Source of the DNA: a virus
DNA length: 64,000 nt
Strand: one strand, 5' to 3'
Virus record (IMG/VR): IMGVR_UViG_3300030339_000011
Coordinates: 1-64,000 of that record
In this document: piece by piece, positions 1-64,000 of the stretch
Layout of the letters: the number at the start of each line of letters is the position of its first letter
Position numbering within the stretch: the first letter of the stretch is position 1
Made by a program: the position numbers and the translations under genes
Notes under the pieces: model-generated
What the model was told of the DNA's origin: nothing
What the model saw: only the letters and a program-made list of their open reading frames with translations
Databases searched by the model: none

Positions 1-170
1 AAAAATCTATTATTTACTTTATGATGTGTTTGGCGTTTTTTGCTCTATTTGTTATAAATATCAATTTGAATACATCATTCAGTGTTTTTCATACTGTTAT
101 GTCGTCATTATTAATTTGTGCTTCTGGTGTATGTTTAGGATTTGCAATTGGAAATTTAATAAATAAATGA
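1..170 (+). CDS. Small 2-TM membrane peptide, partial at window start; paralogue of 181..363
   Basis: Frame-3 translation KSIIYFMMCLAFFALFVINI...GVCLGFAIGNLINK* closely matches the next ORF. Confidence 0.55.
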   Translation, partial: KSIIYFMMCLAFFALFVININLNTSFSVFHTVMSSLLICASGVCLGFAIGNLINK

Positions 171-180
171 AAATTAAATA

Positions 181-363
181 ATGAAAAAATCTATTATTTA
201 CTTTATAATGTGTTTGGTTTTTTTGATTCTTTTTGTGTTATTTGGAATAAATCTTAATGAAAACACTCCTGTTAGTTATTTTAAAATTATCATATTATCA
301 TTTTTGATTTGTTCTGGTGGCGCTTGTTTATGTATTGCTCTTGGAAAAATTATAGATAAATAA
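181..363 (+). CDS. Small 2-TM membrane peptide, 60 aa
   Basis: ORF track. Two hydrophobic helices. Tandem paralogue of copies on both sides. Confidence 0.6.
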   Translation: MKKSIIYFIMCLVFLILFVLFGINLNENTPVSYFKIIILSFLICSGGACLCIALGKIIDK

Positions 364-368
364 AAATC

Positions 369-548
369 ATGAAAAAAATAAATTCTTCTTATTATTTTGC
401 AGCATCTGCATTTTTGTCTTTTCTGCTAGTTATTCTATTCATTTTAAATAAATCCATAGGATTAACTGATCCAGTATTTATAGTATTATTGTTCTGTGCT
501 GATGGATTATTTTTAGGAATTGGTGCTGGTAAACGTAGATATGAATAA
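369..548 (+). CDS. Small 2-TM membrane peptide, 59 aa, third tandem paralogue
   Basis: Manual translation MKKINSSYYFAASAFLSFLLVILF...GLFLGIGAGKRRYE*. Below the track's 60-aa cutoff. Confidence 0.5.
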   Translation: MKKINSSYYFAASAFLSFLLVILFILNKSIGLTDPVFIVLLFCADGLFLGIGAGKRRYE

Positions 549-562
549 TAAAAATTAAAATT

Positions 563-922
563 ATGAGAAAATTAAATAAATTCTCTGATAACTGTGACAA
601 ATTACAGTTTGGAGATTATATTCTATTTCAAGAATATAAAGATAAAAATTCACTAAGTGAAGATATGTTTAAAGTTACAAAACCTATATTCTCTATTTAT
701 CTTGGTTGCTTTGTTGCAGATATGGCGTTATCATTTAATTATGTTGAATGGATTAATGATAATAGAGAAGAAGTATCAGATTTTAAAAGTCACTATGAAT
801 GGGTTGATTGTGTGGATGTACTTGGTATTTGGAAAGTTAGACCAACATGGCAAGAAATTATTTCTAAATATAGAAATCAAGAAATTAAAGATTTTGTGTC
901 AAGTAATGATATTGATTGGTAA
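563..922 (+). CDS. Hypothetical protein, 119 aa
   Basis: ORF track. Sits in a codirectional gene block. The overlapping 657..932 ORF is low-complexity and rejected. Confidence 0.5.
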   Translation: MRKLNKFSDNCDKLQFGDYILFQEYKDKNSLSEDMFKVTKPIFSIYLGCFVADMALSFNYVEWINDNREEVSDFKSHYEWVDCVDVLGIWKVRPTWQEIISKYRNQEIKDFVSSNDIDW

Positions 923-931
923 TAATAAATA

Positions 932-1324
932 ATGACTGAATCATTAAATAATGATATTAAATATGTAATTGGTCAAAAAGTTTGGATTGAGTATTTAGGA
1001 AAATCTAAAAGAAAGGCTATTATACTTGGTATCAGTGAAGATATTATAAAAATAAAATTTTCATATTGGGGTGTTGATATTGAAGATTATGTTAGAGACA
1101 TTGAAGTTTTTCCTTTAATGATTGATGATTATATTAATGAGATTAAATTCACTATGAAAATATTAGGTTATGATTTGACTTTTGTTGAAAATTATTTAAG
1201 AAAAATTAAATTATTAAAATTGAATAATAATTCTAATAATAATATAACAAAAGAAGAAGAAGTTTTTGAGAATTTTGAAATTAAACATATTGAAGAATAT
1301 GTATTAAGAATTAAAAATAATTAA
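932..1324 (+). CDS. Hypothetical protein, 130 aa
   Basis: ORF track. Starts at 932; the preceding ORF ends at 922. Confidence 0.5.
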   Translation: MTESLNNDIKYVIGQKVWIEYLGKSKRKAIILGISEDIIKIKFSYWGVDIEDYVRDIEVFPLMIDDYINEIKFTMKILGYDLTFVENYLRKIKLLKLNNNSNNNITKEEEVFENFEIKHIEEYVLRIKNN

Positions 1325-1471
1325 TGTAGATGATTGAAAAAGTGTTGAATATCAGTGAGGAATTAAAAAGTAAATTACCTGATGATGCAAAAGATTTAAG
1401 AATGATTGATAGTAGATTATATTTCAAGACAAAAGTTGGTGGTAAAAAATTTATGATAAAGTATATAGAAT

Positions 1472-1651
1472 ATGAATAAAATTATAGGTAAAACAGAAGA
1501 AGAAGGAATAATAATATTAAAGGAAAATCATATAGATTATAGAGTTGTTAGAAAAAATTCTATTGATTATATAATCACTTGTGATTATATTCCTGAAAGA
1601 TTAAACTTAGAAGTTGATAATGGTATCATCACATCTTTTAGTAAAGGATAA
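1472..1651 (+). CDS. Small protein, 59 aa, possibly potato-inhibitor-I-like fold
   Basis: Manual ORF MNKIIGKTEEEGIIILKENHIDYRVVRKNSIDYIITCDYIPERLNLEVDNGIITSFSKG. Residue pattern resembles the I13 inhibitor family (weak match). Confidence 0.3.
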   Translation: MNKIIGKTEEEGIIILKENHIDYRVVRKNSIDYIITCDYIPERLNLEVDNGIITSFSKG

Positions 1652-1668
1652 ACAAAAACACTAATATT

Positions 1669-2319
1669 TTGAAAATTATATCAAAATTTAAAGATTATTA
1701 TGACTTCCTAACAGGTATTTATGGAGTAGATCCATTAATAGTTTTGGATCGGTTAGATTTTTCTATGCCAATATTTAGAAATTTTCCTCCTAGTAAGGCA
1801 TTTCCTGATGGTGATATTGAAGAAGGTAAGCTCAGATTATATATTGGAGGGTTTTATATTGAAGCATACTATAATGGTGATAAAATATATTATGGTGAAG
1901 AATTAAAACAATTTGCTATTGTAGAAAAGCACTCAAGTTGGTATTACAGATATCATATGAATAGTACAGAAAAACCAAAAGATAAGGTTTCTATTAAAGT
2001 TAAATCTTCCAGGTATCATTGTGAATCATTTAATTTGTTTATCATAAAAGATACATTAAAAATGAATGATAAATATAATTGTCCAATACTTTCAATAAAA
2101 AACGATGAGTCAGATAAAAACATACATAAAAATTGTATTTTAAAAGATTTAAATCTTAATTCGTTTATTTCACCTGAAGAAGTATATAAAATGATATCTG
2201 ATTGGATTTCATATCAACGAACAATTGCAGAGGAACATGTAGATACTATGACTAATGTTCAAAAAATAGAATCAAAAGGATTTGACAAAAAAACGTCTTT
2301 CAGACCTAATATGAAATAA
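1669..2319 (+). CDS. Hypothetical protein, 216 aa
   Basis: ORF track. Long uninterrupted ORF. Confidence 0.55.
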   Translation: MKIISKFKDYYDFLTGIYGVDPLIVLDRLDFSMPIFRNFPPSKAFPDGDIEEGKLRLYIGGFYIEAYYNGDKIYYGEELKQFAIVEKHSSWYYRYHMNSTEKPKDKVSIKVKSSRYHCESFNLFIIKDTLKMNDKYNCPILSIKNDESDKNIHKNCILKDLNLNSFISPEEVYKMISDWISYQRTIAEEHVDTMTNVQKIESKGFDKKTSFRPNMK

Positions 2320-2323
2320 TATT

Positions 2324-2500
2324 ATGATATACAATATTGTTGATTCTGAAACAGGACAAAATATCACATATGATAGTAATAGTAATAGTACTATTACTAA
2401 AATTAATACTGATAGAGAAAAACTTGATAGTATTGATGATAAAGTTATAGAATCTTACATAAGAGAGAAAAAATTAAATAATATTAAAAAATCAAAATAG
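2324..2500 (+). CDS. famB small protein, 58 aa
   Basis: Manual ORF ending ...DKVIESYIREKKLNNIKKSK*. Same C-terminal motif as the next two ORFs. Confidence 0.45.
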   Translation: MIYNIVDSETGQNITYDSNSNSTITKINTDREKLDSIDDKVIESYIREKKLNNIKKSK

Positions 2501-2503
2501 TTT

Positions 2504-2686
2504 ATGAATAATTTTCCTTCAGATTCATTTATTCATTCATGTGATAATATATTTTATGGTAAAAAGGCATATAAAAAAACTATTAAATATGAAGAATCAA
2601 TTGAGGATAAGCTTGATAAAATTGATTTTAGTATAATAGAAAGATATGTCAGGAATAAAAAATTAAAAAACATAAATAAGAAATAA
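2504..2686 (+). CDS. famB small protein (C-term IERYVRNKKLKNINKK)
   Basis: ORF track. Tandem paralogue. Confidence 0.55.
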   Translation: MNNFPSDSFIHSCDNIFYGKKAYKKTIKYEESIEDKLDKIDFSIIERYVRNKKLKNINKK

Positions 2687-2687
2687 T

Positions 2688-2885
2688 ATGTATAATTTAG
2701 AAGATGACTTGAATTTGAATTTTGATGCTTTAATTAATGAATATAAAAATAAAAGAAATCCTTATGATTACGTAAATATCAGAGATATTGAAGAAACTGA
2801 TGAAGAAAAACTTGATAATATTGATATTAGAGTAATTGAATCATATGTTAGAAAGAAAAAATTAGAAACCATAAATAAGAAATAA
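2688..2885 (+). CDS. famB small protein (C-term IESYVRKKKLETINKK)
   Basis: ORF track. Starts 2 nt after the previous stop. Confidence 0.55.
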   Translation: MYNLEDDLNLNFDALINEYKNKRNPYDYVNIRDIEETDEEKLDNIDIRVIESYVRKKKLETINKK

Positions 2886-2886
2886 T

Positions 2887-3117
2887 ATGAATAACGATGA
2901 ATTATTAGTAATGTTAAGCTGTGTTAGTAATAGAAGTTTGAATCAAACTAAACTATTATTTGATTTGTGTGATAATGACTTCGAAAAATTAATGAAAGTA
3001 GAAGCTTGTGTGAAAAAGACTTTTGTTTCTTATTGTCCAGGAGATAAGGAACTTGTTAATGAGTTAGTTAATACTTGGGATGAATTAAGAAAAAAAGAAA
3101 AATCTAAACAAAAATAA
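2887..3117 (+). CDS. Hypothetical protein, 76 aa
   Basis: ORF track. 2-nt spacing from the upstream gene. Confidence 0.45.
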   Translation: MNNDELLVMLSCVSNRSLNQTKLLFDLCDNDFEKLMKVEACVKKTFVSYCPGDKELVNELVNTWDELRKKEKSKQK

Positions 3118-3119
3118 TC

Positions 3120-3290
3120 ATGAATACATATTTATTAATATTGCTAGGTATTTGGATTGCATCATTGATTGGTGTTATTTCAATATTTGTTATTTCAAAT
3201 TATATTGAAAAAATAAAAAATAAAAGGTTTGTAGAGTGGTGGAACAAAAATATTAGTCATCTATTAAATCCGGATGATCCTAGATTTTAA
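3120..3290 (+). CDS. Small TM protein, 56 aa
   Basis: Manual ORF MNTYLLILLGIWIASLIGVISIFVISNYIEK... One hydrophobic helix. Confidence 0.4.
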   Translation: MNTYLLILLGIWIASLIGVISIFVISNYIEKIKNKRFVEWWNKNISHLLNPDDPRF

Positions 3291-3302
3291 ATCTAACAAC
3301 AG

Positions 3303-3533
3303 ATGTTTAAAACAGGCGAGAAAGTATTATGTTTGCTAGATGATTATAAATATGATTATTTATATGGATATCATGTTAGAACACAATTATTAAAAAAGGG
3401 TAAAATATATACTATCATGAATCCTTATGATATAAGTTTAGAAGAATTACCAAATTACTCATTCTCAGATGGACATTTTATGTCAATGAGTGAATTAAGA
3501 AAGAAAAAACTTATAAAATTATCTGAATGTTAA
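3303..3533 (+). CDS. famA small protein (KVGDKVVC / RFxxLxEYRKxKL family), first of the array
   Basis: ORF track. Motifs GEKVLCL and SELRKKKLIKLSEC. Confidence 0.6.
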   Translation: MFKTGEKVLCLLDDYKYDYLYGYHVRTQLLKKGKIYTIMNPYDISLEELPNYSFSDGHFMSMSELRKKKLIKLSEC

Positions 3534-3790
3534 ATATAGGAGATAAAGTAGTCTGTATTAAAACATTTGATAGTGACAGAATAATTTGTGATCAATTAAT
3601 TATTGGAAAAGAATATGAAATATTAGATATTCATCAGAGTGTATATCTATATGAAGATCTTGAATATTTTAAACTTGTTGGTGTTGCATATAATCAGGAG
3701 TCATATAAATTTTTATCTATTCCTGACTATATAAAAAAAGTGAGATTAGAAAAACTTAATATTATAAAAAATGTTAAAATCAGGAAATAA
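3527..3790 (+). CDS. famA small protein
   Basis: ORF track. MLNIGDKVVCI... 7-nt overlap with the upstream gene (stop lies inside ATGTTAA). Confidence 0.6.
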   Translation: MLNIGDKVVCIKTFDSDRIICDQLIIGKEYEILDIHQSVYLYEDLEYFKLVGVAYNQESYKFLSIPDYIKKVRLEKLNIIKNVKIRK

Positions 3791-4004
3791 AGTAGTGTGT
3801 ATAACTGATGAAGGTTATTATGAAAATCGTTATGCATTAAAAAAATATACTAATTATATTATAAGAGATGTTTATTATGAATCAGTTAAACTTTCATTAG
3901 GTAATGTATATGTTTATGATAGCGAAATAAACTGGCGTCCTACTCAATTTGTTAAATTATCTGAGTATAGAACACTTAAACTTAATAAATTAAAACTGTG
4001 CTAA
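3771..4004 (+). CDS. famA small protein
   Basis: ORF track. MLKSGNKVVCI...KLSEYRTLKLNKLKLC. Confidence 0.6.
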   Translation: MLKSGNKVVCITDEGYYENRYALKKYTNYIIRDVYYESVKLSLGNVYVYDSEINWRPTQFVKLSEYRTLKLNKLKLC

Positions 4005-4261
4005 AAATAGAAGATTATATAGTATGTATTGATGTTATTAGTCATACTAATAGTGATAAACTTACAGTAAAACATTTATCTCTAAATAAAAAATATTCAA
4101 TTAAAATATTTTTTGATAGAAATACTGGCTGTGAATATTCTTATTATCAGGATTATTTAATAGTTAATGAAATTAATCATTCATATATTTATGCTTCAAA
4201 TAGATTTATTACTGATAAAGAATATAGAAAACGTAAACTTTTAGAAATAGATAAATGTTAA
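3998..4261 (+). CDS. famA member whose ATG is replaced by CTG/GTG; either a non-AUG start or a decaying copy
   Basis: Position 3998 is GTG. The equivalent ATG of other units reads cTG here. The body is otherwise intact (LKIEDYIVCI...KEYRKRKLLEIDKC). Confidence 0.4.
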   Translation: MLKIEDYIVCIDVISHTNSDKLTVKHLSLNKKYSIKIFFDRNTGCEYSYYQDYLIVNEINHSYIYASNRFITDKEYRKRKLLEIDKC

Positions 4262-4725
4262 AAGTAGGGGATAAAGTAGTTTGTTTTGATATTATTAGCC
4301 ACACTAAAACAGATAATAATACAATAAAAAATCTAATATTAAATAAAACATATACGATTAAGATGTTTTATGATATAATTAATTCTAAAAAAACTAATTA
4401 TGATGACGATTATTTATTTGTCGAAGAGATTGATAATAGATGCATTTACTCATCAAGTAGATTTATGCTATTATCAGAATACAATAAAAAATTCAAAATT
4501 GGAGATAAAGTTGTATGTATAGATAATAGTGGCAAGACAATTAATTCATTAAAAAAAGGAGATATTTATACAATATCCAATTATGTGCCATATATTGATA
4601 AGTATGATGAAATAGTTGAAAATGTACATTTATATGAACAGCCTGGTGGTAGATATTATCCTGATAGATTTATGAAATTATCTGAATATAGAAAAAATAA
4701 ACTCTTAGAAATAGAAAAATGTTAA
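4255..4725 (+). CDS. famA double-domain protein (two units fused)
   Basis: 156 aa with two KVGDKVVC...RFM.LSEY repeats in a single frame. Confidence 0.6.
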   Translation: MLKVGDKVVCFDIISHTKTDNNTIKNLILNKTYTIKMFYDIINSKKTNYDDDYLFVEEIDNRCIYSSSRFMLLSEYNKKFKIGDKVVCIDNSGKTINSLKKGDIYTISNYVPYIDKYDEIVENVHLYEQPGGRYYPDRFMKLSEYRKNKLLEIEKC

Positions 4726-5000
4726 AGGTAGATGATAAGGTAATTTGTGTTGATAATGGTAGTCACAGTGAAAATGATAAACTCACAATTGGAGAATTGA
4801 AACTCAATAAAATATACACTATTAGAATATTTTTTGATAATGACACCAGAAAGAGAACTCAGTATTATACTGATCTTTTATTCTTTACTGAAATTAATGG
4901 TTGTTATTATTATCCATCTTATCGGTTCATGAAATTATCTGATTATAATAGAAAAAAGAAACTGTTAAAAATTGAGAAATGTGTGAATATATTAAATTAA
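4719..5000 (+). CDS. famA small protein
   Basis: ORF track. MLKVDDKVICVD...RFMKLSDYNRKKKLLKIEKC. Confidence 0.6.
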   Translation: MLKVDDKVICVDNGSHSENDKLTIGELKLNKIYTIRIFFDNDTRKRTQYYTDLLFFTEINGCYYYPSYRFMKLSDYNRKKKLLKIEKCVNILN

Positions 5001-5203
5001 TTGAACATTTTAAAGATGGTGATAGAATTGTTTGTGTTGATAACTCAGGATTAGGAAATGTTTTAAAAACTGGTACGACATATATTGCAGTAAGATTTAA
5101 CACAGAAGTTCATTGCATATCTTCAATGTCTTATACTCCACAAAGATTTATCACATTAAAAGAATATAGAAAACAGAAACTAATAAGAATAGAAGATGTA
5201 TGA
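4979..5203 (+). CDS. famA small protein (variant N-terminus)
   Basis: ORF track. GDRIVCVDN...RFITLKEYRKQKLIRIEDV. Confidence 0.55.
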   Translation: MCEYIKLIEHFKDGDRIVCVDNSGLGNVLKTGTTYIAVRFNTEVHCISSMSYTPQRFITLKEYRKQKLIRIEDV

Positions 5204-5441
5204 TTATATCGCAATAAATCAAAACGATAGATTTTATAATGGTGATAAAATAGTTTGTGTTGATAATGACAGAGTTGGAGAATTAAAAATTAATAAAATT
5301 TATATTGCTTGTATTGGATTTGAAATGATTAGAATAGTAAATTATAAAGATTATCCTATTGTTTATAAATCATATAGATTCATTCTATTGAAAGAATATA
5401 GAAAGCAGAAAATTAATCAATTGAAGAAATGTTCAAAGTAG
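5196..5441 (+). CDS. famA small protein
   Basis: ORF track. GDKIVCVDN...RFILLKEYRKQKINQLKKCSK. Confidence 0.6.
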   Translation: MYDYIAINQNDRFYNGDKIVCVDNDRVGELKINKIYIACIGFEMIRIVNYKDYPIVYKSYRFILLKEYRKQKINQLKKCSK

Positions 5442-5647
5442 GAGATAAAGTTGCTTGTATAAATGGCTTAGTTAAGAATACATATGTAAACAGTCTAAAA
5501 ATAAATAATATTTATACAATATCAGAGATTCGTGGTATATTGGTTAGATTACATGAAACTAATATATGCTACAACTCTAATAGATTTATGTCATTACAAG
5601 CTTATAGAAGAGTTAAACTTAATCAGTTGATGAAATGTTCAAAGTAG
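5429..5647 (+). CDS. famA small protein (MFKVGD subtype)
   Basis: ORF track. 13-nt overlap AAATGTTCAAAGTAG with the upstream gene. Confidence 0.65.
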   Translation: MFKVGDKVACINGLVKNTYVNSLKINNIYTISEIRGILVRLHETNICYNSNRFMSLQAYRRVKLNQLMKCSK

Positions 5648-5859
5648 GAGAAAGAGTTGTTTGTGTGAATGATAAGTCAATAATTCCAAATAAAATTCTA
5701 TTTATAAAAAAAAATAATATTTATATTATATCGGAAAATATAAATGATTCAGTTAAATTGATTGAAGATAATATATATCTTTATTCAGAGACAAGATTTG
5801 TATCATTAAAAGCTCACAGGAGAATTAAACTTAATCAGTTAATGAAATGTTCAAAGTAG
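5635..5859 (+). CDS. famA small protein (MFKVGD subtype)
   Basis: ORF track. Same 13-nt junction. Confidence 0.65.
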   Translation: MFKVGERVVCVNDKSIIPNKILFIKKNNIYIISENINDSVKLIEDNIYLYSETRFVSLKAHRRIKLNQLMKCSK

Positions 5860-6065
5860 GAGATAGAGTTGTTTGTATAAATGATATACCATTTAATAGA
5901 ATGAAACCTTTACTTAATATCTATAAATATAAAGTCTATACTGTAAAAAGTAGTGATGATGATTTTACCGAGTTATTTGAAACACATAATTTTTATAATT
6001 CTAATAGATTTGTTCTATTATCAAAAATAAGAAAACAAAAACTTAATAAATTAAACATATTATAA
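5847..6065 (+). CDS. famA small protein (MFKVGD subtype)
   Basis: ORF track. Same 13-nt junction. Confidence 0.65.
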   Translation: MFKVGDRVVCINDIPFNRMKPLLNIYKYKVYTVKSSDDDFTELFETHNFYNSNRFVLLSKIRKQKLNKLNIL

Positions 6066-6301
6066 TGGTTAAAATAGGAGATAGAGTAGTTTGTGTAAAT
6101 CCAGGTAAAATTAATTCTGAACACTTAAAAATAAAATGTTCATATTTAGTATTGTTTGTTATTGATTTTCATGCATCAGGATTAGATGGAGTTAAAATAC
6201 GTATAGATAATGATACTAAAATTTTTTATAAGATGAAAAGATTTATATTATTAAAAGAACAAAGAAGAGATAGATTAAAACAATTGGAATGTTCAAAGTA
6301 G
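6065..6301 (+). CDS. famA small protein (MVKIGDRVVCV)
   Basis: ORF track. TAATG junction with 1-nt overlap to the upstream gene. Confidence 0.6.
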   Translation: MVKIGDRVVCVNPGKINSEHLKIKCSYLVLFVIDFHASGLDGVKIRIDNDTKIFYKMKRFILLKEQRRDRLKQLECSK

Positions 6302-6534
6302 GAGATAAATTAGTTTGTATTGATATTGATAATCTGGTAAATATTGATAAATCATTATCATTAAATTATACTGAAATATACATAGTAACTAAATGCGATA
6401 GTATTAGAGTTGGAAGTGTAGAACTGAATAGTGTTGAAATAAATTGTCGTGATTTTCTTTATGACCGTAATAGATTTGTATTATTATCTGAACAAAGAAG
6501 AAATAAATTAAAACAATTGGAATGTTCAAAGTAG
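6289..6534 (+). CDS. famA small protein (MFKVGD subtype)
   Basis: ORF track. 13-nt junction. Confidence 0.65.
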   Translation: MFKVGDKLVCIDIDNLVNIDKSLSLNYTEIYIVTKCDSIRVGSVELNSVEINCRDFLYDRNRFVLLSEQRRNKLKQLECSK

Positions 6535-6752
6535 GAGATAAAATTCAATGTATAAATAATAAGAATTTGAATCATCTTAATAAATTAAATCAATTGAAAT
6601 ATTTTTGTGTTTATACTGTAACAGATTCTATGATAGTAGGAATTAAAATAAATGATCTTAATTGCATTTATTCTGAAACCAGATTTTTATTATTATCTGA
6701 ACAAAGAAGAAATAAATTAAATAAAATAAATAATTATGAATATAATATGTAA
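6522..6752 (+). CDS. famA small protein (MFKVGD subtype), last of the array
   Basis: ORF track. 13-nt junction. Confidence 0.65.
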   Translation: MFKVGDKIQCINNKNLNHLNKLNQLKYFCVYTVTDSMIVGIKINDLNCIYSETRFLLLSEQRRNKLNKINNYEYNM

Positions 6753-6948
6753 ATTTTTTGGACATAAGCCAGATTTAATCAAGCTTATTGATAGTGAAAT
6801 TGATCTGAGCAATAAAGACACTAATTACACAACTAACTGTACCAGATGTAATAAATTGATGACATATGATGAGTGTTGGAAACATAATTCATATAAAATG
6901 GTAATAATATTGCAGAATAAATTAAAAACTATATTAAAAAATAAGTAA
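6736..6948 (+). CDS. Small Cys-rich protein, possible zinc ribbon
   Basis: ORF track. Contains NCTRCNKLMTYDECWKH. Confidence 0.4.
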   Translation: MNIICKFFGHKPDLIKLIDSEIDLSNKDTNYTTNCTRCNKLMTYDECWKHNSYKMVIILQNKLKTILKNK

Positions 6949-6952
6949 AAAA

Positions 6953-7300
6953 ATGAGTAAATATATTTATATTAAAGCTGATACTAATGATGGTGATTAC
7001 ATTAGTAAAAAAAGTGAAATAACAGACGATCAAATTGAATTAATAAAACCAGTAATTGAACAACTTAAATTTCGTAAAGATAAACTTAACGAAGATAAAA
7101 TGCATAATTGGAATGAATGGCGTCATAACTGGGTAACATCAGAGTATTCAGAATCAACACTATATGATATGTATATAGAAACTAATTTATTGACTCAAGA
7201 ACAGGTTGATTCGTTCGATGAATTCGTTCCATTTGGTGAATATGGAGTTCATACTGTTGAAAGTGTTGAGATATTAAAAGAAGGTGAAATGTTATTTTAA
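6953..7300 (+). CDS. Hypothetical acidic protein, 115 aa
   Basis: ORF track. Followed by a terminator hairpin. Confidence 0.5.
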   Translation: MSKYIYIKADTNDGDYISKKSEITDDQIELIKPVIEQLKFRKDKLNEDKMHNWNEWRHNWVTSEYSESTLYDMYIETNLLTQEQVDSFDEFVPFGEYGVHTVESVEILKEGEMLF

Positions 7301-7302
7301 TA

Positions 7303-7337
7303 AAAAAAGGGAGAATCAATTGATTCTCCCTTTTTTT
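7303..7337. terminator. Bidirectional hairpin terminator between convergent genes
   Basis: Perfect palindrome GGGAGAATCAATTGATTCTCCC, with an A-run on its 5' side and a T-run on its 3' side. Confidence 0.6.
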
Positions 7338-7644
7338 AATCTATTTCATCATCTAATGTTTCTTTTGAATTTGATATTAGTTCTTTAATTTTATTCATGA
7401 ATAATTCCTTATCAAAATAACAGTCAGTTATATTTCCTTCTGATATTAGTTTTTTTATATGTTCATCATAATCTGTAATAGCAAATTCCCCTCCCTTGAA
7501 TACTATTAATGAATTTGGACTTCTTCCTTCTGAAGCATAATTTCCACAACTATGCAATACTAATATAAGTAAATCAATAGAATTATCTTTATAATTCTCC
7601 AATCCTCTCACAATTACTGATTCTTCTAACTGAATGTATTTCAT
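7336..7644 (-). CDS. Hypothetical protein, 102 aa
   Basis: ORF track. Confidence 0.5.
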   Translation of the reverse strand: MKYIQLEESVIVRGLENYKDNSIDLLILVLHSCGNYASEGRSPNSLIVFKGGEFAITDYDEHIKKLISEGNITDCYFDKELFMNKIKELISNSKETLDDEID

Positions 7645-7653
7645 AGTTTTTTA

Positions 7654-7908
7654 TTAAGAAATCATTTCATTGACATCTACAAATTCTACTTTATATGACA
7701 AATAATAAGGATCATGTTTGTCCTCATAGTATTTTTCAACTTTTGTTTCTACTTCAGTTTGTGATTCTGCTTCTACAATATGAAATTGTTCAGATGTTGA
7801 AGTTTTTCCTTCATAATAAGATTTGGTGACTTTCAAATGTGCTAAGTAAATCATATTTTTATATTTTTTAATTGTATTACAAAAGTAAACAAAAAAATCT
7901 GTTACCAT
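7654..7908 (-). CDS. Hypothetical protein, 84 aa
   Basis: ORF track. Confidence 0.45.
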   Translation of the reverse strand: MVTDFFVYFCNTIKKYKNMIYLAHLKVTKSYYEGKTSTSEQFHIVEAESQTEVETKVEKYYEDKHDPYYLSYKVEFVDVNEMIS

Positions 7909-7964
7909 ACTATGATAACAGATTTTTTATTTATTAGATACTATATTTAATATAAATTAAATAT

Positions 7965-17552: not shown

Positions 17553-17836
17553 TTTCTTTTATTTTTTAAATATTCTAATATTTCTTTGATTTCTACTCCA
17601 TTTAATATCTGATTATCTGTAAGAGTTGAGAAATCTCTTTTTGAGTAATTGAATTTTGCATTTTCAATATAAATTGAAATAGCTTTGATGAACCAGAATT
17701 TAGATAATTTTTGTACTTTACGTTTTCTAACATAAGATTCAATCTTCTTAGTATCAATATAATATAGGTAACTAACTAAATCTTTTTTTGTTTCTGGTGC
17801 TTTTCTATAGCATTCTCCATCAGTCATATCAGACAT
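17549..17836 (-). CDS. famB-like protein (IESYVRKRKVQKLSKF motif, Cys-containing N-terminus)
   Basis: ORF track. Confidence 0.5.
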   Translation of the reverse strand: MSDMTDGECYRKAPETKKDLVSYLYYIDTKKIESYVRKRKVQKLSKFWFIKAISIYIENAKFNYSKRDFSTLTDNQILNGVEIKEILEYLKNKRK

Positions 17837-17904
17837 AATTTAATAATTTAAGTTTTTGTTATTTAATAAAAAAACTTTCACACATGATTAATATATGAAA
17901 GTAC

Positions 17905-18122
17905 AAATGTAAGGATATTATTTTAATATTCAATGAATAAACGTGAATATTTTAATATTATTTGTTTGCTTTTTTTCTGTAGTGTATATTTACAAAATAT
18001 AATATTACAAAACAAAGAACAAAAAATGCTGAAATGAAAGTAGGAATAGAACTCATGATAATTATTTTTAGTTATACATATTAATTAGAATTACAAAGAT
18101 AAGGATATTATTTTAATATATA
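17905..18122. repeat. Divergent intergenic region carrying a 20-bp direct repeat, TAAGGATATTATTTTAATAT, in two copies
   Basis: Copies at about 17911-17930 and 18101-18120. The region lies between divergent genes 17549..17836(-) and 18147..18671(+). Confidence 0.5.
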
Positions 18123-18146
18123 ATAATAAATAAAGTTAAATATATT

Positions 18147-18671
18147 ATGAATAGATTAAAAAGATTTGAATCATTTGGTGTGACAGATGATATTATACTT
18201 TCAATGACTGATAAATGTATTATTGATAATATTTTTTCGTCAAATGAAAGTATTTCTGAGTGGTGGAGTAAATTTATAGATTATGGTAAGAAAGGATTAT
18301 TGACTGCTACTATATTATTATCAATTGCTTTCTCATCTCAAGCACAGCAACAGAATAAATCAATGGATGTTATTAAGCAGGGTACTCAGATGATGCAATC
18401 AAATGATAAGAACAATGTTTATTCATTCTTTGTTGGAATATCAACAGAAAATTCTTCGTTGTCTATGAGAAATGGTGACATTGAATCTGCTGCAGGATTC
18501 AAAGAAATATCAAAATATTATGAAAATTTGAGAGATGGTAAAGATGCAGAAAAATTATCAATTAATGCAATTAAATGTATTAAAAAGATTAAAAATTTGT
18601 ATAATAAATTAGATAAAAACGACATTTCTAACTTTATTCAAAATGGTAAAAATTTACACACTATAGATTAA
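18147..18671 (+). CDS. Hypothetical secreted or membrane protein, 174 aa
   Basis: ORF track. Hydrophobic segment LLTATILLSIAFSSQAQQ. Confidence 0.5.
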   Translation: MNRLKRFESFGVTDDIILSMTDKCIIDNIFSSNESISEWWSKFIDYGKKGLLTATILLSIAFSSQAQQQNKSMDVIKQGTQMMQSNDKNNVYSFFVGISTENSSLSMRNGDIESAAGFKEISKYYENLRDGKDAEKLSINAIKCIKKIKNLYNKLDKNDISNFIQNGKNLHTID

Positions 18672-19041
18672 ATTTATTTGTTGAGAATCCTAAAATCAAA
18701 TCTAATTTGCTAATAACATGCCATGAGTCATATCCTGGTGATGAGTTACCAATTTTCATTTTATTTTTAAGTTCATCAATTTTCATTTCTCCATACAAAG
18801 AGCTTAATGACGGAGAATATTTAAAATTATTGCTAAGTAAAATATCAGTCTTTGATGAATTAGGATATCCATATATAATAATGGTGTCATGATTATCTTG
18901 AGTCATTTTATAGATATCATATTCTATTTGATTATCTTCTAATGTATTTATATTTGTCATTATATCATTACTATAATCATTGAATCTTCTATAATATATG
19001 TAATAATCAGTTTTTTTTTCAAATTCTTTTATATATTTCAT
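18661..19041 (-). CDS. famC protein (C2 body; MKYIKEFE ... NKFNL)
   Basis: ORF track. Conserved termini. Confidence 0.65.
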   Translation of the reverse strand: MKYIKEFEKKTDYYIYYRRFNDYSNDIMTNINTLEDNQIEYDIYKMTQDNHDTIIIYGYPNSSKTDILLSNNFKYSPSLSSLYGEMKIDELKNKMKIGNSSPGYDSWHVISKLDLILGFSTNKFNL

Positions 19042-19043
19042 TG

Positions 19044-19430
19044 TTATATGTTAAATTTATTGGACATTTTGACACTATCTATTAATTGATCAACATCTTC
19101 TATTTCAATTAAAGTCCAAAATTCAGAATTCAAAATAATTTCTTTTTCTTTTTCTAATTCATCAACTGAAAAAATATCATTATTTGTAGTAAAATTTATA
19201 CCTTTAAGAATGAAATCACTTTTTGATGATTCTAAATATGCATTTATGGCAAGAAAAATATCTTTTCCATTCATTATATAATAGAACATATCAAATTTTA
19301 TTTCAAATTTATTTAATCTTTGAATGTCACTATATAATCTAAGTTTAGATATATTATCTAATTGATAAGTTTTTACATATTTCTTAAACTTGTCATCATC
19401 TAAACTTTCATTAAATTTTTTTACTATCAT
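19044..19430 (-). CDS. famC protein (C2-like)
   Basis: MIVKKFNES ... SNKFNI. Confidence 0.6.
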   Translation of the reverse strand: MIVKKFNESLDDDKFKKYVKTYQLDNISKLRLYSDIQRLNKFEIKFDMFYYIMNGKDIFLAINAYLESSKSDFILKGINFTTNNDIFSVDELEKEKEIILNSEFWTLIEIEDVDQLIDSVKMSNKFNI

Positions 19431-19753
19431 AAATTAAATTTATTTGTTTGTAATATTAAAATTAAATCTTTCTTGTTTCTACTAAAATGATTTATTTCTT
19501 TTATGCTAAAAGGAAATGCTTCTTTATTTATTTTTGATGTGAACATTTCTAAATCTTTTAATAATTGTGGATCAAGATCATATTTTATGATATAAGGATA
19601 TTGAGCACCAAATGTGTCTACATAATCAATAATTTCTCCTATCATATCATGAATAAAAGAATTTAATCCACCTGTTTCATCAGTACATATGACAAAATCT
19701 CCAATTTCTGGCTTTCCTTCATCTAAACTTTCATTAAATCTTTCTACTTTCAT
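19427..19753 (-). CDS. famC protein (C1 body: PEIGDFVIC)
   Basis: MKVERFNES ... TNKFNL. Confidence 0.65.
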   Translation of the reverse strand: MKVERFNESLDEGKPEIGDFVICTDETGGLNSFIHDMIGEIIDYVDTFGAQYPYIIKYDLDPQLLKDLEMFTSKINKEAFPFSIKEINHFSRNKKDLILILQTNKFNL

Positions 19754-19754
19754 A

Positions 19755-20165
19755 TTATATATTAAATTTCATAGAATTTATAATAGTCTCTATCTCATCA
19801 AATTCAACTTCTGTCCATAAATCATGTTTATTAATTAAGGTATTCTTATAATTTTCGTCTTCATGTCTAAGAAAATCAAAGTTCATCTTATCAAGAACTA
19901 CTCTTTCTTCTATATTAATAGGAAATGCATATATTTTAAATGTGAAATGAGATGGTTCTATATGATCAAAATACTTATAGTATATAATGTTATCTATTTT
20001 GCAATTGTTTACTAGATATTCTGAGTCTTGCAATAAAAATTCTATATCATCATCATCATAAATGGAATATCTTTTGTAATAAACTTTAATCTGTACGTTA
20101 ATATCTTCATTAATATCTTCATTAATATCTTCATTATTATGTTCATTAAATTTGTTGATCCTCAT
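19755..20165 (-). CDS. famC protein (C2). Start moved to the internal MRINKFNE
   Basis: The track ORF (19755..20198) reads through the upstream KFNI-stop junction. The family start lies at the internal Met. Confidence 0.6.
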   Translation of the reverse strand: MRINKFNEHNNEDINEDINEDINVQIKVYYKRYSIYDDDDIEFLLQDSEYLVNNCKIDNIIYYKYFDHIEPSHFTFKIYAFPINIEERVVLDKMNFDFLRHEDENYKNTLINKHDLWTEVEFDEIETIINSMKFNI

Positions 20166-20166
20166 A

Positions 20167-20502
20167 TTATATGTTAAATTTTTGTGCTTGAATTTCAATT
20201 TTTAATTCTTCTTTTGTTAAAAATCTGCCATCTTTAATGTCTTTTACTTTTCTTTCTGTATCATAAACTTGAGATAAATTATAACCATTAGGAATATATA
20301 ACCCCATTAAATTACCAGGTATTCTAGCAAATATTCCTACAATAAATGAATTATTAGTTATTAATATATCATATTTTATTTTCAGATTATCAAATTTATT
20401 TAAATCTTTAATTATATCATCTATCGAATTATATTTTTCTCCATATAATTTATTATATATGAAAATATTTTCAACAGTATCATTAAATTTTAGTATTTTC
20501 AT
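20167..20502 (-). CDS. famC protein (C2)
   Basis: MKILKFNDT ... AQKFNI. Confidence 0.65.
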   Translation of the reverse strand: MKILKFNDTVENIFIYNKLYGEKYNSIDDIIKDLNKFDNLKIKYDILITNNSFIVGIFARIPGNLMGLYIPNGYNLSQVYDTERKVKDIKDGRFLTKEELKIEIQAQKFNI

Positions 20503-20503
20503 T

Positions 20504-20857
20504 TTATAAGTTAAATTTTCGTGCTTGTATTGTTGGTATAATATCTTCTTTCTTTATTAAATTTGAACTTCTACCTTTTCTTTTTTCTTCATATTCAGAT
20601 TCATTATCATAAATATCAGATGACTCAAAATCAATTGGTAGATTTTCTAATAAGAATTTTCCATCTAATTGAGCATATACTCCTAAGTAAATGTCTTTTT
20701 TATTTAATATGTATATATCATATTTTATGTTCTGTTTGTCTAATTTTTTCAAATCATTAAATACATCATCTATCTTATGATATTTTCCTTCTCCACTATA
20801 TAACTTATAATATATGTGAATTCTTTCGTTATTTTCATTGAATTTTAGTACTTTCAT
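20504..20857 (-). CDS. famC protein (C2). Start moved to MKVLKFNE
   Basis: Same junction logic as 19755..20165. Confidence 0.6.
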   Translation of the reverse strand: MKVLKFNENNERIHIYYKLYSGEGKYHKIDDVFNDLKKLDKQNIKYDIYILNKKDIYLGVYAQLDGKFLLENLPIDFESSDIYDNESEYEEKRKGRSSNLIKKEDIIPTIQARKFNL

Positions 20858-20858
20858 G

Positions 20859-21224
20859 TTATATGTTAAATTTATTTGCATTTAAAATTATTGGTATATC
20901 TTCTATTCTAATGATCTTATAACCAGCTCCTAAATACTCTTCTTCTATGTCTTCTTTACTTTTTGCTGATGATGAAATATATTCATATTTTAATATATTT
21001 CTTAAATGACAATCAGGATATATAAATATAAAAAAAACTCCAACTGTGTGATTATAAAGAAAGCTATAATCTACTTCATTCTTAGTTAATTCAACTAAGC
21101 AATTTAATAACACATTATATACATCATCAGTCTCAATATTAAATAACATATAATATATCTTATTTGGCTCATAAGTATTGTCTTCTGTATAAACAGAATT
21201 TTCATTAAATCTTTTTATATTCAT
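20859..21224 (-). CDS. famC protein (C2-like)
   Basis: MNIKRFNEN ... ANKFNI. Confidence 0.65.
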   Translation of the reverse strand: MNIKRFNENSVYTEDNTYEPNKIYYMLFNIETDDVYNVLLNCLVELTKNEVDYSFLYNHTVGVFFIFIYPDCHLRNILKYEYISSSAKSKEDIEEEYLGAGYKIIRIEDIPIILNANKFNI

Positions 21225-21225
21225 A

Positions 21226-21582
21226 TTAAATATTAAATTTGCTTGATTGAATTAATAATTCAATGTCATCTTTTTTTATAATTCTATTTCCTATGCGTAA
21301 TCTTGTTTCTATTATACCTTCTTTAGTTTCATTTTTGCTTATCATGAAATTTGGAATTGTAGAGTCCAGTTCATAATTTGTAAACGCGTATATTCTGAAG
21401 TAATTGAAATTTTTATTAAAATAAAAAATCACGTAATCTATTTTATATCTTTCTAATGATAATATATCAGAAGTTAAGTCCTCTAATTCATTTTCAATAA
21501 TATCATCAGGATTATCATTATACATATTATAATATGTATTTACTTTATTTTTATTTTCATTAAATTGTATATATGTTTTCAT
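21226..21582 (-). CDS. famC protein (C2)
   Basis: ...KIDYVIFYFNKNFNYFRIYAF...SSKFNI. Confidence 0.65.
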   Translation of the reverse strand: MKTYIQFNENKNKVNTYYNMYNDNPDDIIENELEDLTSDILSLERYKIDYVIFYFNKNFNYFRIYAFTNYELDSTIPNFMISKNETKEGIIETRLRIGNRIIKKDDIELLIQSSKFNI

Positions 21583-21900
21583 TTATAAGTTGAATTTTAT
21601 TGCGTTTAATATAGTTTCTAAATAAATTTTATTCTCACTATAGTATAAAATTTCTTCTCTATTGATCATGAATGAATTTTTATACTTTATAAGTGTCTCA
21701 TCTGTTATTTCTTTAATGTCTGGTATATTATCGTATTTTACTATGTATTCATACATCCCTCCGTTATCTATTTTTGTTAATACTCCAATATTATTTCTTG
21801 TGAATTCATTTATTTTAATATTTGAATGATATTCACATATTATATAATCACCTACTTTTATATCGTCAATTATATTTTCATATTTTTTTATATGCTTCAT
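21583..21900 (-). CDS. famC protein (C1)
   Basis: MKHIKKYEN..VGDYIICEY..VKYDNIPDI..AIKFNL. Confidence 0.65.
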   Translation of the reverse strand: MKHIKKYENIIDDIKVGDYIICEYHSNIKINEFTRNNIGVLTKIDNGGMYEYIVKYDNIPDIKEITDETLIKYKNSFMINREEILYYSENKIYLETILNAIKFNL

Positions 21901-22299
21901 TTATAAGTTGAATTTTTTCGCTCTCATTAAAAATATTATTTCATCCTTAGTTATTTTTAACCAATCCACATTTTTACGTAATTCTATGACTTTTTCCTTT
22001 GATAAATATCCAGAAAAATATGAATTGTCTATGAATTTTGATATTCTTATTTTTTCTCTATCATCAGGAAAGAAATTAATTCTTATAAATGAACCATTTG
22101 TCATGTCTTGATAATATATTACATAATCTATATTTGAATCTTCCAGTATTTTTATTTTCTCTATGACTTTGATTAATAATTTTTCATCATCAAATATAGA
22201 ATTTGATACTATCATAGTGTCAGAATGATAAGAACGTGGTTTAAATTTAGATTCATTAGATGATTCATTAAATGATAGATAAGAATTTATGTTATTCAT
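21901..22299 (-). CDS. famC protein (C2)
   Basis: ...NIDYVIYYQDMTNGSFIRINFF...AKKFNL. Confidence 0.65.
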   Translation of the reverse strand: MNNINSYLSFNESSNESKFKPRSYHSDTMIVSNSIFDDEKLLIKVIEKIKILEDSNIDYVIYYQDMTNGSFIRINFFPDDREKIRISKFIDNSYFSGYLSKEKVIELRKNVDWLKITKDEIIFLMRAKKFNL

Positions 22300-22395
22300 A
22301 TGATCTATATATTTAATTTACAATTCATAAAAAAAGAACCTATGAAATTAATCATAAGTTCCTTTTATTTAAATTATTATTATTATTAATTTATT

Positions 22396-22758
22396 TTATA
22401 CTATTATTTTAATATTAAACTTCTCCTCATATAATTTTATTTTTTCTTTTTGATATTTAATATTCGAATTTGTTGTATAATCTAAAAGAAATTGTAAAAT
22501 TTCAATGTGATCTTTAAATATTTTCTGAGATAAGAACTTTTGTATTCCAATATTTCTATCTGAGATATTTTCAATTGAATCGTAAAAATTTCTAACAATA
22601 TCAAAAATTACATACAATTGTTCACTAAAATCAAGTGATAATATTTTATCAGAAACAATAACAATATCTTTATCAATTTTTAATCCATTTAAAATTGACT
22701 TAGTTAATTCTAATATATCATCAGGATTACCATTAAATATAAATTCTCCTTTTTTCAT
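22396..22758 (-). CDS. famD hypothetical protein, 120 aa
   Basis: ORF track. Paralogue of the next gene (ELTKSILNGL / ELTKSVLNDL). Confidence 0.55.
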   Translation of the reverse strand: MKKGEFIFNGNPDDILELTKSILNGLKIDKDIVIVSDKILSLDFSEQLYVIFDIVRNFYDSIENISDRNIGIQKFLSQKIFKDHIEILQFLLDYTTNSNIKYQKEKIKLYEEKFNIKIIV

Positions 22759-22764
22759 AAATTA

Positions 22765-23136
22765 TTATATTTTACTTAAATCAATTACTATGTTATGAGT
22801 TTTCTCGTGTAATTCAAGTAGTTGAGTTCTGCTTAATCCATCATGTCCTTCATCAAAGAAAATGTCTACTAAAATTTCTCGGTGAGGTTTAAATTCTTTC
22901 TGAATTAAAAATTTTTCAATTGTTTTTATTTCAATTTTAGATCTATCAGTTAATGAATACAAATTATTTATGATATCATTAATTACTAGTAATTGTTTAC
23001 TAAATTCCAGAGATAATATGTTATCAGATATTTCCTTTGAATTTTCTTCCATGCTTAAATCATTCAAAACTGATTTTGTTAATTCAGATAATTCTTCAAA
23101 TGATTCACTTGTAGCCACAAATATTCCTTTTTCCAT
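22765..23136 (-). CDS. famD hypothetical protein, 123 aa
   Basis: ORF track. Confidence 0.55.
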   Translation of the reverse strand: MEKGIFVATSESFEELSELTKSVLNDLSMEENSKEISDNILSLEFSKQLLVINDIINNLYSLTDRSKIEIKTIEKFLIQKEFKPHREILVDIFFDEGHDGLSRTQLLELHEKTHNIVIDLSKI

Positions 23137-23267
23137 AACTTTTCATTTTAAATTGAGTACAAAAATATCTATTAATTCATATAATCCCTAATATTAATGT
23201 ATAATATTATAATTTATTAACCTTAATTCATATTTATTTTTACCTTTCTTAAAATTATATATAGCAT

Positions 23268-23510
23268 ATGAAACATTTAAAACAATTTGAAAATAAAAAA
23301 GAATTTGAAGTTGGAAATTATGTTCAAATAAATTATACAATAGGTAAAATTGTTGGAAGAATAATAGAAATTGACGGTAATGATGCAATTCTTGATACAA
23401 TTAATGGAATGAGAATTGTATTCTCATTCATTAACTATTTAGAAATAGCAAATAATAAACAAATAGAAATTTTTATAATGGAGAAAAATGCAAAAAAATT
23501 TAACTTATGA
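23268..23510 (+). CDS. famC protein (short C1-like; MKHLKQFE ... AKKFNL)
   Basis: Conserved termini. The overlapping minus ORF 23194..23400 is rejected. Confidence 0.6.
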   Translation: MKHLKQFENKKEFEVGNYVQINYTIGKIVGRIIEIDGNDAILDTINGMRIVFSFINYLEIANNKQIEIFIMEKNAKKFNL

Positions 23511-23839
23511 AACATTTAAAAATATATGAAGGTTATAATATGCCAGAAATAGGAGATTATGTCATATGTGATATAACTCCTGGACAATATGATGAATTTA
23601 GAGAACTTAAAGATTTTCTTATTGTTAATATAGGATTAATAATTTATGCTCCTAAATATTCAGATGAGTATGACTATGTTATAAGTTTTGATAATTTACC
23701 TAAAAATCTTGATTCTATGTTTGGCTCTAATACAAAAAATGGAAGAGGATTGAAATTCTCAATCGATGAGATTAAACATTTTAGTAAAGATAAGGAAAAA
23801 ATGAAGATTATACTATCATCAAATAAATTTAATATTTAA
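23507..23839 (+). CDS. famC protein (C1)
   Basis: MKHLKIYE..PEIGDYVICD..SFDNLP..SSNKFNI. Confidence 0.65.
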   Translation: MKHLKIYEGYNMPEIGDYVICDITPGQYDEFRELKDFLIVNIGLIIYAPKYSDEYDYVISFDNLPKNLDSMFGSNTKNGRGLKFSIDEIKHFSKDKEKMKIILSSNKFNI

Positions 23840-23840
23840 T

Positions 23841-24467
23841 ATGAAATACATTAAAAAATTTGAAAGTTCAATTAAAAAAATGATTTTGATTGGCGAAAAT
23901 TTGACTGAGTTGCCTGAATTACCAGATACTCTTATGAAATTGCAATGTTCTGATAATAAATTGACATCATTATCTAATTTACCTAATACATTAAATGAAA
24001 TATATTGTAACAATAATATGATAATTGAAATTTCTAAATTACCAGAATTTTTAACTGATTTTGCTTGCTCATATAATAAATTAAAAAAATTGCCAAATTT
24101 GCCTAATACATTAAAAGAACTTTTTTGCTGTGATAATAAACTAACAGAATTACCTATTCTGCCAGATAACTTAAGAATTCTTAGCTGTGATAATAATAAT
24201 TTAAATGAATTACCGATTTTACCAAAAAAATTAACATTATTATCTTGCTCTGGAAACAATTTAGAGAAATTGCCTGAATTACCAGATGGCTTATTGGATT
24301 TATATTGTTATAATAATAATTTAAAAGAATTACCTATATTACCAATTACATTGAAATCGTTGGCTTGTTCTGGTAATAATTTACCATATACTAATTTAAA
24401 AGAATATGATGAGTGGTTAGAAATAAATCATCCTGATATTTTTATGACTAGAAAATTTAACATATAA
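23841..24467 (+). CDS. famC LRR protein (YopM/IpaH-type 20-residue LPxLPxxLxxLxCxxNxL repeats, ~8 repeats)
   Basis: MKYIKKFES ... TRKFNI. LRR consensus visible throughout. Confidence 0.75.
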   Translation: MKYIKKFESSIKKMILIGENLTELPELPDTLMKLQCSDNKLTSLSNLPNTLNEIYCNNNMIIEISKLPEFLTDFACSYNKLKKLPNLPNTLKELFCCDNKLTELPILPDNLRILSCDNNNLNELPILPKKLTLLSCSGNNLEKLPELPDGLLDLYCYNNNLKELPILPITLKSLACSGNNLPYTNLKEYDEWLEINHPDIFMTRKFNI

Positions 24468-24468
24468 T

Positions 24469-25035
24469 ATGAAATACATTAAAAAATTTGAAAATTCAAA
24501 TATAGAATTGAATGATAATCATAAAAATTTAACTATATTGCATAAATTACCAAGAAATTTAGTAAAATTGGAATGCTCAGATAATAAATTGATTAATTTA
24601 CCTACGTTACCAAAAACATTAGAATATTTAGATTGTTCTGGTAATAAATTAATTAAATTGCCTGATATACCAGATTCCTGTAAAAAATTGTATTGTTATA
24701 ATAATAAATTAACTAAGTTGCCTAAATTGTCACAGAATTTAAAAATTATATCTTGCGCAGACAATAAATTAACAGAATTATCAGAGTTACCTGAATCATT
24801 AGATAAATTATATTGTGGTGAAAATAAATTGACAACTTTACCTAATTTACCAAGCAAATTAACTGTATTGTCTTGTAGATTTAATAAATTAACTGAGTTG
24901 CCTATTTTACCAGAAACAATAACAACATTGTATTGTGAAGGAAATGATTTAGGATATTCTGATTTGGATGGTTATTATGATTGGCTGGAAATTAATCATC
25001 CTGAAGTAGTTGATGCAAGTAAATTCAATATATAA
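24469..25035 (+). CDS. famC LRR protein
   Basis: MKYIKKFEN ... ASKFNI. 1-nt spacer from the upstream gene. Confidence 0.75.
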   Translation: MKYIKKFENSNIELNDNHKNLTILHKLPRNLVKLECSDNKLINLPTLPKTLEYLDCSGNKLIKLPDIPDSCKKLYCYNNKLTKLPKLSQNLKIISCADNKLTELSELPESLDKLYCGENKLTTLPNLPSKLTVLSCRFNKLTELPILPETITTLYCEGNDLGYSDLDGYYDWLEINHPEVVDASKFNI

Positions 25036-25038
25036 AAA

Positions 25039-25434
25039 TTATAAATTGAATTTGTCTGCTGTTAATATCATTTCTAATTCTTCAATTGTTTTACCAAATG
25101 CTTTTATATTTGTTTCATTTAGATGAATAACCTTATTTTTTTTAGAACCTAAATTAAAATAATCCCTAATTATATCTGGAATATTTTCATATTCAAAATA
25201 ATTTGATATTTCAGGATGTTTGTTTGATATGTCATATGATACATAATATGTTCTTAAAGTCTTTCCGTTTACTACTACTTTTCCTCCATAATTTCTTATT
25301 CTACCAATATTATTAGTTAAAAAGTCATAAATATCTCCTCCTAAATTGTAATTACTATTATCATATTCAAAAATAATATAATCATTTATTTTTGGCTCAT
25401 TATTTGTGTTTTCATTGAATCTTTCTATTTTCAT
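25039..25434 (-). CDS. famC protein (C1). Start moved to MKIERFNEN
   Basis: The track ORF (25039..25500) reads through the junction. Body has YENIPDII and ends TADKFNL. Confidence 0.6.
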   Translation of the reverse strand: MKIERFNENTNNEPKINDYIIFEYDNSNYNLGGDIYDFLTNNIGRIRNYGGKVVVNGKTLRTYYVSYDISNKHPEISNYFEYENIPDIIRDYFNLGSKKNKVIHLNETNIKAFGKTIEELEMILTADKFNL

Positions 25435-25436
25435 TA

Positions 25437-25754
25437 TTATATGTTGAATTTTCTGGATTGTAAAATAGTTTCTAAATCTTCTATGTTGTCTGACCAACAT
25501 AATATTTCTTTCCTTGAAAAAGTAGTTGTACCTTTATTGAAATATTTTTCTGTATCTTCTGGTATGTTTTCATATTGAACTACAAATGGATATTTATCTC
25601 CTCTATTAAATTCTATGCAAATACCAATATGACTATTAACAAAAGTTCTAGATTTAAATGCTCCAACGTAATCATTAGATAAAATGTATTCTCCTACCAT
25701 TGGAAAGTCTTTTTTATCAGACATTAATTTTTCAAACTCCTTTATATACTTCAT
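25437..25754 (-). CDS. famC protein (C1)
   Basis: MKYIKEFEK ... YENIPED ... SRKFNI. Confidence 0.65.
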   Translation of the reverse strand: MKYIKEFEKLMSDKKDFPMVGEYILSNDYVGAFKSRTFVNSHIGICIEFNRGDKYPFVVQYENIPEDTEKYFNKGTTTFSRKEILCWSDNIEDLETILQSRKFNI

Positions 25755-25756
25755 TG

Positions 25757-26101
25757 TTATAAGTTGAATTTATTTGTTTTTACTATATATTTTATCTTCT
25801 CCAAATCATCTCTTTTTATTTGAGTATATCCATTATTAGGTAGATTATTTTTTATGTCTTCTATGCTTGCAAATGATGAATTATCAAAATATCCTACTAA
25901 TAAATCTATTTTTGGCGTTCTTTTAAAATATATGAAAATTTCATATGTATTATCATGAGAATATATATAATGTTTTATTCTATTTTTTTCTAAATCATTT
26001 AAATCACGTATTAAAACTAACTCATCCTCTTTGCTATCTAAATTATAATTTTGGTAGTAGATATCAAATTCCCTACCTTCATTGAATCTTTCAATTTTCA
26101 T
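25757..26101 (-). CDS. famC protein (C2)
   Basis: MKIERFNEG ... NRIKHYIYSHDNTYEIFIYF ... TNKFNL. Confidence 0.65.
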   Translation of the reverse strand: MKIERFNEGREFDIYYQNYNLDSKEDELVLIRDLNDLEKNRIKHYIYSHDNTYEIFIYFKRTPKIDLLVGYFDNSSFASIEDIKNNLPNNGYTQIKRDDLEKIKYIVKTNKFNL

Positions 26102-26457
26102 TATAATGTATTATTATTTTCACTATTTCTTATTGATTCTAATTCATTTTTATTGTCCCCCCAATATCTAATCTCACCGTTGAATGCATAAATTTCCTTG
26201 ATATCATTATCAGATTCATAGTCACCATAAACATCATCAATATAGCTGTAATTTATAGTATAAAGAACTTCATATTTTTTAATAGAATTATTGTTACCTC
26301 TATTTATTTTTTTATTTTGGTCGTCAATATTTGTTATTAATCCAATAGAATCATTTATATTCTTTTTGTCATGACGGTTATTTACATTTAGTAATACATA
26401 ATTGCCTATCTCAGGCTCTCCATTGTTCAAACTCTCATTAAATCTTTTAACTCTCAT
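26101..26457 (-). CDS. famC-like protein (C1 N-terminus; lacks the KFNI terminus)
   Basis: MRVKRFNESLNNGEPEIGNYVLLN...; ends SENNNTL. Confidence 0.55.
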   Translation of the reverse strand: MRVKRFNESLNNGEPEIGNYVLLNVNNRHDKKNINDSIGLITNIDDQNKKINRGNNNSIKKYEVLYTINYSYIDDVYGDYESDNDIKEIYAFNGEIRYWGDNKNELESIRNSENNNTL

Positions 26458-26459
26458 TA

Positions 26460-26801
26460 TTATATGTTATATTTTTTAGAAACTAAGATAATTTCCAATT
26501 TAGATTTATCCTTAGAAGAATATTTTATTTCTTCTCTTAAAAATCTGATAGCTGATTCATATTTATTGTCCAAGTAGCCAACATGTAATGATTCAGGTAT
26601 GTTATCATATTGTACAACATATTTATCATCCCTACTTTTTTCTCCATTTATGTCTATTACTTTTCCAATATTATTATTTACAAGAATATTAAAGTCATCA
26701 AATTTATAATTTTCTGGATCATATTCATTGCATATTACATAATCACCAATTTCAATTTTTTTCTTATTTATATTACTTTCATTGAATCTAATTATCTTCA
26801 T
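26460..26801 (-). CDS. famC protein (C1)
   Basis: ..IEIGDYVICNEY..VVQYDNIPESL..SKKYNI. Confidence 0.65.
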   Translation of the reverse strand: MKIIRFNESNINKKKIEIGDYVICNEYDPENYKFDDFNILVNNNIGKVIDINGEKSRDDKYVVQYDNIPESLHVGYLDNKYESAIRFLREEIKYSSKDKSKLEIILVSKKYNI

Positions 26802-26803
26802 TG

Positions 26804-27136
26804 TTATATATTAAATTTATTTGATTTTAGAATTAATTCTAATTCTTTTTTATCTTGAGTCCAATATTTTATTTCAGTGCGCTTCATTCTTACTGTATTA
26901 TCACTATTGAAAAAAATATGTAAATTATGTGGAATATCATAAAATCTAATAGCATACGGATGAGTTGGATATTTATCATAATCATTCTTTACATACATAC
27001 CAATAGATGACATCATAAAATTATCAATGTCACTAAAATCATTTATAGTACTATCATGATTGTCATTGCATATTACATAATCACCAATTTCTGGGTTTCC
27101 TTCATTTAAACTCTCATTAAATCTTATTATCTTCAT
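26804..27136 (-). CDS. famC protein (C1)
   Basis: ..PEIGDYVICND..RFYDIPHNL..SNKFNI. Confidence 0.65.
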   Translation of the reverse strand: MKIIRFNESLNEGNPEIGDYVICNDNHDSTINDFSDIDNFMMSSIGMYVKNDYDKYPTHPYAIRFYDIPHNLHIFFNSDNTVRMKRTEIKYWTQDKKELELILKSNKFNI

Positions 27137-27510
27137 TATATGTTAAATTTATTTGATATTGTTGATAGATAAATTGATTCTATATCTTCTTTATTTACTT
27201 TTTCAAAATCTGTGTTATTGAACCAATGTCTAACTTCTCCTAAATCTTTACGATCAGTCACATGTTTAAAATTGTGAGTATTGGCAAAATCATAGAATGT
27301 GTTAATTGAGTCGTTTATATATGAATATAATATAAAATTCCAACTTGAATCTACTCCTTCTTTATAATATATATCATATAATAAAAATCCAGATTTTATT
27401 AAGTCTCTAATATCATCATTTAATATTTCAACTCCAATGTCATCACATTTATAAGTTTTTAGATATAATTTGAAATTGTTGATGCTTTCATTAAATCTAT
27501 TAATCTTCAT
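27136..27510 (-). CDS. famC protein (C2)
   Basis: MKINRFNES ... YDIYYKEGVDSSWNFILYSY ... SNKFNI. Confidence 0.65.
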   Translation of the reverse strand: MKINRFNESINNFKLYLKTYKCDDIGVEILNDDIRDLIKSGFLLYDIYYKEGVDSSWNFILYSYINDSINTFYDFANTHNFKHVTDRKDLGEVRHWFNNTDFEKVNKEDIESIYLSTISNKFNI

Positions 27511-27512
27511 AA

Positions 27513-27875
27513 TTATAAGTTAAATTTTTTAGTTATTAAATTAAGTTCTAATTCTTCTTTGTTTTTAGAATAATCTAATATTAAACTATCTCCAAATAAA
27601 CACAAATTGTTAACAATTGGTTTAATTTCAATATCAGGATCATTATGAAATCTATTTAATATATCATCAGGTATGTTATCATATTTAACTTTAATATCAT
27701 GACTATAACGATAAATATAATATATTTGACCTACATTATTATTTATAAAATTTATAAATTTTTTATCATCATCATCAGATGATGATCTTAACATTTTATT
27801 CGCATTTATTAAAACATAATCATCTTCACTAGGTTCATCATATTGTAGGCTATCATTAAATCTATTAATCTTCAT
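27513..27875 (-). CDS. famC protein (C1)
   Basis: ..VKYDNIPDDIL..TKKFNL. Confidence 0.65.
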   Translation of the reverse strand: MKINRFNDSLQYDEPSEDDYVLINANKMLRSSSDDDDKKFINFINNNVGQIYYIYRYSHDIKVKYDNIPDDILNRFHNDPDIEIKPIVNNLCLFGDSLILDYSKNKEELELNLITKKFNL

Positions 27876-27877
27876 AT

Positions 27878-28255
27878 TTACAAGTTAAATTTATTTGATC
27901 TTAAAATAATTTCAATATCTTCTCTATTAGTATTTTTATCAAAGTCATTATTTATTAATGTTTTTCTGAATCTTTCTACTGTACTTATTAATGAATACCA
28001 TGTCAAATAATGATATTCATTTATCAGTCTTTCATCTTCTACATTTTTAGGATAACAATATAAGTAATATATATTAAAATCCATATCAACCTTAATATCA
28101 TATTTTATATCATTAGATTCCAAAATATCTATTATTTTTATTATCTTATGCGATATATTGATAATATTTTTATTTTCGTATCTATATTCTGCAAAATATA
28201 TATTGTGATAAGGTTTATTATTTTCTACATTATCAGTATTTTTTTTAATTATCAT
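27878..28255 (-). CDS. famC protein (C2)
   Basis: ..NDIKYDIKVDMDFNIYYLYCYP..SNKFNL. Confidence 0.6.
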   Translation of the reverse strand: MIIKKNTDNVENNKPYHNIYFAEYRYENKNIINISHKIIKIIDILESNDIKYDIKVDMDFNIYYLYCYPKNVEDERLINEYHYLTWYSLISTVERFRKTLINNDFDKNTNREDIEIILRSNKFNL

Positions 28256-28257
28256 AA

Positions 28258-28551
28258 TTATAAATTGAATTTATTAGTATTTGATAATAAATCTTTATTC
28301 ATTTTTAATTCTTCTAAATCATGAGAATGTAGCAATATTTCATCCCTACTGTACATTTGGTTGTCATTAGCATCTCCTATCTGTATTTCATATGTATAAT
28401 AACCAGTTGGACCTTCTACTATATAAACTACCTCTCCTATGCAATAATCAAAGGTGTCTTTATGCCCTTTTCTCTTGCAAATTACATAATCATTCATCCA
28501 AATATCTGGATATTTAGAGTAAGTATCTTCAAATGTTTTTATATGATTCAT
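28258..28551 (-). CDS. famC protein (C1-like)
   Basis: MNHIKTFED..DYVICKRKGH..TNKFNL. Confidence 0.6.
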   Translation of the reverse strand: MNHIKTFEDTYSKYPDIWMNDYVICKRKGHKDTFDYCIGEVVYIVEGPTGYYTYEIQIGDANDNQMYSRDEILLHSHDLEELKMNKDLLSNTNKFNL

Positions 28552-28886
28552 ATATTAAATTTCTTAGCATTTATCATAGTTTCTAAATCATTTATATTTT
28601 TATTCCATAATTCAATCTCCCATTTTCCAAATTGAAAATTATCAGTCTTGCCACTTTTTTTCGTGATTAAGTCATATTGCATTCTAAATTCACTGAAATT
28701 ATCAGGAATATTATCATAATGAACAATATATGGATAATTTTTATCTTCAGATATACTAACAATTTGACCTATTTTATCCTTTATAAATTTATTCCTTTTA
28801 ATATTATTTGAAGATAATTTCGATACACAATAAACATAATCACCAACTTCTGGATTATTTTCAAATGAGTTAAAATCGGTTATCAT
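28548..28886 (-). CDS. famC protein (C1)
   Basis: ..PEVGDYVYC..VHYDNIPDNF..AKKFNI. Confidence 0.65.
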   Translation of the reverse strand: MITDFNSFENNPEVGDYVYCVSKLSSNNIKRNKFIKDKIGQIVSISEDKNYPYIVHYDNIPDNFSEFRMQYDLITKKSGKTDNFQFGKWEIELWNKNINDLETMINAKKFNI

Positions 28887-29215
28887 ACGTTGAATTTGTT
28901 AGTTTTTAATATTAGTTCTAATTTTTCCTTATCTTTATCCCAGTATTTTATTGCTCTTCTAGCAATCTCACATTCATAGAAGCTTTTATCATTTTTAGTC
29001 TTTCTACTGAATTCATTTTTTAATTCTCTTGGTACGTCTTCATATTGAATAACATATATTTTCTGAAGATTATTCCATAAATAAGAAAAACTCAATTTTG
29101 AAATATTATTATTTATAAAATCATATAATTTTGTTTTTACATTTACTTCACATAAAATATAATCGCCATTCTCTGGCTCATCTTCTATGCTTTCATTAAA
29201 TCTTTTTATGTTCAT
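28883..29215 (-). CDS. famC protein (C1)
   Basis: MNIKRFNES..PENGDYILC..QYEDVPREL..TNKFNV. Confidence 0.65.
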   Translation of the reverse strand: MNIKRFNESIEDEPENGDYILCEVNVKTKLYDFINNNISKLSFSYLWNNLQKIYVIQYEDVPRELKNEFSRKTKNDKSFYECEIARRAIKYWDKDKEKLELILKTNKFNV

Positions 29216-29217
29216 TA

Positions 29218-29628
29218 TTATATGTTAAATTTTCTTGATCTTATTCTCATCTTAAATGCTTCTAAATTTTGAATATTCTTTGAAGATACATTATCAAATT
29301 TGTCATATTTATTTAATAATTCTTTTTCTATCTCATCTATCTCATCTATCTTCAATCCTAAATACATCTTATTTGTAAAATCACTATATAAATATTCCAT
29401 TCCCCATAAAATATCACGTTGATTTATGTCATATCTATTTTTGCTATTATTATAAATAAATGCATACACAATTGCAATATTTCTTAAATTGTAATAAATG
29501 TTATAATCAATATTTGAATTATCTAAATTACTCAAATCTTCTATTAATTCATCATATGATTCATATTTTTTGGAATATAAATCGCATGTCTGTTGAGATT
29601 TTTCTTCATATGTCTTTATATTTTTCAT
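29218..29628 (-). CDS. famC protein (C2)
   Basis: ..NIDYNIYYNLRNIAIVYAFIY..SRKFNI. Confidence 0.65.
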   Translation of the reverse strand: MKNIKTYEEKSQQTCDLYSKKYESYDELIEDLSNLDNSNIDYNIYYNLRNIAIVYAFIYNNSKNRYDINQRDILWGMEYLYSDFTNKMYLGLKIDEIDEIEKELLNKYDKFDNVSSKNIQNLEAFKMRIRSRKFNI

Positions 29629-29637
29629 ATATTAAAC

Positions 29638-30090
29638 TTATATATTTTTTTTAGCCAGTATATACTCATTATATTTATCTGGATATAATTTCTTTAAAAT
29701 ACTAGCATTCTCAAAATTTAAATGATCAAACATATACATACCTTTATGATCTCTTTCTCCCCAATATGCTCCTGCATCAGTCAGCATTTTTATTATTTCA
29801 ATACAATATTCTCTATTACCTTTTGACGCTAATATGATAGGAAACATTGGTGATTTATTTGGTAAATTAGGATCTGCTCCATTTTCAAGTAATTCCTTTA
29901 TTATTATTATATTTTGATAAGAAACTGCCATTATTAGAGGAGTGTTTCCAAACTGACTAAATATATTAACATTATCAAAAGAATCAATAACCCTTTTAAT
30001 TGAATCTTTTTTATTAGAATAACTAATAATGGACATTAATTCACCAATAGTATAATCATTAGAATTCTCAAAAGTCTTTAAATATTTCAC
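29638..30090 (-). CDS. Ankyrin-repeat protein with a famC-type N-terminus (MKYLKTFEN)
   Basis: Two ankyrin repeats: GNTPLIMAVSYQNIIIIKELLENGADPN and SPMFPIILASKGNREYCIEIIKMLTDAGA. Confidence 0.65.
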   Translation of the reverse strand: MKYLKTFENSNDYTIGELMSIISYSNKKDSIKRVIDSFDNVNIFSQFGNTPLIMAVSYQNIIIIKELLENGADPNLPNKSPMFPIILASKGNREYCIEIIKMLTDAGAYWGERDHKGMYMFDHLNFENASILKKLYPDKYNEYILAKKNI

Positions 30091-30419
30091 ATGTTAAATT
30101 TATTTGTTGAGATATTTAATTCTAATTCTTCTAATGTAGAACCAATTTCTAAAATATCTGTAACATAAAATAATTTTGATTTTATATTTTTATCACTAAT
30201 ATAATTAAAGTATGCACTAATAATATCAGGTACATTTTCATATTTTACTACAATTGTAAATACCTCACCGTTTGAAAAAGTACCTATTTTTATAATTTCT
30301 CCTGGATTATTTTTAACAAAATTTGAAATAGATTTTATTCCTACTGGTTCAATTAGTACATAATCTCCTACTTCTGGTACTTTTTTATTTATGCTCTCAT
30401 TAAACTTTAATATTTTCAT
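30087..30419 (-). CDS. famC protein (C1)
   Basis: MKILKFNES..PEVGDYVLIE..KYENVPDII..TNKFNM. Confidence 0.65.
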   Translation of the reverse strand: MKILKFNESINKKVPEVGDYVLIEPVGIKSISNFVKNNPGEIIKIGTFSNGEVFTIVVKYENVPDIISAYFNYISDKNIKSKLFYVTDILEIGSTLEELELNISTNKFNM

Positions 30420-30420
30420 A

Positions 30421-30747
30421 TTATATGTTAAATTTTTTAGTCTTTATGATAGTTTCTAATTCTTCTTTATTCTTAGAAAAATATAATATTTCTTCTTTTT
30501 TAAATGGTATCGTATTATAATCATTATTATTTGTATAGCTACTTAACTGACTTGGTAAATCATCATATTTTATTGAATATGGATAATTTATCATATCTTT
30601 ACTCGTTGTATCTATAATAATGCCAATATTTACACTTGTAAATTCATTTAATGATTTCTCACCTGATTCATCACTATGACAAATTACATAATCTCCAATT
30701 TCTGGCTCATTTTCATTTATATTCTCATTAAATTTTCTAACTTTCAT
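30421..30747 (-). CDS. famC protein (C1)
   Basis: MKVRKFNEN..PEIGDYVICH..KYDDLPSQL..TKKFNI. Confidence 0.65.
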   Translation of the reverse strand: MKVRKFNENINENEPEIGDYVICHSDESGEKSLNEFTSVNIGIIIDTTSKDMINYPYSIKYDDLPSQLSSYTNNNDYNTIPFKKEEILYFSKNKEELETIIKTKKFNI

Positions 30748-30794
30748 ATTATTATATATTTATTTTAAAATACCATAATATTTAACACTATTAT

Positions 30795-31241
30795 TTATAC
30801 AACTTTATAATCAAAATAATCTTTTATATTTTTATACTTAATTTCTAATTTTTTATTAAAGGTATATTGATAACTTCTATCTGATTTGACATCATTAAAA
30901 GTTACATTATATGTCCTAAAATGTTTAATGTCATTTAATTTATCAAATATGAACATTAAAGCACTTCTTTCATCAGGTAATCCATTATTAATTAAATAAT
31001 CTCTGATATTATAGTCACACATAAAAATATTTCTTAGATTATCTATCTCAAATAAACATATTCCTTTATCTACATCAGGCAATATCTTATCATCTTTATT
31101 ATCTATCTGGCATAATTTATTGTGACGTATGTATGATATGTCATAATACAATCCTATGACATCACGTGGTTGTTTAGTTCTAACTATATAGCAGGAATTA
31201 AATATACTCAAAAACCAGTTACTTAAATCTTTGTTGTCCAT
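30795..31241 (-). CDS. famE protein (MDNKDLSNWFLSIFNSCYIV...)
   Basis: ORF track. Paralogous to the 52530-53898 and 58164-59356 clusters. Confidence 0.55.
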   Translation of the reverse strand: MDNKDLSNWFLSIFNSCYIVRTKQPRDVIGLYYDISYIRHNKLCQIDNKDDKILPDVDKGICLFEIDNLRNIFMCDYNIRDYLINNGLPDERSALMFIFDKLNDIKHFRTYNVTFNDVKSDRSYQYTFNKKLEIKYKNIKDYFDYKVV

Positions 31242-31689
31242 ATGGTTTTAATATTGTATTAATATCTAATGAAGTTAATTTTAATTTAAGACTATCAATT
31301 TTAACAGTATTTATAACAGCAAAATATGTAGGAGTATAATCATGAAATCTAGTGTATTTCAATATCTCTTGTATAAATTTTTGAATATCATTATCAAGAG
31401 TTTTAGATTTTATATCAGATTCATTAAATTTCTTTCTTAAATGTGACCAAATAATATAATAATCACATGACATCATATTATATTTAATGTCAATGTCAAA
31501 TAATTTTATTCCTTTGTTGAAATTTGGAATAAATGATAATTCTTTTTTACTTATAACACACAATTTCTTACTACGAATAAATGACTTATCGTAATATAAA
31601 TATACATGATTAGGAAAAATATCACTTGATACTACATAGCATGACTTAAATTTACTCCAAAACCATTTACTTAATTCTTCTTTATCCAT
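31219..31689 (-). CDS. famE protein
   Basis: MDKEELSKWFWSKFKSCYVV... Confidence 0.55.
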   Translation of the reverse strand: MDKEELSKWFWSKFKSCYVVSSDIFPNHVYLYYDKSFIRSKKLCVISKKELSFIPNFNKGIKLFDIDIKYNMMSCDYYIIWSHLRKKFNESDIKSKTLDNDIQKFIQEILKYTRFHDYTPTYFAVINTVKIDSLKLKLTSLDINTILKPYGQQRFK

Positions 31690-31690
31690 G

Positions 31691-32188
31691 CTATTTTAAT
31701 ATTTTTTTAATGTCTAAATATTTAATTTCTAACTGATTAATATCTATAGAGTATAATTCTGGACTTGATTTTAAATCTAAACTGAAAGAACTTGTGCATA
31801 AATATGAATGAGAAATAAAAAAATCTCTATCGTTATGAGAAAATATATTAAATTTGAATATTTCTCCTTTAATAAATTTGTCCAACTCATTGACATTTGA
31901 TGAGTAATTTGATTCTAAATAACTATATATCTTATCATAAGAGCAATTGATACCATAAAGAGAACAATGTATGATTAATAATAATTCACTCTTACCAATG
32001 TCAGGTAAAATAGCTTCACTGTCATTAATATTATAATATATTGAATTTAATCTTGATAATTTATTACGACGAACATAAGATTTATCATATAATAGATATA
32101 ATAATTCTGGTTGTGTTGTATCATTTGCTACATAACAAGATTTTAATATGTCCAAAAACCATTTAATAGATTCATTCTTTGTCATCAT
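31691..32188 (-). CDS. famE protein
   Basis: MMTKNESIKWFLDILKSCYVAN... Confidence 0.55.
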   Translation of the reverse strand: MMTKNESIKWFLDILKSCYVANDTTQPELLYLLYDKSYVRRNKLSRLNSIYYNINDSEAILPDIGKSELLLIIHCSLYGINCSYDKIYSYLESNYSSNVNELDKFIKGEIFKFNIFSHNDRDFFISHSYLCTSSFSLDLKSSPELYSIDINQLEIKYLDIKKILK

Positions 32189-32296
32189 CTGTAATAAAAA
32201 CTTTATTTGTAATCTCTATATTTTTTACAAATATACTAAATTATATCCTATCTAACAAATATAAATGTTCAACATGAAAAATTAATATATAACTAC

Positions 32297-32611
32297 ATGA
32301 AATATATTAAACAATATGAAGAAAAAGACTATATTCCACATGTTGGCGATTATGTTCTATGTCATACAGAATCTGACACAAAGGATAAAGATACTTTTAA
32401 TCACACGATAGGTTATTTTGATAGAATGTTTTCAAGCTATTATGTCATAAGATTTGATAAAAAACAGGAGATGAAACAAGGTAATAGAATATATGCAAAA
32501 AATGATTTAGATAAAATATATTTATATGCTTATAAATATGAAGTTATATATTGGTCTAAAAATAAAGAAGAGTTAGAATTAATATTAACCGCAAATAAAT
32601 TTAACCTTTAA
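32297..32611 (+). CDS. famC protein (C1; MKYIKQYEEK ... TANKFNL)
   Basis: ORF track. AATATATAACTAC sits directly upstream of the ATG. Confidence 0.65.
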   Translation: MKYIKQYEEKDYIPHVGDYVLCHTESDTKDKDTFNHTIGYFDRMFSSYYVIRFDKKQEMKQGNRIYAKNDLDKIYLYAYKYEVIYWSKNKEELELILTANKFNL

Positions 32612-32790
32612 TAACTATGAATTATAAAAATAAGTATTACCTTTGTAGACTAATAATTAATACTAAGTCTATTATGAAAATGCACAACAAAGAAATTATT
32701 AAATATGCTATTCGATGGGCAGTAATTGCATATGTTTTTCTTTCTATTTTATATATTTCATATATTCATTTTATTCATTAACATCACATT

Positions 32791-33006
32791 ATGAAACTAA
32801 CACTTGGAAATTTATTAATTATAACTACAATAGTTTTTACATTATTTGTAGATTTTATATATATTGTAAAGTTTGGTAATCCATTTATATCTCAATTTGG
32901 TGGATATTATCAAACATTTGTATATATTACGCTAGAATTTATTATAGTATTTTCTTTAGCATGGGTAGTTAGTTTTATTATAAAACATTGGAACACTGAA
33001 TTATAA
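32791..33006 (+). CDS. Small 2-TM membrane protein, 71 aa
   Basis: ORF track. Hydrophobic. Confidence 0.45.
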   Translation: MKLTLGNLLIITTIVFTLFVDFIYIVKFGNPFISQFGGYYQTFVYITLEFIIVFSLAWVVSFIIKHWNTEL

Positions 33007-33041
33007 AAAAAGTTCAACTTAATTATAAGTTGAACTTTTTT
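33005..33041. terminator. Bidirectional hairpin terminator whose stem encodes the KFNL C-terminus of the minus-strand gene
   Basis: Palindrome AAAAAAAGTTCAACTTAATTATAAGTTGAACTTTTTT between convergent genes. Confidence 0.55.
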
Positions 33042-33358
33042 GTGTTTATATATCTCTCTGCATTATCTATATCAAATGAAAAGTATTCAATCTCACTATC
33101 ATCAAATACAATAACTTTTACATCATTAATCTTGGATATCCAAACTCCATCAGGTATGTCATCATATGTTACAGCATATTTATATTTAATATTCCAATTA
33201 TCTTTTACTATCCTACCTATTTTATTCTGTATAAATTCCTGTTGTTCAGATTTATTATTATTATAAAAATTATTCATATCATTATCAGAATATGAACACA
33301 CCACATAATCTCCTAATGATGGTTCATCAACAATCTCTATTAATTTTAATTTTTTCAT
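33023..33358 (-). CDS. famC protein (C1)
   Basis: ..PSLGDYVVCSY..VTYDDIPDGV..TKKFNL. Confidence 0.65.
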   Translation of the reverse strand: MKKLKLIEIVDEPSLGDYVVCSYSDNDMNNFYNNNKSEQQEFIQNKIGRIVKDNWNIKYKYAVTYDDIPDGVWISKINDVKVIVFDDSEIEYFSFDIDNAERYINTKKFNL

Positions 33359-33660
33359 ATATTGAACTTTTTAGAATTAATTATTGACTCAATAGTATCT
33401 TTATCACTGTTCCAATTTATTATCTCTTCCCTTTTAAAAACTATAATTCTTTCATTATCAATAATATTGTTCCATAAATCTCCTGGTATATTATCAAAAG
33501 TTATAAAATAAGAATATTTACCACCATCATAATATTTAACAATTTTACCAATTTTATCTTTTATGAAATCGTTATATTTATCAAATTCACCAATATCACC
33601 ACATGAACAAATGACATAGTCTCCTACCTTTGGCTCAGATTTAATCTCTTTGTCTTTCAT
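33355..33660 (-). CDS. famC protein (C1)
   Basis: ..PKVGDYVICSC..ITFDNIPGDL..SKKFNI. Confidence 0.65.
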   Translation of the reverse strand: MKDKEIKSEPKVGDYVICSCGDIGEFDKYNDFIKDKIGKIVKYYDGGKYSYFITFDNIPGDLWNNIIDNERIIVFKREEIINWNSDKDTIESIINSKKFNI

Positions 33661-34019
33661 ATATTAAATTTTTTAGATATTAATATCAATTCTAATTCTT
33701 TTATATCTTTACTACAATATTCAATGTCATAAATATCTCTAGATAATTCAAGATAAACATCAGAATAATTATCATCTTTATCAAGACTCAATAACTCTTT
33801 TATTCTAACAGGAGCATCTTTATATTCAATGTCATATATAACTTCATTATTTCTTTTTCGACGTCTTATTCTATAAATTTTACCTACATGAGAGTTTAAA
33901 TAATCTCTTTGATAATTACTGTCGATATCTGAATAATCAACATCATCATTAATTATTACATAATCACCAACTTCTGGATTATCTTTATTTAAACTATCGT
34001 TAAAATTATTTATTTTCAT
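33657..34019 (-). CDS. famC protein (C1)
   Basis: MKINNFNDS..PEVGDYVIIND..SKKFNI. Confidence 0.65.
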   Translation of the reverse strand: MKINNFNDSLNKDNPEVGDYVIINDDVDYSDIDSNYQRDYLNSHVGKIYRIRRRKRNNEVIYDIEYKDAPVRIKELLSLDKDDNYSDVYLELSRDIYDIEYCSKDIKELELILISKKFNI

Positions 34020-34112
34020 ATGTTAATTTTATTCAGTGGTCACAAATTATTCTATAATTTACCGCATTATGATGTGACCACAAAGATAATAAATATTTTT
34101 CAATTATGAAAA

Positions 34113-34739
34113 TTATAAATTAAATTTTCTTGCCATTACTTTTTCTGGATATTTAATCGCAAACCATTCTCTATATTCTCTTAAATCTGAATACGGTAAT
34201 TCATTACCTGTACATTCTAAATCTACTAAGCTTTGAGGTAACTCAGGTAACTCTGTTAATTTATTATTTGAACAATCTAAAAATTCTAAACCATCAGGCA
34301 AATTAGGCATTGATGTTAATTGATTTCCTGTACATTGCAAATCTCTTAATGTGCTTGGTAACTTAGGTAATGAAGTTAATTTGTTATTCATACAATATAG
34401 TTCAATTAATATGTCAGTAAGATCAGGTAACTTAATTATTCTATTATCTGAACAATATAGATATTTTAATGAACTTGGTATTTTATCTAACTTATTCAAG
34501 TCATTTTCAGAACAATTTAATGTTATCAATGTATTCGGTAACTTAGGCATTAAAGATATTGGATTACTCTCGCAATCTAAAATTTCTAATTTAATAGGTA
34601 ATTTTGGTAAAGATTTTATATTATTATTAGCACAACTTAAATATGTTAATGTATCAGGCAACTCTGGTATTTCTGATAATCCACTAAATGAACAATTTAA
34701 TTCTGTGGTCACACTCTCAAATTTCTTTATGTATTTCAT
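34113..34739 (-). CDS. famC LRR protein. Start moved to MKYIKKFES
   Basis: The track ORF (34113..34802) reads through the junction. ~8 YopM-type repeats; ends ARKFNL. Confidence 0.7.
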   Translation of the reverse strand: MKYIKKFESVTTELNCSFSGLSEIPELPDTLTYLSCANNNIKSLPKLPIKLEILDCESNPISLMPKLPNTLITLNCSENDLNKLDKIPSSLKYLYCSDNRIIKLPDLTDILIELYCMNNKLTSLPKLPSTLRDLQCTGNQLTSMPNLPDGLEFLDCSNNKLTELPELPQSLVDLECTGNELPYSDLREYREWFAIKYPEKVMARKFNL

Positions 34740-34740
34740 A

Positions 34741-35490
34741 TTATATGTTAAATTTTTTAGACATTCCCTGAGGAGTTTTAGAAAACCATTTCTTATATTC
34801 ATCTAAATTATCATAAGGTAAATTATTATCAGAGCAATTCAATGTTATTAATGTATCAGGTAACTCTGGTAGTTCTTTCAAATTATTATTTGAACAAGAT
34901 AAATATCTTAATGACTTAGGTATAAATAAAATTTCATTTAAAAGATTATATGAACAATATAATTCTTCTAATTTATCAGGTAAATGTGGTAAATTTGTTA
35001 AATTATTATATGAACAATCCAATGATTCTATTGTATTGGGTAATTTAGGTATCTCTATTAAATGATTTTTGTTGCAATATAAATATTCTAATTTTCCGGG
35101 TAATTCTGGTAATTCATTCAATTTATTATTAGAACAATATAATTCTAATAAAGTATCAGGTAATTTTGGTAACTCAGATATATTATTTTTAAAGCAATCT
35201 AAATATTCTAATCTTATTGGTAATTCTGGTAAATCCATTAACTTATTATTACCAGAATAAAGTATTCTTAAATTTTTAGGTAACTCAGGAAAGATTTCAA
35301 ATTTATTGTTACTAAAATTCAAATTTAATAATGTACTAGGCAATTTTGGTAAATATGTCAAATTATTGTCTTTACATACCAAATGTTCTAAGCCTTCATA
35401 TAACTCTGGTAATTCAGATAACCCGCTAAAAGAATAATCCAACTCTGTTTCAACACTCTCAACACTCTCAAATTTCTTTATATACTTCAT
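34741..35490 (-). CDS. famC LRR protein, 249 aa
   Basis: MKYIKKFES ... MSKKFNI. ~10 repeats. Confidence 0.75.
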   Translation of the reverse strand: MKYIKKFESVESVETELDYSFSGLSELPELYEGLEHLVCKDNNLTYLPKLPSTLLNLNFSNNKFEIFPELPKNLRILYSGNNKLMDLPELPIRLEYLDCFKNNISELPKLPDTLLELYCSNNKLNELPELPGKLEYLYCNKNHLIEIPKLPNTIESLDCSYNNLTNLPHLPDKLEELYCSYNLLNEILFIPKSLRYLSCSNNNLKELPELPDTLITLNCSDNNLPYDNLDEYKKWFSKTPQGMSKKFNI

Positions 35491-35491
35491 A

Positions 35492-36178
35492 TTATATGTT
35501 AAATTTTCTAGCCATGGCTATATCTGGAAATTTATTATCAAACCATATTTGGTATTGTTCTAAATTTTCATAAGGTAAATCATTACCCAAACAATTTAAA
35601 TATATTAATGACATAGGTAACTCAGGCAACTCAGTTAATTTGTTATTTGAACAATCTAATTCTCTTAATGTACTAGGTAAATCAGGTAATAATTCTAACT
35701 TATTAAAATTACAGTGTAAATGTTTTAACGTATTAGGTAAATCAGGTAATGATTCTAATTTATTACCAGAACAATAAAAATATACTAATGAATCAGGTAA
35801 CTCAGGTAATGAAGATAATTCATTATTTGAACAATATATTTCTCTTATATAATGAGGTAATTCTGGTAATGAAATTAAACTATTTGACATACACCTCATC
35901 ATTTTCAAACTATTAGGTAACTCAGGTAATGATTCTAATTTATTAAAATTACAAAGTAAATTTATTAAAGTATCAGGCAATTCTGGTAATGATTCTAATT
36001 TATTGCTGTTACAATTTAACACTTCTAATGTGCTTGGCAACTTAGGTAAATATTTTAAATCATTATAAAAACATGATAATTTTATTAATCCATCAGGTAA
36101 TTCAGGAATTTCTTTTAATCCTGCTATGGAATAATCTAAATCTTTTATTATTGTATAATATTTGTTTATGTATTTCAT
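35492..36178 (-). CDS. famC LRR protein, 228 aa
   Basis: MKYINKYYT ... ARKFNI. Confidence 0.75.
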   Translation of the reverse strand: MKYINKYYTIIKDLDYSIAGLKEIPELPDGLIKLSCFYNDLKYLPKLPSTLEVLNCNSNKLESLPELPDTLINLLCNFNKLESLPELPNSLKMMRCMSNSLISLPELPHYIREIYCSNNELSSLPELPDSLVYFYCSGNKLESLPDLPNTLKHLHCNFNKLELLPDLPSTLRELDCSNNKLTELPELPMSLIYLNCLGNDLPYENLEQYQIWFDNKFPDIAMARKFNI

Positions 36179-36185
36179 TTATATT

Positions 36186-36560
36186 TTATATGTTAAATTT
36201 TTTAATCATTGAATTAAAGTACCATTCTTTGTATCCTTCTAAACTATCATAAGGTAAATGATTTCCTTTACAATATAATAATGTTAATGTATCAGGTAAC
36301 TTTGGTAGTATTTTTAATTCATTGTAACCACAATCTAAATATTCTAATTTATCAGGAAGTTTTGGTAAAGTTTCTAATTTGTTACAACTACAATCTAAAT
36401 ATATTAATGAATCAGGTAACTCAGGTAGCTCAGCCAATCTATTATTATAACAATATAAATGTTTCAACGTATCAGGTAACTCTTCTCTTAGTTCAGTTAA
36501 TCCTCTATTAGACTTATATAAAAATTTAATTTCTTTCTCAAAAATTTTAATGTGTTTCAT
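36186..36560 (-). CDS. famC LRR protein, 124 aa
   Basis: MKHIKIFEK ... IKKFNI. Confidence 0.7.
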   Translation of the reverse strand: MKHIKIFEKEIKFLYKSNRGLTELREELPDTLKHLYCYNNRLAELPELPDSLIYLDCSCNKLETLPKLPDKLEYLDCGYNELKILPKLPDTLTLLYCKGNHLPYDSLEGYKEWYFNSMIKKFNI

Positions 36561-37006
36561 ATGTTAAATTTATTTGCATTAACTACCTCAGGATGATTAA
36601 TATTCAGCCATTCATTATATTCCGCCAGATTTTTAAAAGGAGCATCATTTCCTTTGCAAAATAATTCTTTTAATGTGACTGGTAATATTATAGGACATTT
36701 AATTAATATATTATAATCAAATGATAAATATTCTAATCTACTTGGTAACTCTGTTAATTTTTCTAAATTATTATCATAACATGACAAAATTCTTAATGAT
36801 TTTGGTAACTCAGGTAACTTAGTTAATTTATTATCTGAACAATACAATTCTTCTAGCCCATTTGGCAACTCAGGTAGTTCAGTTAATCTATTGCCATAAC
36901 AGTATAATTTAATTAATGTTTTAGGTAATTTTGGTAATGTGCCTAATCCGTTAGCATTATAATATAATTCTTTCACTACTTTTTCAAACATTTTAATGTA
37001 TTTCAT
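36557..37006 (-). CDS. famC LRR protein, 149 aa
   Basis: MKYIKMFEK ... ANKFNI. Confidence 0.7.
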   Translation of the reverse strand: MKYIKMFEKVVKELYYNANGLGTLPKLPKTLIKLYCYGNRLTELPELPNGLEELYCSDNKLTKLPELPKSLRILSCYDNNLEKLTELPSRLEYLSFDYNILIKCPIILPVTLKELFCKGNDAPFKNLAEYNEWLNINHPEVVNANKFNI

Positions 37007-37047
37007 GTGAGTATATATTATATTTCAATTGTCAAATCCTTATATTG

Positions 37048-37078
37048 AAAAACTCAGTTAAAATTAATTAACTGAGTT
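37048..37078. terminator. Fibre-gene terminator hairpin AACTCAGTTAAAATTAATTAACTGAGTT
   Basis: Palindrome with a T-run. The same hairpin follows four other fibre-cluster genes. Confidence 0.55.
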
Positions 37079-37086
37079 GTTTATTT

Positions 37087-38970
37087 TTATTCATTAGCAT
37101 TTACAATTGTGTTCCTGTCGTATGCTAATTTTTGTTGTCCTGATGAATCTACATATAATTCTTTTGTGTAAGATTGATAAACATGAGTAGATGATGAGAA
37201 ATCCAATCCACCACTAGTACTAAATGAATCAAAAATATTATTCATTCTAAAATAACTTCCAATCCTATTATTTTGAAATAGATTTCCAATACTATTATAT
37301 CCAAAATTACTACCAATAGTATTATAATTAACAAAATTTCCAATAGTATTACCATAAAAATAACTATCAATACTATCATTTCTAAAATTACTACCAATAC
37401 TATTATTTATAAAATTACTACCAATACTATTATAATAAAAATAACTTCCAATACTATTATAATAAAAATCAATACCAATACTATTATATGCAAAATTACT
37501 ACCAATACTATTAGAATTAAAATTACTACCAATACTATTATATCCAAAATTACTACCAATACTATTCATTCTAAAATTACTACCAATACTATTATAATAA
37601 AAAACACTACAAATATTATTCATTCTAAAATCACTACCAATATTATTAGAATAAAAATCACTACCAATACTATTAGCATTAAAATAACTACCGATACTAT
37701 TAGAATTAAAATAACTACCAATACTATTATAAAAAAAATCACTACCAATACTATTAGCATTAAAATAACTACCAATACTATTAGAATAAAAATAACTACC
37801 AATACTATTAGAATAAAAATTACTACCGATACTATTAGAATTAAAATTACTACCAAAAATGACATTATTTGAATTATATAATATTTCTATATTTGAATTA
37901 GGAAATTGAATAATATTAGAATATGCTGTTTCATAATTACTCCAATCACTCCACATATTATAATCAGTATATTCGGTTGAACATGATATTCTTAAATTAC
38001 CAACAGATAAATTATCAGGAAAGATACTAATATAACTTAAATTATTCCATTCAAATAACTTCCAAACTTTTTCATTGTCTTGACTTGGATCTACATTGTA
38101 TGTATTATTAGTTATACAAATATAAATATTTAATGAATCTTTATATGAAACAACACTATTTCTAGTATAGGTTATTCCTGAAATCCAACTATTAGTAACA
38201 TTTATTTGCCATCTTCTAAACTTAGCTTGTCTAAAATCAAAAGGAATATCATTATTTTGTAATGTATCTATTCTTCTATAAATATATCCCTTTGTACAAC
38301 CTGGAATCATAACTTGATCATTTTTATGATTGTAATAAATTACATCCTGAGGATATAAAGTAGAATAAGCTTCTGGTTTCAATGTATTTAATCCACTAGC
38401 TGTAACTAATAACGGTTCAATGATACCAGTAGATAAATAATCATTTGGATATTCAAAAACCTTTGTATCACTCCAATAATTAGGTGATTCATTAGTTGCT
38501 ATAAATGGAACTCCATCACTTACATAACCTACATTACTAAAATCATCATCAGAGTTTTCATCAGGATTATTAGTTTTAAATAAGTAATATATGATATATT
38601 CCTTTCCTATTTCTAAATTATTCCAATATTCAGTGTACGGTATTACATGTACTGTCTGATAATCAGTTATTAAATATGAAGAATTTATTGTTAATCCACT
38701 ATTATTTATTAATTCACTCAATTCATTATATGTAACATTAGTTACTACACTTCCAGTACTTCCTGTATTTGATGTACCATCAACTCCTGATGTACCATTT
38801 AATCCATTTACACCTGAAGTTCCAGATGCTCCAGAATTTCCGTTTCCAGTTGTTCCTGTCATTGCATAAACTTCATTAAAATTGTTATTAATTTTAATGA
38901 ATGAATCTCTTAGATTATCACCAGTGCCGTCATTAGGATATGTGCCGATATTAATTGTTTGTTTGCTCAT
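37087..38970 (-). CDS. famF fibre-like protein, 627 aa. N-terminus GTGDNLRDSFIKINNNFNEVY (phage tail-fibre-like), Gly-rich GXY-like tract, conserved core domain, ~25 eight-residue NSIGSNF repeats, conserved C-terminus
   Basis: Core VTNVTYNELSELINNSGLTI..YLITDYQTVH..IEPLLVTASGLNTLKPEAYSTLYPQDVIYYN..TKGYIYRRIDTLQNNDIPFDFR..FRRWQI is shared with 39034, 40934, 59773 and 61973. C-terminus STHVYQSYTKELYVDSSGQQKL. Confidence 0.75.
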   Translation of the reverse strand: MSKQTINIGTYPNDGTGDNLRDSFIKINNNFNEVYAMTGTTGNGNSGASGTSGVNGLNGTSGVDGTSNTGSTGSVVTNVTYNELSELINNSGLTINSSYLITDYQTVHVIPYTEYWNNLEIGKEYIIYYLFKTNNPDENSDDDFSNVGYVSDGVPFIATNESPNYWSDTKVFEYPNDYLSTGIIEPLLVTASGLNTLKPEAYSTLYPQDVIYYNHKNDQVMIPGCTKGYIYRRIDTLQNNDIPFDFRQAKFRRWQINVTNSWISGITYTRNSVVSYKDSLNIYICITNNTYNVDPSQDNEKVWKLFEWNNLSYISIFPDNLSVGNLRISCSTEYTDYNMWSDWSNYETAYSNIIQFPNSNIEILYNSNNVIFGSNFNSNSIGSNFYSNSIGSYFYSNSIGSYFNANSIGSDFFYNSIGSYFNSNSIGSYFNANSIGSDFYSNNIGSDFRMNNICSVFYYNSIGSNFRMNSIGSNFGYNSIGSNFNSNSIGSNFAYNSIGIDFYYNSIGSYFYYNSIGSNFINNSIGSNFRNDSIDSYFYGNTIGNFVNYNTIGSNFGYNSIGNLFQNNRIGSYFRMNNIFDSFSTSGGLDFSSSTHVYQSYTKELYVDSSGQQKLAYDRNTIVNANE

Positions 38971-38994
38971 TAATATTTTTATTTCTATATATTA
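38971..38994 (-). promoter_or_regulatory. Conserved fibre-gene upstream motif (TAATATATAGAAATAAAAATATTA on the gene strand)
   Basis: The same TATATATAGAAATAAAA element precedes the ATG of genes at 40872, 43333, 59773, 61973 and 63650, and the micro-ORF at 59456. A shorter form precedes 51589. Confidence 0.5.
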
Positions 38995-39033
38995 AAAAAC
39001 TCAGTTAAAATTAATTAACTGAGTTGTTTATTT

Positions 39034-40872
39034 TTATTCATTAGCATCTACAATTATCATCTTGTCATATATTAACTTCTTATTACCTGATGAATCTATG
39101 TATAATTCTTTATTGTATTGATTGTAAACATGAGTAGATGATGAAAAATCCAATCCACCACTAGTACTAAATGAATCAAAAATATTATTCATTCTAAAAT
39201 AACTTCCAATCGTATTATAATAAAACAAACTTCCAATACTATTATTTTGAAAATTAATTCCAATACTATTAGAATTAAAATTACTACCGATACTATTATT
39301 TATAAAATTACTACCAATACTATTATAATAAAAATAACTTCCAATAGAATTGTAATTGAAATAACTTCCAATATTATTATCATAAAAACCACTTTCAATA
39401 GAATTATTCTCACATGAAATTCCTATTGTGTTATTTCTAAAATAACTTACAACATTATTATTATCAAAATTCCTTCCAATGTTATTAGAAGAAAAACTAC
39501 TTACTATTATATTATTACTAAAACTACTTCCAATTGTATTATTACCAAATTCACTTCCAATAATATTATATTGACACCCTTTTCCTATGCTATTTTGATA
39601 ATATCCACTTCCAATTGTATTATTCATAAAATCCATTCCAATTGTATTATTATTAAATTCACTTCCAATAATATTATTTCGAAAATTGCTTCCAATATTA
39701 TTACCATCAAATCCACTTCCAATTGTATTACAATTGAAATCACCACCAAAAATCACACTATTTGAGTATCTAATTAAGTCCCCATATTGTGAATTAGATG
39801 AGCCTATTTTATTTGAATATGATGATAAATAATTAGTCCAATCACTCCACATATTATAATCAGTATATCCTGTTGAACACATAATTTCTACATTATTACC
39901 AATATAACAAGAATCTGGATAAATACTTATATATGATAAATTACTCCATTCAAATATCTTCCAAAAATTATCACTATCTTGAATTGGATCAATATTAGTT
40001 ACATTATCAGATAAACATATATAAATATCTGAATTTCCACATAATACTACATCATTCCTATTATAAGTAGTACTTGAAATCCAAATGTTAGTGACATCAA
40101 TCTGCCATCTTCTAAATTTTACATTCCTGAAATCAAAAGATATATCATTATCATGTAAAGTATCAACTCTTCTGTAAATATATCCTTTTGTGCATCCAGG
40201 TGTAATAATTTGATCACTCTTATGATTATAATAAATTACGTCCTGAGAATATAAAGTAGAATATGCTTCTGGTTTTAATGTATCAACACTACTTGATGTT
40301 ACTAATAAAGGTTCAATTTGTGAAGTAAACAAATAATCAGTTGAGTAATCATATACATAAGTATTATCCCAATAATTAGGATATTCATTCGTTGATACAA
40401 ATGGAACACCATCACTTAAATATCCAACATTACTAAAATCGTCAGATTCATCATCAGGATTATTGCTTTTGAATAAATGATATATAATATATTCTTTACC
40501 TATTTGTAAATTGTTCCAATATTCTGTATTAGGTATAATATGTACTGTCTGATAGTCAGTAATTAAATAAGATGAATTTGTTGTTAATCCACTATTATTT
40601 ATTAATTCACTCAATTCATTATATGTAACATTAGTTACTACACTTCCAGTACTTCCTGTATTTGATGTACCATCAACTCCTGATGTACCATTTAATCCAT
40701 TTGTTCCATTAAATCCTGATGTTCCAGATGTTCCAGAATTTCCGTTTTCTGTTGTTCCTGTCATTGCATAAACTTCATTAAAATTGTTATTAATTTTAAT
40801 GAATGAATCTCTTAGATTATCTCCAGTTCCATCATTTGGATAAGTACCGATATTAATTGTTTGTTTGCTCAT
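39034..40872 (-). CDS. famF fibre-like protein, 612 aa (same architecture as 37087..38970)
   Basis: Near-identical N-terminus MSKQTINIGTYPNDGTGDNLRDSFIKINNNF. More divergent repeat block. Same C-terminus. Confidence 0.75.
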   Translation of the reverse strand: MSKQTINIGTYPNDGTGDNLRDSFIKINNNFNEVYAMTGTTENGNSGTSGTSGFNGTNGLNGTSGVDGTSNTGSTGSVVTNVTYNELSELINNSGLTTNSSYLITDYQTVHIIPNTEYWNNLQIGKEYIIYHLFKSNNPDDESDDFSNVGYLSDGVPFVSTNEYPNYWDNTYVYDYSTDYLFTSQIEPLLVTSSSVDTLKPEAYSTLYSQDVIYYNHKSDQIITPGCTKGYIYRRVDTLHDNDISFDFRNVKFRRWQIDVTNIWISSTTYNRNDVVLCGNSDIYICLSDNVTNIDPIQDSDNFWKIFEWSNLSYISIYPDSCYIGNNVEIMCSTGYTDYNMWSDWTNYLSSYSNKIGSSNSQYGDLIRYSNSVIFGGDFNCNTIGSGFDGNNIGSNFRNNIIGSEFNNNTIGMDFMNNTIGSGYYQNSIGKGCQYNIIGSEFGNNTIGSSFSNNIIVSSFSSNNIGRNFDNNNVVSYFRNNTIGISCENNSIESGFYDNNIGSYFNYNSIGSYFYYNSIGSNFINNSIGSNFNSNSIGINFQNNSIGSLFYYNTIGSYFRMNNIFDSFSTSGGLDFSSSTHVYNQYNKELYIDSSGNKKLIYDKMIIVDANE

Positions 40873-40933
40873 TAATATTTTTATTTCTATATATTAAAAA
40901 ACTCAGTTAAAATTAATTAACTGAGTTAGTTTA

Positions 40934-43333
40934 TTATGCATTTGCATCTACAATTATCATCTTGTCATATATTAACTTCTTATTACCTGATGAATCTATG
41001 TATAATTCTTTATTATATGAATTATAAACATGAGTGGATAATGAGAAATCTACTCCAGTATAATCAAAATTAAAATTATCAAAAACATTATTCATAATAA
41101 ACCCACTTCCAACTGTATTATATTTAAAATCACTTTCAATAGTATTCTGATTGAAATTATCACCAATATTATTCTGATAAAAATTATATCCAGTTGTATT
41201 TTTAGAGAAATTATTACCTATTGTACAATTAGAAAAATAAATTTTTAATATATTATTATTAAAGTTATCTCCTATTGAATTATTATTAAACACTCCATTA
41301 ATAATATTACTATTAAAGTTATCACCAATAGAATTATTATATTGAAAATAATTTTTTATATCATTACTAGCAAAAGAATTTCCTATTTTATTACTTTGGA
41401 ATCCATTTACTATTAAATTATCCCGAAAATCACCCAAAATAATATTATAATTAAATGAACTTCCTATTATGTTATTTTGAAAACTATCTCCTGTTTTATT
41501 ATTATAAAAATTAATTCCTGTATTATTATATTGAAAATATTTTCCTATATTATTATCATGACAATTATCACCCATTACATTATTGTTAAAACTATTTCTA
41601 ATTATATTATTAGTAAAATAATTTCCGTTAATCTCATTTGAATTAAATCCATCTAAAATAATATTACCATAAAAATCATCACCAGATGAATTATTATGAA
41701 ATCCATTAGAAATTGAATTTCTGCCAAAATCACCATACGTATTATTATTTGTAAAATCAGACCCTATTGAATTATTATAAAAAACATCTATTATTATATT
41801 ATTTCTAAAATTATTCTTTATTGAATTATTACTAAACTCTGCATAAATATCATTATTACTAGATGAACCATAAAAAATAGAATTACTATAAGATATATTA
41901 TTACGATTAGCCATTGAATTAATCTTATTCGAATAAGAAGATATATAACCATTATAACCCCAATTGATCCACATGTTATAATCAGTATATCCAGTTGAAC
42001 AATTTATTGAAAAATTAGAAAGACTCCAGCTATTATTAACTGGACTTACATAACTTAAATTGGTCCATTCAAATAACTTCCATGAATTTTCATTATCACT
42101 TGATGGATCAATTCCAGTTACATTATCATTTAAACAAATATAAATATTATTAGAGTTAGGATATAAAACTACACTATTCTTATTGTATGATGTTGAATTT
42201 TCCCATGTATTTGATGTGACGTCAATTTGCCACCTACGAAACTTAACATTTCGGAAATCAAATGGAATATCATTATTCTGAAATGTATCTATCCTTCTAT
42301 AAATATATCCCATTGTGCTACCATCTATCACTTTTGTCATTGCCATACTATCTACGATTTTTGGATCATTACTCACTTCATAGTAAATTATATCTTGAGG
42401 AAATAAACTTGAATATGACTCAGGCTTTAATGTATTTAATCCACTTGCAGTTACTAATAAAGGTTCTATGATACCAGTATTAATATCACTTGTATTAGGT
42501 ATGGCATGAACTGTCTGATAATCAGTAATCAAATACTGACTACCAATTGTTAATCCGCTATCATTAATCAATTCACTTAATTCATTGTATGTAACATCAG
42601 TTACGGAAGAACCTCCTCCTGTTGGTAAATTGTCAATATCACTAGCATATATCTTTCTATCTAATGTTGGTCTAATATGAGTTAAGTCATCAGTTGTCGT
42701 TATGTCATATACATTATTTTCATCATCATTATATGAACATACTGCACCAAATGTTCCAGAAAAATCTGAACCAATAGGATCACCATTTTGATAATGTCTA
42801 ACTGCTAAATTCTGTTGCAACCACACTTGGCTACCAATTGTTACAGAGTGATAAGTGTCTCCATCAATAATTACATCGCCTTCATTATTAGAATCATTTT
42901 TAATAAGCTTAATATATGATCCAAATTTTAAAGAATCAACCCCTCCAGAATTTCCAACATAAAATGTATTATTAACATAATAATAAACGTATTTAATGTA
43001 AGAGCCATCCCACTCCGTAGTCATAATTCTTTCTAAACTATTAATACCGGCAAATTCAAATGGGTAATTATATTGACCACCATATATACCTCCAGATAAT
43101 AATATCGGGAATCCATTGGCTTCATTTAATGTTTGGCATTCTGCTACTGTAGCTATATGCCATCCTATAGGAGCAATACCTCTTGAATCAGTTGCTGCAT
43201 ACCAATTGTAAAGCCTGCCGTATTTAATAGTTTTTCCTGTAATTGAAGGTATTAATTCCCAAAATGATTCACCAGTACCTCCGCTCAATTTTCCATCTAC
43301 CCACTCTTCACTTGCTAATTGTATATTTAACAT
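40934..43333 (-). CDS. famF fibre-like protein, 799 aa: MLNIQLASEEWV anchor, then a Fib_succ_major-like domain, then fibre core, repeats and C-terminus
   Basis: N-terminal region has KYGRLYNWYAATDSRGIAPIGWHIATVAECQTL and GSQVWLQQNL, matching hallmarks of the Fibrobacter succinogenes major paralogous domain (TIGR02145). Core and C-terminus (STHVYNSYNKELYIDSSGNKKLIYDKMIIVDANA) as in the other fibre genes. Confidence 0.7.
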   Translation of the reverse strand: MLNIQLASEEWVDGKLSGGTGESFWELIPSITGKTIKYGRLYNWYAATDSRGIAPIGWHIATVAECQTLNEANGFPILLSGGIYGGQYNYPFEFAGINSLERIMTTEWDGSYIKYVYYYVNNTFYVGNSGGVDSLKFGSYIKLIKNDSNNEGDVIIDGDTYHSVTIGSQVWLQQNLAVRHYQNGDPIGSDFSGTFGAVCSYNDDENNVYDITTTDDLTHIRPTLDRKIYASDIDNLPTGGGSSVTDVTYNELSELINDSGLTIGSQYLITDYQTVHAIPNTSDINTGIIEPLLVTASGLNTLKPESYSSLFPQDIIYYEVSNDPKIVDSMAMTKVIDGSTMGYIYRRIDTFQNNDIPFDFRNVKFRRWQIDVTSNTWENSTSYNKNSVVLYPNSNNIYICLNDNVTGIDPSSDNENSWKLFEWTNLSYVSPVNNSWSLSNFSINCSTGYTDYNMWINWGYNGYISSYSNKINSMANRNNISYSNSIFYGSSSNNDIYAEFSNNSIKNNFRNNIIIDVFYNNSIGSDFTNNNTYGDFGRNSISNGFHNNSSGDDFYGNIILDGFNSNEINGNYFTNNIIRNSFNNNVMGDNCHDNNIGKYFQYNNTGINFYNNKTGDSFQNNIIGSSFNYNIILGDFRDNLIVNGFQSNKIGNSFASNDIKNYFQYNNSIGDNFNSNIINGVFNNNSIGDNFNNNILKIYFSNCTIGNNFSKNTTGYNFYQNNIGDNFNQNTIESDFKYNTVGSGFIMNNVFDNFNFDYTGVDFSLSTHVYNSYNKELYIDSSGNKKLIYDKMIIVDANA

Positions 43334-43423
43334 AAGTTATTTTTATTTCTATATATAAAAATATATAAAAAAATAACATTTGTGAACACAAATGTTATTA
43401 TATACCTTACTAATTTTTATATT

Positions 43424-44110
43424 TTAAATATTAAATTTGCTCATATCACCAACCTCAGGCTGATTCTCACTCATCCATTTTTTATAACCATCTAAATCAT
43501 CATAAGGCAAATTATTACCATCACAATCTAAATATAATAATGATGAAGGTAATATAGGTAATGTTTTTAAATTGTTGTTAGAACATTTTAAATCCTTTAA
43601 GCCCTCAGATAAATAAGGTAAGGATGATAACTCATTGTTCTTGCAATCTAATATTTTTAATCCATCAGGTAAAGTAGGCAATGAAGTTAAAAAATTATCA
43701 AAACAATGTAACTCTATTAATCCATCAGGTAAAGTAGGTAATGAAATCAATTTATTGTCCCTACAATATATCTCCCTTATATTCTTAGGTAAATTAGGTA
43801 ATGAATATATTTCATTATTAGAACAATCTAAATATATTAATCTATCAGGTAAAGTAGGTAATGATGTTAAATGATTTTTTGAACAACATAACTCTAATAA
43901 TCTGTCAGGTAACTCTGGTAATGAATCTAATAAATTACCCCTACAATCTAAATCTTCTAATGTACTTGGTAACTTAGGTAACTCTGTTAATATGTTATAT
44001 TTACATGATAAATTTGTTAATCCTTCTTGTAAATCTGGTAACTTACCTAATTTTTTTATATCACAAATTAACGTTTGTTCAATACCCTCAAACTTCTTTA
44101 TATATTTCAT
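43424..44110 (-). CDS. famC LRR protein. Start moved to MKYIKKFEG
   Basis: The track ORF (43424..44140) reads upstream. ATGA overlap with the GNAT gene. ~9 repeats; ends MSKFNI. Confidence 0.7.
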   Translation of the reverse strand: MKYIKKFEGIEQTLICDIKKLGKLPDLQEGLTNLSCKYNILTELPKLPSTLEDLDCRGNLLDSLPELPDRLLELCCSKNHLTSLPTLPDRLIYLDCSNNEIYSLPNLPKNIREIYCRDNKLISLPTLPDGLIELHCFDNFLTSLPTLPDGLKILDCKNNELSSLPYLSEGLKDLKCSNNNLKTLPILPSSLLYLDCDGNNLPYDDLDGYKKWMSENQPEVGDMSKFNI

Positions 44111-44520
44111 GATTTTAGTTTTTTTATTAAGATGAAACATGAATCCTTATCAGTATCATCTTTATTCATTTTATCAGAATCTTGAAACACTTTGAACCCA
44201 CAACCTAAATATAATTTTACAGCACCTTCATTATTTTTAAATACAAGTAATGTGATAATATCAATACCAAGATCATCTTTAATATAATCAAACATCTGAT
44301 TTAGTAAGTATTTAGCATACCCTTTTCTCTTAAATCTATTAACAGTCCTTAAATTAAATATTGTAATATACTCGTCCTTAAACCATTTATCTGGTTTTTC
44401 TATCCTATATTCAGTCTCAGATACTAATATATCATCTAAAAATAACTGAAATTTATTATTAGTCTTGTCAATTATAAAGGTTTTTTCTTCTTTCTTCTCA
44501 TAACTTTTTATATACTTCAT
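44107..44520 (-). CDS. GNAT-family N-acetyltransferase with a famC-type N-terminus (MKYIKSYEKK)
   Basis: Motif A/B-like RFKRKGYAKYLLNQMFDYI ... AVKLYLGCGFKV. Confidence 0.6.
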   Translation of the reverse strand: MKYIKSYEKKEEKTFIIDKTNNKFQLFLDDILVSETEYRIEKPDKWFKDEYITIFNLRTVNRFKRKGYAKYLLNQMFDYIKDDLGIDIITLLVFKNNEGAVKLYLGCGFKVFQDSDKMNKDDTDKDSCFILIKKLKS

Positions 44521-44522
44521 GA

Positions 44523-44924
44523 TTATATGTTAAATTTATTTACATCAATAAACATCTGATATCCTTTTGTGTCAAATGATAAATCATCTGGTAGATTATC
44601 TAAATTTATTATATGTAATATACTATTATTAATAAGACTACTAGAAAGATTTTTTGATTCATGATATATATTAGACTCAATATAATCAAATAATCCTGGA
44701 TATCTATAAATAAATTCAGGAGTAGCAAATATTCTACCATCTTTATCAACTTGATTTATCTTAAATATTGTCTGATTACGGTCATTACACATATTTATAT
44801 CATTATAAGGCAAACTTTGAATATTAATATAATCTCCATCCTTTTTAATCAATTCTAAAAAATCATGTAATCTATTAAAAAAAATATTCTGAGACATTGT
44901 TTCAAATTTCTTTATATACTTCAT
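44523..44924 (-). CDS. famC protein with a unique body (MKYIKKFETMS ... VNKFNI)
   Basis: ORF track. Conserved termini. Confidence 0.6.
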   Translation of the reverse strand: MKYIKKFETMSQNIFFNRLHDFLELIKKDGDYINIQSLPYNDINMCNDRNQTIFKINQVDKDGRIFATPEFIYRYPGLFDYIESNIYHESKNLSSSLINNSILHIINLDNLPDDLSFDTKGYQMFIDVNKFNI

Positions 44925-44926
44925 AG

Positions 44927-45427
44927 TTATATGTTAAATTTATTTGCAGAATACTTCTCTGGAAATTCTTTAAAATCCTTATAACCATCTAAGTTATTAT
45001 AAGGTAAATTATTACCATAACAATATAACCTCTCTAATGAATCAGGTAACTCTGGTAATTCAGATATATTATTGCTCTCACAATCTAAATATTTTAATGT
45101 ATTAGGTAATTTAGGCAATGATGTTAATTCATTACTTGTACAAAACAATTCCTCTAATGTATCAGGTAACTCAGGCAACTCACTTATTTTATTATAACAA
45201 CAATCTAAGCCAATTAATTTAGTAGGTATCTCTGGTAATTTCGTTAATTTATTACTAGAACAATTTAAATTTTTTAATGTAACAGGTAACTTTGGTAACG
45301 TAGTTAAATCATTACCAAGACAATTTAAATTTAATAATGTACTAGGCAACTTCGGTAACTTACTCAATCCTTTTTGAAAACAATTTAATGTTGTTACTAT
45401 GCCCTCAAACTCCTTTATATACTTCAT
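44927..45427 (-). CDS. famC LRR protein, 166 aa
   Basis: MKYIKEFEG ... ANKFNI. Confidence 0.75.
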   Translation of the reverse strand: MKYIKEFEGIVTTLNCFQKGLSKLPKLPSTLLNLNCLGNDLTTLPKLPVTLKNLNCSSNKLTKLPEIPTKLIGLDCCYNKISELPELPDTLEELFCTSNELTSLPKLPNTLKYLDCESNNISELPELPDSLERLYCYGNNLPYNNLDGYKDFKEFPEKYSANKFNI

Positions 45428-45429
45428 AA

Positions 45430-45747
45430 TTAAATATTAAATTTTGTTGCACAAACTGATAACATATATTTATTTTTCTCCTCATCTGTAGCATCTTTTG
45501 TTATTTTATTTATATTAGACCTTTTGATTTGTATGTAACCATCACTTAACGTATTGAAATTAACATCTTTTGATTTTATCTCATATGTATCACCAATATA
45601 ATTACAAAAATAATCATAAAATTCATAATTTAAAGAATTAGTCTTAGATAACCTTAATTTACCTATCGCTCTGAAATCTTTATAATTATAACTAAATATA
45701 TCATCAAATGATTTTACTATACCCTCAAACTCCTTTATATACTTCAT
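45430..45747 (-). CDS. famC protein with a unique body (MKYIKEFEGIV ... CATKFNI)
   Basis: ORF track. Confidence 0.6.
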   Translation of the reverse strand: MKYIKEFEGIVKSFDDIFSYNYKDFRAIGKLRLSKTNSLNYEFYDYFCNYIGDTYEIKSKDVNFNTLSDGYIQIKRSNINKITKDATDEEKNKYMLSVCATKFNI

Positions 45748-45749
45748 GA

Positions 45750-46337
45750 TTAAATATTAAATTTTCTTGATTGAAAAATATCAGGCTGATTTATCTCTAA
45801 CCATTCATTATATTCTTTCAAATTTTTATATGGTAAATTATTACCGCCACAATCTAAATATTCTAATGTATAATGCAATAATGGTAACTCACTTAAATTG
45901 TTATCATGACAATCCAATTCTTTTAATGATAATGGTAATATAGGTAGAGAAGTTAAATTATTTTTATAACAACTTAATTTTATTAATGTACTTGGTAATT
46001 TAGGTAACTCAGTCAATTCGTTTTTATAACAATTAAATTTTATTAATGTATCAGGTAATTCAGGTAACTCAGTTAATTTATTATTACTACAAAATAATAC
46101 TTCTAATCCATCAGGTAAAGTTGGTAAAGAGTATAATAAATTTTTACCACAATATAACTCTTTTAATGTATCAGGCAACTCTGTAAACTCACTTATCTTA
46201 TTTCCACTACAATACAATTTCTCTAATGTATCTGACAACTCAGGTAACTCTGTTATGCCTTCTCCAAAACTTGTATTAGTTAATTTTAAGATATTGTCTT
46301 CGTTCTCTATATGTTCAAACTTTTTTATATACTTCAT
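45750..46337 (-). CDS. famC LRR protein, 195 aa
   Basis: MKYIKKFEH ... SRKFNI. Confidence 0.75.
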   Translation of the reverse strand: MKYIKKFEHIENEDNILKLTNTSFGEGITELPELSDTLEKLYCSGNKISEFTELPDTLKELYCGKNLLYSLPTLPDGLEVLFCSNNKLTELPELPDTLIKFNCYKNELTELPKLPSTLIKLSCYKNNLTSLPILPLSLKELDCHDNNLSELPLLHYTLEYLDCGGNNLPYKNLKEYNEWLEINQPDIFQSRKFNI

Positions 46338-46339
46338 TG

Positions 46340-46858
46340 CTATATGTTAAATTTATTTGCTCCACCAATCTCAGGATGATTTTCTTCTAACCACTTCTTA
46401 TATCCAATTAAATCATTATAAGGTAAATTGTTCCTTGAACATGTTAATGTTCGTAATGTATTAGGTAATAAAGGCAACTCACTCAAATTGTTATCCTGAC
46501 AATATAACTCCTTTAATCCATCAGGTAAAATAGGTAACTCACTTAATTTATTATCAGCACACGATAATATAAATAATGTATCAGGTAACTTTGGTAACTC
46601 AATTAATTCATTTTCATAACAATATAATATCTCTAATCCATCAGGTAGATTTGGTAATCTCTCTAATCTGTTCCTTGTACAATCTAAATATCTTAATGTA
46701 TCAGGTAACTTAGGTAATGTATGTAAATTGTTAAGAGAACAACGTAACTTCTCTAATGTATCAGGTAAATTAGTTAAATCATTAATATTTTCATCATTAC
46801 AATCTAAATCTGTAACAATACTCTCAAATTTCTTATTAAATCTCTTTATATACTTCAT
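46340..46858 (-). CDS. famC LRR protein, 172 aa
   Basis: MKYIKRFNK ... ANKFNI. Confidence 0.75.
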   Translation of the reverse strand: MKYIKRFNKKFESIVTDLDCNDENINDLTNLPDTLEKLRCSLNNLHTLPKLPDTLRYLDCTRNRLERLPNLPDGLEILYCYENELIELPKLPDTLFILSCADNKLSELPILPDGLKELYCQDNNLSELPLLPNTLRTLTCSRNNLPYNDLIGYKKWLEENHPEIGGANKFNI

Positions 46859-46860
46859 AG

Positions 46861-47310
46861 TTATATGTTAAATTTATTAGCTGCATACTTCTCTGGAAAT
46901 TCTTTCCAATCATTATAACTATCCAAATCATAATATGGAAAATCATTTCCTCCACAATCTAAATTCTCTAATGATGCAGGCAAATCAGGTAATGAATTTA
47001 ACTTATTATTAGAACAATCTAATATCCTTAATCCTTCAGGTAACTTTGGTAAATATTTTAATTTGTTGTTGTAACAATATAATATCTCTAATGTATTAGG
47101 TAACTTCGGCAATGACATTAAATAATTACTGTTGCAATATAATGTCTTCAAATTGATAGGCAACTCAGGTAATTCATTTAAATAATTATCATTGCAATAT
47201 AATGTAACCAATCCATTAGGTAAATCAGGTAATACAGTTAAATAAGATTTAGAATAATCTAATGGCATTATCAAAATTTTTATCTTCTCAAAACTCTTTA
47301 TATACTTCAT
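46861..47310 (-). CDS. famC LRR protein, 149 aa
   Basis: MKYIKSFEK ... ANKFNI. Confidence 0.75.
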   Translation of the reverse strand: MKYIKSFEKIKILIMPLDYSKSYLTVLPDLPNGLVTLYCNDNYLNELPELPINLKTLYCNSNYLMSLPKLPNTLEILYCYNNKLKYLPKLPEGLRILDCSNNKLNSLPDLPASLENLDCGGNDFPYYDLDSYNDWKEFPEKYAANKFNI

Positions 47311-47312
47311 TG

Positions 47313-47753
47313 TTATATGTTAAATTTTTTAGCCATTCCCTGAGGAGTTTTAGAATACCAAAATTTATATCCATCTAAATCCTCATAAGGTAAATTGTTA
47401 CCACCACAATGTAATATACTTAAATTTTCAGGCAACTCAGGCAAATCACTTAATTTATTGTTAGAACAATATAACATTTTCAATGTATTAGGCAACTTAG
47501 GTAATGACGTTAATTCATTATTAGTACAATATAATTCTTTTAATTCAATAGGTAACTCAGGCAACTCTGTTAAATAATTAAAATTGCAAACTATATTCTC
47601 TAATGTATCAGGTAATATAGGTAACTCAGTTAATTTATTACGATGACAACGCAATGTTATCAAATTATTAGGCAACTTAGGTAATTTTGTTAACTGTTGA
47701 TCAGAACATTCAAAATCTGTAACTCTACTCTCAAACCTCTTTATATACTTCAT
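47313..47753 (-). CDS. famC LRR protein, 146 aa
   Basis: MKYIKRFES ... AKKFNI. Confidence 0.75.
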   Translation of the reverse strand: MKYIKRFESRVTDFECSDQQLTKLPKLPNNLITLRCHRNKLTELPILPDTLENIVCNFNYLTELPELPIELKELYCTNNELTSLPKLPNTLKMLYCSNNKLSDLPELPENLSILHCGGNNLPYEDLDGYKFWYSKTPQGMAKKFNI

Positions 47754-47755
47754 TG

Positions 47756-48136
47756 TTATATGTTAAATTTATTAGCTGAATAAGACTCAGGAGATTCTTT
47801 CCATTCCTTATACTCTCTCAAGTTATTATAAGGCAAATAATTACCATCACATTCTAAAAATTCTAATCCTATCGGTAAATTAGGTAACTCCCTTAACTTA
47901 TTATCAGAACAATCTAAATATTGTAATGTATCAGGTAACTCTGGTAATGAAGTTAAATAATTACCACTACAATATAATAAATCTAATGCATCTGGTAACT
48001 TAGGTAACTCTGTTAATTCATTATAATTACAATTCAAATAAGTTAATGTATCAGGTAACACTGGTAATATTTTTAAATTACTACTAGATAAATCTAACTC
48101 TGTTACTGTACTATCAAATCTCTTTATATACTTCAT
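47756..48136 (-). CDS. famC LRR protein, 126 aa
   Basis: MKYIKRFDS ... ANKFNI. Confidence 0.75.
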   Translation of the reverse strand: MKYIKRFDSTVTELDLSSSNLKILPVLPDTLTYLNCNYNELTELPKLPDALDLLYCSGNYLTSLPELPDTLQYLDCSDNKLRELPNLPIGLEFLECDGNYLPYNNLREYKEWKESPESYSANKFNI

Positions 48137-48138
48137 TG

Positions 48139-48525
48139 TTATATGTTAAATTTTTTACCATTACTAACCTCAGGATGATTTACTTCTAACCATCTATTAT
48201 ATTCTCTTAAATTGTTATAAGGTAATTTGTTACCACTGCAATTAAAATCTATTAATGAATTAGGTAATATAGGTAACTCTCTTAATCTGTTATCACTAAT
48301 ATCTAAATATAGTAAATTATAAGGTAAATTAGGTAAAGAATCTAAATTGTTAGATTGACAATATAATTCTTCTAATGTTATAGGTAACTCTGACAACTCT
48401 GTTAAATTATTATAAGAACAATTTAAATATTCTAAATTTTCAGGTAAATGCGGCAACTCAATTAAATGCTCATTAGAACAATCTAATGATATAATAGTAT
48501 GCTCAAACTTTTTAATGTATCTCAT
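48139..48525 (-). CDS. famC LRR protein. Start moved to MRYIKKFEH
   Basis: Track ORF is 48139..48567. Ends GKKFNI. Confidence 0.7.
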   Translation of the reverse strand: MRYIKKFEHTIISLDCSNEHLIELPHLPENLEYLNCSYNNLTELSELPITLEELYCQSNNLDSLPNLPYNLLYLDISDNRLRELPILPNSLIDFNCSGNKLPYNNLREYNRWLEVNHPEVSNGKKFNI

Positions 48526-48595
48526 AACATTATATATTATTTTATAAATGCCATAAATCTTAATCAATCATAATTTTAAACAAAAAATAACAAAT

Positions 48596-48635
48596 GTGAC
48601 CACAAATGTTACTTTAACCCTCACCGAAGTTTTAA
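48596..48635 (-). promoter_or_regulatory. Conserved GC-rich upstream element GTGACCACAAA...TTTMMCCCTCACCGAAGTTTTAA (shown on the plus strand)
   Basis: Near-identical copies at 49244-49296, 50428-50480 and 50777-50802. Each lies upstream of a minus-strand LRR or famC gene. Confidence 0.5.
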
Positions 48636-48636
48636 T

Positions 48637-49215
48637 CTATATGTTGTATTTTCTACTATTAATAACCTCAGGATGATTAATAGAAAGCCAATCATTATAA
48701 CCATCCAAACCATCATAAGGTAAATTATTATGATCACAAACTAAATATAGTAATGACTTAGGTAAATTTAATGGTAACTCACGTAAATCATTATAAGAAC
48801 ATTCTAATAACTCTAACGTATCAGGTAACTCTGGTAACTCACTTATGTTATTCTCAGAACAATTTAACTTGATTAATCCATTAGGTAATGTAGACAAACT
48901 TTTTAATTTGTTGTCAGAACAAAATATGTATTTTAATCCTTCAGTTAAGCCAGATAAATCTTCTAACCTGTTGCTGTTGCAATTTAAATAATCTAATGAA
49001 ATAGGTAACTCAGGTAACTTAGTTAATCTGTTGTTAAAAAAACTTAAATTTACTAATCCATCAGGTAAGCCAGATATTGTAGTCAATCTGTTGTTATAAC
49101 AAAACAAATTTATTAATGTACTAGGTAACTCTGGTAATACCTCTAAACCCTTATCACTTAAATCTAACTCTGTTATTGGAATAATAAATTTCTCAAACTG
49201 CTTTACATGCTTCAT
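48637..49215 (-). CDS. famC LRR protein, 192 aa (MKHVKQFEK ... SRKYNI)
   Basis: ORF track. Confidence 0.75.
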   Translation of the reverse strand: MKHVKQFEKFIIPITELDLSDKGLEVLPELPSTLINLFCYNNRLTTISGLPDGLVNLSFFNNRLTKLPELPISLDYLNCNSNRLEDLSGLTEGLKYIFCSDNKLKSLSTLPNGLIKLNCSENNISELPELPDTLELLECSYNDLRELPLNLPKSLLYLVCDHNNLPYDGLDGYNDWLSINHPEVINSRKYNI

Positions 49216-49306
49216 AATCTATATGTATTTTTTTAATAACAAGTGTGACCACAAAAAATCAATAAAATGTTACTTTCTCCCTCACCGAAGTTTTAAAATA
49301 TCTAAA

Positions 49307-49816
49307 CTATATACTAAATTTAGAAGCAGCATATACATCTGGATGATTCTCCTTTATCCATCTCCTGTAACCATGTATATTATTATAAGGTAATCCATTA
49401 CCATCACAATATAAATATTCTAATGAAGAAGGTAAATGTAAAGGCAACTCAGTTAATTTATTGTTATTACACGTCAATTCAATTAATGACTCTGGTAATA
49501 TAGGCAGTGAAGTTAAATTGTTATCATCACATCCTAAATATTCTAATCCATTAGGTAAATTAGGTAACTCACTTAATCCATTACCATTACAACCTAAATC
49601 AACTAATGTATCAGGTAATTCAGGTAACGAACTTAAATTATTATGATCACAATATAAAACTGTTAAACCATTAGGTAACTCTGGTAACTCCTTTAATCTA
49701 TTACCACTACACCTTAACTCCCTTAATTCATTAGGTAAATCAGGTAATACCTCTAAATTCCTTAAAGATACATTTATATCTGTAACCATACTCTCAAACT
49801 GCTTAATATGCTTCAT
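49307..49816 (-). CDS. famC LRR protein, 169 aa (MKHIKQFES ... ASKFSI)
   Basis: ORF track. Confidence 0.75.
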   Translation of the reverse strand: MKHIKQFESMVTDINVSLRNLEVLPDLPNELRELRCSGNRLKELPELPNGLTVLYCDHNNLSSLPELPDTLVDLGCNGNGLSELPNLPNGLEYLGCDDNNLTSLPILPESLIELTCNNNKLTELPLHLPSSLEYLYCDGNGLPYNNIHGYRRWIKENHPDVYAASKFSI

Positions 49817-49819
49817 AAA

Positions 49820-50326
49820 CTATATGTTAAATTTTCTACTATTAAATACCTCAGGATGATGTATTGACATCCAATGATTATAACTATTCAAATCCTTATA
49901 AGGTAACCCATTACCACTACAATTTAAAATTCTTAATCCATTAGGTAATATAGGCAATGACTTTAATAAATTACCTGTACAATATAACTCCTTTAAACCC
50001 TCAGGTAAATTAGGTAACTCCATTAAATTGTTGTCAGAACAATATAACTCCCTTAATCCATCAGGCAACTTAGGTAACGATGTTAATTCATTTATACTGC
50101 AATATAAATATACTAATGATTCAGGTAACTCTGGTAATGATACTAATTTATTACTACCACAATATATTGTAATTAAACCATTAGGTAAAGTAGGTAATGA
50201 TACCAATAAATTGCTGTTGCACTCCAATGTCTCTATAGTAGAAGGCAAATCAGGTAATAATTCTAAATCCTTGTGAGAATATACTAATTTCCTAACTATC
50301 TCTTCATTTACTTTTAAATGCTTCAT
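49820..50326 (-). CDS. famC LRR protein. Start moved to MKHLKVNEE
   Basis: Track ORF is 49820..50374. Ends SRKFNI. Confidence 0.7.
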   Translation of the reverse strand: MKHLKVNEEIVRKLVYSHKDLELLPDLPSTIETLECNSNLLVSLPTLPNGLITIYCGSNKLVSLPELPESLVYLYCSINELTSLPKLPDGLRELYCSDNNLMELPNLPEGLKELYCTGNLLKSLPILPNGLRILNCSGNGLPYKDLNSYNHWMSIHHPEVFNSRKFNI

Positions 50327-50489
50327 AATATTATATATTAATCTAAAATACCCCAAAATAACAACCCAACACAATTAGAGACGCATTCCAATAAATTCAC
50401 TTAATATCAATATGTTAAACGATAACCGTGACCACAAAATAACCAAAAATATTCACTTTCTCCCTCACCGAAGTTTTAAATAATTAATG

Positions 50490-50768
50490 CTATATGTTAA
50501 ATTTCATAGAATTAAGTATAACCTCTATTGATTCTAAATTATTAGAATAATGCTTTATGTCCTGTAAATTGCAATAATACCTCTCTATTCCAATATAAAA
50601 ATATAAAAGATGATATAAACCATCAGAAATTGATGTTATCTTACCAAAGTTGTTTGATATGAAATTTATTTCATCATCTCCATTACCTATATATTCACCA
50701 TAACATATAACATAATCTCCTACCTGCGGTATATTCTCAGTCATTTCAATTTCCATTTCAATTTCCAT
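50490..50768 (-). CDS. famC protein (C1; PQVGDYVICYGEY ... SMKFNI). The start may be the internal MTENIP at 50744
   Basis: ORF track. The N-terminal MEIEMEIEM arises from a short tandem DNA repeat. Confidence 0.55.
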   Translation of the reverse strand: MEIEMEIEMTENIPQVGDYVICYGEYIGNGDDEINFISNNFGKITSISDGLYHLLYFYIGIERYYCNLQDIKHYSNNLESIEVILNSMKFNI

Positions 50769-50769
50769 T

Positions 50770-51588
50770 TAATTATTCACTTTCTCCCTCACCGAAGTTT
50801 TAATATCAAAAAAATATTTAAAATGCTCTAAATATTCAAAATCTTCTAAATATCTACAAAAATGATTACAATCATTTGATAATCAACTAAATATGAATGC
50901 ATTATATCATCATACAAATATACTAATAAATATCGGTACTGACAAATTATAAAACAAGAAAAATAGTGCTAAATATAGTGCTAAATTTGTGTCCGTGACG
51001 TGCCAAATTGATGAAATACTTGGTAAAATTTCTTAAAATGACACTTTTTTAACTAAAAATTAATGGTGGTCACGTAATAATGTGAAAATAAAAACATTGA
51101 CCACTGACGGTGGTCCAAAGAAAAATAAATCTTCTAAGATAGTATGCATATATTTCAACGTAACCACCTAATACTCAGACCTTTACAAATTTCCATAAGT
51201 CTTTGATAATCAGTACTTTAAATTTTAACAAGATTTATGGATCATTATGATTTAGGAAATTTAGGAATCATTAAGTTAAAATTATAAAAGGAAAGATAAT
51301 GGAATTTAACGTTTGCTGAAATGTTAAAATCCTTTAAGTTAAAATTATTAAGTTAAATATTATAAAGGTAAGATAATGGAGATTAACATAAAGTATTGAT
51401 GTTAATATATTTATAAATTTGTATTATATACAATAAATAAGAATATAATTAAATATAATTAAACTTGTTAATATATAGATATTATTACACATTACTGTAA
51501 TTAGAAAAATAAAAGAATGATAAAAGATAGTGGATTTTTACAAATGTAAATTTCTTAAAATAATATATCTTTTTTAATATATAGAAGT
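50770..51588. other. 820-bp non-coding strand-switch island
   Basis: No ORF of 60 aa or more. Contains palindrome GACCACTGACGGTGGTC, GTGGTCAC/GTGACG motifs, and two ~40-bp direct repeats TTAAGTTAAAATTATAAARGGWAAGATAATGGARATTAAC at about 51280 and about 51345. Confidence 0.5.
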
Positions 51589-51855
51589 ATGATAACAATT
51601 TTTAAGACATTTGAAATGAATGAATATAAACCTGATGTAGGAGACTATGTCATTTGTTCTGGAGAATTTTCATCAAATAAAAATTTCATAACAACTCATA
51701 TTGGTAAGATAAGACGTATTGATAGTTGGCAATATAAAATAGAATATAAATATAGTGAAAATGATTACTTATGTAATTTACAGTGCATCTTATATTGGTC
51801 CAACAATAAAGAAGAATTAGAATTAATATTAAATACAAAAAAATTTAACATATGA
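51589..51855 (+). CDS. famC protein (C1; ends NTKKFNI)
   Basis: MITIFKTFEMNEYKPDVGDYVICSG... TTAATATATAGAAGT sits directly upstream of the ATG. Confidence 0.65.
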   Translation: MITIFKTFEMNEYKPDVGDYVICSGEFSSNKNFITTHIGKIRRIDSWQYKIEYKYSENDYLCNLQCILYWSNNKEELELILNTKKFNI

Positions 51856-52142
51856 AATATATAAAGACATTTGAAATGAATGAGAATAAGCCAGAAGTAG
51901 GAGACTATGTCATTTGCACATATATTGATGATTCTGATGATAGTAGAGATTATGTCAATAAATTTACTTCTTCTCATGTTGGAAAAATAATTGAGATATT
52001 AATAGATATTGACTATCCTTATAAAGTAGAATATTCAAATAATAATAATATTATGATATTTAGTGATAGTGAGATTTTATATTATAGTAAGGATAAAGAA
52101 GAATTAGAATCAATTCTGCAATCAAACAAATTTAACATATAA
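51852..52142 (+). CDS. famC protein (C1; MKYIKTFEMNENKPEVGDYVIC ... QSNKFNI)
   Basis: ATGA overlap with the upstream gene. Confidence 0.65.
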   Translation: MKYIKTFEMNENKPEVGDYVICTYIDDSDDSRDYVNKFTSSHVGKIIEILIDIDYPYKVEYSNNNNIMIFSDSEILYYSKDKEELESILQSNKFNI

Positions 52143-52171
52143 AATTTATATATAATAAAAAAAGAAATGAT

Positions 52172-52492
52172 ATGAATCATATAAAAAAATTAAATGAATT
52201 TACGAATTACTCTGATGATTTGGGTGAAACATTACCACGTGAGTTATTAAACACGGGTGAGGATAGTGATGATATTGGTGCTGAAGATAGTTCTGATATA
52301 TTATCGTTATCACCTAAATTAAGAGCAGTGATTGGTCAAATAATGAATTTGAGTGCTCAGGGTGAATATGACGAAGTAGAAGATATATATTCAACATTAA
52401 CTGATGAAGAAGTAGATAGAATAACTGATCTATTAGAACGATTGACTGACATATTTTCCAATCAATTTAGGAATAAGGTAAGGCAGAATTAA
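52172..52492 (+). CDS. Acidic hypothetical protein, 106 aa
   Basis: ORF track. Followed by a hairpin. Confidence 0.5.
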   Translation: MNHIKKLNEFTNYSDDLGETLPRELLNTGEDSDDIGAEDSSDILSLSPKLRAVIGQIMNLSAQGEYDEVEDIYSTLTDEEVDRITDLLERLTDIFSNQFRNKVRQN

Positions 52493-52494
52493 AT

Positions 52495-52527
52495 AAAAAA
52501 TGTGAACTGATTTAGTTCACATTTTTT
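52495..52527. terminator. Bidirectional hairpin terminator AAAAAATGTGAACTGATTTAGTTCACATTTTTT
   Basis: Perfect palindrome between convergent genes. Confidence 0.6.
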
Positions 52528-52529
52528 AT

Positions 52530-52952
52530 TTAAAATACCTTAATTGTGAAGTCATCTTCATCACAAGTATATTCTGTGAATTTCAGATTATAATCTAATG
52601 ATTCTTGAGTAATTGAATATGAATTTATATTTTTATTGTTATGTAATATATCAGTAATAAGGTTTTTAAGTATAATATAGCTATCAGTATAATAATTATC
52701 TTTAAAGAACTTCCAGATTTCATCATAGTCACAGAATAAAACTTTATCTTTTTTATTTTGTTCAAATAATAAAATTCCTTTTATATTAATTGGTAACTTA
52801 ACAGTTTTATTATTTAATTTAGACAGTTTAAGTTTTCTAATAAATTGTTCATCATATATCCAGTATATGGAATCAGGATACGCAGCACGCTTAACTGGAT
52901 AGCATGAGTTAAATTTATTTAATAACCATTCACTTAGTTCTTCTTTATTCAT
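52530..52952 (-). CDS. famE protein (MNKEELSEWLLNKFNSCYPVKRAAYPDSIYWIYDEQFIRKLKLSKLNN)
   Basis: ORF track. Confidence 0.6.
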   Translation of the reverse strand: MNKEELSEWLLNKFNSCYPVKRAAYPDSIYWIYDEQFIRKLKLSKLNNKTVKLPINIKGILLFEQNKKDKVLFCDYDEIWKFFKDNYYTDSYIILKNLITDILHNNKNINSYSITQESLDYNLKFTEYTCDEDDFTIKVF

Positions 52953-52996
52953 TGTATAATATTTATTTTTGTGGTATCAGACAGTAATGAAAAGAT

Positions 52997-53500
<504 letters not shown>

Positions 53501-53517
53501 CTACAAAGATAATACAT

Positions 53518-53898
53518 TTATTTGATAATATTAGGTCTTAGTGGATAATAACTATGATATGGAGTATATAAGAACAATTTTTCATTATCTAACAATATTT
53601 CCAGTATAAGACATTTAACTTCATTGTAGTCAGTTGAGTAATTTGTTATAAAAAATGACCACACTTCATCATAATCACACCATAATTTTTTAGTGAATAC
53701 ATTTTGTTCAAATAAACATATGCCTTTGATTTGGTTTGTAATTATATAATCAGAATTACATATCTTACACATTTTAATCTTTCTTGCAATTTGTTCATCA
53801 TAGTACCAATAAATGCAATTAGGATAATCAGAATGAGTAATAGAATAGCACAAATTAAATTTGTTATTGAACCATTTTCGTAATTCTTCTTTATTCAT
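53518..53898 (-). CDS. famE protein
   Basis: MNKEELRKWFNNKFNLCYSITHSDYPNCIYWYYDEQ... Confidence 0.6.
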   Translation of the reverse strand: MNKEELRKWFNNKFNLCYSITHSDYPNCIYWYYDEQIARKIKMCKICNSDYIITNQIKGICLFEQNVFTKKLWCDYDEVWSFFITNYSTDYNEVKCLILEILLDNEKLFLYTPYHSYYPLRPNIIK

Positions 53899-54029
53899 AA
53901 TTTAATATAGTTTAGGTAGGATAAAGATATGTAAAAATTTTGAGTTACACAATTATTACTACATTTATTATTACATTATTTTTGAAATAAATGCTACAAA
54001 AAAAAGAAGAACTAAATGTTCTTCTTTTT

Positions 54030-54284
54030 TTATATGTTAAATTTATTAGTTATTTTACTGATGTCATAACTTTCAATTTGATCTGGTGTCATTAGATATA
54101 ATACTTTCTCTTCAAAATAAAGTGTAGGATATTCTTCTAATGAATATAAAAATTCTTTTCTATATTTAGAATATTCTGCTTCAGATACAACTCCTCTTCT
54201 ACCTCCTGTTGATATAACACAATCTCCTACTTTAAATTTACTCATACTATTATCAATCTTTTCAAACTCCTTAATGTATTTCAT
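54030..54284 (-). CDS. famC protein, subtype C3 (MKYIKEFEK..SKFKVGDCVIS..LMTPDQIESYDISKITNKFNI)
   Basis: Paralogue of 55999..56268. Confidence 0.6.
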   Translation of the reverse strand: MKYIKEFEKIDNSMSKFKVGDCVISTGGRRGVVSEAEYSKYRKEFLYSLEEYPTLYFEEKVLYLMTPDQIESYDISKITNKFNI

Positions 54285-54301
54285 GCAGGTATATATTAAA
54301 T

Positions 54302-55303
54302 TTATTTAACGTTTGTGTCATTCAAAGGAGAACTAAGTATATCATAAATTCGATAAATACTTTCCCAAACATATACAGCTCCCTCATGATTTGAATTATC
54401 AACATATTCAGCAAACAATAAAACTTTTCCTCCAACTTCTACTATTTCAGGATCTGCTACTTGATTTGTATCAGGAAAAGGTGATCTTGTGATATCCAAT
54501 AATGGATAGTATATCTTTTCAAAATATAATGGATTATTAAAATCTGCCTCTGCATATCCAAGAATTGAAGGTGGAGTTGCCTGCATTGAATAATGATAAA
54601 ACATTTTAAATATACCATTATCATAGAATACTTTTGCTCCACCATGAGAACTATATGCAGGAGCTAATCCATTAACAACACCAACCATCTCCCAGCCACT
54701 TTCCATTGAGATGCTTTTTAATAGTTTCATACCCCATGGACTTCCTGAATCCATTGATTCACGACCTTCAATAAACCAGTAAAAATAGCCATCAATTCTG
54801 TATGGAATTATACAATGATTACCAAACATACCCGCTTTAAAATTACTAACAACATCCAATAAAGTTTTACTAATTACCGTAAAATTTCTACCATCTGTGG
54901 ATGATAACATTGCACAATAGTTGCTACTCCAACAACTAACTACCATATATACCTTGGAGTTAAATATAAAAGCGTAACTACATTTTACTATAGCTGAATC
55001 AATACCTAATAATGCTGAATTAACTGCAATTGATGTATTGGTAGCAATATGATTTAATACATCATACTCAGCTACATTAATATGTTCTGATTCCCATCCC
55101 TCAGTATAATAAATAAAATTTATACCATTAAACTTTACAAGTCCAAATTCCTGAGCACTAGGTACTGAAAGTCCTTGTACCAATGTAGCAGAATCATTTG
55201 AAATCAATTTTTGCTTTAAACTCATAGCACCACTATCTCCTCCTGTCGAACCAGTTAATTGCACTCCTACCCATTCTTCACTTGCTAATTGTATATTTAT
55301 CAT
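54302..55303 (-). CDS. Protein with the famF N-terminal anchor motif (MINIQLASEEWVGVQL..GSTGG) fused to an unrelated ~300-aa body, possibly a beta-propeller or glycosidase-like fold
   Basis: N-terminal 20 aa match the fibre genes. The body (GYFYWFIEGRE, NGIFKMFYHY, W/Y/G-rich) has no fibre core and no repeats. Confidence 0.6.
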   Translation of the reverse strand: MINIQLASEEWVGVQLTGSTGGDSGAMSLKQKLISNDSATLVQGLSVPSAQEFGLVKFNGINFIYYTEGWESEHINVAEYDVLNHIATNTSIAVNSALLGIDSAIVKCSYAFIFNSKVYMVVSCWSSNYCAMLSSTDGRNFTVISKTLLDVVSNFKAGMFGNHCIIPYRIDGYFYWFIEGRESMDSGSPWGMKLLKSISMESGWEMVGVVNGLAPAYSSHGGAKVFYDNGIFKMFYHYSMQATPPSILGYAEADFNNPLYFEKIYYPLLDITRSPFPDTNQVADPEIVEVGGKVLLFAEYVDNSNHEGAVYVWESIYRIYDILSSPLNDTNVK

Positions 55304-55340
55304 ATTTTTTTATGATTATATATTAAATTTAATTACTGAA

Positions 55341-55934
55341 TATTACTGTGGTGACTTCTATTATTTAACAATCTTTAACTTGGTATATCCGATATAAAGC
55401 GTTATCTTTGTATCGTGATTGACAGTGTAATGCCTGGAGTATATTCTCCAACGCGGGACATTACGTAACTGTTAAACAATCATTATAAATGTTATCACTT
55501 TAACTGTTTTAACCTAACAATATTAAACTTGTTAAGGATTTAACTCTTCACAAATGTACAACACACTTTAAATCAAATAGTTACAGAGATATACAGGAAA
55601 TATGCAGGATTAACGCATAATTATAGATGTTAATACGGTATATAAAATGCATAAACGTAACTCTGTTATTTACAGATAGTTACAAGTAAGTCCTATAATA
55701 ATATATTATGATCAATACTAATTTCCTGTTATAACTGTTAAGGATTTAACTACTGTTATACTAATCTTAAATAAGTTAAAATGTTTTAACAGTTACGTAT
55801 TACCCCGCTCTCGGGCTCCATGATCCTACGTCCATGTTATCAAGACAAAGATAACGCTTTTAATTGATTTTACAAAATTTTATATGGTTAAGAATAAATA
55901 AAGATTGTTAAATTTAACATATCACCACAGTAAT
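55341..55934. repeat. Large imperfect inverted repeat (arms ~130-150 bp) around a ~310-bp centre. Could be a foldback or MITE-like element, or an origin-like structure
   Basis: Left-arm blocks ATTACTGTGGTGA, AAAGCGTTATCTTTGT and TACGTAACTGTTAAA reappear as reverse complements in mirrored order in the right arm (55786-55934). The centre has the direct repeat GTTAAGGATTTAACT at 55529 and 55727. Confidence 0.55.
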
Positions 55935-55998
55935 ATTTACAAAGTAAATACCTGCAACAGCAGTAATGTTCGATAAATAAATTTTAATATATAACAAT

Positions 55999-56268
55999 AT
56001 GAGACACATTAAAAACATTAAACAATTTAAATCAAGTAGAAATTCTAAATTTAAAAAAGGAGATTATATCATGTCAACTAAAAGTAATAAAAAAGGTATT
56101 ATAGATAATATAATATCTTCTGATAAACCTGAAGATTTTGAATTTGCATATCATTTAAAAGATTATAAAGATAATATTTATCTTAAAGATACAAGTATAA
56201 TATTAATGACACCAGAACAAATTGAACAATATAACCTTGAAAAATCAACTGATAAATTTAACCTATGA
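55999..56268 (+). CDS. famC protein, subtype C3 (MRHIKNIKQFKS ... STDKFNL)
   Basis: AATATATAACAAT sits directly upstream of the ATG. Confidence 0.6.
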   Translation: MRHIKNIKQFKSSRNSKFKKGDYIMSTKSNKKGIIDNIISSDKPEDFEFAYHLKDYKDNIYLKDTSIILMTPEQIEQYNLEKSTDKFNL

Positions 56269-56831
56269 AATATATTAAACACTTCGAAAGATCTTATGTA
56301 ACAGTAAATTATTCTAATCAACATTTAACTGAACTTCCTATATTACCTGATATATTATATGAATTGTATTGCTCAAATAACGACATATATAAGCTACCTA
56401 CATTACCTGATACATTAATATATATTACCTGCGCTAATAATAATCTTAATGAGCTACCTGAGTTGCCAATATCATTGAAACATTTATTTTGCTATAATAA
56501 TAAATTGAATGAACTACCTAAATTACCTGACAGCTTATTAACATTGTCATGTAGTAGTAATAACATTACTGAACTTCCTATACTACCTAATAAATTAGAG
56601 TCATTGTCATGTAGTGGTAACTATATATCTGAGCTACCTATGCTACCTAATACATTGATTGAACTGAATTGTAGTGACAATAACCTTACCATGCTACCTA
56701 TACTACCTGATAGCTTAAAAACATTGTACTGTAATGGTAATGAACTACCATACACTAACCTCAAAGAGTATAATGAATGGCTAACGATAACCCATCCTGA
56801 AGTAATCAACGCTAAGAAGTTTAACATATAA
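56265..56831 (+). CDS. famC LRR protein, 188 aa (MKYIKHFER ... AKKFNI)
   Basis: ATGA overlap with the upstream gene. ~8 YopM-type repeats. Confidence 0.75.
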   Translation: MKYIKHFERSYVTVNYSNQHLTELPILPDILYELYCSNNDIYKLPTLPDTLIYITCANNNLNELPELPISLKHLFCYNNKLNELPKLPDSLLTLSCSSNNITELPILPNKLESLSCSGNYISELPMLPNTLIELNCSDNNLTMLPILPDSLKTLYCNGNELPYTNLKEYNEWLTITHPEVINAKKFNI

Positions 56832-57016
56832 TATAATGTGACCACATACCATTACATATGTACATACCTTAACACATACCTTAACATTATTCACACGTGA
56901 CCACACAAATGCCATAGACATATACCTTAACATATCATAAGGACAACACGTACATATAAATGTCCTGAACATTATCTACACAATAAATGCTCTTAACATT
57001 TTATTTGTTGAGAGCA

Positions 57017-57282
57017 TTTATTGTTTTCTATACACTACACAGTATATCTTTATATGTATATAGTTCCGTAACACCACATCATGTGATATACTTTTCTTTC
57101 ATCATTCAACGAGGGTCTAATGAACTTACTCTCCTGATGCGTTAATTCGGGTGAACTCAACCCTATATAAAATGTATAGATACATTTTATTAATAAGTTT
57201 AATTTATTATACATATGTATCTACATTAATAAAAAGTTTATTGTTTTCTATACACTACACAGTATATCTTTATATGTATATA
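57017..57282. repeat. Exact ~46-bp direct repeat TTTATTGTTTTCTATACACTACACAGTATATCTTTATATGTATATA in two copies about 220 bp apart
   Basis: Copies at 57017-57062 and 57237-57282. Hairpin AAATGCTCTTAACATTTTATTTGTTGAGAGCATTT lies just upstream at about 56984-57020. Confidence 0.6.
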
Positions 57283-57399
57283 AATATAATATACAGTAGT
57301 CTATCATACTTGTATGCTTATACATATAACTATACTGATGTCATTGATTATAATACTATGCATAGTTATAACTATGTTGTCATGGTGGATGAATGATAT

Positions 57400-57760
57400 A
57401 CACAGGTTGTGTGTAATACTTGGGTACTACTGGGGTGCTATCCACTGGGTGGTATCTGGTATCAACATATCAATACTGCTGCTAAGGTATCTAAGTACCA
57501 TGATAGAAATCTTAGAAATTTTTAAAGAGTTCTTCACAAGGTTGTCCATCAAGAGAGGGAGCGAAGAAGTTCATGAACATTTGTCGGAGATGACGACGCG
57601 CGAAAGTCGGCCGTGACTTACTAAGTGTTAATACGAATTCGCACTTGAGTCGGATGTTCATGAACACTTGCCTACTAGACTTGGTGATGGTGTTGAGCGA
57701 CTTGCGCGTGTAGAGTGTGTATGCAGGTATAGGGCAGCCATGGCGAAAAATTGTTAATAT
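57400..57760. other. GC-rich non-coding block (locally much higher GC than the 24% background)
   Basis: Contains the 10-bp palindrome GTTCATGAAC twice (about 57568 and about 57655), plus CGCGCG and GTCGGCCGTGAC. Only a low-complexity ORF overlaps it. Confidence 0.4.
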
Positions 57761-57779
57761 TTGAGTATGTTAATATTTG

Positions 57780-64000: not shown

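What the first reader, a model, noticed from the sequence alone, without database searches (positions are those of the whole stretch)
5426..6540. famA array: a 13-nt out-of-frame overlap (AAATGTTCAAAGTAG) conserved at five or more junctions, derived from a 7-nt overlap by one substitution
In older units the stop of gene n lies inside codons 2-3 of gene n+1 (A ATG TTA AAG, which reads ..K C stop in the -1 frame). In six units a single A-to-C change (TTA to TTC) removes that stop and makes Leu2 into Phe. This extends gene n by S-K to the next stop (TAG). One mutation therefore changed two proteins, and the changed unit was then amplified. Unit lengths are all 3n+2. Unit 3998 has lost its ATG (CTG). 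It needs non-AUG initiation or coupling, or it is decaying. These features raise two possibilities: obligate termination-reinitiation coupling, or recurrent -1 frameshifting that would yield poly-domain proteins. The 4255..4725 two-domain fusion shows that both states exist.
Basis: seen in the sequence. Interest (0 to 1): 0.6.

Follow-up and report, generated by a model that had tools for sequence, protein, structure and literature searches.

The report
Overlapping starts in phage gene array
A T4-like phage carries 14 tandem copies of a small gene, each running 1 to 22 bases into the next; the repeated 13-base overlap is real, but it is an inherited by-product of stop codons hidden in the next gene's conserved first codons, and nothing points to programmed frameshifting.

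Summary
ATGTTCAAAGTAG occurs exactly five times (5429, 5635, 5847, 6289, 6522), and each time it is both the start of one famA gene and the last 13 nt of the previous one. One base (TTA versus TTC at codon 2) separates the 7-nt and 13-nt overlaps.

Three details are wrong:
- Unit 3998 starts with GTG (overlap GTGCTAA), not CTG.
- Two of the 13 unit periods are 3n+1.
- The polarity is probably reversed. TTC/Phe2 and the 13-nt junction occur in four other phage lineages, while TTA is confined to a few clades.

The array (3303-6752) sits in a T4-like phage with 23% GC that does not use Shine-Dalgarno sequences. Each unit encodes an SH3/KOW-like barrel followed by a basic C-terminal helix. The conserved first codons, ATG TTC AAA GTA GGA GAT AAA, contain stops in both other frames, so an upstream gene stops 7 to 25 nt after the next ATG. 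Orthologous junctions change frame through 1-nt indels.

There is no slippery heptamer and no downstream RNA structure, so programmed frameshifting is unsupported. Termination-reinitiation coupling is plausible but untested.

The array is actively remodelled: a unit deletion in a near-identical contig, gene conversion between paralogs, and a conserved in-frame fusion. One oddity remains unexplained: codon 2 strongly prefers the rare TTC.

The parts
3303..6752 (+). famA array: 14 consecutive genes with 15 domains, each about 75 aa (MxKxGDKVVC ... RF..L.EYRKxKL..L). All 13 junctions overlap.
   Evidence: ORF list and junction table; family profile hits at E 1e-19 to 3e-36 for every unit.
5429..5441 (+). 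13-nt overlap, junction W8/W9 (ATGTTCAAAGTAG)
5635..5647 (+). 13-nt overlap, junction W9/W10
5847..5859 (+). 13-nt overlap, junction W10/W11
6289..6301 (+). 13-nt overlap, junction W12/W13
6522..6534 (+). 13-nt overlap, junction W13/W14
3527..3533 (+). 7-nt overlap ATGTTAA, junction W1/W2
3998..4004 (+). 7-nt overlap GTGCTAA, junction W3/W4. Unit W4 uses a GTG start.
4255..4261 (+). 7-nt overlap ATGTTAA, junction W4/W5
4719..4725 (+). 7-nt overlap ATGTTAA, junction W5/W6. The same junction in L001 is a 17-nt overlap, caused by a 1-nt shorter A run.
3771..3790 (+). 20-nt overlap, junction W2/W3. The upstream gene is in the other alternative frame and stops at the TAA inside the (G)AAA TAA(A) codons.
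4979..5000 (+). 22-nt overlap, junction W6/W7
5196..5203 (+). 8-nt overlap, junction W7/W8
6065..6065 (+). 1-nt overlap (TAATG), junction W11/W12
4255..4725 (+). W5, a two-domain in-frame fusion. The joint ..EYNKK|FKIGDKVVC lies at 4483-4506, with the start codon and most of the C-terminal helix deleted. It is conserved in L001 and L018.
6479..6512 (+). 34-nt tract identical to 6688-6721 (C-terminal helix codons of W13 and W14). This is the crossover interval of the one-unit deletion variant L007.
6688..6721 (+). Partner copy of the 34-nt recombination tract
7301..7338 (+). Strong terminator-like hairpin with T run that closes the + strand block of small genes. Upstream of it the scan found only one weak terminator-like site, at 398-410.
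13314..13577 (-). Dispersed extra member of the family, outside the array
   Evidence: E=1.4e-10

Best explanation
The 13-nt overlap is an inherited junction state in a tandem array of paralogous small genes. Each gene encodes an SH3/KOW-like beta-barrel followed by a basic C-terminal helix. The array lies in a T4-like phage that does not use Shine-Dalgarno sequences.

No gene in the array has a stop codon of its own before the next ATG. Each gene ends at the first stop that appears, in its own frame, inside the next gene's conserved opening codons (ATG TTN AAA GTA GGA GAT AAA). Read from base 2 of the ATG, those codons give TAA at 7 nt when codon 2 is TTA, and otherwise TAG at 13 nt. Read from base 3, they give TAA at 8 nt (with TTT), TGA at 17 nt or TAA at 20 nt.

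Codon 2 toggles between TTA and TTC, and 1-nt indels near the 3' end switch the frame. Overlap length is therefore labile, and the upstream protein's last few residues are simply whatever the overlap spells. Phe2/TTC with a 13-nt overlap is old and probably ancestral. It was multiplied when units duplicated by unequal homologous recombination, which is still going on.

Expression (inferred, not shown): one long polycistronic mRNA, with each cistron started at its own AUG. Part of this would come from ribosomes that have just terminated 1 to 7 nt downstream and slide back (termination-reinitiation), and part from de novo initiation. There is no programmed frameshift.
For: - Exact junction anatomy.
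- The same 5' motif accepts upstream genes in either alternative frame. In L018 the upstream tails are ..CSK* (13 nt)..NVQSR* (17 nt) and ..NVQSRR* (20 nt). Of 60 family starts in ten loci, 51 have an upstream ORF reading across them, with overlaps of 1, 4, 7, 8, 13, 14, 17, 20, 25 and 52 nt.
- An orthologous junction changes from 7 nt (EKC*) to 17 nt (ENVKGR*) through a 1-nt A-run indel.
- The 13-nt junction is present in L018, L026, L028 and L031/L032. TTC is spread over the whole unit tree and TTA is restricted to a few clades.
- Array dynamics:
  - L007 is a one-unit deletion with its crossover inside a 34-nt identical tract. Six other contigs carrying the same protein are near-identical to the window (0-3 mismatches in 2-4 kb).
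  - L001 lacks unit 4 and carries a mosaic unit that is 97-100% W6-like in its middle.
- The array is one co-directional block with no terminator-like site between 410 and 7301. Only 2 of 124 non-famA genes have an SD-like motif.
- famA start contexts score below ordinary starts (p=0.007) but above internal ATGs (p=0.003).
- All 13 famA junctions overlap, against 29 of 110 other same-strand gene pairs.
- Stop-codon loss followed by extension to the next stop inside the downstream ORF is the accepted route to gene overlaps (PMC10666635, read).
- The E. coli re-initiation model predicts little difference between -7 and -13 nt (PMC4538824; the arithmetic is mine).
Against: - No expression data exist. 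Coupling, the operon structure and even the use of the annotated starts are inferred.
- The 17-nt block is more conserved than codon bias alone predicts. Identical codons at identical residues run at 95% for codons 2-6 against 69% in the interior.
- Codon 2 uses the rare TTC (21:4) while interior Phe codons are TTT (94:10). Some nucleotide-level constraint acts on the overlap that a purely passive account does not explain.
- Published E. coli and Haloferax data show that reinitiation is most efficient at -4 and -1. The 13-nt and 25-nt overlaps are not the optimal geometry.
Confidence: 0.75

Rival explanations
1. Programmed -1 ribosomal frameshifting at the junction (for example P-site slippage on A_AAG just before UAG) reads several units into poly-domain proteins.
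For: - 11 of 13 junctions in the window put the next gene in the -1 frame.
- The 13-nt junction contains A_AAG directly before a stop codon (sequence).
- The 17-nt block is unusually conserved.
- The same barrel exists as 2 to 17 in-frame copies in other proteins, and as the fused gene W5.
Against: - No X_XXY_YYZ heptamer lies at any 13-nt junction. Downstream 60-nt folds are no more stable than shuffles (z -0.55 to +0.14).
- There is no upstream SD-like stimulator, and the phage does not use SD at all.
- Two junctions in the window and many in relatives need +1 rather than -1. Orthologous junctions switch frame.
- The TTC codon destroys the T_TTA_AAG heptamer that the common Phe codon TTT would create.
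- Known fused forms are ordinary in-frame fusions.
Confidence: 0.05
2. The overlaps have no role in expression. Each AUG is used by independent de novo initiation on an unstructured AT-rich mRNA, and the overlaps are only neutral residue of compaction and tandem duplication.
For: - In a 23% GC, SD-less system any AUG sits in open RNA. Junction folds are weak (-4 to -7 kcal/mol) and no different from shuffles.
- Overlap length and frame drift freely among relatives, from 1 to 52 nt.
- Some family arrays have small gaps instead of overlaps (L021, L026).
- The E. coli model predicts weak re-initiation beyond about -10 nt and almost none at -25 (PMC4538824).
Against: - All 13 junctions in the window overlap, against 26% of other same-strand pairs.
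- famA start contexts are poorer than those of ordinary starts in this phage.
- There is synonymous-site constraint over the start and overlap.
Confidence: 0.3
3. The junction is kept identical at the nucleotide level because it acts as a recombination linker, or is homogenised by gene conversion. This would let units, and units of other small-gene families, be gained, lost and shuffled.
For: - The longest exact repeats between units are junction-centred or lie in the C-terminal helix: 34 nt, 28 nt (about 36 nt when read across the gene boundary) and 21 nt.
- The L007 deletion has its crossover in such a tract.
- L001 shows gene conversion between paralogs.
- In L024, genes of several N-terminal families share one junction sequence (..KLEKIxSKI*/ATG).
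- T4-like phages are known to shuffle hyperplastic-region genes through short conserved motifs (PMC4122927; only the abstract was seen).
Against: - The one mapped crossover lies in the C-terminal helix codons, not in the 13-nt overlap.
- The same 21-mer is identical in phages whose orthologous units are only 44-59% identical in protein. That needs selection, not only within-genome conversion.
- Interior regions of the units are diverged to 30-50% amino-acid identity, so homogenisation is at best very local.
Confidence: 0.2
4. Dual-coding selection. The overlap is conserved because both readings are needed as protein: MFKVGD as the start of the barrel and ..CSK as a functional C-terminal tail.
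For: - Frame-0 synonymous positions in the overlap are second codon positions of the upstream frame (sequence).
- TTC is strongly preferred over TTT only at codon 2.
- In L024 the tail ..KLEKIxSKI keeps Ser with AGC, AGT, TCA or TCG, including in genes not followed by a famA start.
Against: - The tail differs freely within the family: C*, CSK*, NVQSR*, NVKGR*, CSNLVTK*.
- TTC is also used where no upstream gene overlaps, and where the upstream gene is in the other frame.
- Other small proteins of this window with the same C-terminal helix have no conserved Ser-Lys tail.
- In L024 the AGG AGC/AGT version also spells AAGGAG 6 nt before the next ATG, so an initiation signal could explain it.
Confidence: 0.1

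Closest known systems
Co-directional overlapping gene pairs (ATGA, TAATG, -8) translated by termination-reinitiation (Huber et al. 2019, PMC6728339; Huber et al. 2023, PMC10666635)
   Same: Same-strand neighbours in one block, with the downstream start inside the upstream gene's end. No separate ribosome-binding spacer. The overlap phases are the same as for -1/-4 (here 1, 7, 13, 22) and -8 (here 8, 20).
   Different: Most overlaps here are longer than the efficient -4/-1 classes. The host system lacks Shine-Dalgarno sequences. Thirteen junctions occur in a row between paralogs. Dependence of downstream on upstream translation is untested.
Origin of overlaps by loss or shift of the upstream stop codon and extension to the next off-frame stop (discussion of PMC10666635; simulation study PMC3887535, abstract only seen)
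   Same: This is exactly the TTA/TTC toggle (TAA present or absent) and the 1-nt indel that turns a 7-nt overlap into a 17-nt one.
   Different: The next stop here is not a chance stop. It is supplied by strongly conserved opening codons, so the same few overlap lengths recur across paralogs and across phages.
Programmed -1 frameshift sites (dnaX; phage tail-assembly chaperone G/GT)
   Same: Two ORFs in a -1 relation with a short overlap. An A_AAG element sits next to the stop codon.
   Different: No slippery heptamer, no stimulatory structure or SD, and the frame relation is not conserved. The downstream ORF has its own conserved start codon.
Hyperplastic regions of T4-like phages and PeSL-mediated modular shuffling (PMC4122927; abstract seen)
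   Same: A T4-like genome with a block of small, variable genes of unknown function. Gene content differs between close relatives, and short conserved sequences at gene boundaries coincide with rearrangement.
   Different: No promoter/stem-loop cassettes separate the units. The conserved boundary is coding sequence (C-terminal helix plus next start), and the units are paralogs of each other.
Proteins with tandem SH3-like repeats (for example P0052 with 17 copies, P0053 with 12, P0072 with 3; weak Pfam DUF6501/SH3_15 matches)
   Same: Same beta-barrel, with an FKVGDKV.CID ... RF.L signature. P0072 even keeps ATG TTC AAA at each repeat start.
   Different: There the copies are joined in frame in one polypeptide and mostly lack the C-terminal helix. 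Here each copy is a separate cistron carrying that helix.

Membership tests
Termination-reinitiation coupled overlapping gene pair | Both genes on one strand and one transcript, with no terminator between them | tested here: met
   All 14 genes are on the + strand. The scan found no terminator-like site between 410 and 7301. The promoter scan was uninformative in this AT-rich DNA, so a single transcript is inferred.
Termination-reinitiation coupled overlapping gene pair | Stop of the upstream gene overlaps or lies within a few nt of the downstream start (classically -4, -1 or -8) | tested here: inconclusive
   Overlaps are 1, 7, 7, 7, 7, 8, 13 (five times), 20 and 22 nt. Only the 1-, 7- and 8-nt junctions are near the efficient classes. 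From the parameters in PMC4538824, re-initiation at -13 in E. coli would be only slightly lower than at -7.
Termination-reinitiation coupled overlapping gene pair | Translation of the downstream gene depends on translation of the upstream gene | not testable with these tools
   This needs reporter or ribosome-profiling experiments. The only indirect hint is that famA start contexts are weaker than ordinary ones.
Programmed -1 ribosomal frameshift site | Slippery heptamer X_XXY_YYZ in the upstream frame within the overlap | tested here: not met
   None at any of the five 13-nt junctions or the 7-nt junctions. The only heptamers (3766, 4692, 4952) lie upstream, and the one I checked, 4952, runs into a stop (TGA at 4973) (sequence).
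Programmed -1 ribosomal frameshift site | Stimulatory element (downstream hairpin or pseudoknot, or upstream SD-like sequence) | tested here: not met
   Downstream 60-nt MFE is -3.3 to -6.9 kcal/mol, z -0.55 to +0.14 against shuffles. No SD-like motif lies upstream of the famA starts.
Programmed -1 ribosomal frameshift site | Frame relation and shift site conserved among orthologs | tested here: not met
   Orthologous junctions differ in frame (window 4719 at 7 nt, L001 5946 at 17 nt). L018 uses the same start motif with upstream genes in both alternative frames.
Programmed -1 ribosomal frameshift site | A trans-frame protein product exists | not testable with these tools
   Needs proteomics.
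SH3-like / KOW-like small beta-barrel fold | Five-stranded small barrel | tested here: met
SH3-like / KOW-like small beta-barrel fold | Sequence membership in a curated KOW or SH3 family | tested here: not met
   No Pfam family reaches its threshold for any unit. DUF6501 matches 2 of 50 members weakly. PHROG 14634 ('DNA binding protein') matches 7 of 50, best E 1.2e-7.
Tandem paralog array maintained by unequal homologous recombination | Three or more adjacent homologous units in one orientation | tested here: met
   14 genes with 15 domains. Syntenic arrays have 10 units in L018 and 3 in L026.
Tandem paralog array maintained by unequal homologous recombination | Copy-number variants among close relatives, with breakpoints in shared homology | tested here: met
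   L007 carries a W13/W14 hybrid with its crossover in a 34-nt identical tract. L001 lacks W4 and has a converted segment.
PeSL-type modular shuffling of T4-like hyperplastic regions | Promoter plus stem-loop cassettes flanking the shuffled ORFs | tested here: not met
   No terminator-like stem-loops lie inside the array, and the units overlap with no intergenic DNA between them.

The most novel reading that the evidence does not exclude
The array is a 'split repeat protein'. The barrels that other organisms join covalently (up to 17 per chain) are here made as separate cistrons. Each carries a portable basic C-terminal helix (..E.Y[ILV]R.KKL..I) that is shared by at least 30 small genes of several families in this window. 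The helix would act as a common docking or oligomerisation module. The unbroken chain of overlapping starts, with its constrained stop-free TTC codon 2, would enforce sequential, stoichiometric, co-translational assembly of hetero-oligomers in an SD-less host.
Probability: 0.12. Interest if true: 0.6.

Novelty: new member of a known kind. Interest (0 to 1): 0.3.

Why it matters
As a mechanism this is ordinary. A stop codon gained or lost at a gene boundary changes overlap length and the upstream protein's tail, and tandem duplication copies the result.

It is still a clear natural example of three things:
- Conserved opening codons can act as a stop trap in both alternative frames.
- One base or a 1-nt indel can re-tailor two proteins at once.
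- A phage gene family can move between separate overlapping cistrons, in-frame fusions and unit gain or loss within populations.

The family is large (5,313 cluster representatives at E <= 0.001) and absent from Pfam. It may be worth characterising, together with the C-terminal helix shared by many small genes of this phage. The unexplained TTC bias at codon 2 could inform how starts are selected in hosts without Shine-Dalgarno sequences.

Tried and rejected
- **Known phages, DNA.** blastn of 3000-8000 against 50,697 phage records found no match.
- **Known phages, protein.** tblastn of unit W9 gave only marginal hits (E about 3e-3) to Acinetobacter podophage 'DNA binding protein' genes.
- **IMG/VR scan.** An exact scan for the 18-mer junction gave 9 single hits. 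None encodes a family member, so they are unrelated or chance matches.
- **Promoter scan.** 79 sites found against 85.5 expected, so it is uninformative at 23% GC.
- **TTC as avoidance of the T_TTA_AAG slippery heptamer.** Not sustained. TTC dominates whether or not an upstream gene overlaps and in both frames, and three T_TTA_AAN junctions exist (L024 6856, L028 11297, L033 4301).
- **AGGAG inside GTA GGA GAT as a Shine-Dalgarno sequence.** Rejected. It lies downstream of the ATG, I saw no in-frame start downstream of it, and the phage does not use SD.
- **Pfam search of other small genes with the C-terminal helix.** Nothing found.
- **Foldseek against viral structures.** Only uncharacterised proteins.
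- **Ideas not tested.** A RegB/RegA-type RNA site over the start, and restriction-site (TTTAAA) avoidance. TTTAAA is visibly present in the region.
Full report
**1. What is there.**
- Positions 3303-6752 (+) hold 14 back-to-back genes with 15 domains. Each encodes a protein of about 75 aa with the signature M-[FL]-K-x-G-D-K-V-V-C ... R-F-x-x-L-x-E-Y-R-K-x-K-L-x-x-L.
- The units are only 27-50% identical to the first unit in protein.
- Every junction overlaps. The overlaps in order are 7, 20, 7, 7, 7, 22, 8, 13, 13, 13, 1, 13 and 13 nt.
- ATGTTCAAAGTAG occurs exactly five times in the 64-kb window (5429, 5635, 5847, 6289, 6522), against 0.00 expected. At those five sites 17 consecutive bases, ATGTTCAAAGTAGGAGA, are invariant, while the flanks fall to about 40% pairwise identity.
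- In the upstream gene's frame the block reads TGT TCA AAG TAG (..CSK*). In the downstream frame it reads ATG TTC AAA GTA G (MFKV).
- In the 7-nt junctions (3527, 3998, 4255, 4719) codon 2 is TTA or CTA, and the upstream gene stops at TGT TAA or TGC TAA (..C*).

**2. Corrections to the observation.**
- The 15-mer in the title is exact at three junctions only.
- Two of the 13 unit periods are 3n+1 (244 and 217 nt).
- Unit 3998 begins with GTG at 3998-4000. The CTG at 3996-3998 is the upstream gene's Leu codon. The overlap is GTGCTAA. The unit is intact (E=2.6e-23 to the family profile) and is present in the near-identical contigs that reach it, L002, L005 and L006.

**3. Genomic setting.**
- The window has about 23% GC and no tRNA genes. 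It has no relative among 50,697 deposited phage genomes.
- It is part of a contig of about 178 kb that has been recovered many times from metagenomes.
- T4 gp9/gp10-like baseplate proteins and T4_Y16D in syntenic relatives mark it as a T4-like myovirus.
- Only 2 of 124 non-famA genes have an SD-like 4-mer at -18..-4, which is below the 4.7% background. The upstream regions are A/T-rich and G-poor instead. The host therefore initiates without Shine-Dalgarno pairing.
- A Fib_succ_major domain in a large neighbouring protein hints at a Bacteroidota/Fibrobacter-type host. This is inference.
- The whole stretch 1-7300 consists of + strand small genes, closed by a strong hairpin terminator at 7301-7338.

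**4. The protein.**
- An AlphaFold2 model built from 50 homologs has mean pLDDT 89. It shows a five-stranded small barrel followed by a helix at residues 56-71.
- No Pfam family reaches threshold. PHROG 14634 ('DNA binding protein') is hit weakly by 7 of 50 members. Viral structure matches are all uncharacterised.
- A profile search of 1.84 billion cluster representatives finds 5,313 proteins at E <= 0.001. The top hits are long proteins with 3 to 17 in-frame copies of the barrel, for example P0052 (1,890 aa, 17 stretches), mostly lacking the C-terminal helix.
- P0072 has three in-frame copies and keeps ATG TTC AAA at each repeat start (..ETMFKIGDKV..).
- The function is unknown.

**5. Why the overlaps have these lengths.** The conserved opening codons ATG TTN AAA GTA GGA GAT AAA contain stops in both other frames.
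- Read from base 2 of the ATG: T TAA if codon 2 is TTA (7 nt), otherwise TAG from GTA GGx or ATA GGx (13 nt). If the valine is replaced (CCT GGT ...), the stop comes only at 25 nt.
- Read from base 3: TT TAA with TTT (8 nt), TGA from GGT GAT (17 nt) or TAA from GAT AAA (20 nt).
- All of these occur:
  - In L018, a syntenic 10-unit array from a 235-kb contig, the identical start ATGTTCAAAGTAGG[AT]GATAAA follows upstream genes ending ..CSK* (13 nt)..NVQSR* (17 nt) and ..NVQSRR* (20 nt).
  - Of 60 family starts in ten loci, 51 have an upstream ORF reading across them, with overlaps of 1, 4, 7, 8, 13, 14, 17, 20, 25 and 52 nt. The loci are not independent.
- Orthologous junctions change state:
  - Window 4719 has gaaaaATG (7 nt..EKC*), while L001 has gaaaATG (17 nt..ENVKGR*).
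  - Window 3771 has TTA where L001 has TTC.
- The overlap length and the upstream tail are therefore consequences of where the next stop happens to fall. This is the standard route to gene overlaps described in PMC10666635.

**6. Polarity and amplification.**
- Orthology by best match and by NJ tree: W2~R4, W3~R5, W5~R6, W6~R7, W8~R8, W12~R9, and W13/W14~R10. W4, W7 and W9-W11 have no counterpart in L018.
- The two 13-nt junctions of L018 (7379, 7603) correspond to W8/W9 and W12/W13, although the orthologous proteins are only 44-59% identical.
- L026 is a 130-kb relative with three units next to the same vault-protein gene. It has a 13-nt junction too, as do L028 and L031/L032.
- TTC at codon 2 is scattered over the whole tree, and the family consensus is MFKVGDKVVC. 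TTA/CTA is confined to the W2-W6/R4-R5 clades.
- The tree is star-like and weakly resolved. Even so, parsimony favours Phe2/TTC with the 13-nt overlap as the older state and TTA with the 7-nt overlap as derived, which fits C-to-A change under AT pressure.
- Local duplication did multiply the junction. W13/W14 group with the single L018 unit R10; the 12/13 and 13/14 junctions share 28 identical bases within the genes, about 36 read across the gene boundary. W9/W10 are sisters.

**7. The array is being remodelled now.**
- Six metagenomic contigs differ from the window by 0-3 bases over 2-4 kb.
- A seventh contig carrying the same protein, L007, has one hybrid gene where the window has W13 and W14. 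It is W13 up to a 34-nt tract that is identical in both units (6479-6512 and 6688-6721), and W14 after it. This is a one-unit deletion by unequal homologous recombination, or the reciprocal of the duplication.
- L001 lacks W4. Its first W5-like domain is a mosaic whose middle 60-75 nt are 97-100% identical to W6, while its flanks are W5-like. That is gene conversion between paralogs.
- The two-domain gene W5 is an in-frame fusion (..EYNKK|FKIGDKVVC, joint at 4483-4506). It has lost the start codon and most of the helix, and it is conserved in L001 and L018. It is therefore an old, stable fusion, not evidence of recoding.

**8. Frameshifting.**
- None of the five 13-nt junctions, and none of the 7-nt junctions, has an X_XXY_YYZ heptamer in the upstream frame.
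- The 60 nt downstream fold no better than shuffles (z -0.55 to +0.14).
- There is no SD-like stimulator.
- The frame relation is not conserved (section 5).
- P-site slippage on A_AAG before UAG cannot be excluded by sequence alone, but nothing supports it.

**9. Coupling.**
- Geometry, read from the sequence:
  - At a 7-nt junction the terminating ribosome has UGU in the P site, one base from AUG.
  - At a 13-nt junction the P-site codon is AAG, and the ribosome would have to move back 7 nt.
- In the E. coli model of Tian and Salis the re-initiation coefficient is 0.022 at -4 and about 0.007 from 0 to +25. It falls by 0.0004 per nt beyond -10 (PMC4538824). By my arithmetic -13 is about 0.006 and -25 about 0.001.
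- On that model the TTA/TTC switch should barely change coupling, while the 25-nt overlaps of L024 should nearly abolish it.
- Indirect hints for coupling here:
  - 13 of 13 junctions overlap, against 29 of 110 other same-strand pairs.
  - Upstream-context scores of famA starts (mean -0.5) lie between those of ordinary starts (+1.4; p=0.007) and internal ATGs (-2.6; p=0.003).
- This evidence is weak, and de novo initiation on open AT-rich RNA is a serious alternative.

**10.
- Among the MFK-type units of the window and L018, identical residues use identical codons in 95% of cases at codons 2-6, against 69% in the interior. The baseline is high because codon bias is strong (AAA 82%, GAT 88%, GTA 47%, GGA 51%, TTC 17%).
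- The clear outlier is codon 2. Phe there is TTC 21 to TTT 4 across five loci, whereas Phe in the interior of the same genes is TTC 10 to TTT 94 (Fisher p = 5e-13; the copies are not independent).
- TTC is used with upstream genes in either frame and with none. So neither avoidance of the T_TTA_AAG heptamer nor the upstream ..CSK tail explains it by itself.
- TTC is the only TTN codon before AAA that creates no stop in either alternative frame.
- This constraint is real and unexplained.

**11. Verdict.**
- The mechanistic core (one base, two proteins) is right. The polarity, the 'lost ATG', the 'all 3n+2' claim and the frameshift idea are not.
- The feature is a new example of a known kind: stop-shift overlaps in a recombining tandem gene family of a T4-like phage.
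- Interest is modest. The more intriguing leads are the fission/fusion behaviour of this large uncharacterised barrel family, the C-terminal helix shared by many other small genes (see the passing notes), and the codon-2 constraint.

Noticed in passing
window 2324-2885 (+), 12021-13075 (-), 13314-16534 (-): A C-terminal motif [IL]E.Y[ILV]R.KK[LI]..[IL], the same as the famA C-terminal helix, ends 18 of 88 other small ORFs (140 aa or less). Only 2.4% of internal control windows match it. With famA, more than 30 genes in 64 kb carry it on different N-terminal domains. It may be a portable docking or oligomerisation helix, or a junction cassette. These proteins have no Pfam match.
   Followed up: partly
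L024 1894-11099 (12-kb metagenomic contig, 24% GC); similar in L025 and L033: More than 30 consecutive small genes of several N-terminal families, most ending ..LRRxKLEKIxSKI*. Most junctions overlap the next start by 4 nt (ATGA) or 25 nt. Ser in the tail is coded by AGC, AGT, TCA or TCG. In the ..IRSKI* version AAGGAG lies 6 nt before the next ATG. A Cas12f1-like_TNB (TnpB-type) gene fragment lies at the contig start.
   Followed up: partly
window 7965-10424 (-): An 819-aa homolog of eukaryotic major vault protein (MVP_shoulder 9e-28, Vault_3, Band_7/SPFH). It lies directly downstream of the array and is conserved at the same place in L018 and L026.
   Followed up: no
whole window: The phage shows essentially no Shine-Dalgarno use: 2 of 124 genes, which is below background. 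Regions upstream of starts are A-rich (77% A at -10) with about 5% G.
   Followed up: partly
codon 2 of famA genes (for example window 5432-5434): There is a strong position-specific preference for the rare Phe codon TTC: 21 to 4 at codon 2, against 10 to 94 in the interior of the same genes. It does not depend on the frame or presence of an upstream overlap. Unexplained.
   Followed up: partly
proteins P0052-P0056, P0072 (from the profile search); L030 2681-3268: The same barrel occurs as 3 to 17 in-frame tandem copies in long proteins elsewhere. P0072 keeps Met-Phe-Lys (ATG TTC AAA) at each repeat start, which suggests fusion of formerly separate cistrons.
   Followed up: partly
window 21-548 (+): Three tandem paralogs of a protein of about 50-60 aa that looks like a membrane protein from its sequence (..LICSGGACLCIALGKIIDK).
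   Followed up: no
window 13139-15662 (-), 20504-21224 (-), 30795-31689 (-): Other gene pairs show recurrent long overlaps of 14, 17 and 23 nt, three to four of each. Several of these proteins carry the C-terminal helix motif, so conserved long overlaps are not unique to famA.
   Followed up: no
window 34741-35490 (-), 43424-44140 (-), 40934-43333 (-), 37087-40872 (-): Two leucine-rich-repeat proteins, a 799-aa protein with a Fibrobacter succinogenes major domain, and two paralogous proteins of about 620 aa with T4 gp9/gp10-like N-termini. These look like a baseplate or receptor-binding module and give a hint about the host.
   Followed up: no
window 6736-6948 (+): The gene after the array (70 aa, Cys-rich: ..NCTRCNKLMTYDECW..) overlaps W14 by 17 nt. 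It is retained, with the 115-aa gene that follows it, in L018 and in the near-identical contigs.
   Followed up: no

Follow-up and report, generated by a model that had tools for sequence, protein, structure and literature searches.

In a 64,000-nucleotide stretch of viral DNA, hereafter the window, 59 small genes share short first and last residues around bodies that are unrelated to one another, and no such tag pair has been described before. We tentatively propose that these termini act as portable sorting tags at the protein level, carried by binding or effector proteins that are made late, with loading into the virion as their most likely purpose. The source of the window (G+C 22-25%) is an uncultured huge phage of Mahaphage type whose hosts are probably Bacteroidetes. 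A sequence-only reading had described an array of about 80 such genes; its core observation is real, and the gene number, the uniformity of the N-terminus and the extent of the shared C-terminus are revised here.

Results

Organization of the tagged genes

The family occupies 23.9 kb, or 37%, of the window, with 54 of its 59 genes inside 18661-50768, and its proteins are mostly acidic (median pI ~5). A mechanical six-frame scan identified 56 ORFs ending in [KR][FY][NS][ILVM]-stop, 51 of them with KFN[IL] exactly, where family amino-acid frequencies predict ~0.01 by chance. The 15-mer AAATTTAACATATAA occurs 33 times at one mismatch or fewer against 0.53 expected. The genes are packed extremely closely: ATGA overlaps account for 11 of the 46 same-strand junctions, and at 33 the gap is -1 to +3 nt. 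Bodies of the two commonest small-domain types are called C1 and C2 in the following map.

18147-18671, + strand: gene resembling the family at its start alone (N-tag-like MNRLKRFESF), KFNI being absent (ORF, motif scan); the promoter-like motif of the tagged runs lies 23 nt upstream
18661-22299, - strand: run 1, ten tagged genes head to tail, eight C2-type and two C1-type (ORFs, termini, body clustering)
23268-25035, + strand: run 2, four tagged genes with a small unique body, a C1 and two LRR bodies (ORFs, termini); TATATATAG sits 3 nt 5' of the first ATG
25039-30747, - strand: run 3, 16 tagged genes, interleaved C1 and C2 plus an ankyrin at 29638-30090 (ORFs, termini, Pfam); the first gene (30421-30747) has AATATATAA 4 nt upstream
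32297-32611, + strand: lone tagged C1 gene (ORFs, termini), AATATATAA 4 nt upstream of its ATG
33023-34019, - strand: three tagged C1 genes (ORFs, termini); a bidirectional terminator-like hairpin of 16 bp (33006-33041) has the KFNL codons of the last gene as one of its arms
34113-37006, - strand: five tagged YopM/IpaH-type LRR genes (ORFs, Pfam, profile match), directly downstream of fibre genes and preceded by a hairpin (37051-37078) and then AATATATAC 4 nt ahead of the ATG
37087-43333, - strand: three fibre-like structural genes inside the LRR block, given as context (ORFs, Pfam, motifs)
43424-50326, - strand: 14 tagged genes, namely 11 LRR, a GNAT (44107-44520) and unique bodies at 44523-44924 and 45430-45747 (ORFs, termini, Pfam), immediately 5' of the fibre genes, which have the same orientation; within the run, restarts at 48139 and 49820 have AATATATAA 4 nt before the ATG
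50490-50768, - strand: tagged C1 gene, KFNI intact but N-terminus degenerate (MEIEMEIEMTE) (ORFs, termini)
51589-52142, + strand: two tagged C1 genes with an ATGA overlap and N-flavours MITIFKTFE and MKYIKTFE (ORFs, termini); AATATATAG 4 nt upstream of the first
52172-52492, + strand: gene with an acidic body that resembles the family at its start alone (N-tag-like MNHIKKLNEF) (ORF); TATATATAA 16 nt upstream
54030-54284, - strand: small tagged gene, body containing KVGDCVIS and SH3-like by eye (ORFs, termini); AATATATAC 4 nt upstream
55316-55330, - strand: non-coding AAATTTAATATATAA, 12 nt upstream of gene 54302-55303 (15-mer and motif scans)
55999-56831, + strand: two tagged genes, a paralog of 54030 and then an LRR (ORFs, termini, clustering); AATATATAA 4 nt upstream of the first

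Non-members within 18661-50768 are 22396-23136, 30795-32188, 32617-33006 and the three fibre genes. Isolated tagged genes reported earlier at 23268, 32297, 51589, 54030 and 55999 are all confirmed, with 23507-25035, 51852 and 56265 as additional members. LRR runs adjoin the fibre genes on both sides and on the same strand, which we counted in favour of co-regulation with structural genes.

Protein bodies and termini

The body types proposed previously (C1, C2, YopM-type LRR, ankyrin, GNAT and several unique ones) stand. Modelling, which had been suggested as a check, gives an SH3-like barrel for C1 and a ferredoxin/ACT-like fold for C2. The LRR bodies are of the YopM/SspH/IpaH type (YopM 4ow2, E 1.7e-79; SspH2, E 4.6e-46), and the ankyrin and GNAT bodies are Pfam matches. 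Sensitive profile comparison, which might have revealed homologous bodies, detected no similarity among the C1, C2 and LRR cores (hhalign probability <3%); the last 16 alignment columns of C1 and C2, a strand-helix, are common to both (hhalign probability 88%, E 3.5e-6). Because the bodies are unrelated, with different folds and no signal between these cores, the termini are apparently kept for a reason independent of fold, as had been supposed.

The strict N-terminus MK[YH]IK.FE is found on 19 genes and a looser version on 30; MK[IV]x[KR]FN[ED] occurs on another 17 and MITxF..E on two. The consensus is M-K-[YH]-[IL]-K-x-[FY]-E, of which M-K-[IV]-x-[KR]-F-N-E is a one-codon-shifted variant, and the flavours MK[YH]IKxFE, MK[IV]x[KR]FNE and MITxF..E are interconvertible. 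Both main flavours have eight residues, with conserved aromatic positions and a final Glu. The strict form originally described covers only 19 of 59 members. Residues 1-6 in the C1 model and 1-10 in that of C2 have an AlphaFold pLDDT under 50, so the N-tag is modelled as a disordered peptide, and in these models the tags look like free docking peptides.

The C-tag, K-[FY]-N-[IL]-COOH, lies at the end of the terminal helix in the AlphaFold models of C1 and C2. The four-residue KFN[IL] first recognized is exact in 51 of 59 members, but C1 and C2 share the longer segment described above and three members lack the tag: 26101-26457 (..NNNTL), the ankyrin (..AKKNI) and the GNAT (..KKLKS). The ankyrin ortholog of a relative does end in DKFNI.

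Tags in related phages

The tags recur in several genomes. In metagenomes, 257 C1 homologs on contigs of up to 711 kb keep MK[YH][IL]K.[FY]E, MK.x[KR]FNE or MITxF..E together with K[FY]N[IL]. Relative L004 has an array of seven tagged genes and L006 has 39, nearly all ending in KYNL, with C-tag codons AAA TAT AAT TTA versus AAA TTT AAC ATA in the window. Among the relatives, 51 tagged proteins form 30 clusters unrelated by BLAST, and a GDYV-like SH3 signature is present in many of their bodies. In another huge phage, LR756500, 25 of 625 ORFs, among them enzymes and LRRs, carry the N-tag, and 13 have a different C-tag, NADDFGFFDN. The N-tag also occurs on a PNK 3'-phosphatase, an ATP-grasp protein and a metallopeptidase-VWA protein of a relative. 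Judged from these sequences, the N-tag is common to huge-phage lineages and the C-tag is specific to each, KFNI/KYNL here and NADDFGFFDN in LR756500; the partner bound is therefore probably not the same for both tags.

Conservation of amino acids and nucleotides

Amino acids of the N-tag are conserved while its codons vary freely (AAA/AAG 15:15, TAT/TAC 17:7, GAA/GAG 15:13), with synonymous variability equal to or above that of the bodies. This, together with the different C-tag DNA of a relative and the tagged LR756500 enzymes, favours selection at the protein level and hence the shared-signal candidate of the sequence-only reading. KFN[IL] is retained in all terminal genes that have no downstream neighbour; one of these, 24469 (AAATTCAATATATAA), differs from its L001 ortholog 11064 (AAATTTAACATTTAA) by three synonymous changes that keep KFN[IL].

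The C-tag is less simple. Its Asn is encoded by AAC in 39 of 55 members versus 12% in bodies (p = 1e-23), and KFNI-stop DNA closely resembles the promoter-like motif, which shows a real nucleotide-level constraint in addition to protein-level selection. Recombination handles had been offered as an alternative purpose of the termini, but among orthologs codon identity at identical amino acids is not consistently higher in tags than in bodies, an outcome that the sequence-only reading had itself listed as speaking against it, and handles are accordingly not supported as the selected purpose. Whole genes have nonetheless been gained, lost and replaced at junctions between this genome and one syntenic relative; cassettes do turn over, and the junction repeats probably aid this as a side effect.

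A motif shared with fibre genes

One fibre-like gene of 37087-43333 has a T4 gp9/10 N-terminal domain, one has Fib_succ_major and NSIGSNF-type repeats occur in all three. Ahead of every one of them stand a hairpin and [AT]ATATATAG 14-15 nt 5' of the ATG, a motif of the same class as that heading tagged runs. The pattern [AT]ATATATA[AGC] lies upstream of all five fibre-like genes and of 10-11 first-in-run tagged genes, whereas it precedes none of the 30 genes between 563 and 17836; in its place, a Bacteroidetes-type TAnnTTTG box is found at a few other genes. The tagged genes thus appear to share a phage-specific promoter type with the fibre genes, and for this reason are probably made late, although AT-rich TATA-like motifs are early in some jumbo phages.

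Discussion

A proposed sorting signal like that of T4

The proposed tags are attached to a large, fast-evolving set of LRR, ankyrin, SH3-like and ferredoxin-like binding modules and a few enzymes such as the GNAT. They would dock these proteins onto a common assembly partner and so load them into the virion, where the prohead protease may then remove the N-tag by cutting after its Glu, and the cargo would enter the next host along with the DNA. [quoted passage not shown] In the CTS, targeting depends on residues 4 and 7 (Tyr, Phe) and processing on residues 8 and 10, the cut being made after Glu; in Alt, a propeptide is present at either end of the protein (PMC9026906). The internal proteins of T-even phages are a diverse set that acts against host defences, with only the targeting signal in common (PMC3012670). 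Like the CTS, the N-tag is a short N-terminal peptide on otherwise unrelated proteins of one phage, begins with M-K, has Tyr/Phe ~3-4 residues apart and ends in Glu (MKYIKKFE; MKTYQEFIAE in IPII and IPIII). The cargo is similarly diverse and fast-evolving, and both gene sets lie with late or structural genes.

There are differences. Pfam and PHROGs gave no sequence homology, the N-tag has eight residues rather than ten and lacks the L/I-x-E pattern (no Leu/Ile three positions before Glu), and a second, C-terminal tag without Glu is present. T4 has 3-10 CTS genes, whereas here there are ~59 tandem genes with acidic members. We counted against virion loading the acidic members, the unlike Glu context, a C-tag without Glu or known counterpart and the nucleotide-level constraint on the C-tag, as well as the PNK phosphatase and ATP-grasp protein, which could equally act in the producing cell.

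Other systems share single aspects. Giant phage SPN3US has a head-protein paralog family of 20 members, and the N-terminal propeptides of giant-phage head proteins are thought to target the prohead (PMC5694885). This family B and the phiKZ inner-body proteins resemble the array as large families of small proteins with variable copy number in very big capsids, but are true paralogs with homologous bodies and propeptides of >100 residues, whereas here bodies are unrelated and shared parts span 4-16 residues. Encapsulin cargo-loading peptides are likewise short, terminal and on unrelated cargo. Such peptides bind the inside of an HK97-fold shell; their motif is different, and the present system is bipartite and phage-encoded, with no encapsulin shell gene seen. 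The LRR bodies are close sequence relatives of YopM/SspH/IpaH LPX-type effectors, in which the enterobacterial YopM-type LRR is the target-binding part of an injected protein, but the phage proteins are short (124-249 aa), tagged and phage-encoded, without a NEL E3-ligase domain or type III secretion context.

Near-identical junction DNA created by the tags would permit unequal recombination to add, delete or replace whole genes; this would explain the array form, but we read such turnover as a by-product and not as the selected function.

Alternative explanations

It is somewhat unlikely that the tags are docking peptides for a non-virion target: a phage-built compartment or shell, a shared hub or enzyme, or a host protease. 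A candidate shell is the product of an MVP-like gene 8 kb away (MVP shoulder E 9e-28, Vault_3 E 8e-9), conserved in all related huge phages examined, but this link is mere co-occurrence in a few related genomes. A hub could be fed targets by variable binding domains, as by F-box/PRANC on poxvirus ankyrin proteins; the LRR, ANK and SH3-like bodies are adaptor-type modules, and cytoplasmic-type enzymes of LR756500 bear the N-tag alone. The tags also resemble ClpX classes N-M2 (Met-basic-hydrophobic-hydrophobic N-termini) and C-M2 (basic-then-hydrophobic C-termini), but making ~60 proteins for degradation would be wasteful. The protein-level evidence is the same as for sorting tags; the promoter type common with fibre genes suits virion association better.

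Less probable still is that the junction is primarily a DNA or RNA element of which the conserved amino acids are the translation, the repeats serving also as recombination handles. The first codons would be the initiation region of near-leaderless mRNAs and, because genes are spaced by 0-3 nt or overlap by ATGA, the promoter, translational-coupling or initiation signal of a gene would have to lie in the 3' end of the one before it, comparable to the promoter/stem-loop (PeSL) mobile regulatory cassettes of T4-type phages. Consistent with this, AAATTTAAYATATAA is nearly identical to the non-coding motif 5' of gene 54302 and resembles the motif before fibre and first-in-run genes; besides the AAC bias (21 of 35 members in L001), A ends 48 of 56 final codons, so that NNA-TGA overlaps are possible, and F/Y and I/L exchanges are single T/A changes. 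Whole-gene indels are located at junctions, short repeated boundary DNA permits modular gain and loss of small genes as in PeSL and other cassette arrays, and the hairpin-plus-promoter repeats between fibre genes resemble PeSL. The family junctions, however, have no inverted repeat or hairpin, their repeat lies inside coding sequence and their conservation tracks amino acids, not nucleotides, as the saturated N-tag synonymous sites and the ortholog codon identities noted above indicate. The terminal genes, with nothing downstream, keep KFN[IL], AAC use shows no difference between terminal and internal members (Fisher p = 0.27), L006 has AAT in 39 of 39 tags, and in LR756500 ordinary, varied leaders of 10-25 nt precede N-tags of varied codons and the C-tag is G+C-richer and not promoter-like.

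A single highly diverged lineage, or a structural clasp for folding of remotely homologous bodies, is very improbable and was largely refuted already by the fold assignments: the shared strand-helix of C1 and C2, its terminal helix packing on the domain with good model confidence, and the frequent GDYV-like signature would suit it, but LRR solenoid, ankyrin, GNAT, SH3-like and ferredoxin-like folds cannot be homologous, the cores give no hhalign signal, the relatives' proteins fall into many unrelated clusters, the N-tag is modelled outside the fold, and the ends of an LRR solenoid lie at opposite poles.

The non-coding AAATTTAATATATAA at 55316-55330 reads ..VIKFNI* in frame, and is either a decayed C-tag turned promoter-like motif or the origin of the resemblance between tag and motif.

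Extent and layout of the tagged gene family

A six-frame scan of the window recovered 56 open reading frames (ORFs) ending in [KR][FY][NS][ILVM], and 51 of these end in exact KFN[IL], where approximately 0.01 would be expected by chance. Counting three genes with the N-terminus and a decayed C-terminus, the family comprises 59 genes, 54 of them inside 18661-50768, and its footprint of 23.9 kb represents 37% of the window. The sequence-only reading had placed ~80 such genes in this interval; the array is borne out by the scan, and the number is reduced.

Family members with a decayed C-terminus
26101-26457, tagged gene
29638-30090, ankyrin member ending ..AKKNI
44107-44520, GNAT acetyltransferase member ending ..KKLKS

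The 46 same-strand junctions include 11 ATGA overlaps and 33 with gaps of -1 to +3 nt, and a junction 15-mer (AAATTTAACATATAA) occurs 33 times at one mismatch or fewer against ~0.5 expected. The overlaps are possible because the last codon ends in A in 48 of 56 members. TAA, TGA and TAG each terminate members, so a recoded stop codon was rejected. Two stretches of ~0.7-0.8 kb, 50769-51588 and 55304-55998, contain no intact ORF; in the second, at 55910-55924, a decayed ..VKFNI remnant lacks its stop. This points to gene decay within the array region.

The start shared by members resolves into several flavours instead of the one motif proposed earlier, MK[YH]IKxFE, whose strict form is present on 19 genes. 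These belong to a flavour of 30 genes with M-[KR]-[YH]-[ILV]-K-x-[FY]-E; a further 17 genes carry M-K-[IV]-x-[KR]-F-N-[ED] and two carry MITxF..E. Either main flavour has 8 residues and a final Glu, with an offset between them of roughly one codon, and 47 of the 59 members bear one or the other on unrelated bodies. Two homologs of the C1 body type, P0028 and P0063, have bodies 82% identical and different flavours, so the flavours interconvert or are exchanged. The N-terminal tag is polar, and a signal peptide was rejected on this ground.

Protein bodies carrying the tags

BLAST clustering with the termini removed grouped the bodies into C1 (21 genes), leucine-rich repeat (LRR) proteins (19), C2-like groups and singletons (12) and the pair 54030/55999, together with the ankyrin, GNAT and unique bodies. 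The earlier claim that bodies are mutually unrelated holds, as hhalign detected no homology between the C1, C2 and LRR cores (probability <3%) and the predicted folds also differ. The common end of only four residues, KFN[IL], applies to the family at large; full-length C1 and C2 align over their last 16 columns and nowhere else (probability 88%, E 3.5e-6), where they have in common a C-terminal strand-helix (..EIxYWSKNKEELELILKSNKFNI versus ..IxKEDIExIIxSNKFNI). The tag K[FY]N[IL]-COOH is found on at least five folds in the window and on 30 BLAST-unrelated clusters in relatives. AlphaFold models have a disordered N-tag (pLDDT <50) at residues 1-6 of C1 and residues 1-10 of C2, the latter model being built on 14 sequences with a pLDDT of 68.6, and in both the C-tag closes the terminal helix. 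The members are acidic.

The LRR members match YopM (E 1.7e-79), SspH2 (E 4.6e-46) and IpaH7.8 (E 2.2e-27) in a phmmer search of the PDB and Pfam LRR_4 at E 3e-17. All 19 are of the LPX type, with units of 20-22 residues in the pattern LPxLPxxLxxLxxxxNxL. These units are common to the phage proteins and to YopM, SspH and IpaH, whereas the C-terminal NEL domain of IpaH and SspH has no counterpart: the phage LRR proteins (124-249 aa) lack the NEL E3 ubiquitin-ligase domain and any further Pfam domain, and after the repeats contain only ..LPYxxLxxYxxW..NHPEVxxAxKFNI. The sole LRR match among GenBank phages was a weak one to two Vibrio phages. Ankyrin and GNAT bodies are clear Pfam matches. No match was found for the small bodies in Pfam or PHROGs, for 51 tagged proteins from relatives in Pfam, or for the N-tagged proteins of the huge phage LR756500 in PHROGs. 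GenBank phages contained no C1 relative, a search of IMG/VR recovered neither junction DNA nor relatives, and a C2 profile search returned only 6 proteins, most of them from the same genome.

Conservation of the tags in protein and DNA

Several lines of evidence point to conservation that acts on the protein. Amino acids of the N-tag are kept with mixed codons: AAA/AAG stand at 15:15 versus 80:20 in bodies, TAT/TAC at 17:7 versus 92:8, and GAA/GAG at 15:13 versus 70:30. KFN[IL] is also retained in every gene that ends a same-strand run and has no downstream neighbour. Further information came from L001, a 235-kb metagenomic contig (JGI 3300029983) syntenic with the window, whose orthologs are 40-89% identical. 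Body identity over 25 ortholog pairs is 59%, and nucleotide identity is highest in the last four codons.

Nucleotide identity between the window and L001 (25 ortholog pairs)
Last 4 codons: positions 1+2, 0.94; position 3, 0.79
First 8 codons: positions 1+2, 0.83; position 3, 0.73
Bodies: positions 1+2, 0.76; position 3, 0.61

Third-position identity in the tags also exceeds that of the bodies, but when only identical residues of matching kinds are compared, tags do not share the same codon consistently more often than bodies do. The two purposes first proposed for the tags fare differently on this evidence: a protein-level signal is favoured by the codon mixing, the coding in relatives and the run-end genes, and DNA recombination handles are disfavoured by the same-codon fraction.

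There is an additional nucleotide-level constraint on the C-tag DNA. AAC encodes its Asn in 39 of 55 members (71%; for example 19044-19058 and 47313-47327) versus 12% in bodies (p = 1e-23) and in 21 of 35 L001 members (60%, p = 3e-11). Internal and terminal members used AAC to a similar extent (p = 0.27). Avoidance of TATATA was rejected as the cause, since AAC is preferred before Leu codons too and the relative L006 has AAT at this position in 39 of 39 KYNL tags. Written with AAT, the C-tag DNA is AAATTTAATATATAA. This sequence also stands upstream of gene 54302 as a non-coding motif that reads ..KFNI* and is taken here as a decayed remnant, one of two readings considered. The AAC bias may be related to this identity of AAT-form tag DNA with a promoter-like motif. 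A 16-bp hairpin at 33006-33041, between convergent genes, has as one of its arms the codons for KFNL in gene 33023-33358 (AAGTTCAACTTATAA). Codons and hairpin are both preserved in the L001 ortholog (about 4174-4203), and the C-tag DNA of this gene is therefore also under a terminator-like structural constraint.

Regulatory context

The promoter-like motif [AT]ATATATA[AGC] is placed consistently with respect to the starts of fibre-like genes and of tagged runs.

Fibre-like genes
37087-43333, minus strand, three genes including 37087-38970 and 39034-40872
59773-63550, plus strand

Positions of [AT]ATATATA[AGC]
14-15 nt upstream of five of five fibre-like genes
12-23 nt ahead of 54302 and of two genes with N-tag-like starts, 18147 and 52172
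3-5 nt before the ATG of 10-11 first-in-run family genes

It is upstream of none of the 30 genes at 563-17836, and in the relative L004 the first array gene has ATATATATAATT directly before its ATG. Simply counted across the window, TAATATATA shows no enrichment (24 versus 19), so only position relative to gene starts is informative. A sigma-70 promoter scan gave no enrichment (237 versus 231 expected). A search of LR756500 found no fibre homologs with which to compare the promoter link. The 3-5 nt spacing suggests that first-in-run genes are near-leaderless.

An identical hairpin with an 11-bp stem (AACTCAGTTAATTAATTTTAACTGAGTT), followed directly by TTTTAATATATAG, is present at 37051-37078, 38998-39025 and 40900-40927, between fibre genes and ahead of the LRR run at 37006. 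From its sequence, the unit looks like a terminator-plus-promoter cassette reminiscent of T4-type promoter/stem-loop cassettes. LRR runs adjoin the fibre genes on both sides and on the same strand. Taken together, the motif common to runs and fibre genes, its association with the hairpin between fibre genes and the flanking LRR runs suggest that the family is transcribed with the structural (late) genes from a phage-specific promoter. A scan for terminators and hairpins found none at the 46 family junctions; all that it located separate fibre genes or lie at run ends (33006-33041, 37051-37078, 38998-39025, 40900-40927). Mobile promoter/stem-loop or integron-like cassettes differ in this respect, as they need a boundary hairpin or imperfect inverted repeat.

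Relatives and turnover of the arrays

A C1 profile search returned 257 homologs, nearly all metagenomic and on contigs of up to 711 kb, which keep the N-flavours of the window and K-[FY]-N-[IL]; Glu8 of the N-tag is kept in at least 90% of 118 C1 sequences. On L006, a 286-kb contig, 39 or more tagged genes follow one another, nearly all ending K-Y-N-L coded as AAA TAT AAT TTA, versus AAA TTT AAC ATA in the window, and the amino-acid changes are conservative. An array of 7 tagged genes is present on the 531-kb contig L004. In LR756500 (462 kb), 25 of 625 ORFs start MK[YF]I[KLQ]xY[EK][ED]F with varied codons and ordinary leaders of 10-25 nt, and 13 of these end NADDFG[FL][FLI](DN), a C-terminus neither AT-rich nor promoter-like. 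This tail presumably resembles that of ribosomal stalk P-proteins (DDDMGFGLFD) or the acidic tail of SSB. Among the N-tagged proteins are a DUF2201 metallopeptidase-VWA protein, an ATP-grasp protein, a PNK 3'-phosphatase and LRRs of another type.

N-tagged ORFs in LR756500.1 (loci L008-L016)
11706-17016
124308-125087
180972-181730
197835-201793
254760-271250
312960-332545
411169-411819

Comparison with L001 shows cassettes being gained, lost and replaced. Three window genes (19044-20165) are missing in L001, L001 has extra sequence at 14550-15222, and the interval between 28883 and 28258, or their orthologs, is occupied by a single C1 gene in the window and by a pair of different genes in L001. 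The L001 counterpart of the ankyrin gene retains DKFNI. These whole-gene differences fall exactly at junctions, and the turnover is what unequal recombination between junction repeats of 15-40 nt would produce. Because conservation tracks amino acids, we treat turnover as a consequence of the tags and not as their purpose.

Possible functions of the tags

By analogy, the closest known system is the capsid targeting sequence (CTS) of phage T4. The first 10 CTS residues suffice for packaging, Tyr4 and Phe7 direct targeting, residues 8 and 10 serve processing, the prohead protease cleaves after Glu, and Alt carries propeptides at its N- and C-ends (PMC9026906). T-even internal proteins are diverse, anti-defence proteins whose sole shared sequence is the CTS (PMC3012670), and in the giant phage SPN3US a 20-member paralog family is found among the head proteins (PMC5694885). 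Both systems have a short N-terminal peptide common to unrelated proteins of one phage, here on 47 of 59 members. T4 proteins IPII and IPIII start MKTYQEFIAE, and their likeness to MKYIKKFE is one of pattern only (M-K, Tyr, Phe7, terminal Glu); Pfam and PHROGs searches with the small bodies gave no sequence homology to the CTS or internal proteins.

In the corresponding scheme, tagged proteins would be packaged in a very large capsid and reach the host together with the DNA. Features that fit the CTS pattern are the N-tag modelled as a free peptide (M-K, Tyr3, Phe7, Glu8), a cargo of binding modules and enzymes of kinds that act inside cells, a promoter type common to runs and fibre genes, and the large, fast-turnover family. 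Other features fit poorly: the T4 cleavage motif is L/I-x-E but the residue two before Glu8 is here K/x or F, the C-tag is without precedent, and the proteins are acidic. We consider CTS-like virion loading, with predicted packaging and cleavage, the leading interpretation, at somewhat under an even chance.

The tags might instead dock to another partner such as a compartment, hub or protease, a reading that we hold to be rather unlikely. A conserved terminal peptide on unrelated cargo is also seen in encapsulin loading, although Pfam gave no encapsulin match among the 10 non-family ORFs scanned. The C-tag motif is not known from encapsulin loading peptides. A conceivable partner is a major vault protein (MVP)-like protein of 819 residues (7965-10424, minus strand) with matches to MVP shoulder (E 9e-28), Vault_3 repeat (E 8e-9) and SPFH/Band 7 domains.

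That the junction is primarily a DNA or RNA element is improbable. The AAC bias, the identity of AAT-form tag DNA with non-coding AAATTTAATATATAA and turnover at junctions favour such an element, but N-tag codons are mixed, LR756500 has ordinary leaders and a C-terminus unlike the promoter motif, run-end genes keep KFN[IL] and L006 codes KYNL differently. A structural clasp or single diverged family, to which the C1/C2 common end would be suited, is very improbable given the unrelated cores and distinct predicted folds.

The huge-phage clade might use a combinatorial code in which a clade-wide N-tag, MKYIK.[FY]E, is combined with C-tags that are lineage-specific and interchangeable, namely K[FY]N[IL], NADDFGFFDN and perhaps ..Y.RK.KL..L. 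Through it, unrelated proteins numbering from dozens to hundreds would be sorted into a particle or a phage-built compartment, and the tagged LRR, ANK and SH3-like arrays would serve as an arsenal of deliverable effectors. This is a speculative proposal that we think unlikely; if true, phages would encode a protein-targeting system whose scale and design have no described precedent.

Literature searches for the tag motifs or a bipartite tag family found no relevant description, and the huge-phage paper (PMC7162821) makes no mention of such families. We class the tags with the known targeting peptides of polymorphic phage cargo, as candidate rather than established members of the T4 class. Most huge-phage genes have no known function, and 37% of this 64-kb stretch, with comparable arrays in several other phage genomes of 0.2-0.7 Mb, becomes readable as one system of address-labelled proteins. 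If virion loading is correct, sequence alone would pick out injected proteins and provide a pool of candidate anti-defence or host-takeover effectors, including the YopM-type LRRs; a minimal tag of 8 + 4 residues would be usable for packaging foreign proteins; and the T4 capsid-targeting principle would extend to a distant clade in bipartite form. The AAC bias and the likeness of C-tag and promoter motif provide a good case for overlapping protein and regulatory codes in compact arrays.

Source phage and neighbouring loci

The window has a G+C content of 19-30%, contains no tRNA genes and encodes fibre-like proteins with a T4 gp9/10 N-terminal domain. A giant-virus origin was rejected because of this phage baseplate domain and because the closest relatives are huge phages. 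The MVP-like protein, a vault-like shell protein unusual in phages, matches only three GenBank records, LR756500 (462 kb) and LR756501/LR756503 (735 kb), at 50-53% identity. These three records appear to come from the huge phages described by Al-Shayeb et al. In that work the largest genomes all fall in the Mahaphage clade, with Bacteroidetes as predicted hosts (PMC7162821). In a few window genes the start is preceded, at 18-23 nt, by a TAnnTTTG box of Bacteroidetes type.

Such a box lies 18 nt upstream of 52997 and 39 nt upstream of 31691, in an eight-member family starting M(N/D).. (18 further letters not shown) at 30795-32188, 52530-53898 and 58164-59356 (minus strand). The boxes suggest that this family, unlike the tagged one, may be transcribed early by the host polymerase.

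Many small genes with differing bodies have a second terminal tag, ..[ED][YF][LIR]R[KN]xK[LI]xx[LI].. (for example IENYLRKKKLEKL, EYRKNKLLEIEKC and ELRKQKLKELE), which is also present in the distant relatives L004 and L006.

Genes with the second terminal tag
Window 12021-15511 and 17549-17836, minus strand
Window 3527-6534, plus strand
L006 304-5639
L004 3616-7793

In the MLKVGDKVVCID family (3998-5000, plus strand), adjacent genes overlap by 7 nt (ATGTTAA), so that the C-terminal ..EKC-stop of each gene is locked to the Met-Leu-Lys with which its neighbour begins. The termini of this family, unlike those of the KFNI family, are clearly coupled at the DNA level. All the fibre-like genes contain long runs of degenerate NSIGSNF-type repeats of ~8 residues each; those at 37087-38970 and 39034-40872 are near-duplicates with an identical upstream 45 nt, and a family-25 glycosyltransferase gene (61286-61900) lies between two fibre-like genes.

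Follow-up and report, generated by a model that had tools for sequence, protein, structure and literature searches.

In this work we examined the junctions between members of a large family of tagged genes in a 64,000-nucleotide stretch of phage DNA (the window), and comparison of sequences identifies the TATA-like DNA at these junctions as the coding sequence of a conserved C-terminal peptide tail, K-(F/Y)-N-(I/L), rather than a promoter. In the explanation that we consider probable as a whole, each array of these genes forms one transcription unit with a late-type box in front of it, and selection acts on the peptide tail and not on the junction DNA.

A family of doubly tagged proteins in a T4-related jumbo phage

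The window comes from a T4-related jumbo phage with 22% GC, found in peat and bog metagenomes only. Kinship with T4 is seen in the T4_gp9_10_N domain of two window proteins, a baseplate wedge connector (phrog_677), and a gp32-like SSB and T4_Y16D in the left flank. Furthermore, of the T4 queries gp44, gp46, gp47, gp55 and gp45, phmmer recovered only gp44 and gp46, both in relatives that carry the tagged family. A megablast search with 22 kb found no match among 50,697 phage records, and Rfam and tRNA scans of the window returned nothing.

More than 50 paralogs (51-55 ORFs in the window ending in [KR][FY]N[ILMV]) carry the same two tags at the ends of mutually unrelated cores (LRR, ankyrin, SH3-like barrel and others). 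The N-terminal tag is MK(Y/I)IKxF(E/N), or M-K-(Y/H/I)-(I/L)-K-x-(F/Y)-E across the family, and the C-terminal tag is K-(F/Y)-N-(I/L). Relatives were located with a degenerate DNA pattern for the EIGDYVIC motif. The pattern MK[YH][IL]Kx[FY]E is present in 120 database homologues as well as in the window paralogs, and the C-termini of these homologues read K[Y75/F43]N[L79/I41], mostly KYNL. Searches of Pfam and PHROGs assigned no family to the non-LRR members. AlphaFold2 places KKFN at the end of the C-terminal helix and predicts residues 1-9 to be disordered; pairing of the two tags in the fold is not predicted, the N-terminus being disordered and the C-terminus helical in the model. Foldseek against the PDB yielded only weak similarity (E 6e-3 or worse) to photosystem I subunit E (PsaE), which we take to be an SH3-like barrel.

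Layout of the junctions

A sequence-only reading of this DNA had described the array genes as separated by 1-2 nt in the form TAA N ATG, with the terminal codons forming a TATAAT-like element directly before the next start. The junction at which this was flagged is composed as follows.

24453-24471, plus strand: AAA TTT AAC ATA TAA T ATG, that is, K-F-N-I-stop, one T and the next ATG
24453..24467, plus strand: K-F-N-I-stop (AAA TTT AAC ATA TAA), the conserved tail of LRR gene 23841-24467
24461..24468, plus strand: flagged CATATAAT string, made of the AAC-ATA-TAA codons and the spacer T, 0 nt from the next ATG
24469..24492, plus strand: start codon and N-terminal tag MKYIKKFE of LRR gene 24469-25035

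The RNA around this junction (24440-24500) is unstructured. Across the family the distance from stop to start is typically -4 to +2 nt; the 39 internal junctions of the first gene list comprise 16 with 2 nt, 8 with 1 nt, 2 with 0 nt, 9 with a 4-nt ATGA overlap and 4 with other values. The TAA N ATG layout therefore describes about 60% of junctions, the rest being ATGA overlaps (9/39) and other arrangements. The TATAAT-like element is as described at the flagged site, and the exact CATATAAT occurs at only 8 of the 41 junctions of the revised list. In that list TATAAT is found at 11 junctions and ACATATA at 18, and 2 contain a perfect ATATATA.

These strings lie very close to the start codon: CATATAAT and TATAAT end 0-1 nt from the ATG, and box-like junction strings as a group end at a variable 0-3 nt, compared with 5 nt at the boxes described below. 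A -10 element of the sigma-70 type has its start site ~7 nt downstream and before the start codon, an arrangement that the junction TATAAT does not have; since the distance is too short, transcription from a -10-type element at a junction would begin inside the next ORF. Matches to sigma-70-type promoters across 18000-37900 were not enriched (235, against 232.6 +/- 16.6 in shuffles), and no terminators were found between internal array genes.

Conservation of the tail peptide and of the junction DNA

Peptide and DNA were compared in 27 reciprocal-best orthologue pairs with the sister phage L156 (43-80% amino acid identity). K-F-N is invariant in all 27 pairs, whereas the Asn codon is the same in 17, the last residue in 14, the stop codon in 20 and the spacing class in 15, and all 15 nt are identical in only 7; the background rate of identical codons at identical residues is 0.687. 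In a codon test over paralogs and orthologues, the Asn codon agrees in 55% of pairs and the stop codon in 53%, compared with 67% for gene cores. Thus the Asn codon, the last residue, the stop and the spacing vary like synonymous sites elsewhere. The last tail residue is encoded by ATA, ATT, TTA, CTA, TTG, ATG, GTA or GTT, and the commonest tail DNA among homologues is AAATATAATTTATGA with an ATGA overlap. Genes at array ends retain the tail where no gene follows, and other paralog arrays in the window have conserved tails of their own with no TATA string.

Together these comparisons argue for selection on the peptide tail, the TATA-like string being a by-product of spelling K-F-N-I and TAA in AT-only codons. 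They speak against the proposals that gene-terminal codons serve as the promoter of the next gene, given that the DNA is not conserved, the ATG is too near and most homologues end in KYNL, and that a promoter overprinted on the coding sequence explains the conservation of KFNI, given that the peptide is invariant where the DNA varies and that array ends keep the tail.

A box in front of arrays and fibre genes

The sequence-only reading had also noted (A/T)ATATATA(G/A) boxes before six solitary family and fibre genes and had predicted near-leaderless transcripts from them. All six boxes are present, far beyond chance expectation, and their position specificity, together with their occurrence in relatives, supports the view that such boxes before solitary, first-of-array and fibre genes are promoters of (near-)leaderless RNAs. 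Among 2600 ATG triplets on both strands, ATATATA ends 4-6 nt upstream of only 13, and 10 of these 13 are first-of-array family starts. Where the gap in front of a gene is 25 nt or more, a box occurs at most 40 nt upstream in 17 of 39 cases, versus 5 of 99 among the tightly packed genes (Fisher p = 2e-7); in relatives it occurs at 14/67 first genes versus 2/110 internal genes. The distance from box to ATG falls into two tight classes, 5+/-1 nt at family genes and 13-17 nt at fibre/baseplate genes. Within genes TATATATA is depleted (2 observed, 18 expected).

The box agrees with the T4 late promoter TATAAATA at 6-7 of 8 positions and, as at T4 late genes, it precedes two gp9/10-like baseplate/fibre genes and five fibre-like paralogs. 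At an orthologous baseplate gene, the canonical TATAAATA is found in the relatives L010 and L012 and in marine T4-likes, and TATATATA in L007. At fibre genes the box is overlapped by a further sequence, TAGAAATA, that agrees with TATAAATA at 7 of 8 positions, which makes the exact -10 register ambiguous there. Genuine intergenic boxes read AAATTTAATATATA at 54284, 55303 and 55999. In front of 48637-49215, which is first in its array, the C-variant ACATATAG stands at a distance of 4 nt, so junction-type sequence might keep some activity.

Many boxes lie directly downstream of significant hairpin/T-run structures, and L156 has retained the terminator-box cassette. Since high conservation extends over the entire intergenic cassette in this sister phage, phylogenetic footprinting against it was uninformative about the box. 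The boxes and hairpins of the window are as follows.

22305..22312, minus strand: ATATATAG box, core 6 nt from the ATG of 21901-22299, which opens the 10-gene array 22299->18661
22332-22365: hairpin and T-run before box 22305..22312, z = -4.65; cassette kept in L156
23257..23264, plus strand: ATATATAG box, core 4 nt upstream of the start codon of 23268-23510; predicted to drive array 23268-25035, which includes the flagged junction
25015..25060, unstranded: hairpin, MFE -11.9 kcal/mol, z = -5.1, built from the C-terminal codons of two convergent genes, 24469-25035(+) and 25039-25500(-); end of both arrays
30752..30759, minus strand: ATATATAA box, core 5 nt from the ATG of 30421-30747, which opens the ~17-gene array 30747->25039
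32285..32292, plus strand: ATATATAA box, core 5 nt before the ATG of solitary family gene 32297-32611
33006..33041, unstranded: bidirectional hairpin terminator, MFE -19.5 kcal/mol, z = -7.4, between 32791-33006(+) and 33023-33358(-)
37012..37018, minus strand: ATATATA box, 5 nt from the ATG of 36557-37006, which opens LRR array 37006->34113
38985..38992, minus strand: ATATATAG(AAATAAAA) box, core 15 nt before the ATG of gp9/10-like baseplate/fibre gene 37087-38970
38993-39030: hairpin and T-run adjoining box 38985..38992, z = -5.07
40887-40894: cassette identical to that at 38985..38992, before 39034-40872
43349..43356, minus strand: ATATATAG(AAATAAAA) box, core 16 nt from the start codon of the fibre-like gene 40934-43333
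48530..48537, minus strand: ATATATAA box, core 5 nt before the ATG of 48139-48525, first gene of LRR array 48525->43424
50331..50338, minus strand: ATATATAA box, core 5 nt before the ATG of 49820-50326
51577..51584, plus strand: ATATATAG box, core 5 nt before the ATG of 51589-51855
53988..54034, minus strand: hairpin and T-run terminator, z = -5.5, directly 3' of the stop codon of 54030-54284
54290..54296, minus strand: AAATTTAATATATA box within the 17 nt between a preceding fibre-like gene and 54030-54284, 5 nt from the ATG of the latter
55316..55323, minus strand: ATATATAA box, core 13 nt before the ATG of fibre-like gene 54302-55303
55987..55994, plus strand: ATATATAA box, core 5 nt before the ATG of 55999-56268
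59750..59757, plus strand: ATATATAG(AAATAAAA) box, core 16 nt before the ATG of fibre-like gene 59773-61299
61951..61958, plus strand: ATATATAG(AAATAAAA) box, core 15 nt before the ATG of fibre-like gene 61973-63550
63628..63635, plus strand: ATATATAG(AAATAAAA) box, ~15 nt upstream of the ATG (63650) of a fibre-like gene of 596 aa, which continues past the window end

Two of these elements coincide with tail-coding DNA: the box at 54290..54296 has the sequence of the AAT version of the K-F-N-I coding sequence, and one arm of the hairpin at 33006..33041 is a K-K-F-N-L coding sequence.

Proposed transcription units and translation

T4-type late promoters are read by host RNA polymerase together with phage gp55, gp33 and the gp45 clamp, and transcription begins 6 nt past the last A of the box. 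From the arrangement of boxes, hairpins and genes we infer a similar organisation here, in which each family array would be a single, operon-like transcription unit. It would begin at a -10-only box, (A/T)ATATATA(G/A), a putative one-letter variant of TATAAATA, often with a hairpin/T-run terminator just upstream, and a hairpin would close it. In family arrays the last A of the box lies 5 nt from the ATG, so that T4 geometry would put the transcription start on the A of the ATG and yield a leaderless RNA, and at fibre/baseplate genes a box 13-16 nt upstream would give an A-rich leader of ~10 nt. Internal array genes would lack promoters of their own and be translated from the polycistronic RNA, probably by termination-reinitiation coupling, as suggested by the -4 to +2 nt spacing, the unstructured junction RNA and an SD-like 4-mer upstream of only 3 of 137 genes. 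Searches with the T4 proteins (phmmer) found neither gp55 nor gp45 in the window, its ~20 kb flanks and the fragments of relatives, which are parts of a genome of 220-330 kb or larger, and PHROGs found no gp33 among the genes adjoining the gp32-like gene.

Codon choice at the tail asparagine and alternative readings

The tail Asn is encoded by the rare codon AAC in 36 of 51 genes (71%), versus a background of 11.9% (p = 3e-22). This bias indicates some nucleotide-level force at the tail Asn, and the explanation preferred here leaves it unaccounted for. AAT in exactly this position would make a perfect box, and ~70% of the more than 50 junctions are one C away from it. A general codon-context bias was considered and ruled out, since context in gene cores does not explain the preference. 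Also ruled out was a general avoidance of AATATATA in coding DNA: its apparent depletion (17 observed, 36 expected) comes almost entirely from family termini, gene cores hold 11 copies against 14 expected, and only the (TA)4 8-mer is depleted there. To this extent the earlier intuition survives, in that the tail DNA lies a single C-to-T change from a real box and has a rare codon at that place.

An unlikely but still credible alternative, or addition, is that codons are chosen so as to keep junctions and gene starts from firing. Its logic is that K-F-N-I-stop, when written with the most frequent codons (AAATTTAATATATAA), reproduces the phage box perfectly, so that selection would favour the rare codon AAC for Asn, or else ATT for Ile or, where TAT ATA follows, AAG for Lys2. 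In counts over paralogs, which are not independent of one another, AAC is the codon in 22/25 cases before ATA+TAA/TAG versus 0/5 with ATT TAA (Fisher p = 4e-4), the first context compared with all others gives 22:3 versus 14:12 (p = 0.013), and Lys2 is AAG in 10/12 cases before TAT ATA and AAA in 7/7 otherwise (p = 7e-4). The Asn of the N-terminal FNE is AAT in 16 of 17 genes, and both the depletion of TATATATA in coding DNA and the failure of core codon context to explain AAC point the same way. However, AAC is also favoured before TTA (7:3), where a box is impossible, and in L131 in 9/9 genes with ATGA overlaps; relatives with the same box tolerate AAATATATAAA directly after the ATG as well as AATATATAA ends, and the near-expected count of AATATATA in gene cores gives no sign of avoidance.

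It is improbable, in our assessment, that the conserved ~40 bp of tail, stop, start and N-terminal tag serve as recombination-cassette ends, offering homology for duplication and shuffling of cassettes in the manner of the PeSL elements of T4-type phages, the precedent for this idea (PMC2839356, PMC4122927). Short-patch exchange would keep non-equilibrium codons such as AAC and would fit the presence of the same two ends on unrelated cores, the uncoupling of tail codon state from that of the closest paralog or orthologue, and codon states specific to array and lineage (AAC throughout in L131, as above, and 2/32 in L154). Moreover, AAATTTAA is common to the N-terminal (K/R)FNE and the C-terminal KFNI, so that short direct repeats flank each cassette. 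Yet across lineages the ends are kept at the peptide level while their DNA differs (KFNI versus KYNL), their synonymous sites are no more identical than those of gene cores, which argues against strong homogenisation, and no recombinant junctions have been demonstrated.

We likewise give little credence to the idea that the tail DNA is a latent promoter, AAATTTAATATATAA being the phage late-type box plus its upstream context, silenced by one rare codon. If it were so, one C-to-T mutation, or the loss of the gene in front, would make any cassette an independent leaderless transcription unit, and conservation of the protein tag would be coupled to the evolvability of array architecture.

The ATATATA box might instead be a translation-initiation signal or a regulator-binding site: its short, fixed 5-nt distance from the ATG would fit this too, and where Shine-Dalgarno sequences are not used another start signal might be required. 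We regard this as very doubtful. Internal genes also need translation, yet few have the box (the 5/99 in the window and 2/110 in relatives given above), its distance differs at fibre genes (13-16 nt), it stands directly behind terminators, and the canonical TATAAATA takes its place at the orthologous gene of relatives.

Finally, a working, possibly weak promoter overprinted on the terminal codons (A)ACATATAA(T), giving one near-leaderless transcript per gene and constraining KFNI, is hardly to be expected: the single C/T separating tail DNA from a real box, the AAATTTAATATATA form of the three intergenic boxes named above, the C-variant ACATATAG before one first-of-array gene and the bias at the Asn codon would suit it, but orthologue DNA is conserved no further than the peptide, most homologues combine KYNL with an ATGA overlap and form no such element, the spacing to the ATG varies where that of real boxes is fixed, the tail persists at array ends, CATATAAT occurs at a minority of junctions and internal genes have no separating terminators.

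Implications

The preferred explanation, a late-type box in front of each array and a tail selected as peptide, carries a caution for very AT-rich genomes, where conserved peptides of K/F/Y/N/I/L inevitably spell TATA-like DNA; such strings need a test of peptide versus synonymous-site conservation before they are read as promoters. It also yields a promoter prediction that can be put to the test in an uncultured clade of jumbo phages related to T4, namely TATATATA as a late-promoter variant, whose predicted placement would produce leaderless RNAs from accessory arrays in a system that does not use Shine-Dalgarno sequences. The family itself is large and so far unannotated, with 247 database relatives, none of them named, and more than 50 copies in 64 kb, and its two terminal tags on unrelated domains may be an addressing system.

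Comparison with known systems

T4 late mRNAs have Shine-Dalgarno leaders, whereas the box of the window's family arrays is only 5 nt from the ATG, with leaderless RNAs predicted, and is predicted to drive large accessory-gene arrays too. Its core, TATATATA/AATATATA, also differs in having T for A at position 5. In other respects it resembles T4 late promoters: it is an 8-bp AT-only element of the -10 type, it precedes baseplate and fibre genes, its first position is A or T as in other T4-likes, and relatives have the canonical sequence at an orthologous gene. T4-type late promoters have a conserved 8-bp element resembling TATAAATA and no other, and no -35 partner was identified at the window box. 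In T4 itself TATAAATA spans -13..-6, and other lineages carry variants (PMC1524935, PMC2984593), for example CTAAATA (PMC1524935).

In the hyperplastic regions of T4-type phages, PeSL cassettes consist of conserved promoter-plus-stem-loop motifs flanking variable ORFs (PMC2839356, PMC4122927). The window is similar in that small ORFs of high variability are framed by short conserved sequences, again in a genome related to T4, and its array boundaries bear a conserved composite of hairpin/T-run and box. PeSLs, however, are intergenic and carry early promoters, whereas the window junctions are coding, with 0-2 nt of intergenic DNA and no stem-loop; hairpin and box occur together only at array boundaries, and the box in these composites is of the late type.

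The junctions also resemble those of operons with translational coupling (ATGA, TAAnATG) in their spacing of -4 to +2 nt and unstructured junction RNA, and differ from them in the near absence of Shine-Dalgarno sequences (3/137) and in an upstream context that is conserved peptide-coding sequence.

The tags themselves invite comparison with the internal proteins of T4. Proteins of this type have their leader cut off by the prohead protease, are present in virions and are ejected. The window tag matches the T4 leader only at M-K-x3-E-F, and the family differs further in its more than 50 members per 64 kb and its additional conserved C-terminal tag. In T4 the capsid targeting sequence MKTYQEFIAE is common to otherwise diverse cargo (PMC3012670), and the window likewise has a shared N-terminal leader of ~10 residues, MK...(E/K)F..E, on many unrelated, fast-evolving small proteins, whose genes lie behind the same box as the structural genes.

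Selection at the gene junctions

Around the junction at 24455-24480, the sequence AAA TTT AAC ATA TAA T ATG (24453-24471) carries the K-F-N-I-stop of one LRR gene (23841-24467), a single spacer base, and the start of the next LRR gene (24469-25035). The sequence-only reading, which saw in such gene-terminal codons a TATAAT-like mini-promoter, described this site accurately but somewhat over-generalised it: of the 41 junctions in a patched list, 8 have the exact CATATAAT, 11 have TATAAT and 18 have ACATATA. A first list, of 39 junctions, gave an internal spacing of 2 nt at 16, 1 nt at 8 and 0 nt at 2, with a 4-nt ATGA overlap at 9 and other spacings at 4.

An overprinted promoter had also been offered as the reason for KFNI conservation, a proposal that comparison with L156, a syntenic sister phage found via profile search on a 235-kb JGI contig, does not bear out. 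The comparison covered 27 reciprocal-best gene pairs with 43-80% amino-acid identity, and K-F-N never differs in them, a single Y aside. The Asn codon is unchanged in 17, the last residue in 14 (I/L swaps), the stop codon in 20, the stop-start spacing class in 15 and the full 15-nt gene end in 7. Identical residues in the cores of those pairs retain the same codon in 68.7% of cases, so synonymous positions in the tail change no more slowly than others. In a broader set of 47 paralog and orthologue pairs, agreement is 55% for the Asn codon and 53% for the stop, versus 67% for core codons.

Distant relatives, found independently of tail DNA through the baseplate protein, a degenerate EIGDYVIC core-motif pattern and a protein profile, keep the tail peptide in different DNA (AAT TTA TGA, AAT CTA TGA, AAT ATG TAA, AAT GTT TAA), mostly with ATGA overlaps. 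Among the best 120 of 247 homologues, the C-terminus has K in 115, Y or F in 75 and 43, N in 117, and L or I in 79 and 41, the commonest tail being KYNL, not KFNI. The tail is also retained in genes that end an array or converge (18661, 24469, 25039, 33023, 43424, 50490, 51852, 54030, 56265), and other paralog arrays in the window have conserved tails without a TATA-like string (3303-6752, ...KCSK; 11760-16534, ...YLRKKKLEKL). In an AlphaFold2 model the tail peptide forms the end of the terminal helix. These lines of evidence, from the sister-phage and 47-pair comparisons to the distant relatives, database homologues, array ends and other arrays, show that what selection acts on is a tail peptide with an aromatic residue at -3, Asn at -2 and an aliphatic residue at -1. 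The TATA-like junction DNA is K, F/Y, N, I/L and TAA written in AT-only codons.

Expression of internal array genes

At the junctions, TATAAT stops 0-1 nt short of the following ATG and ACATATA 2-3 nt short of it, with variable spacing. Between a bacterial -10 element and its transcription start lie about 7 nt. In T4, the late box has its last position at -6 (PMC1524935). Both junction strings are thus so near the ATG that transcripts driven by them would start within the next ORF. Furthermore, sigma-70-like matches showed no excess over shuffled sequence, no hairpins were found between internal array genes, and the RNA of the flagged junction is wholly unstructured (MFE -1 kcal/mol, z = +1.2), a combination of unstructured junctions and absent internal hairpins that fits read-through transcription. 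The proposed mini-promoter is an ordinary by-product of coding.

Shine-Dalgarno sequences are essentially absent across the window. Because SD-like 4-mers at -20 to -4 precede just 3 of 137 genes, below random windows, internal genes would most simply be expressed through termination-reinitiation over stop-start distances of -4 to +2 nt. Upstream regions are A-rich, e.g. A at -10 in 107/137 genes.

Upstream boxes as a putative late promoter variant

The ATATATA(A/G) box described for solitary and fibre genes was confirmed at all six sites named for it (32283, 55985, 51573, 59748, 61948, 63624). Among 2600 ATG triplets, an ATATATA 7-mer ends 4-6 nt upstream of 13, of which 10 are first-of-array family starts, and a box lies within 40 nt upstream of 17/39 genes preceded by a gap of 25 nt or more, versus 5/99 tightly packed genes. 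A spacing of 5+/-1 nt characterises family arrays (22299, 23268, 30747, 32297, 37006, 48525, 50326, 51589, 54284, 55999). Baseplate and fibre genes have a spacing of 13-17 nt and a longer form of the motif, T(T/A)ATATATAGAAATAAAA. Several boxes sit directly downstream of significant hairpin/T-run structures (z = -4.7 to -5.1), hairpins close the arrays (z = -5.1 to -7.4), and the terminator-box cassette is kept in the sister phage. In relatives, the box occurs at 4-6 nt in 14/67 first genes versus 2/110 internal genes; within genes, the (TA)4 8-mer is scarce (2 observed versus 18 expected under synonymous shuffling).

At the orthologous baseplate gene, the related contigs L010, L012, L013, L018 and L020, and also marine T4-like phages, carry the canonical T4 late promoter TATAAATA, and the closer relative L007 carries TATATATA, as in the window. 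Late motifs of T4-like phages are known to vary: position -13 may be A or T, Aeh1 uses CTAAATA (PMC1524935), and cyanophages have NATAAATA (PMC2984593). Given its position, gap association, hairpin context and the canonical TATAAATA of relatives, we read the box as a putative lineage variant of the gp55-type late promoter. If the box occupies -13 to -6, as in T4, a 5-nt spacing would place +1 on the A of the ATG, so that first-of-array family genes would yield leaderless RNAs, and fibre genes would have A-rich leaders of about 10 nt. Near-leaderless transcripts, which the sequence-only reading expected for each gene, are accordingly predicted for genes that head a transcription unit but not for every array gene. 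The promoter register is uncertain at fibre genes, since the box there is overlapped by another 7/8 match, TAGAAATA. Homologues of gp55, gp33 and gp45 were not found in the window, ~20 kb of flanking DNA or the relatives' fragments, which cover a fraction of the genome. A new T4 late promoter variant with unusual leaderless geometry is a credible interpretation of these upstream sequences.

Most aligned positions match between the window and L156 in the intergenic terminator-promoter cassettes, such as those at 22300-22400 and 30748-30800. Because these appear far more conserved than the family proteins whose genes they control (amino-acid identity 43-80%), the comparison suggests fast protein evolution under conserved regulation.

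Codon bias at the tail asparagine

The tail Asn is encoded by AAC in 36/51 window genes versus 11.9% genome-wide (p = 3e-22), and in 21/35 genes of L156. This bias is a real nucleotide-level signal. AAC occupies the position where AAT would yield AAATTTAATATATAA, the very string present at genuine intergenic boxes (54284, 55303, 55999), and it is in that context that the bias peaks: AAC is used in 22/25 genes before ATA followed by TAA/TAG, versus 0/5 with an ATT Ile (p = 4e-4). Where TAT ATA follows, 10/12 genes encode Lys2 by AAG, and the remaining genes all use AAA (7/7; p = 7e-4). On mixed evidence, this pattern suggests selection against a perfect box at every junction, the reverse of the original proposal. 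However, AAC is favoured before TTA too, and the related contig L131 has AAC at 9/9 ATGA-overlap junctions, where a box is impossible. Distant relatives with the same box tolerate AATATATAA in tails and right after the ATG, AATATATA shows no depletion in gene cores, and paralogs are non-independent observations. Alternatively, the bias may stem from short-patch recombination at cassette ends, functionally reminiscent of the promoter-plus-stem-loop (PeSL) cassettes of T4-type phages (PMC2839356, PMC4122927). Codon context was rejected as a cause, since AAC makes up 18.5% of core Asn codons before ATA, 4.9% before TTA and 7.2% after TTT, and the Asn of the N-terminal FNE is AAT in 16/17.

The phage and its intergenic elements

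The window has a GC content of 21-30% throughout and is crowded with small ORFs; none of 50,697 deposited phage genomes is closely related to it. Two large proteins link it to T4:

37087-38970, minus strand: T4 gp9/gp10 N-terminal domain protein (domain match and PHROG 'baseplate wedge tail fiber protein connector')
39034-40872, minus strand: T4 gp9/gp10 N-terminal domain protein (domain match and the same PHROG)

A gp32-like single-strand-binding protein and a T4_Y16D protein are encoded immediately left of the window, and gp44 and gp46 homologues occur on related contigs bearing the same gene family. Peat/bog metagenomes (JGI 3300029998, 3300029983, 3300030019; ENA ERZ2724xxxx-ERZ2725xxxx) have yielded contigs that are identical or nearly so. 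Because of these T4-type markers, peat/bog contigs of up to 126-235 kb and IMG/VR relatives of up to 222-330 kb, the window is assigned to an uncultured, T4-related jumbo phage.

Eight or more paralogs of fibre/baseplate-like type, with two kinds of N-terminus (MSKQTINIGT and M(I/L)NIQLASEE), occupy 37087-43333 (-), 54302-55303 (-) and 59773-63550 (+), continuing into L104; 37087-38970 and 39034-40872 have identical upstream terminator-promoter-leader cassettes of ~45 nt or more. An 819-residue protein (7965-10424, minus strand) combines major-vault-protein shoulder (Pfam MVP_shoulder, E = 9e-28), Vault_3 repeat and SPFH/Band_7 domains, which is unusual in a phage genome.

An intergenic element of ~30-50 nt, TTAAAACTTCGGTGAGGG(A/T)(G/T)AAAGT(A/G)A on the minus strand, adjoins LRR-family genes in four copies (48604-48655, 49265-49316, 50448-50499, 50772-50823), and a similar string (TAAGTTCGGTCAGGGAGAAAATG) occurs in the relatives L090 and L096. 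A near-palindrome, GTGACCAC/GTGGTCAC, often in the form AACATTTGTGGTCAC, recurs in intergenic DNA adjoining family arrays (34020-34060, 49216-49306, 56832-56860). Repeat-rich, largely non-coding DNA at 52961-53183, 57801-58163, and 57017-57062 with 57237-57282 contains four 66-nt tandem repeats, four to five TTTTTTTTGGAAAAATTTTAGAGGTATTTTACCCAGTT copies and an exact 46-nt duplicate, and could represent an origin or regulatory region.

The paralog family

In the window 51-55 ORFs end in [KR][FY]N[ILMV], most of which also start MK(Y/I/H)(I/L)(K/R)xF(E/N)E, and their cores are mutually unrelated:

LRR core (Pfam LRR_4)
Ankyrin core (29638-30090)
~110-residue domain, modelled as a small beta-barrel with a C-terminal helix
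At least one further alpha/beta kind

In fold, the ~110-residue domain resembles photosystem I subunit E, taken here to be an SH3-like barrel, but only weakly. The profile search returned 247 relatives, all metagenomic and none informatively named, and the non-LRR members searched were absent from Pfam and PHROGs.

K-F-N (AAATTTAA) is common to the N-terminal (K/R)-F-N-E and C-terminal K-F-N-I of all family genes (e.g. 30421-30747), so that each gene cassette is bounded by a short direct DNA repeat. Stable hairpins at 25015-25060 and 33006-33041, which mark two convergent family genes or the end of an array at a family gene, each use the K-F-N codons themselves as one arm. Three other paralog families in the window have their own conserved ends:

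3303-6752, plus strand: MFKVGDKVVC...KCSK family, genes overlapping by 13 nt
11760-16534, minus strand: family with ...YLRKKKLEKL tails
30795-32188, 52530-53898 and 58164-59356, minus strand: M(D/N)KEELSKWF family

The last is preceded by a motif of a different kind, TAAATATTATACA-ATG, possibly a further class of promoter.

Family arrays and virion genes are preceded by the same box, and it is therefore possible that family proteins are packaged or ejected effectors. Their N-terminal tag, predicted to be disordered, faintly resembles the T4 capsid targeting sequence MKTYQEFIAE, whose presence we checked on T4 IPII and IPIII and which is the sole conserved part of the otherwise diverse T-even internal proteins (PMC3012670).

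What the first reader, a model, noticed from the sequence alone, without database searches (positions are those of the whole stretch)
23841..56831. Nineteen YopM/IpaH-type 20-residue LRR proteins lacking any enzymatic domain, in a 15-kb run
The repeat LPxLPxxLxxLxCxxNxLxxLPE has a 20-residue period. This matches bacterial type-III-effector LRRs (YopM, IpaH, SspH) rather than typical eukaryotic 24-residue LRRs. Copy number per gene varies from 4 to 10, which suggests an evolving host-interaction or effector repertoire. None carries an NEL or E3 domain. All carry the famC termini.
Basis: partly seen in the sequence, partly recalled or inferred. Interest (0 to 1): 0.6.

Follow-up and report, generated by a model that had tools for sequence, protein, structure and literature searches.

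The report
Phage-encoded family of LRR-only proteins
A very large bacteriophage carries 19 small proteins made almost only of YopM/IpaH-type 20-residue leucine-rich repeats, a fast-changing set of probable protein binders that share short end-tags with dozens of unrelated neighbouring phage genes.

Summary
Exactly 19 intact ORFs (124-249 aa, 10.2 kb of coding DNA) consist of an 8-residue leader, 4-10 LRR units of 20 residues, and a ~24-residue helical tail ending in KFN[IL]. All 19 pass Pfam LRR_4. None hits NEL, FNIP or RI-type models. The best solved-structure matches are YopM, SspH1/2, IpaH and SlrP.

The window comes from a huge tailed phage related to the 462-735 kb genomes of Al-Shayeb 2020, not from a type-III-secreting bacterium. 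The units carry a near-invariant Cys ladder. This subtype is also common in metagenomic proteins, and at least two of those sit on giant-virus-like contigs.

The leader and tail are shared with 37 other ORFs of unrelated folds in the window. They also co-occur on many AT-rich huge-phage contigs.

The repertoire is changing. A related phage shows a two-unit (120-nt) insertion/deletion between near-identical genomes. The syntenic locus holds 1-4 LRR genes. SNPs between population variants cluster in one LRR gene.

Most likely these are non-enzymatic binders of host-cell proteins. Their target, expression timing and any virion packaging are untested.

The parts
23841..24467 (+). LRR-only gene, 208 aa, cap + 8 units
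24469..25035 (+). LRR-only gene, 188 aa, 7 units
34113..34739 (-). LRR-only gene, 208 aa from the leader ATG, cap + 8 units; last gene of its array, ends KFNL
34741..35490 (-). LRR-only gene, 249 aa, 10 units (the longest)
35492..36178 (-). LRR-only gene, 228 aa, 9 units; SNP hot spot between population variants (codons 120-202)
36186..36560 (-). LRR-only gene, 124 aa, 4 units (the shortest)
36557..37006 (-). LRR-only gene, 149 aa, cap + 5 units; first gene after the tail-fibre cluster and its hairpin
43424..44110 (-). LRR-only gene, 228 aa from the leader ATG, 9 units; directly upstream of the tail-fibre genes
44927..45427 (-). LRR-only gene, 166 aa, cap + 6 units
45750..46337 (-). LRR-only gene, 195 aa, 7 units; query of the homologue search
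46340..46858 (-). LRR-only gene, 172 aa, cap + 6 units
46861..47310 (-). LRR-only gene, 149 aa, cap + 5 units
47313..47753 (-). LRR-only gene, 146 aa, 5 units
47756..48136 (-). LRR-only gene, 126 aa, cap + 4 units
48139..48525 (-). LRR-only gene, 128 aa from the leader ATG, cap + 4 units
48637..49215 (-). LRR-only gene, 192 aa, cap + 7 units; ends KYNI
49307..49816 (-). LRR-only gene, 169 aa, 6 units; ends KFSI
49820..50326 (-). LRR-only gene, 168 aa from the leader ATG, cap + 6 units
56265..56831 (+). LRR-only gene, 188 aa, 7 units; modelled with AF2. The syntenic locus in relatives holds 1-4 LRR genes.

Best explanation
What it is. The 19 genes are a lineage-specific, tandemly amplified family of small, soluble, non-enzymatic LRR solenoids encoded by a huge tailed phage.

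Architecture. Each protein has a flexible 8-residue leader (MKYIKxFE). This is followed by a short arc of 4-10 YopM/IpaH-class 20-residue units, built on an Asn ladder and a Cys ladder. The protein ends in a two-helix C-cap with the tail KFN[IL].

How it most likely works (inferred). With no catalytic domain, these proteins would act stoichiometrically. The variable face of the arc would bind a protein of the infected cell, blocking, sequestering or bridging it, as YopM does with its targets. The paralogues differ mainly at the non-scaffold positions and in arc length, so together they would form a panel of binding specificities.

How the panel changes. It turns over by slippage of whole 60-nt units. 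It also turns over by gain and loss of whole genes, for which the near-identical gene junction (AAATTTAACATATAA-nn-ATGAAGTATATAAAG) is a ready recombination substrate (inferred).

The shared tags. The same leader and tail occur on SH3-like and other neighbouring gene families. The leader alone occurs on an ankyrin gene and a GNAT gene. This implies that all these products share one handling step.

Shown versus inferred. Shown: fold, repeat class, absence of an enzyme domain, phage origin, shared tags and ongoing variation. Inferred: binding of host proteins, intracellular site of action, and any common handling step.
For: - Fold and class.
- Scaffold positions are nearly invariant (mean entropy 0.60 bit). 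The five x positions of LxxLxCxxN average 3.13 bits over 124 units.
- No signal peptide, membrane segment or extra domain is visible in the sequences.
- Phage origin: an MVP-like protein is 50-53% identical to LR756500/501/503, and the tail-fibre genes carry T4 gp9/10_N.
- Conservation across diverged phages: tagged LRR genes occur in L009-L011, L099 and L102/L103. In L008/L098 they carry another C-terminal module.
- Turnover: L102 has three perfect copies of one unit and L103 has one, in otherwise ~100% identical DNA. The syntenic locus holds LRR genes of 168, 188 and 232 aa, or four genes. 18 of the 22 differences between the window and L004 lie in 250 nt of gene 35492-36178.
- Company: the leader is also carried by an ankyrin gene and a GNAT gene. 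That mix is typical of intracellular effector toolkits rather than of fibres.
- A 211-aa LRR-only protein lies next to the replicative helicase, not next to tail genes, in a cultured Vibrio phage.
Against: - There are no data on expression, localisation or targets.
- There is no similarity to known defence-system models.
- The non-concave variable positions are almost as variable (2.83 bits) as the concave ones, so variability is not focused on the concave face.
- In the window and in L102/L103 the genes lie next to tail-fibre genes on the same strand. This fits a virion or adsorption role equally well.
- The repeat-number difference rests on two short-read assemblies.
Confidence: 0.5

Rival explanations
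1. Virion-associated host-recognition modules. In this reading the LRR arcs are accessory adhesins. They would dock on the tail fibres, baseplate or capsid through the short tags, and they would widen or switch receptor specificity. This resembles the LRR-bearing DUF7941 'fibre cloud' proteins proposed for phage Goslar.
For: - LRR arrays flank three tail-fibre genes on the same strand (37087-43333). One LRR gene lies 3 kb from two more tail-fibre genes. In L102/L103 four LRR genes precede FISUMP-domain fibre-like proteins.
- Microdiversity between population variants is concentrated in one LRR gene and in the fibre genes.
- The Goslar preprint reports virion DUF7941 proteins fused to LRR/beta-helix domains.
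Against: - The fibre genes have their own N-termini, an upstream TATATAGAAATAAAA motif and terminator hairpins, and they lack the tags.
- The tags are shared with a GNAT enzyme (leader only), ankyrin proteins and about 37 small globular proteins. Those are unlikely fibre parts.
- Four to ten units without an anchoring domain is small for an adhesin.
- In the cultured Vibrio phage the LRR gene sits in a replication-gene neighbourhood.
Confidence: 0.22
2. Packaged and injected effectors (a sub-case of the best explanation, and the most novel one). In this reading the MKYIKxFE leader is a capsid-targeting sequence like the T4 CTS and is removed after Glu8 by the prohead protease. The LRR, ankyrin, GNAT and SH3-like proteins would then be loaded into the giant head and enter the cell with the DNA.
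For: - Unrelated folds share only a short leader that AF2 leaves disordered (pLDDT<50 for residues 1-6 and 1-4) in two folds.
- Glu8 is the best-conserved leader residue after Met1 and Lys2, in both leader variants.
- The leader recurs on huge-phage contigs of up to 501 kb.
Against: - The T4 cleavage context (L/I-x-E) is not present.
- No head or protease gene lies in the window for comparison.
- Fifty-six or more packaged species from 64 kb alone would be unprecedented.
- The C-terminal tag is not explained by this model.
- The C-terminal tag overlaps a nucleotide motif that also precedes untagged genes, so part of the 'tag' may be regulatory.
Confidence: 0.15
3. Eukaryote-directed effectors. 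In this reading the phage's bacterial host lives in or on a protist or animal. The LRR and ankyrin proteins would act on eukaryotic proteins after release or secretion, as proposed for the eukaryotic association module of Wolbachia phage WO or for true T3SS effectors.
For: - The best solved matches are effectors that bind human proteins.
- Close metagenomic homologues occur on NCLDV-like contigs.
- Ankyrin genes accompany the LRR genes.
- The DNA is very AT-rich (22-24% GC).
Against: - No secretion signal or secretion-system gene is present in the window.
- The relatives are free-living-type huge phages predicted on Bacteroidetes.
- The Cys-ladder 20-residue subtype is simply widespread in environmental sequence.
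- Resemblance at the level of repeat class does not indicate the target.
Confidence: 0.08
4. Selfish or neutral expansion. In this reading the array is a by-product of recombination at the conserved junctions, and the individual copies have no function.
For: - Near-identical junctions flank the genes.
- Gene and unit numbers vary.
Against: - All 19 ORFs are intact.
- The scaffold residues (L, P, C, N) are >90% conserved while paralogues are only ~50% identical.
- The family persists in phages that share only ~70% nucleotide identity or less.
Confidence: 0.05

Closest known systems
YopM (Yersinia LRR-only type III effector; PDB 4ow2, 1g9u/1jl5)
   Same: - It is an LRR-only, non-enzymatic protein built of 20-residue LPxLP units with an Asn ladder.
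- It is the best sequence match among solved structures (E 7.6e-96).
- Foldseek gives 43% identity and rmsd 0.5 A over 142 columns.
- It works as a scaffold and binder, which is the mode proposed here.
   Different: - The phage proteins have 4-10 units, far fewer than fill the 448-454-residue YopM chains (my memory is about 13 or more).
- They have no helical N-cap.
- They have Cys instead of an aliphatic residue at unit position 12 in 122 of 133 units.
- They carry the phage leader and the KFN[IL] tail.
- They are encoded by a huge phage, with no T3SS context.
IpaH / SspH1 / SspH2 / SlrP novel E3 ligases (NEL family)
   Same: The substrate-binding LRR domain is of the same class. Top Foldseek hits are SspH1 4nkg and IpaH7.8 7wjq. 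NCBIfam gives partial hits to the SspH2 and SlrP models over the LRR part only.
   Different: There is no NEL domain. The NCBIfam scores are 94-144 bits against cut-offs of 1113-1243. The proteins end about 24 residues after the last repeat.
Metagenomic Cys-ladder 20-residue LRR-only proteins, some on giant-virus (NCLDV-like) contigs
   Same: These are the closest relatives by sequence (40-59% identity). They have the same LxxLxCxxNxL core at period 20 and are LRR-only proteins of 210-340 aa. L012 carries an mRNA-capping enzyme, Evr1/Alr and a protein kinase. L013 carries XRN and Thy1.
   Different: They have other terminal sequences, for example ...DLDEFLNNW or basic tails, and they lack the MKYIKxFE/KFNI tags. 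Their hosts are different.
T4 internal proteins (IPI, IPII, IPIII) with the capsid targeting sequence
   Same: This is a phage-encoded, hypervariable set of unrelated small proteins that share only a short N-terminal leader (PMC3012670).
   Different: The leader sequence is different, and there is an additional C-terminal tag. Packaging and cleavage are untested here. The number of tagged genes (56 in 64 kb) is far larger.
Goslar DUF7941 virion protein family with LRR/beta-helix domains
   Same: This is a large-phage paralogous family in which a common module is combined with variable domains, including LRR, and it is proposed to act in host recognition.
   Different: The common module there is a folded domain, not an 8-residue leader plus a 4-residue tail. 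No sequence relation was tested.
Single LRR-only hypothetical proteins of cultured large phages (phrog_21719; Vibrio phage VB_VaC_SRILMA CDS0008)
   Same: These are phage-encoded proteins with the same repeat class (phrog_21719 E 1.6e-35; tblastn 33% identity).
   Different: They are single genes, not a 19-member array. They are untagged and uncharacterised, and the Vibrio phage copy lies next to a DnaB-like helicase.

Membership tests
Bacterial-type (20-residue, LPxLP) LRR class | Repeat length of 20 residues | tested here: met
   111 of 114 spacings are exactly 20 and 3 are 21. TRF finds 60-nt periods.
Bacterial-type (20-residue, LPxLP) LRR class | Consensus LxxLxaxxNxLxxLPxLPxx with an Asn ladder | tested here: met
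   The consensus is P-E-L-P-D-T-L-x-x-L-x-C-x-x-N-x-L-T-E-L. The entropy at N15 is 0.07 bit over 124 units. The 'a' position is Cys in 122 of 133 units, which is a variant.
Bacterial-type (20-residue, LPxLP) LRR class | Closest solved structures are YopM, IpaH or SspH LRR domains | tested here: met
IpaH/SspH/SlrP NEL E3 ligases | C-terminal NEL domain with a catalytic cysteine | tested here: not met
   There is no Pfam hit other than LRR families. NCBIfam matches cover only the LRR part and fall far below the cut-offs. Only ~24 residues follow the last unit.
IpaH/SspH/SlrP NEL E3 ligases | Delivery by a type III secretion system | not testable with these tools
   No T3SS gene is present in the window and the replicon is a phage.
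YopM family | LRR-only architecture without an enzymatic domain | tested here: met
YopM family | N-terminal alpha-helical cap preceding the repeats | tested here: not met
   The AF2 model has no helix before the first strand. Residues 1-6 are disordered and strand 12-15 opens the solenoid.
   No such hit at E<=0.01 in any of the 19 proteins, and the period is 20.
Internalins | Signal peptide, 22-residue units and an Ig-like inter-repeat domain | tested here: not met
   The charged leader MKYIKKFE is not a signal peptide (sequence). The period is 20. The internalin_J hits score 24-41 bits against a cut-off of 1700.
T4-type CTS-tagged internal (ejected) proteins | Unrelated proteins sharing only a short N-terminal leader | tested here: met
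   At least four unrelated cores (LRR, SH3-like, ankyrin, GNAT) carry the leader.
T4-type CTS-tagged internal (ejected) proteins | Prohead-protease site (L/I-x-E in T4) at the end of the leader | tested here: inconclusive
   Glu8 is conserved in 43 of 56 tagged ORFs, but the residue at P3 is K or F, not L or I. The protease of this phage is unknown.
T4-type CTS-tagged internal (ejected) proteins | Presence inside the virion and ejection into the cell | not testable with these tools
   This needs virion proteomics.

The most novel reading that the evidence does not exclude
The MKYIKxFE leader, with or without the KFN[IL] tail, may be a sorting tag. It would load a very large and rapidly diversifying repertoire of small binding and modifying proteins into the giant capsid for co-injection with the DNA. 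The repertoire includes LRR, ankyrin, GNAT and SH3-like proteins, with at least 56 tagged genes in this 64 kb alone. This would be a phage counterpart of a secretion-system effector arsenal, with the 19 LRR proteins as its programmable target-binding arm.
Probability: 0.15. Interest if true: 0.85.

Novelty: new variant of a known kind. Interest (0 to 1): 0.6.

Why it matters
Huge phages carry hundreds of genes with no assigned role. Here a sixth of a 64-kb stretch is one family with a clear fold and a clear generic activity, protein binding. It also has a visible mechanism of diversification: whole units and whole genes are gained and lost.

If the targets are host defence or housekeeping proteins, this would be a phage-side analogue of the variable LRR repertoires used in immunity and by bacterial effectors. 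The proteins are small, Cys-laddered and length-variable, so they could also serve as a natural binder scaffold.

The shared end-tags link the family to dozens of other gene families on many huge-phage contigs. That gives a concrete, testable handle on how such phages organise their accessory proteome. I found no description of either feature in the papers searched.

Tried and rejected
- Megablast of the 16.5-kb run against 50,697 phage records found no match.
- tblastn of an SH3-like tagged protein against the same collection found no match.
- The published huge-phage relatives LR756500-504 gave no LRR hit at 1e-5.
- The search for related loci with the 22-sequence alignment failed because no stretch was conserved enough.
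- A diversity-generating retroelement as the cause of the SNP cluster in 35492-36178 is rejected. The 18 changes are not adenine-specific.
- Gene conversion from another paralogue in the window is rejected. The next-best paralogue is only 77-79% identical to the variant segment, against 93% for the allele itself.
- A purely nucleotide-level origin of the C-terminal tag is rejected as the whole story. That idea treats the tag as a start signal for the next gene. However, 13-14 array-terminal genes keep K[FY][NS][IL] in different codons.
- A purely protein-level origin is also not tenable. AAC is used in 39 of 56 tags although it makes up only 12% of Asn codons in the window. The motif TTAAYATATAR also occurs in non-coding DNA upstream of untagged genes.
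- PADLOC models showed no resemblance of the LRR proteins to defence-system sensors.
- There are no tRNA genes in the window.
- The sigma-70 promoter scan was uninformative: 190 sites found against 185 expected.
- Near-identical population variants of the window itself (L003-L007, >=99.8% identity) show no repeat-number differences.

Full report

Yes. The window is very AT-rich (19-30% GC in 2-kb windows). It is packed with short, co-oriented ORFs separated by 1-3 nt or overlapping by 4 nt.

Nineteen ORFs are built from a 20-residue unit. I chained the core L..L.C..N.L through each protein. This gave 4-10 canonical units per gene, each preceded by a degenerate cap unit. The spacing is exactly 20 residues in 111 of 114 cases and 21 in the other three.

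The unit consensus is P-E-L-P-D-T-L-x-x-L-x-C-x-x-N-x-L-T-E-L. A strict version of the motif occurs 109 times in the six-frame translation. All 109 lie inside these 19 genes, so there are no further copies or remnants. TRF independently reports 60-nt arrays of 65-87% identity in the genes.

All 19 proteins exceed the Pfam LRR_4 gathering score. None matches NEL, FNIP or RI-type LRR models at E<=0.01. Leader, cap, units and a ~24-residue tail account for the full length of every protein, so there is no space for an enzymatic domain.

- The genes lie in four blocks over 33 kb.
- The main run (34113-50326) includes three tail-fibre genes and three non-LRR genes.
- Four genes should start at the leader ATG rather than at the first ATG of the ORF.

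**2. Repeat class**

The longest member was searched against all PDB sequences. The best matches were YopM (4ow2, E 7.6e-96), SspH2, YopM 1g9u, IpaH, SspH1 and SlrP. Eukaryotic LRR proteins came far behind.

NCBIfam matches only the LRR parts of the SspH2 and SlrP models, at about a tenth of the cut-off scores.

An AF2 model of 56265-56831, built with the paralogues as the alignment, has mean pLDDT 93.8. It shows one short strand per unit and two C-terminal helices (166-176 and 178-186). It has no N-terminal helix, and residues 1-6 have pLDDT below 50. Foldseek places it on the SspH1, IpaH7.8, IpaH2.5 and YopM LRR domains, with 43% identity and rmsd 0.5 A over 142 columns for YopM.

So the assignment to the 20-residue 'bacterial' LRR class is sound. 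One difference stands out: unit position 12 is aliphatic in YopM and IpaH but is Cys in 122 of 133 units here.

**3. What the DNA is**

It is a huge tailed phage, not a T3SS-bearing bacterium.
- An 819-aa major-vault-protein-like ORF (7965-10424) is 50-53% identical over 97-99% of its length to three 'uncultured phage' records of 462 and 735 kb. These are the genomes of Al-Shayeb et al. 2020. That paper places its largest genomes in the 'Mahaphage' clade and predicts Bacteroidetes hosts for those above 634 kb.
- The ORFs 37087-38970 and 39034-40872 start with the T4 gp9/gp10 N-terminal motif. They match the PHROG 'baseplate wedge tail fiber protein connector' and cyanophage and pelagiphage fibre genes.
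- ORF 40934-43333 carries a FISUMP domain.
- The same sequence, at >=99.8% identity, occurs on contigs of up to 126.5 kb from several JGI and ENA assemblies.

A Bacteroidota host is an inference from these relatives and from the FISUMP domain. It was not tested.

**4. The shared termini**

All 19 LRR proteins end in K[FY][NS][IL], and 17 begin with M[KR][YH][IV]KxF[E/D/N]. The same ends occur on 37 other ORFs in the window. In total 56 of 108 non-overlapping ORFs of at least 80 aa end this way, against a chance expectation of about 2e-4 per ORF.

The cores of these other ORFs are unrelated to LRR.
- About 20 form a family that AF2 models (pLDDT 84.6) as a small beta-barrel plus a C-terminal helix. 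It has only weak SH3-like matches (PsaE, YorP).
- Others are Tyr-rich alpha/beta proteins.
- An ankyrin protein and a GNAT acetyltransferase carry the leader only.

In both AF2 models the first 4-6 residues are disordered and KFNI closes a terminal helix.

In IMG/VR, 75 distinct complete ORFs begin exactly with MKYIKKFE. They lie on AT-rich viral contigs of up to 501 kb, and at least 45 of them also end in K[FY]N[ILV]. Only one of the 75 is an LRR protein. The tags are therefore a general feature of a group of huge phages, and the LRR expansion is special to this lineage.

The nature of the tags is mixed.

Evidence for protein-level constraint:
- I/L/V/M, F/Y and K/R swaps use several different codons.
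- 13-14 array-terminal genes keep the tail even though no gene follows them.

Evidence for an additional nucleotide-level or translation-level constraint:
- The Asn codon in the tail is AAC in 39 of 56 tags, although AAC is only 12% of Asn codons in the window.
- The 11-mer TTAAYATATAR occurs 34 times against 4.6 expected.
- Nearly all of its C form makes up the coding tails. Most of its T form lies in non-coding DNA 4-24 nt upstream of the ATG of genes, including the tail-fibre genes.

I cannot decide between a start signal for the next gene, a termination-context effect and concerted evolution.

**5. Relatives and turnover**

- *Relatives with tagged LRR genes.* Phages sharing about 70-83% nucleotide identity in places (L009-L011, L102/L103) have the same tagged families. 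Tagged LRR genes also occur on a 243-kb contig (L099). In L008/L098 they carry the MKYLKYFE leader but a different, longer C-terminal module.
- *Gene number.* At the locus syntenic with 56265-56831 the relatives hold one gene of 168 aa, one of 232 aa, or four LRR genes.
- *Unit number.* L102 and L103 are 100% identical over 8.6 kb and 99.6% identical over the next 9.5 kb. Yet one LRR gene has three perfect copies of LPxLPDTLHELYCSSNNLTT in L102 and one copy in L103, a difference of exactly 120 nt. Assemblers usually collapse repeats rather than expand them. The 141-mers of the assembly that shows one copy would span such an array. I therefore take the polymorphism as probably real, but it needs long reads.
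- *SNP clustering.* Within the window's own population there is no length variation. However, 18 of the 22 differences from L004 lie in 250 nt of gene 35492-36178. Most of the remaining differences in the other variants lie in the tail-fibre genes. The changes are not adenine-specific, and no paralogue in the window is a donor.
- *Positional variability.* Across 124 units the scaffold positions average 0.60 bit of entropy. The five x positions of the strand average 3.13 bits and the remaining positions 2.83 bits.

**6. Closest sequence relatives**

A search of 5.8 billion proteins returned 741 hits. Seven of the best 120 carry the MKY[IL]K-type leader, and four of those also carry the tail.

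The rest are 210-340-aa LRR-only proteins with the same Cys-ladder core at period 20 but with other termini. Two that I looked up lie on contigs with NCLDV hallmark genes. L012 has an mRNA-capping enzyme, Evr1/Alr and a protein kinase. L013 has XRN and Thy1. One hit is annotated in a Candidatus Daviesbacteria MAG.

A cultured 196-kb Vibrio phage has a single 211-aa LRR-only hypothetical protein next to its DnaB-like helicase. PHROG 21719, of unknown function, matches the family at 1.6e-35.

The repeat class is therefore known, and single phage LRR genes exist. I found no description of an LRR expansion or of the end-tags in the huge-phage and jumbo-phage papers I could search.

**7. How it most likely works**

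*Shown.* The family is soluble and non-enzymatic. It consists of short LRR arcs of the YopM/IpaH class, encoded by a huge phage, tandemly amplified, intact and conserved in scaffold. It varies in unit number, gene number and non-scaffold residues, and it is co-tagged with unrelated families.

*Inferred.* The arcs bind proteins of the infected cell stoichiometrically, blocking, sequestering or bridging them as YopM does. The paralogues would form a panel of specificities that turns over by unit slippage and by recombination at the near-identical gene junctions.

I prefer an intracellular role (confidence about 0.5). The tags are shared with ankyrin and GNAT proteins rather than with the fibre genes. 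The fibre genes have their own N-termini, an upstream motif and terminator hairpins.

The main rival is a virion or adsorption accessory role, suggested by the repeated adjacency to fibre genes and by the Goslar precedent.

The most novel reading is that the leader is a capsid-targeting signal and these are injected effectors, by analogy with the T4 CTS. It fits the disordered leader and the conserved Glu8. It fails the T4 cleavage-site pattern, and nothing supports it directly.

A true T3SS-effector or eukaryote-directed role is unlikely but not excluded.

**8. Verdict**

This is a new variant of a known kind: YopM-class LRR-only proteins, Cys-laddered, end-tagged and expanded to 19 copies in a huge phage. 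Interest is 0.6.

Noticed in passing
window-wide; examples 18661-34019, 44523-44924, 45430-45747, 50490-52142, 54030-54284, 55999-56268: Thirty-seven non-LRR ORFs carry the same C-terminal K[FY]N[ILVM], and most also carry the N-terminal M-K-x-[IL]-K-x-F-E or M-K-I-x-R-F-N-E leader. About 20 of them form one family (consensus ...PEVGDYVIC...YDNIP...EELExIL) that AF2 models as a small beta-barrel plus a C-terminal helix, with weak SH3-like matches (PsaE, YorP).
   Followed up: partly
window, 34 sites, e.g. 38985-38995, 40887-40897, 50331-50341, 55316-55326, 55984-55994 (non-coding) and the 3' ends of tagged genes: The motif TTAAYATATAR occurs 34 times against 4.6 expected. Most copies of the T form lie in non-coding DNA 4-24 nt upstream of start codons, including those of the tail-fibre genes. 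Nearly all copies of the C form make up the coding KFNI-stop. AAC is used for the tag's Asn in 39 of 56 genes, against 12% of Asn codons window-wide.
   Followed up: partly
window 40900-40927, 38998-39025, 37051-37078: An identical 28-nt hairpin, AACTCAGTTAATTAATTTTAACTGAGTT, followed by a T-run lies after each of the three tandem tail-fibre genes. The first two copies are followed by the conserved sequence TAATATATAGAAATAAAAATATTA just before the next fibre gene's ATG, and a similar TATATAGAAATAAAA string precedes the fibre genes 40934-43333, 59773-61299 and 61973-63550. A similar hairpin lies at about 61905-61935 upstream of 61973.
   Followed up: no
window 37087-38970, 39034-40872, 40934-43333, 59773-61299, 61973-63550, 54302-55303: Five tail-fibre-like paralogues carry long arrays of a 9-residue unit (NSIGSNFxx; 27/54/81-nt periods). 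They have two alternative N-termini: MSKQTINIGTYPNDGTGD (T4 gp9/10_N type) and M[IL]NIQLASEEWV. The second N-terminus also heads a 333-aa protein with no family match. ORF 40934-43333 has a FISUMP domain.
   Followed up: partly
window 7965-10424 (- strand): An 819-aa protein has major-vault-protein shoulder, Vault_3 and Band_7 matches. It is 50-53% identical to ORFs of the 462-kb and 735-kb huge phages LR756500/501/503.
   Followed up: partly
window 30795-32188, 52530-53898, 58164-59356 (- strand): This is another untagged paralogous family of eight genes (140-218 aa). The N-terminal half is conserved (MNKEEL..WF.NKF.SCYPV...YDE.F.RK.KL). There is no Pfam or PHROG match. The family is also expanded in the relatives L009/L010.
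   Followed up: no
window 12021-13075, 14342-14662, 15131-15511, 17549-17836 (- strand): A set of small proteins, some with an N-terminal hydrophobic segment, share a C-terminal motif (D)IE.YLR.KK(I/L).K. This is a second example of a conserved terminal motif on otherwise different proteins.
   Followed up: no
L008 8800-20500 (ENA ERZ27262927 k141_238743) and L098: A different AT-rich phage encodes type II topoisomerase subunits, a D12-class methyltransferase and YopX. It has LRR and other proteins with the leader MKYLKYFE. They carry a different, ~50-residue shared C-terminal module (...FGSYEYQKEYLT..PEKYKDLE..GY...IKEEFDWLFNAIDMGL[LM]).
   Followed up: partly
L102 10763-11389 versus L103 10763-11269: A related huge phage is represented by contigs of 235 and 434 kb, and a member of the same protein cluster lies on a 711-kb contig. 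One of its LRR genes has three perfect tandem copies of a 60-nt unit in one assembly and one copy in the other. The flanking DNA is ~100% identical.
   Followed up: yes
window 58012-58022 (- strand): A TTAACATATAG motif lies outside any listed ORF of at least 60 aa. It may be the end of a short or decayed tagged gene.
   Followed up: no
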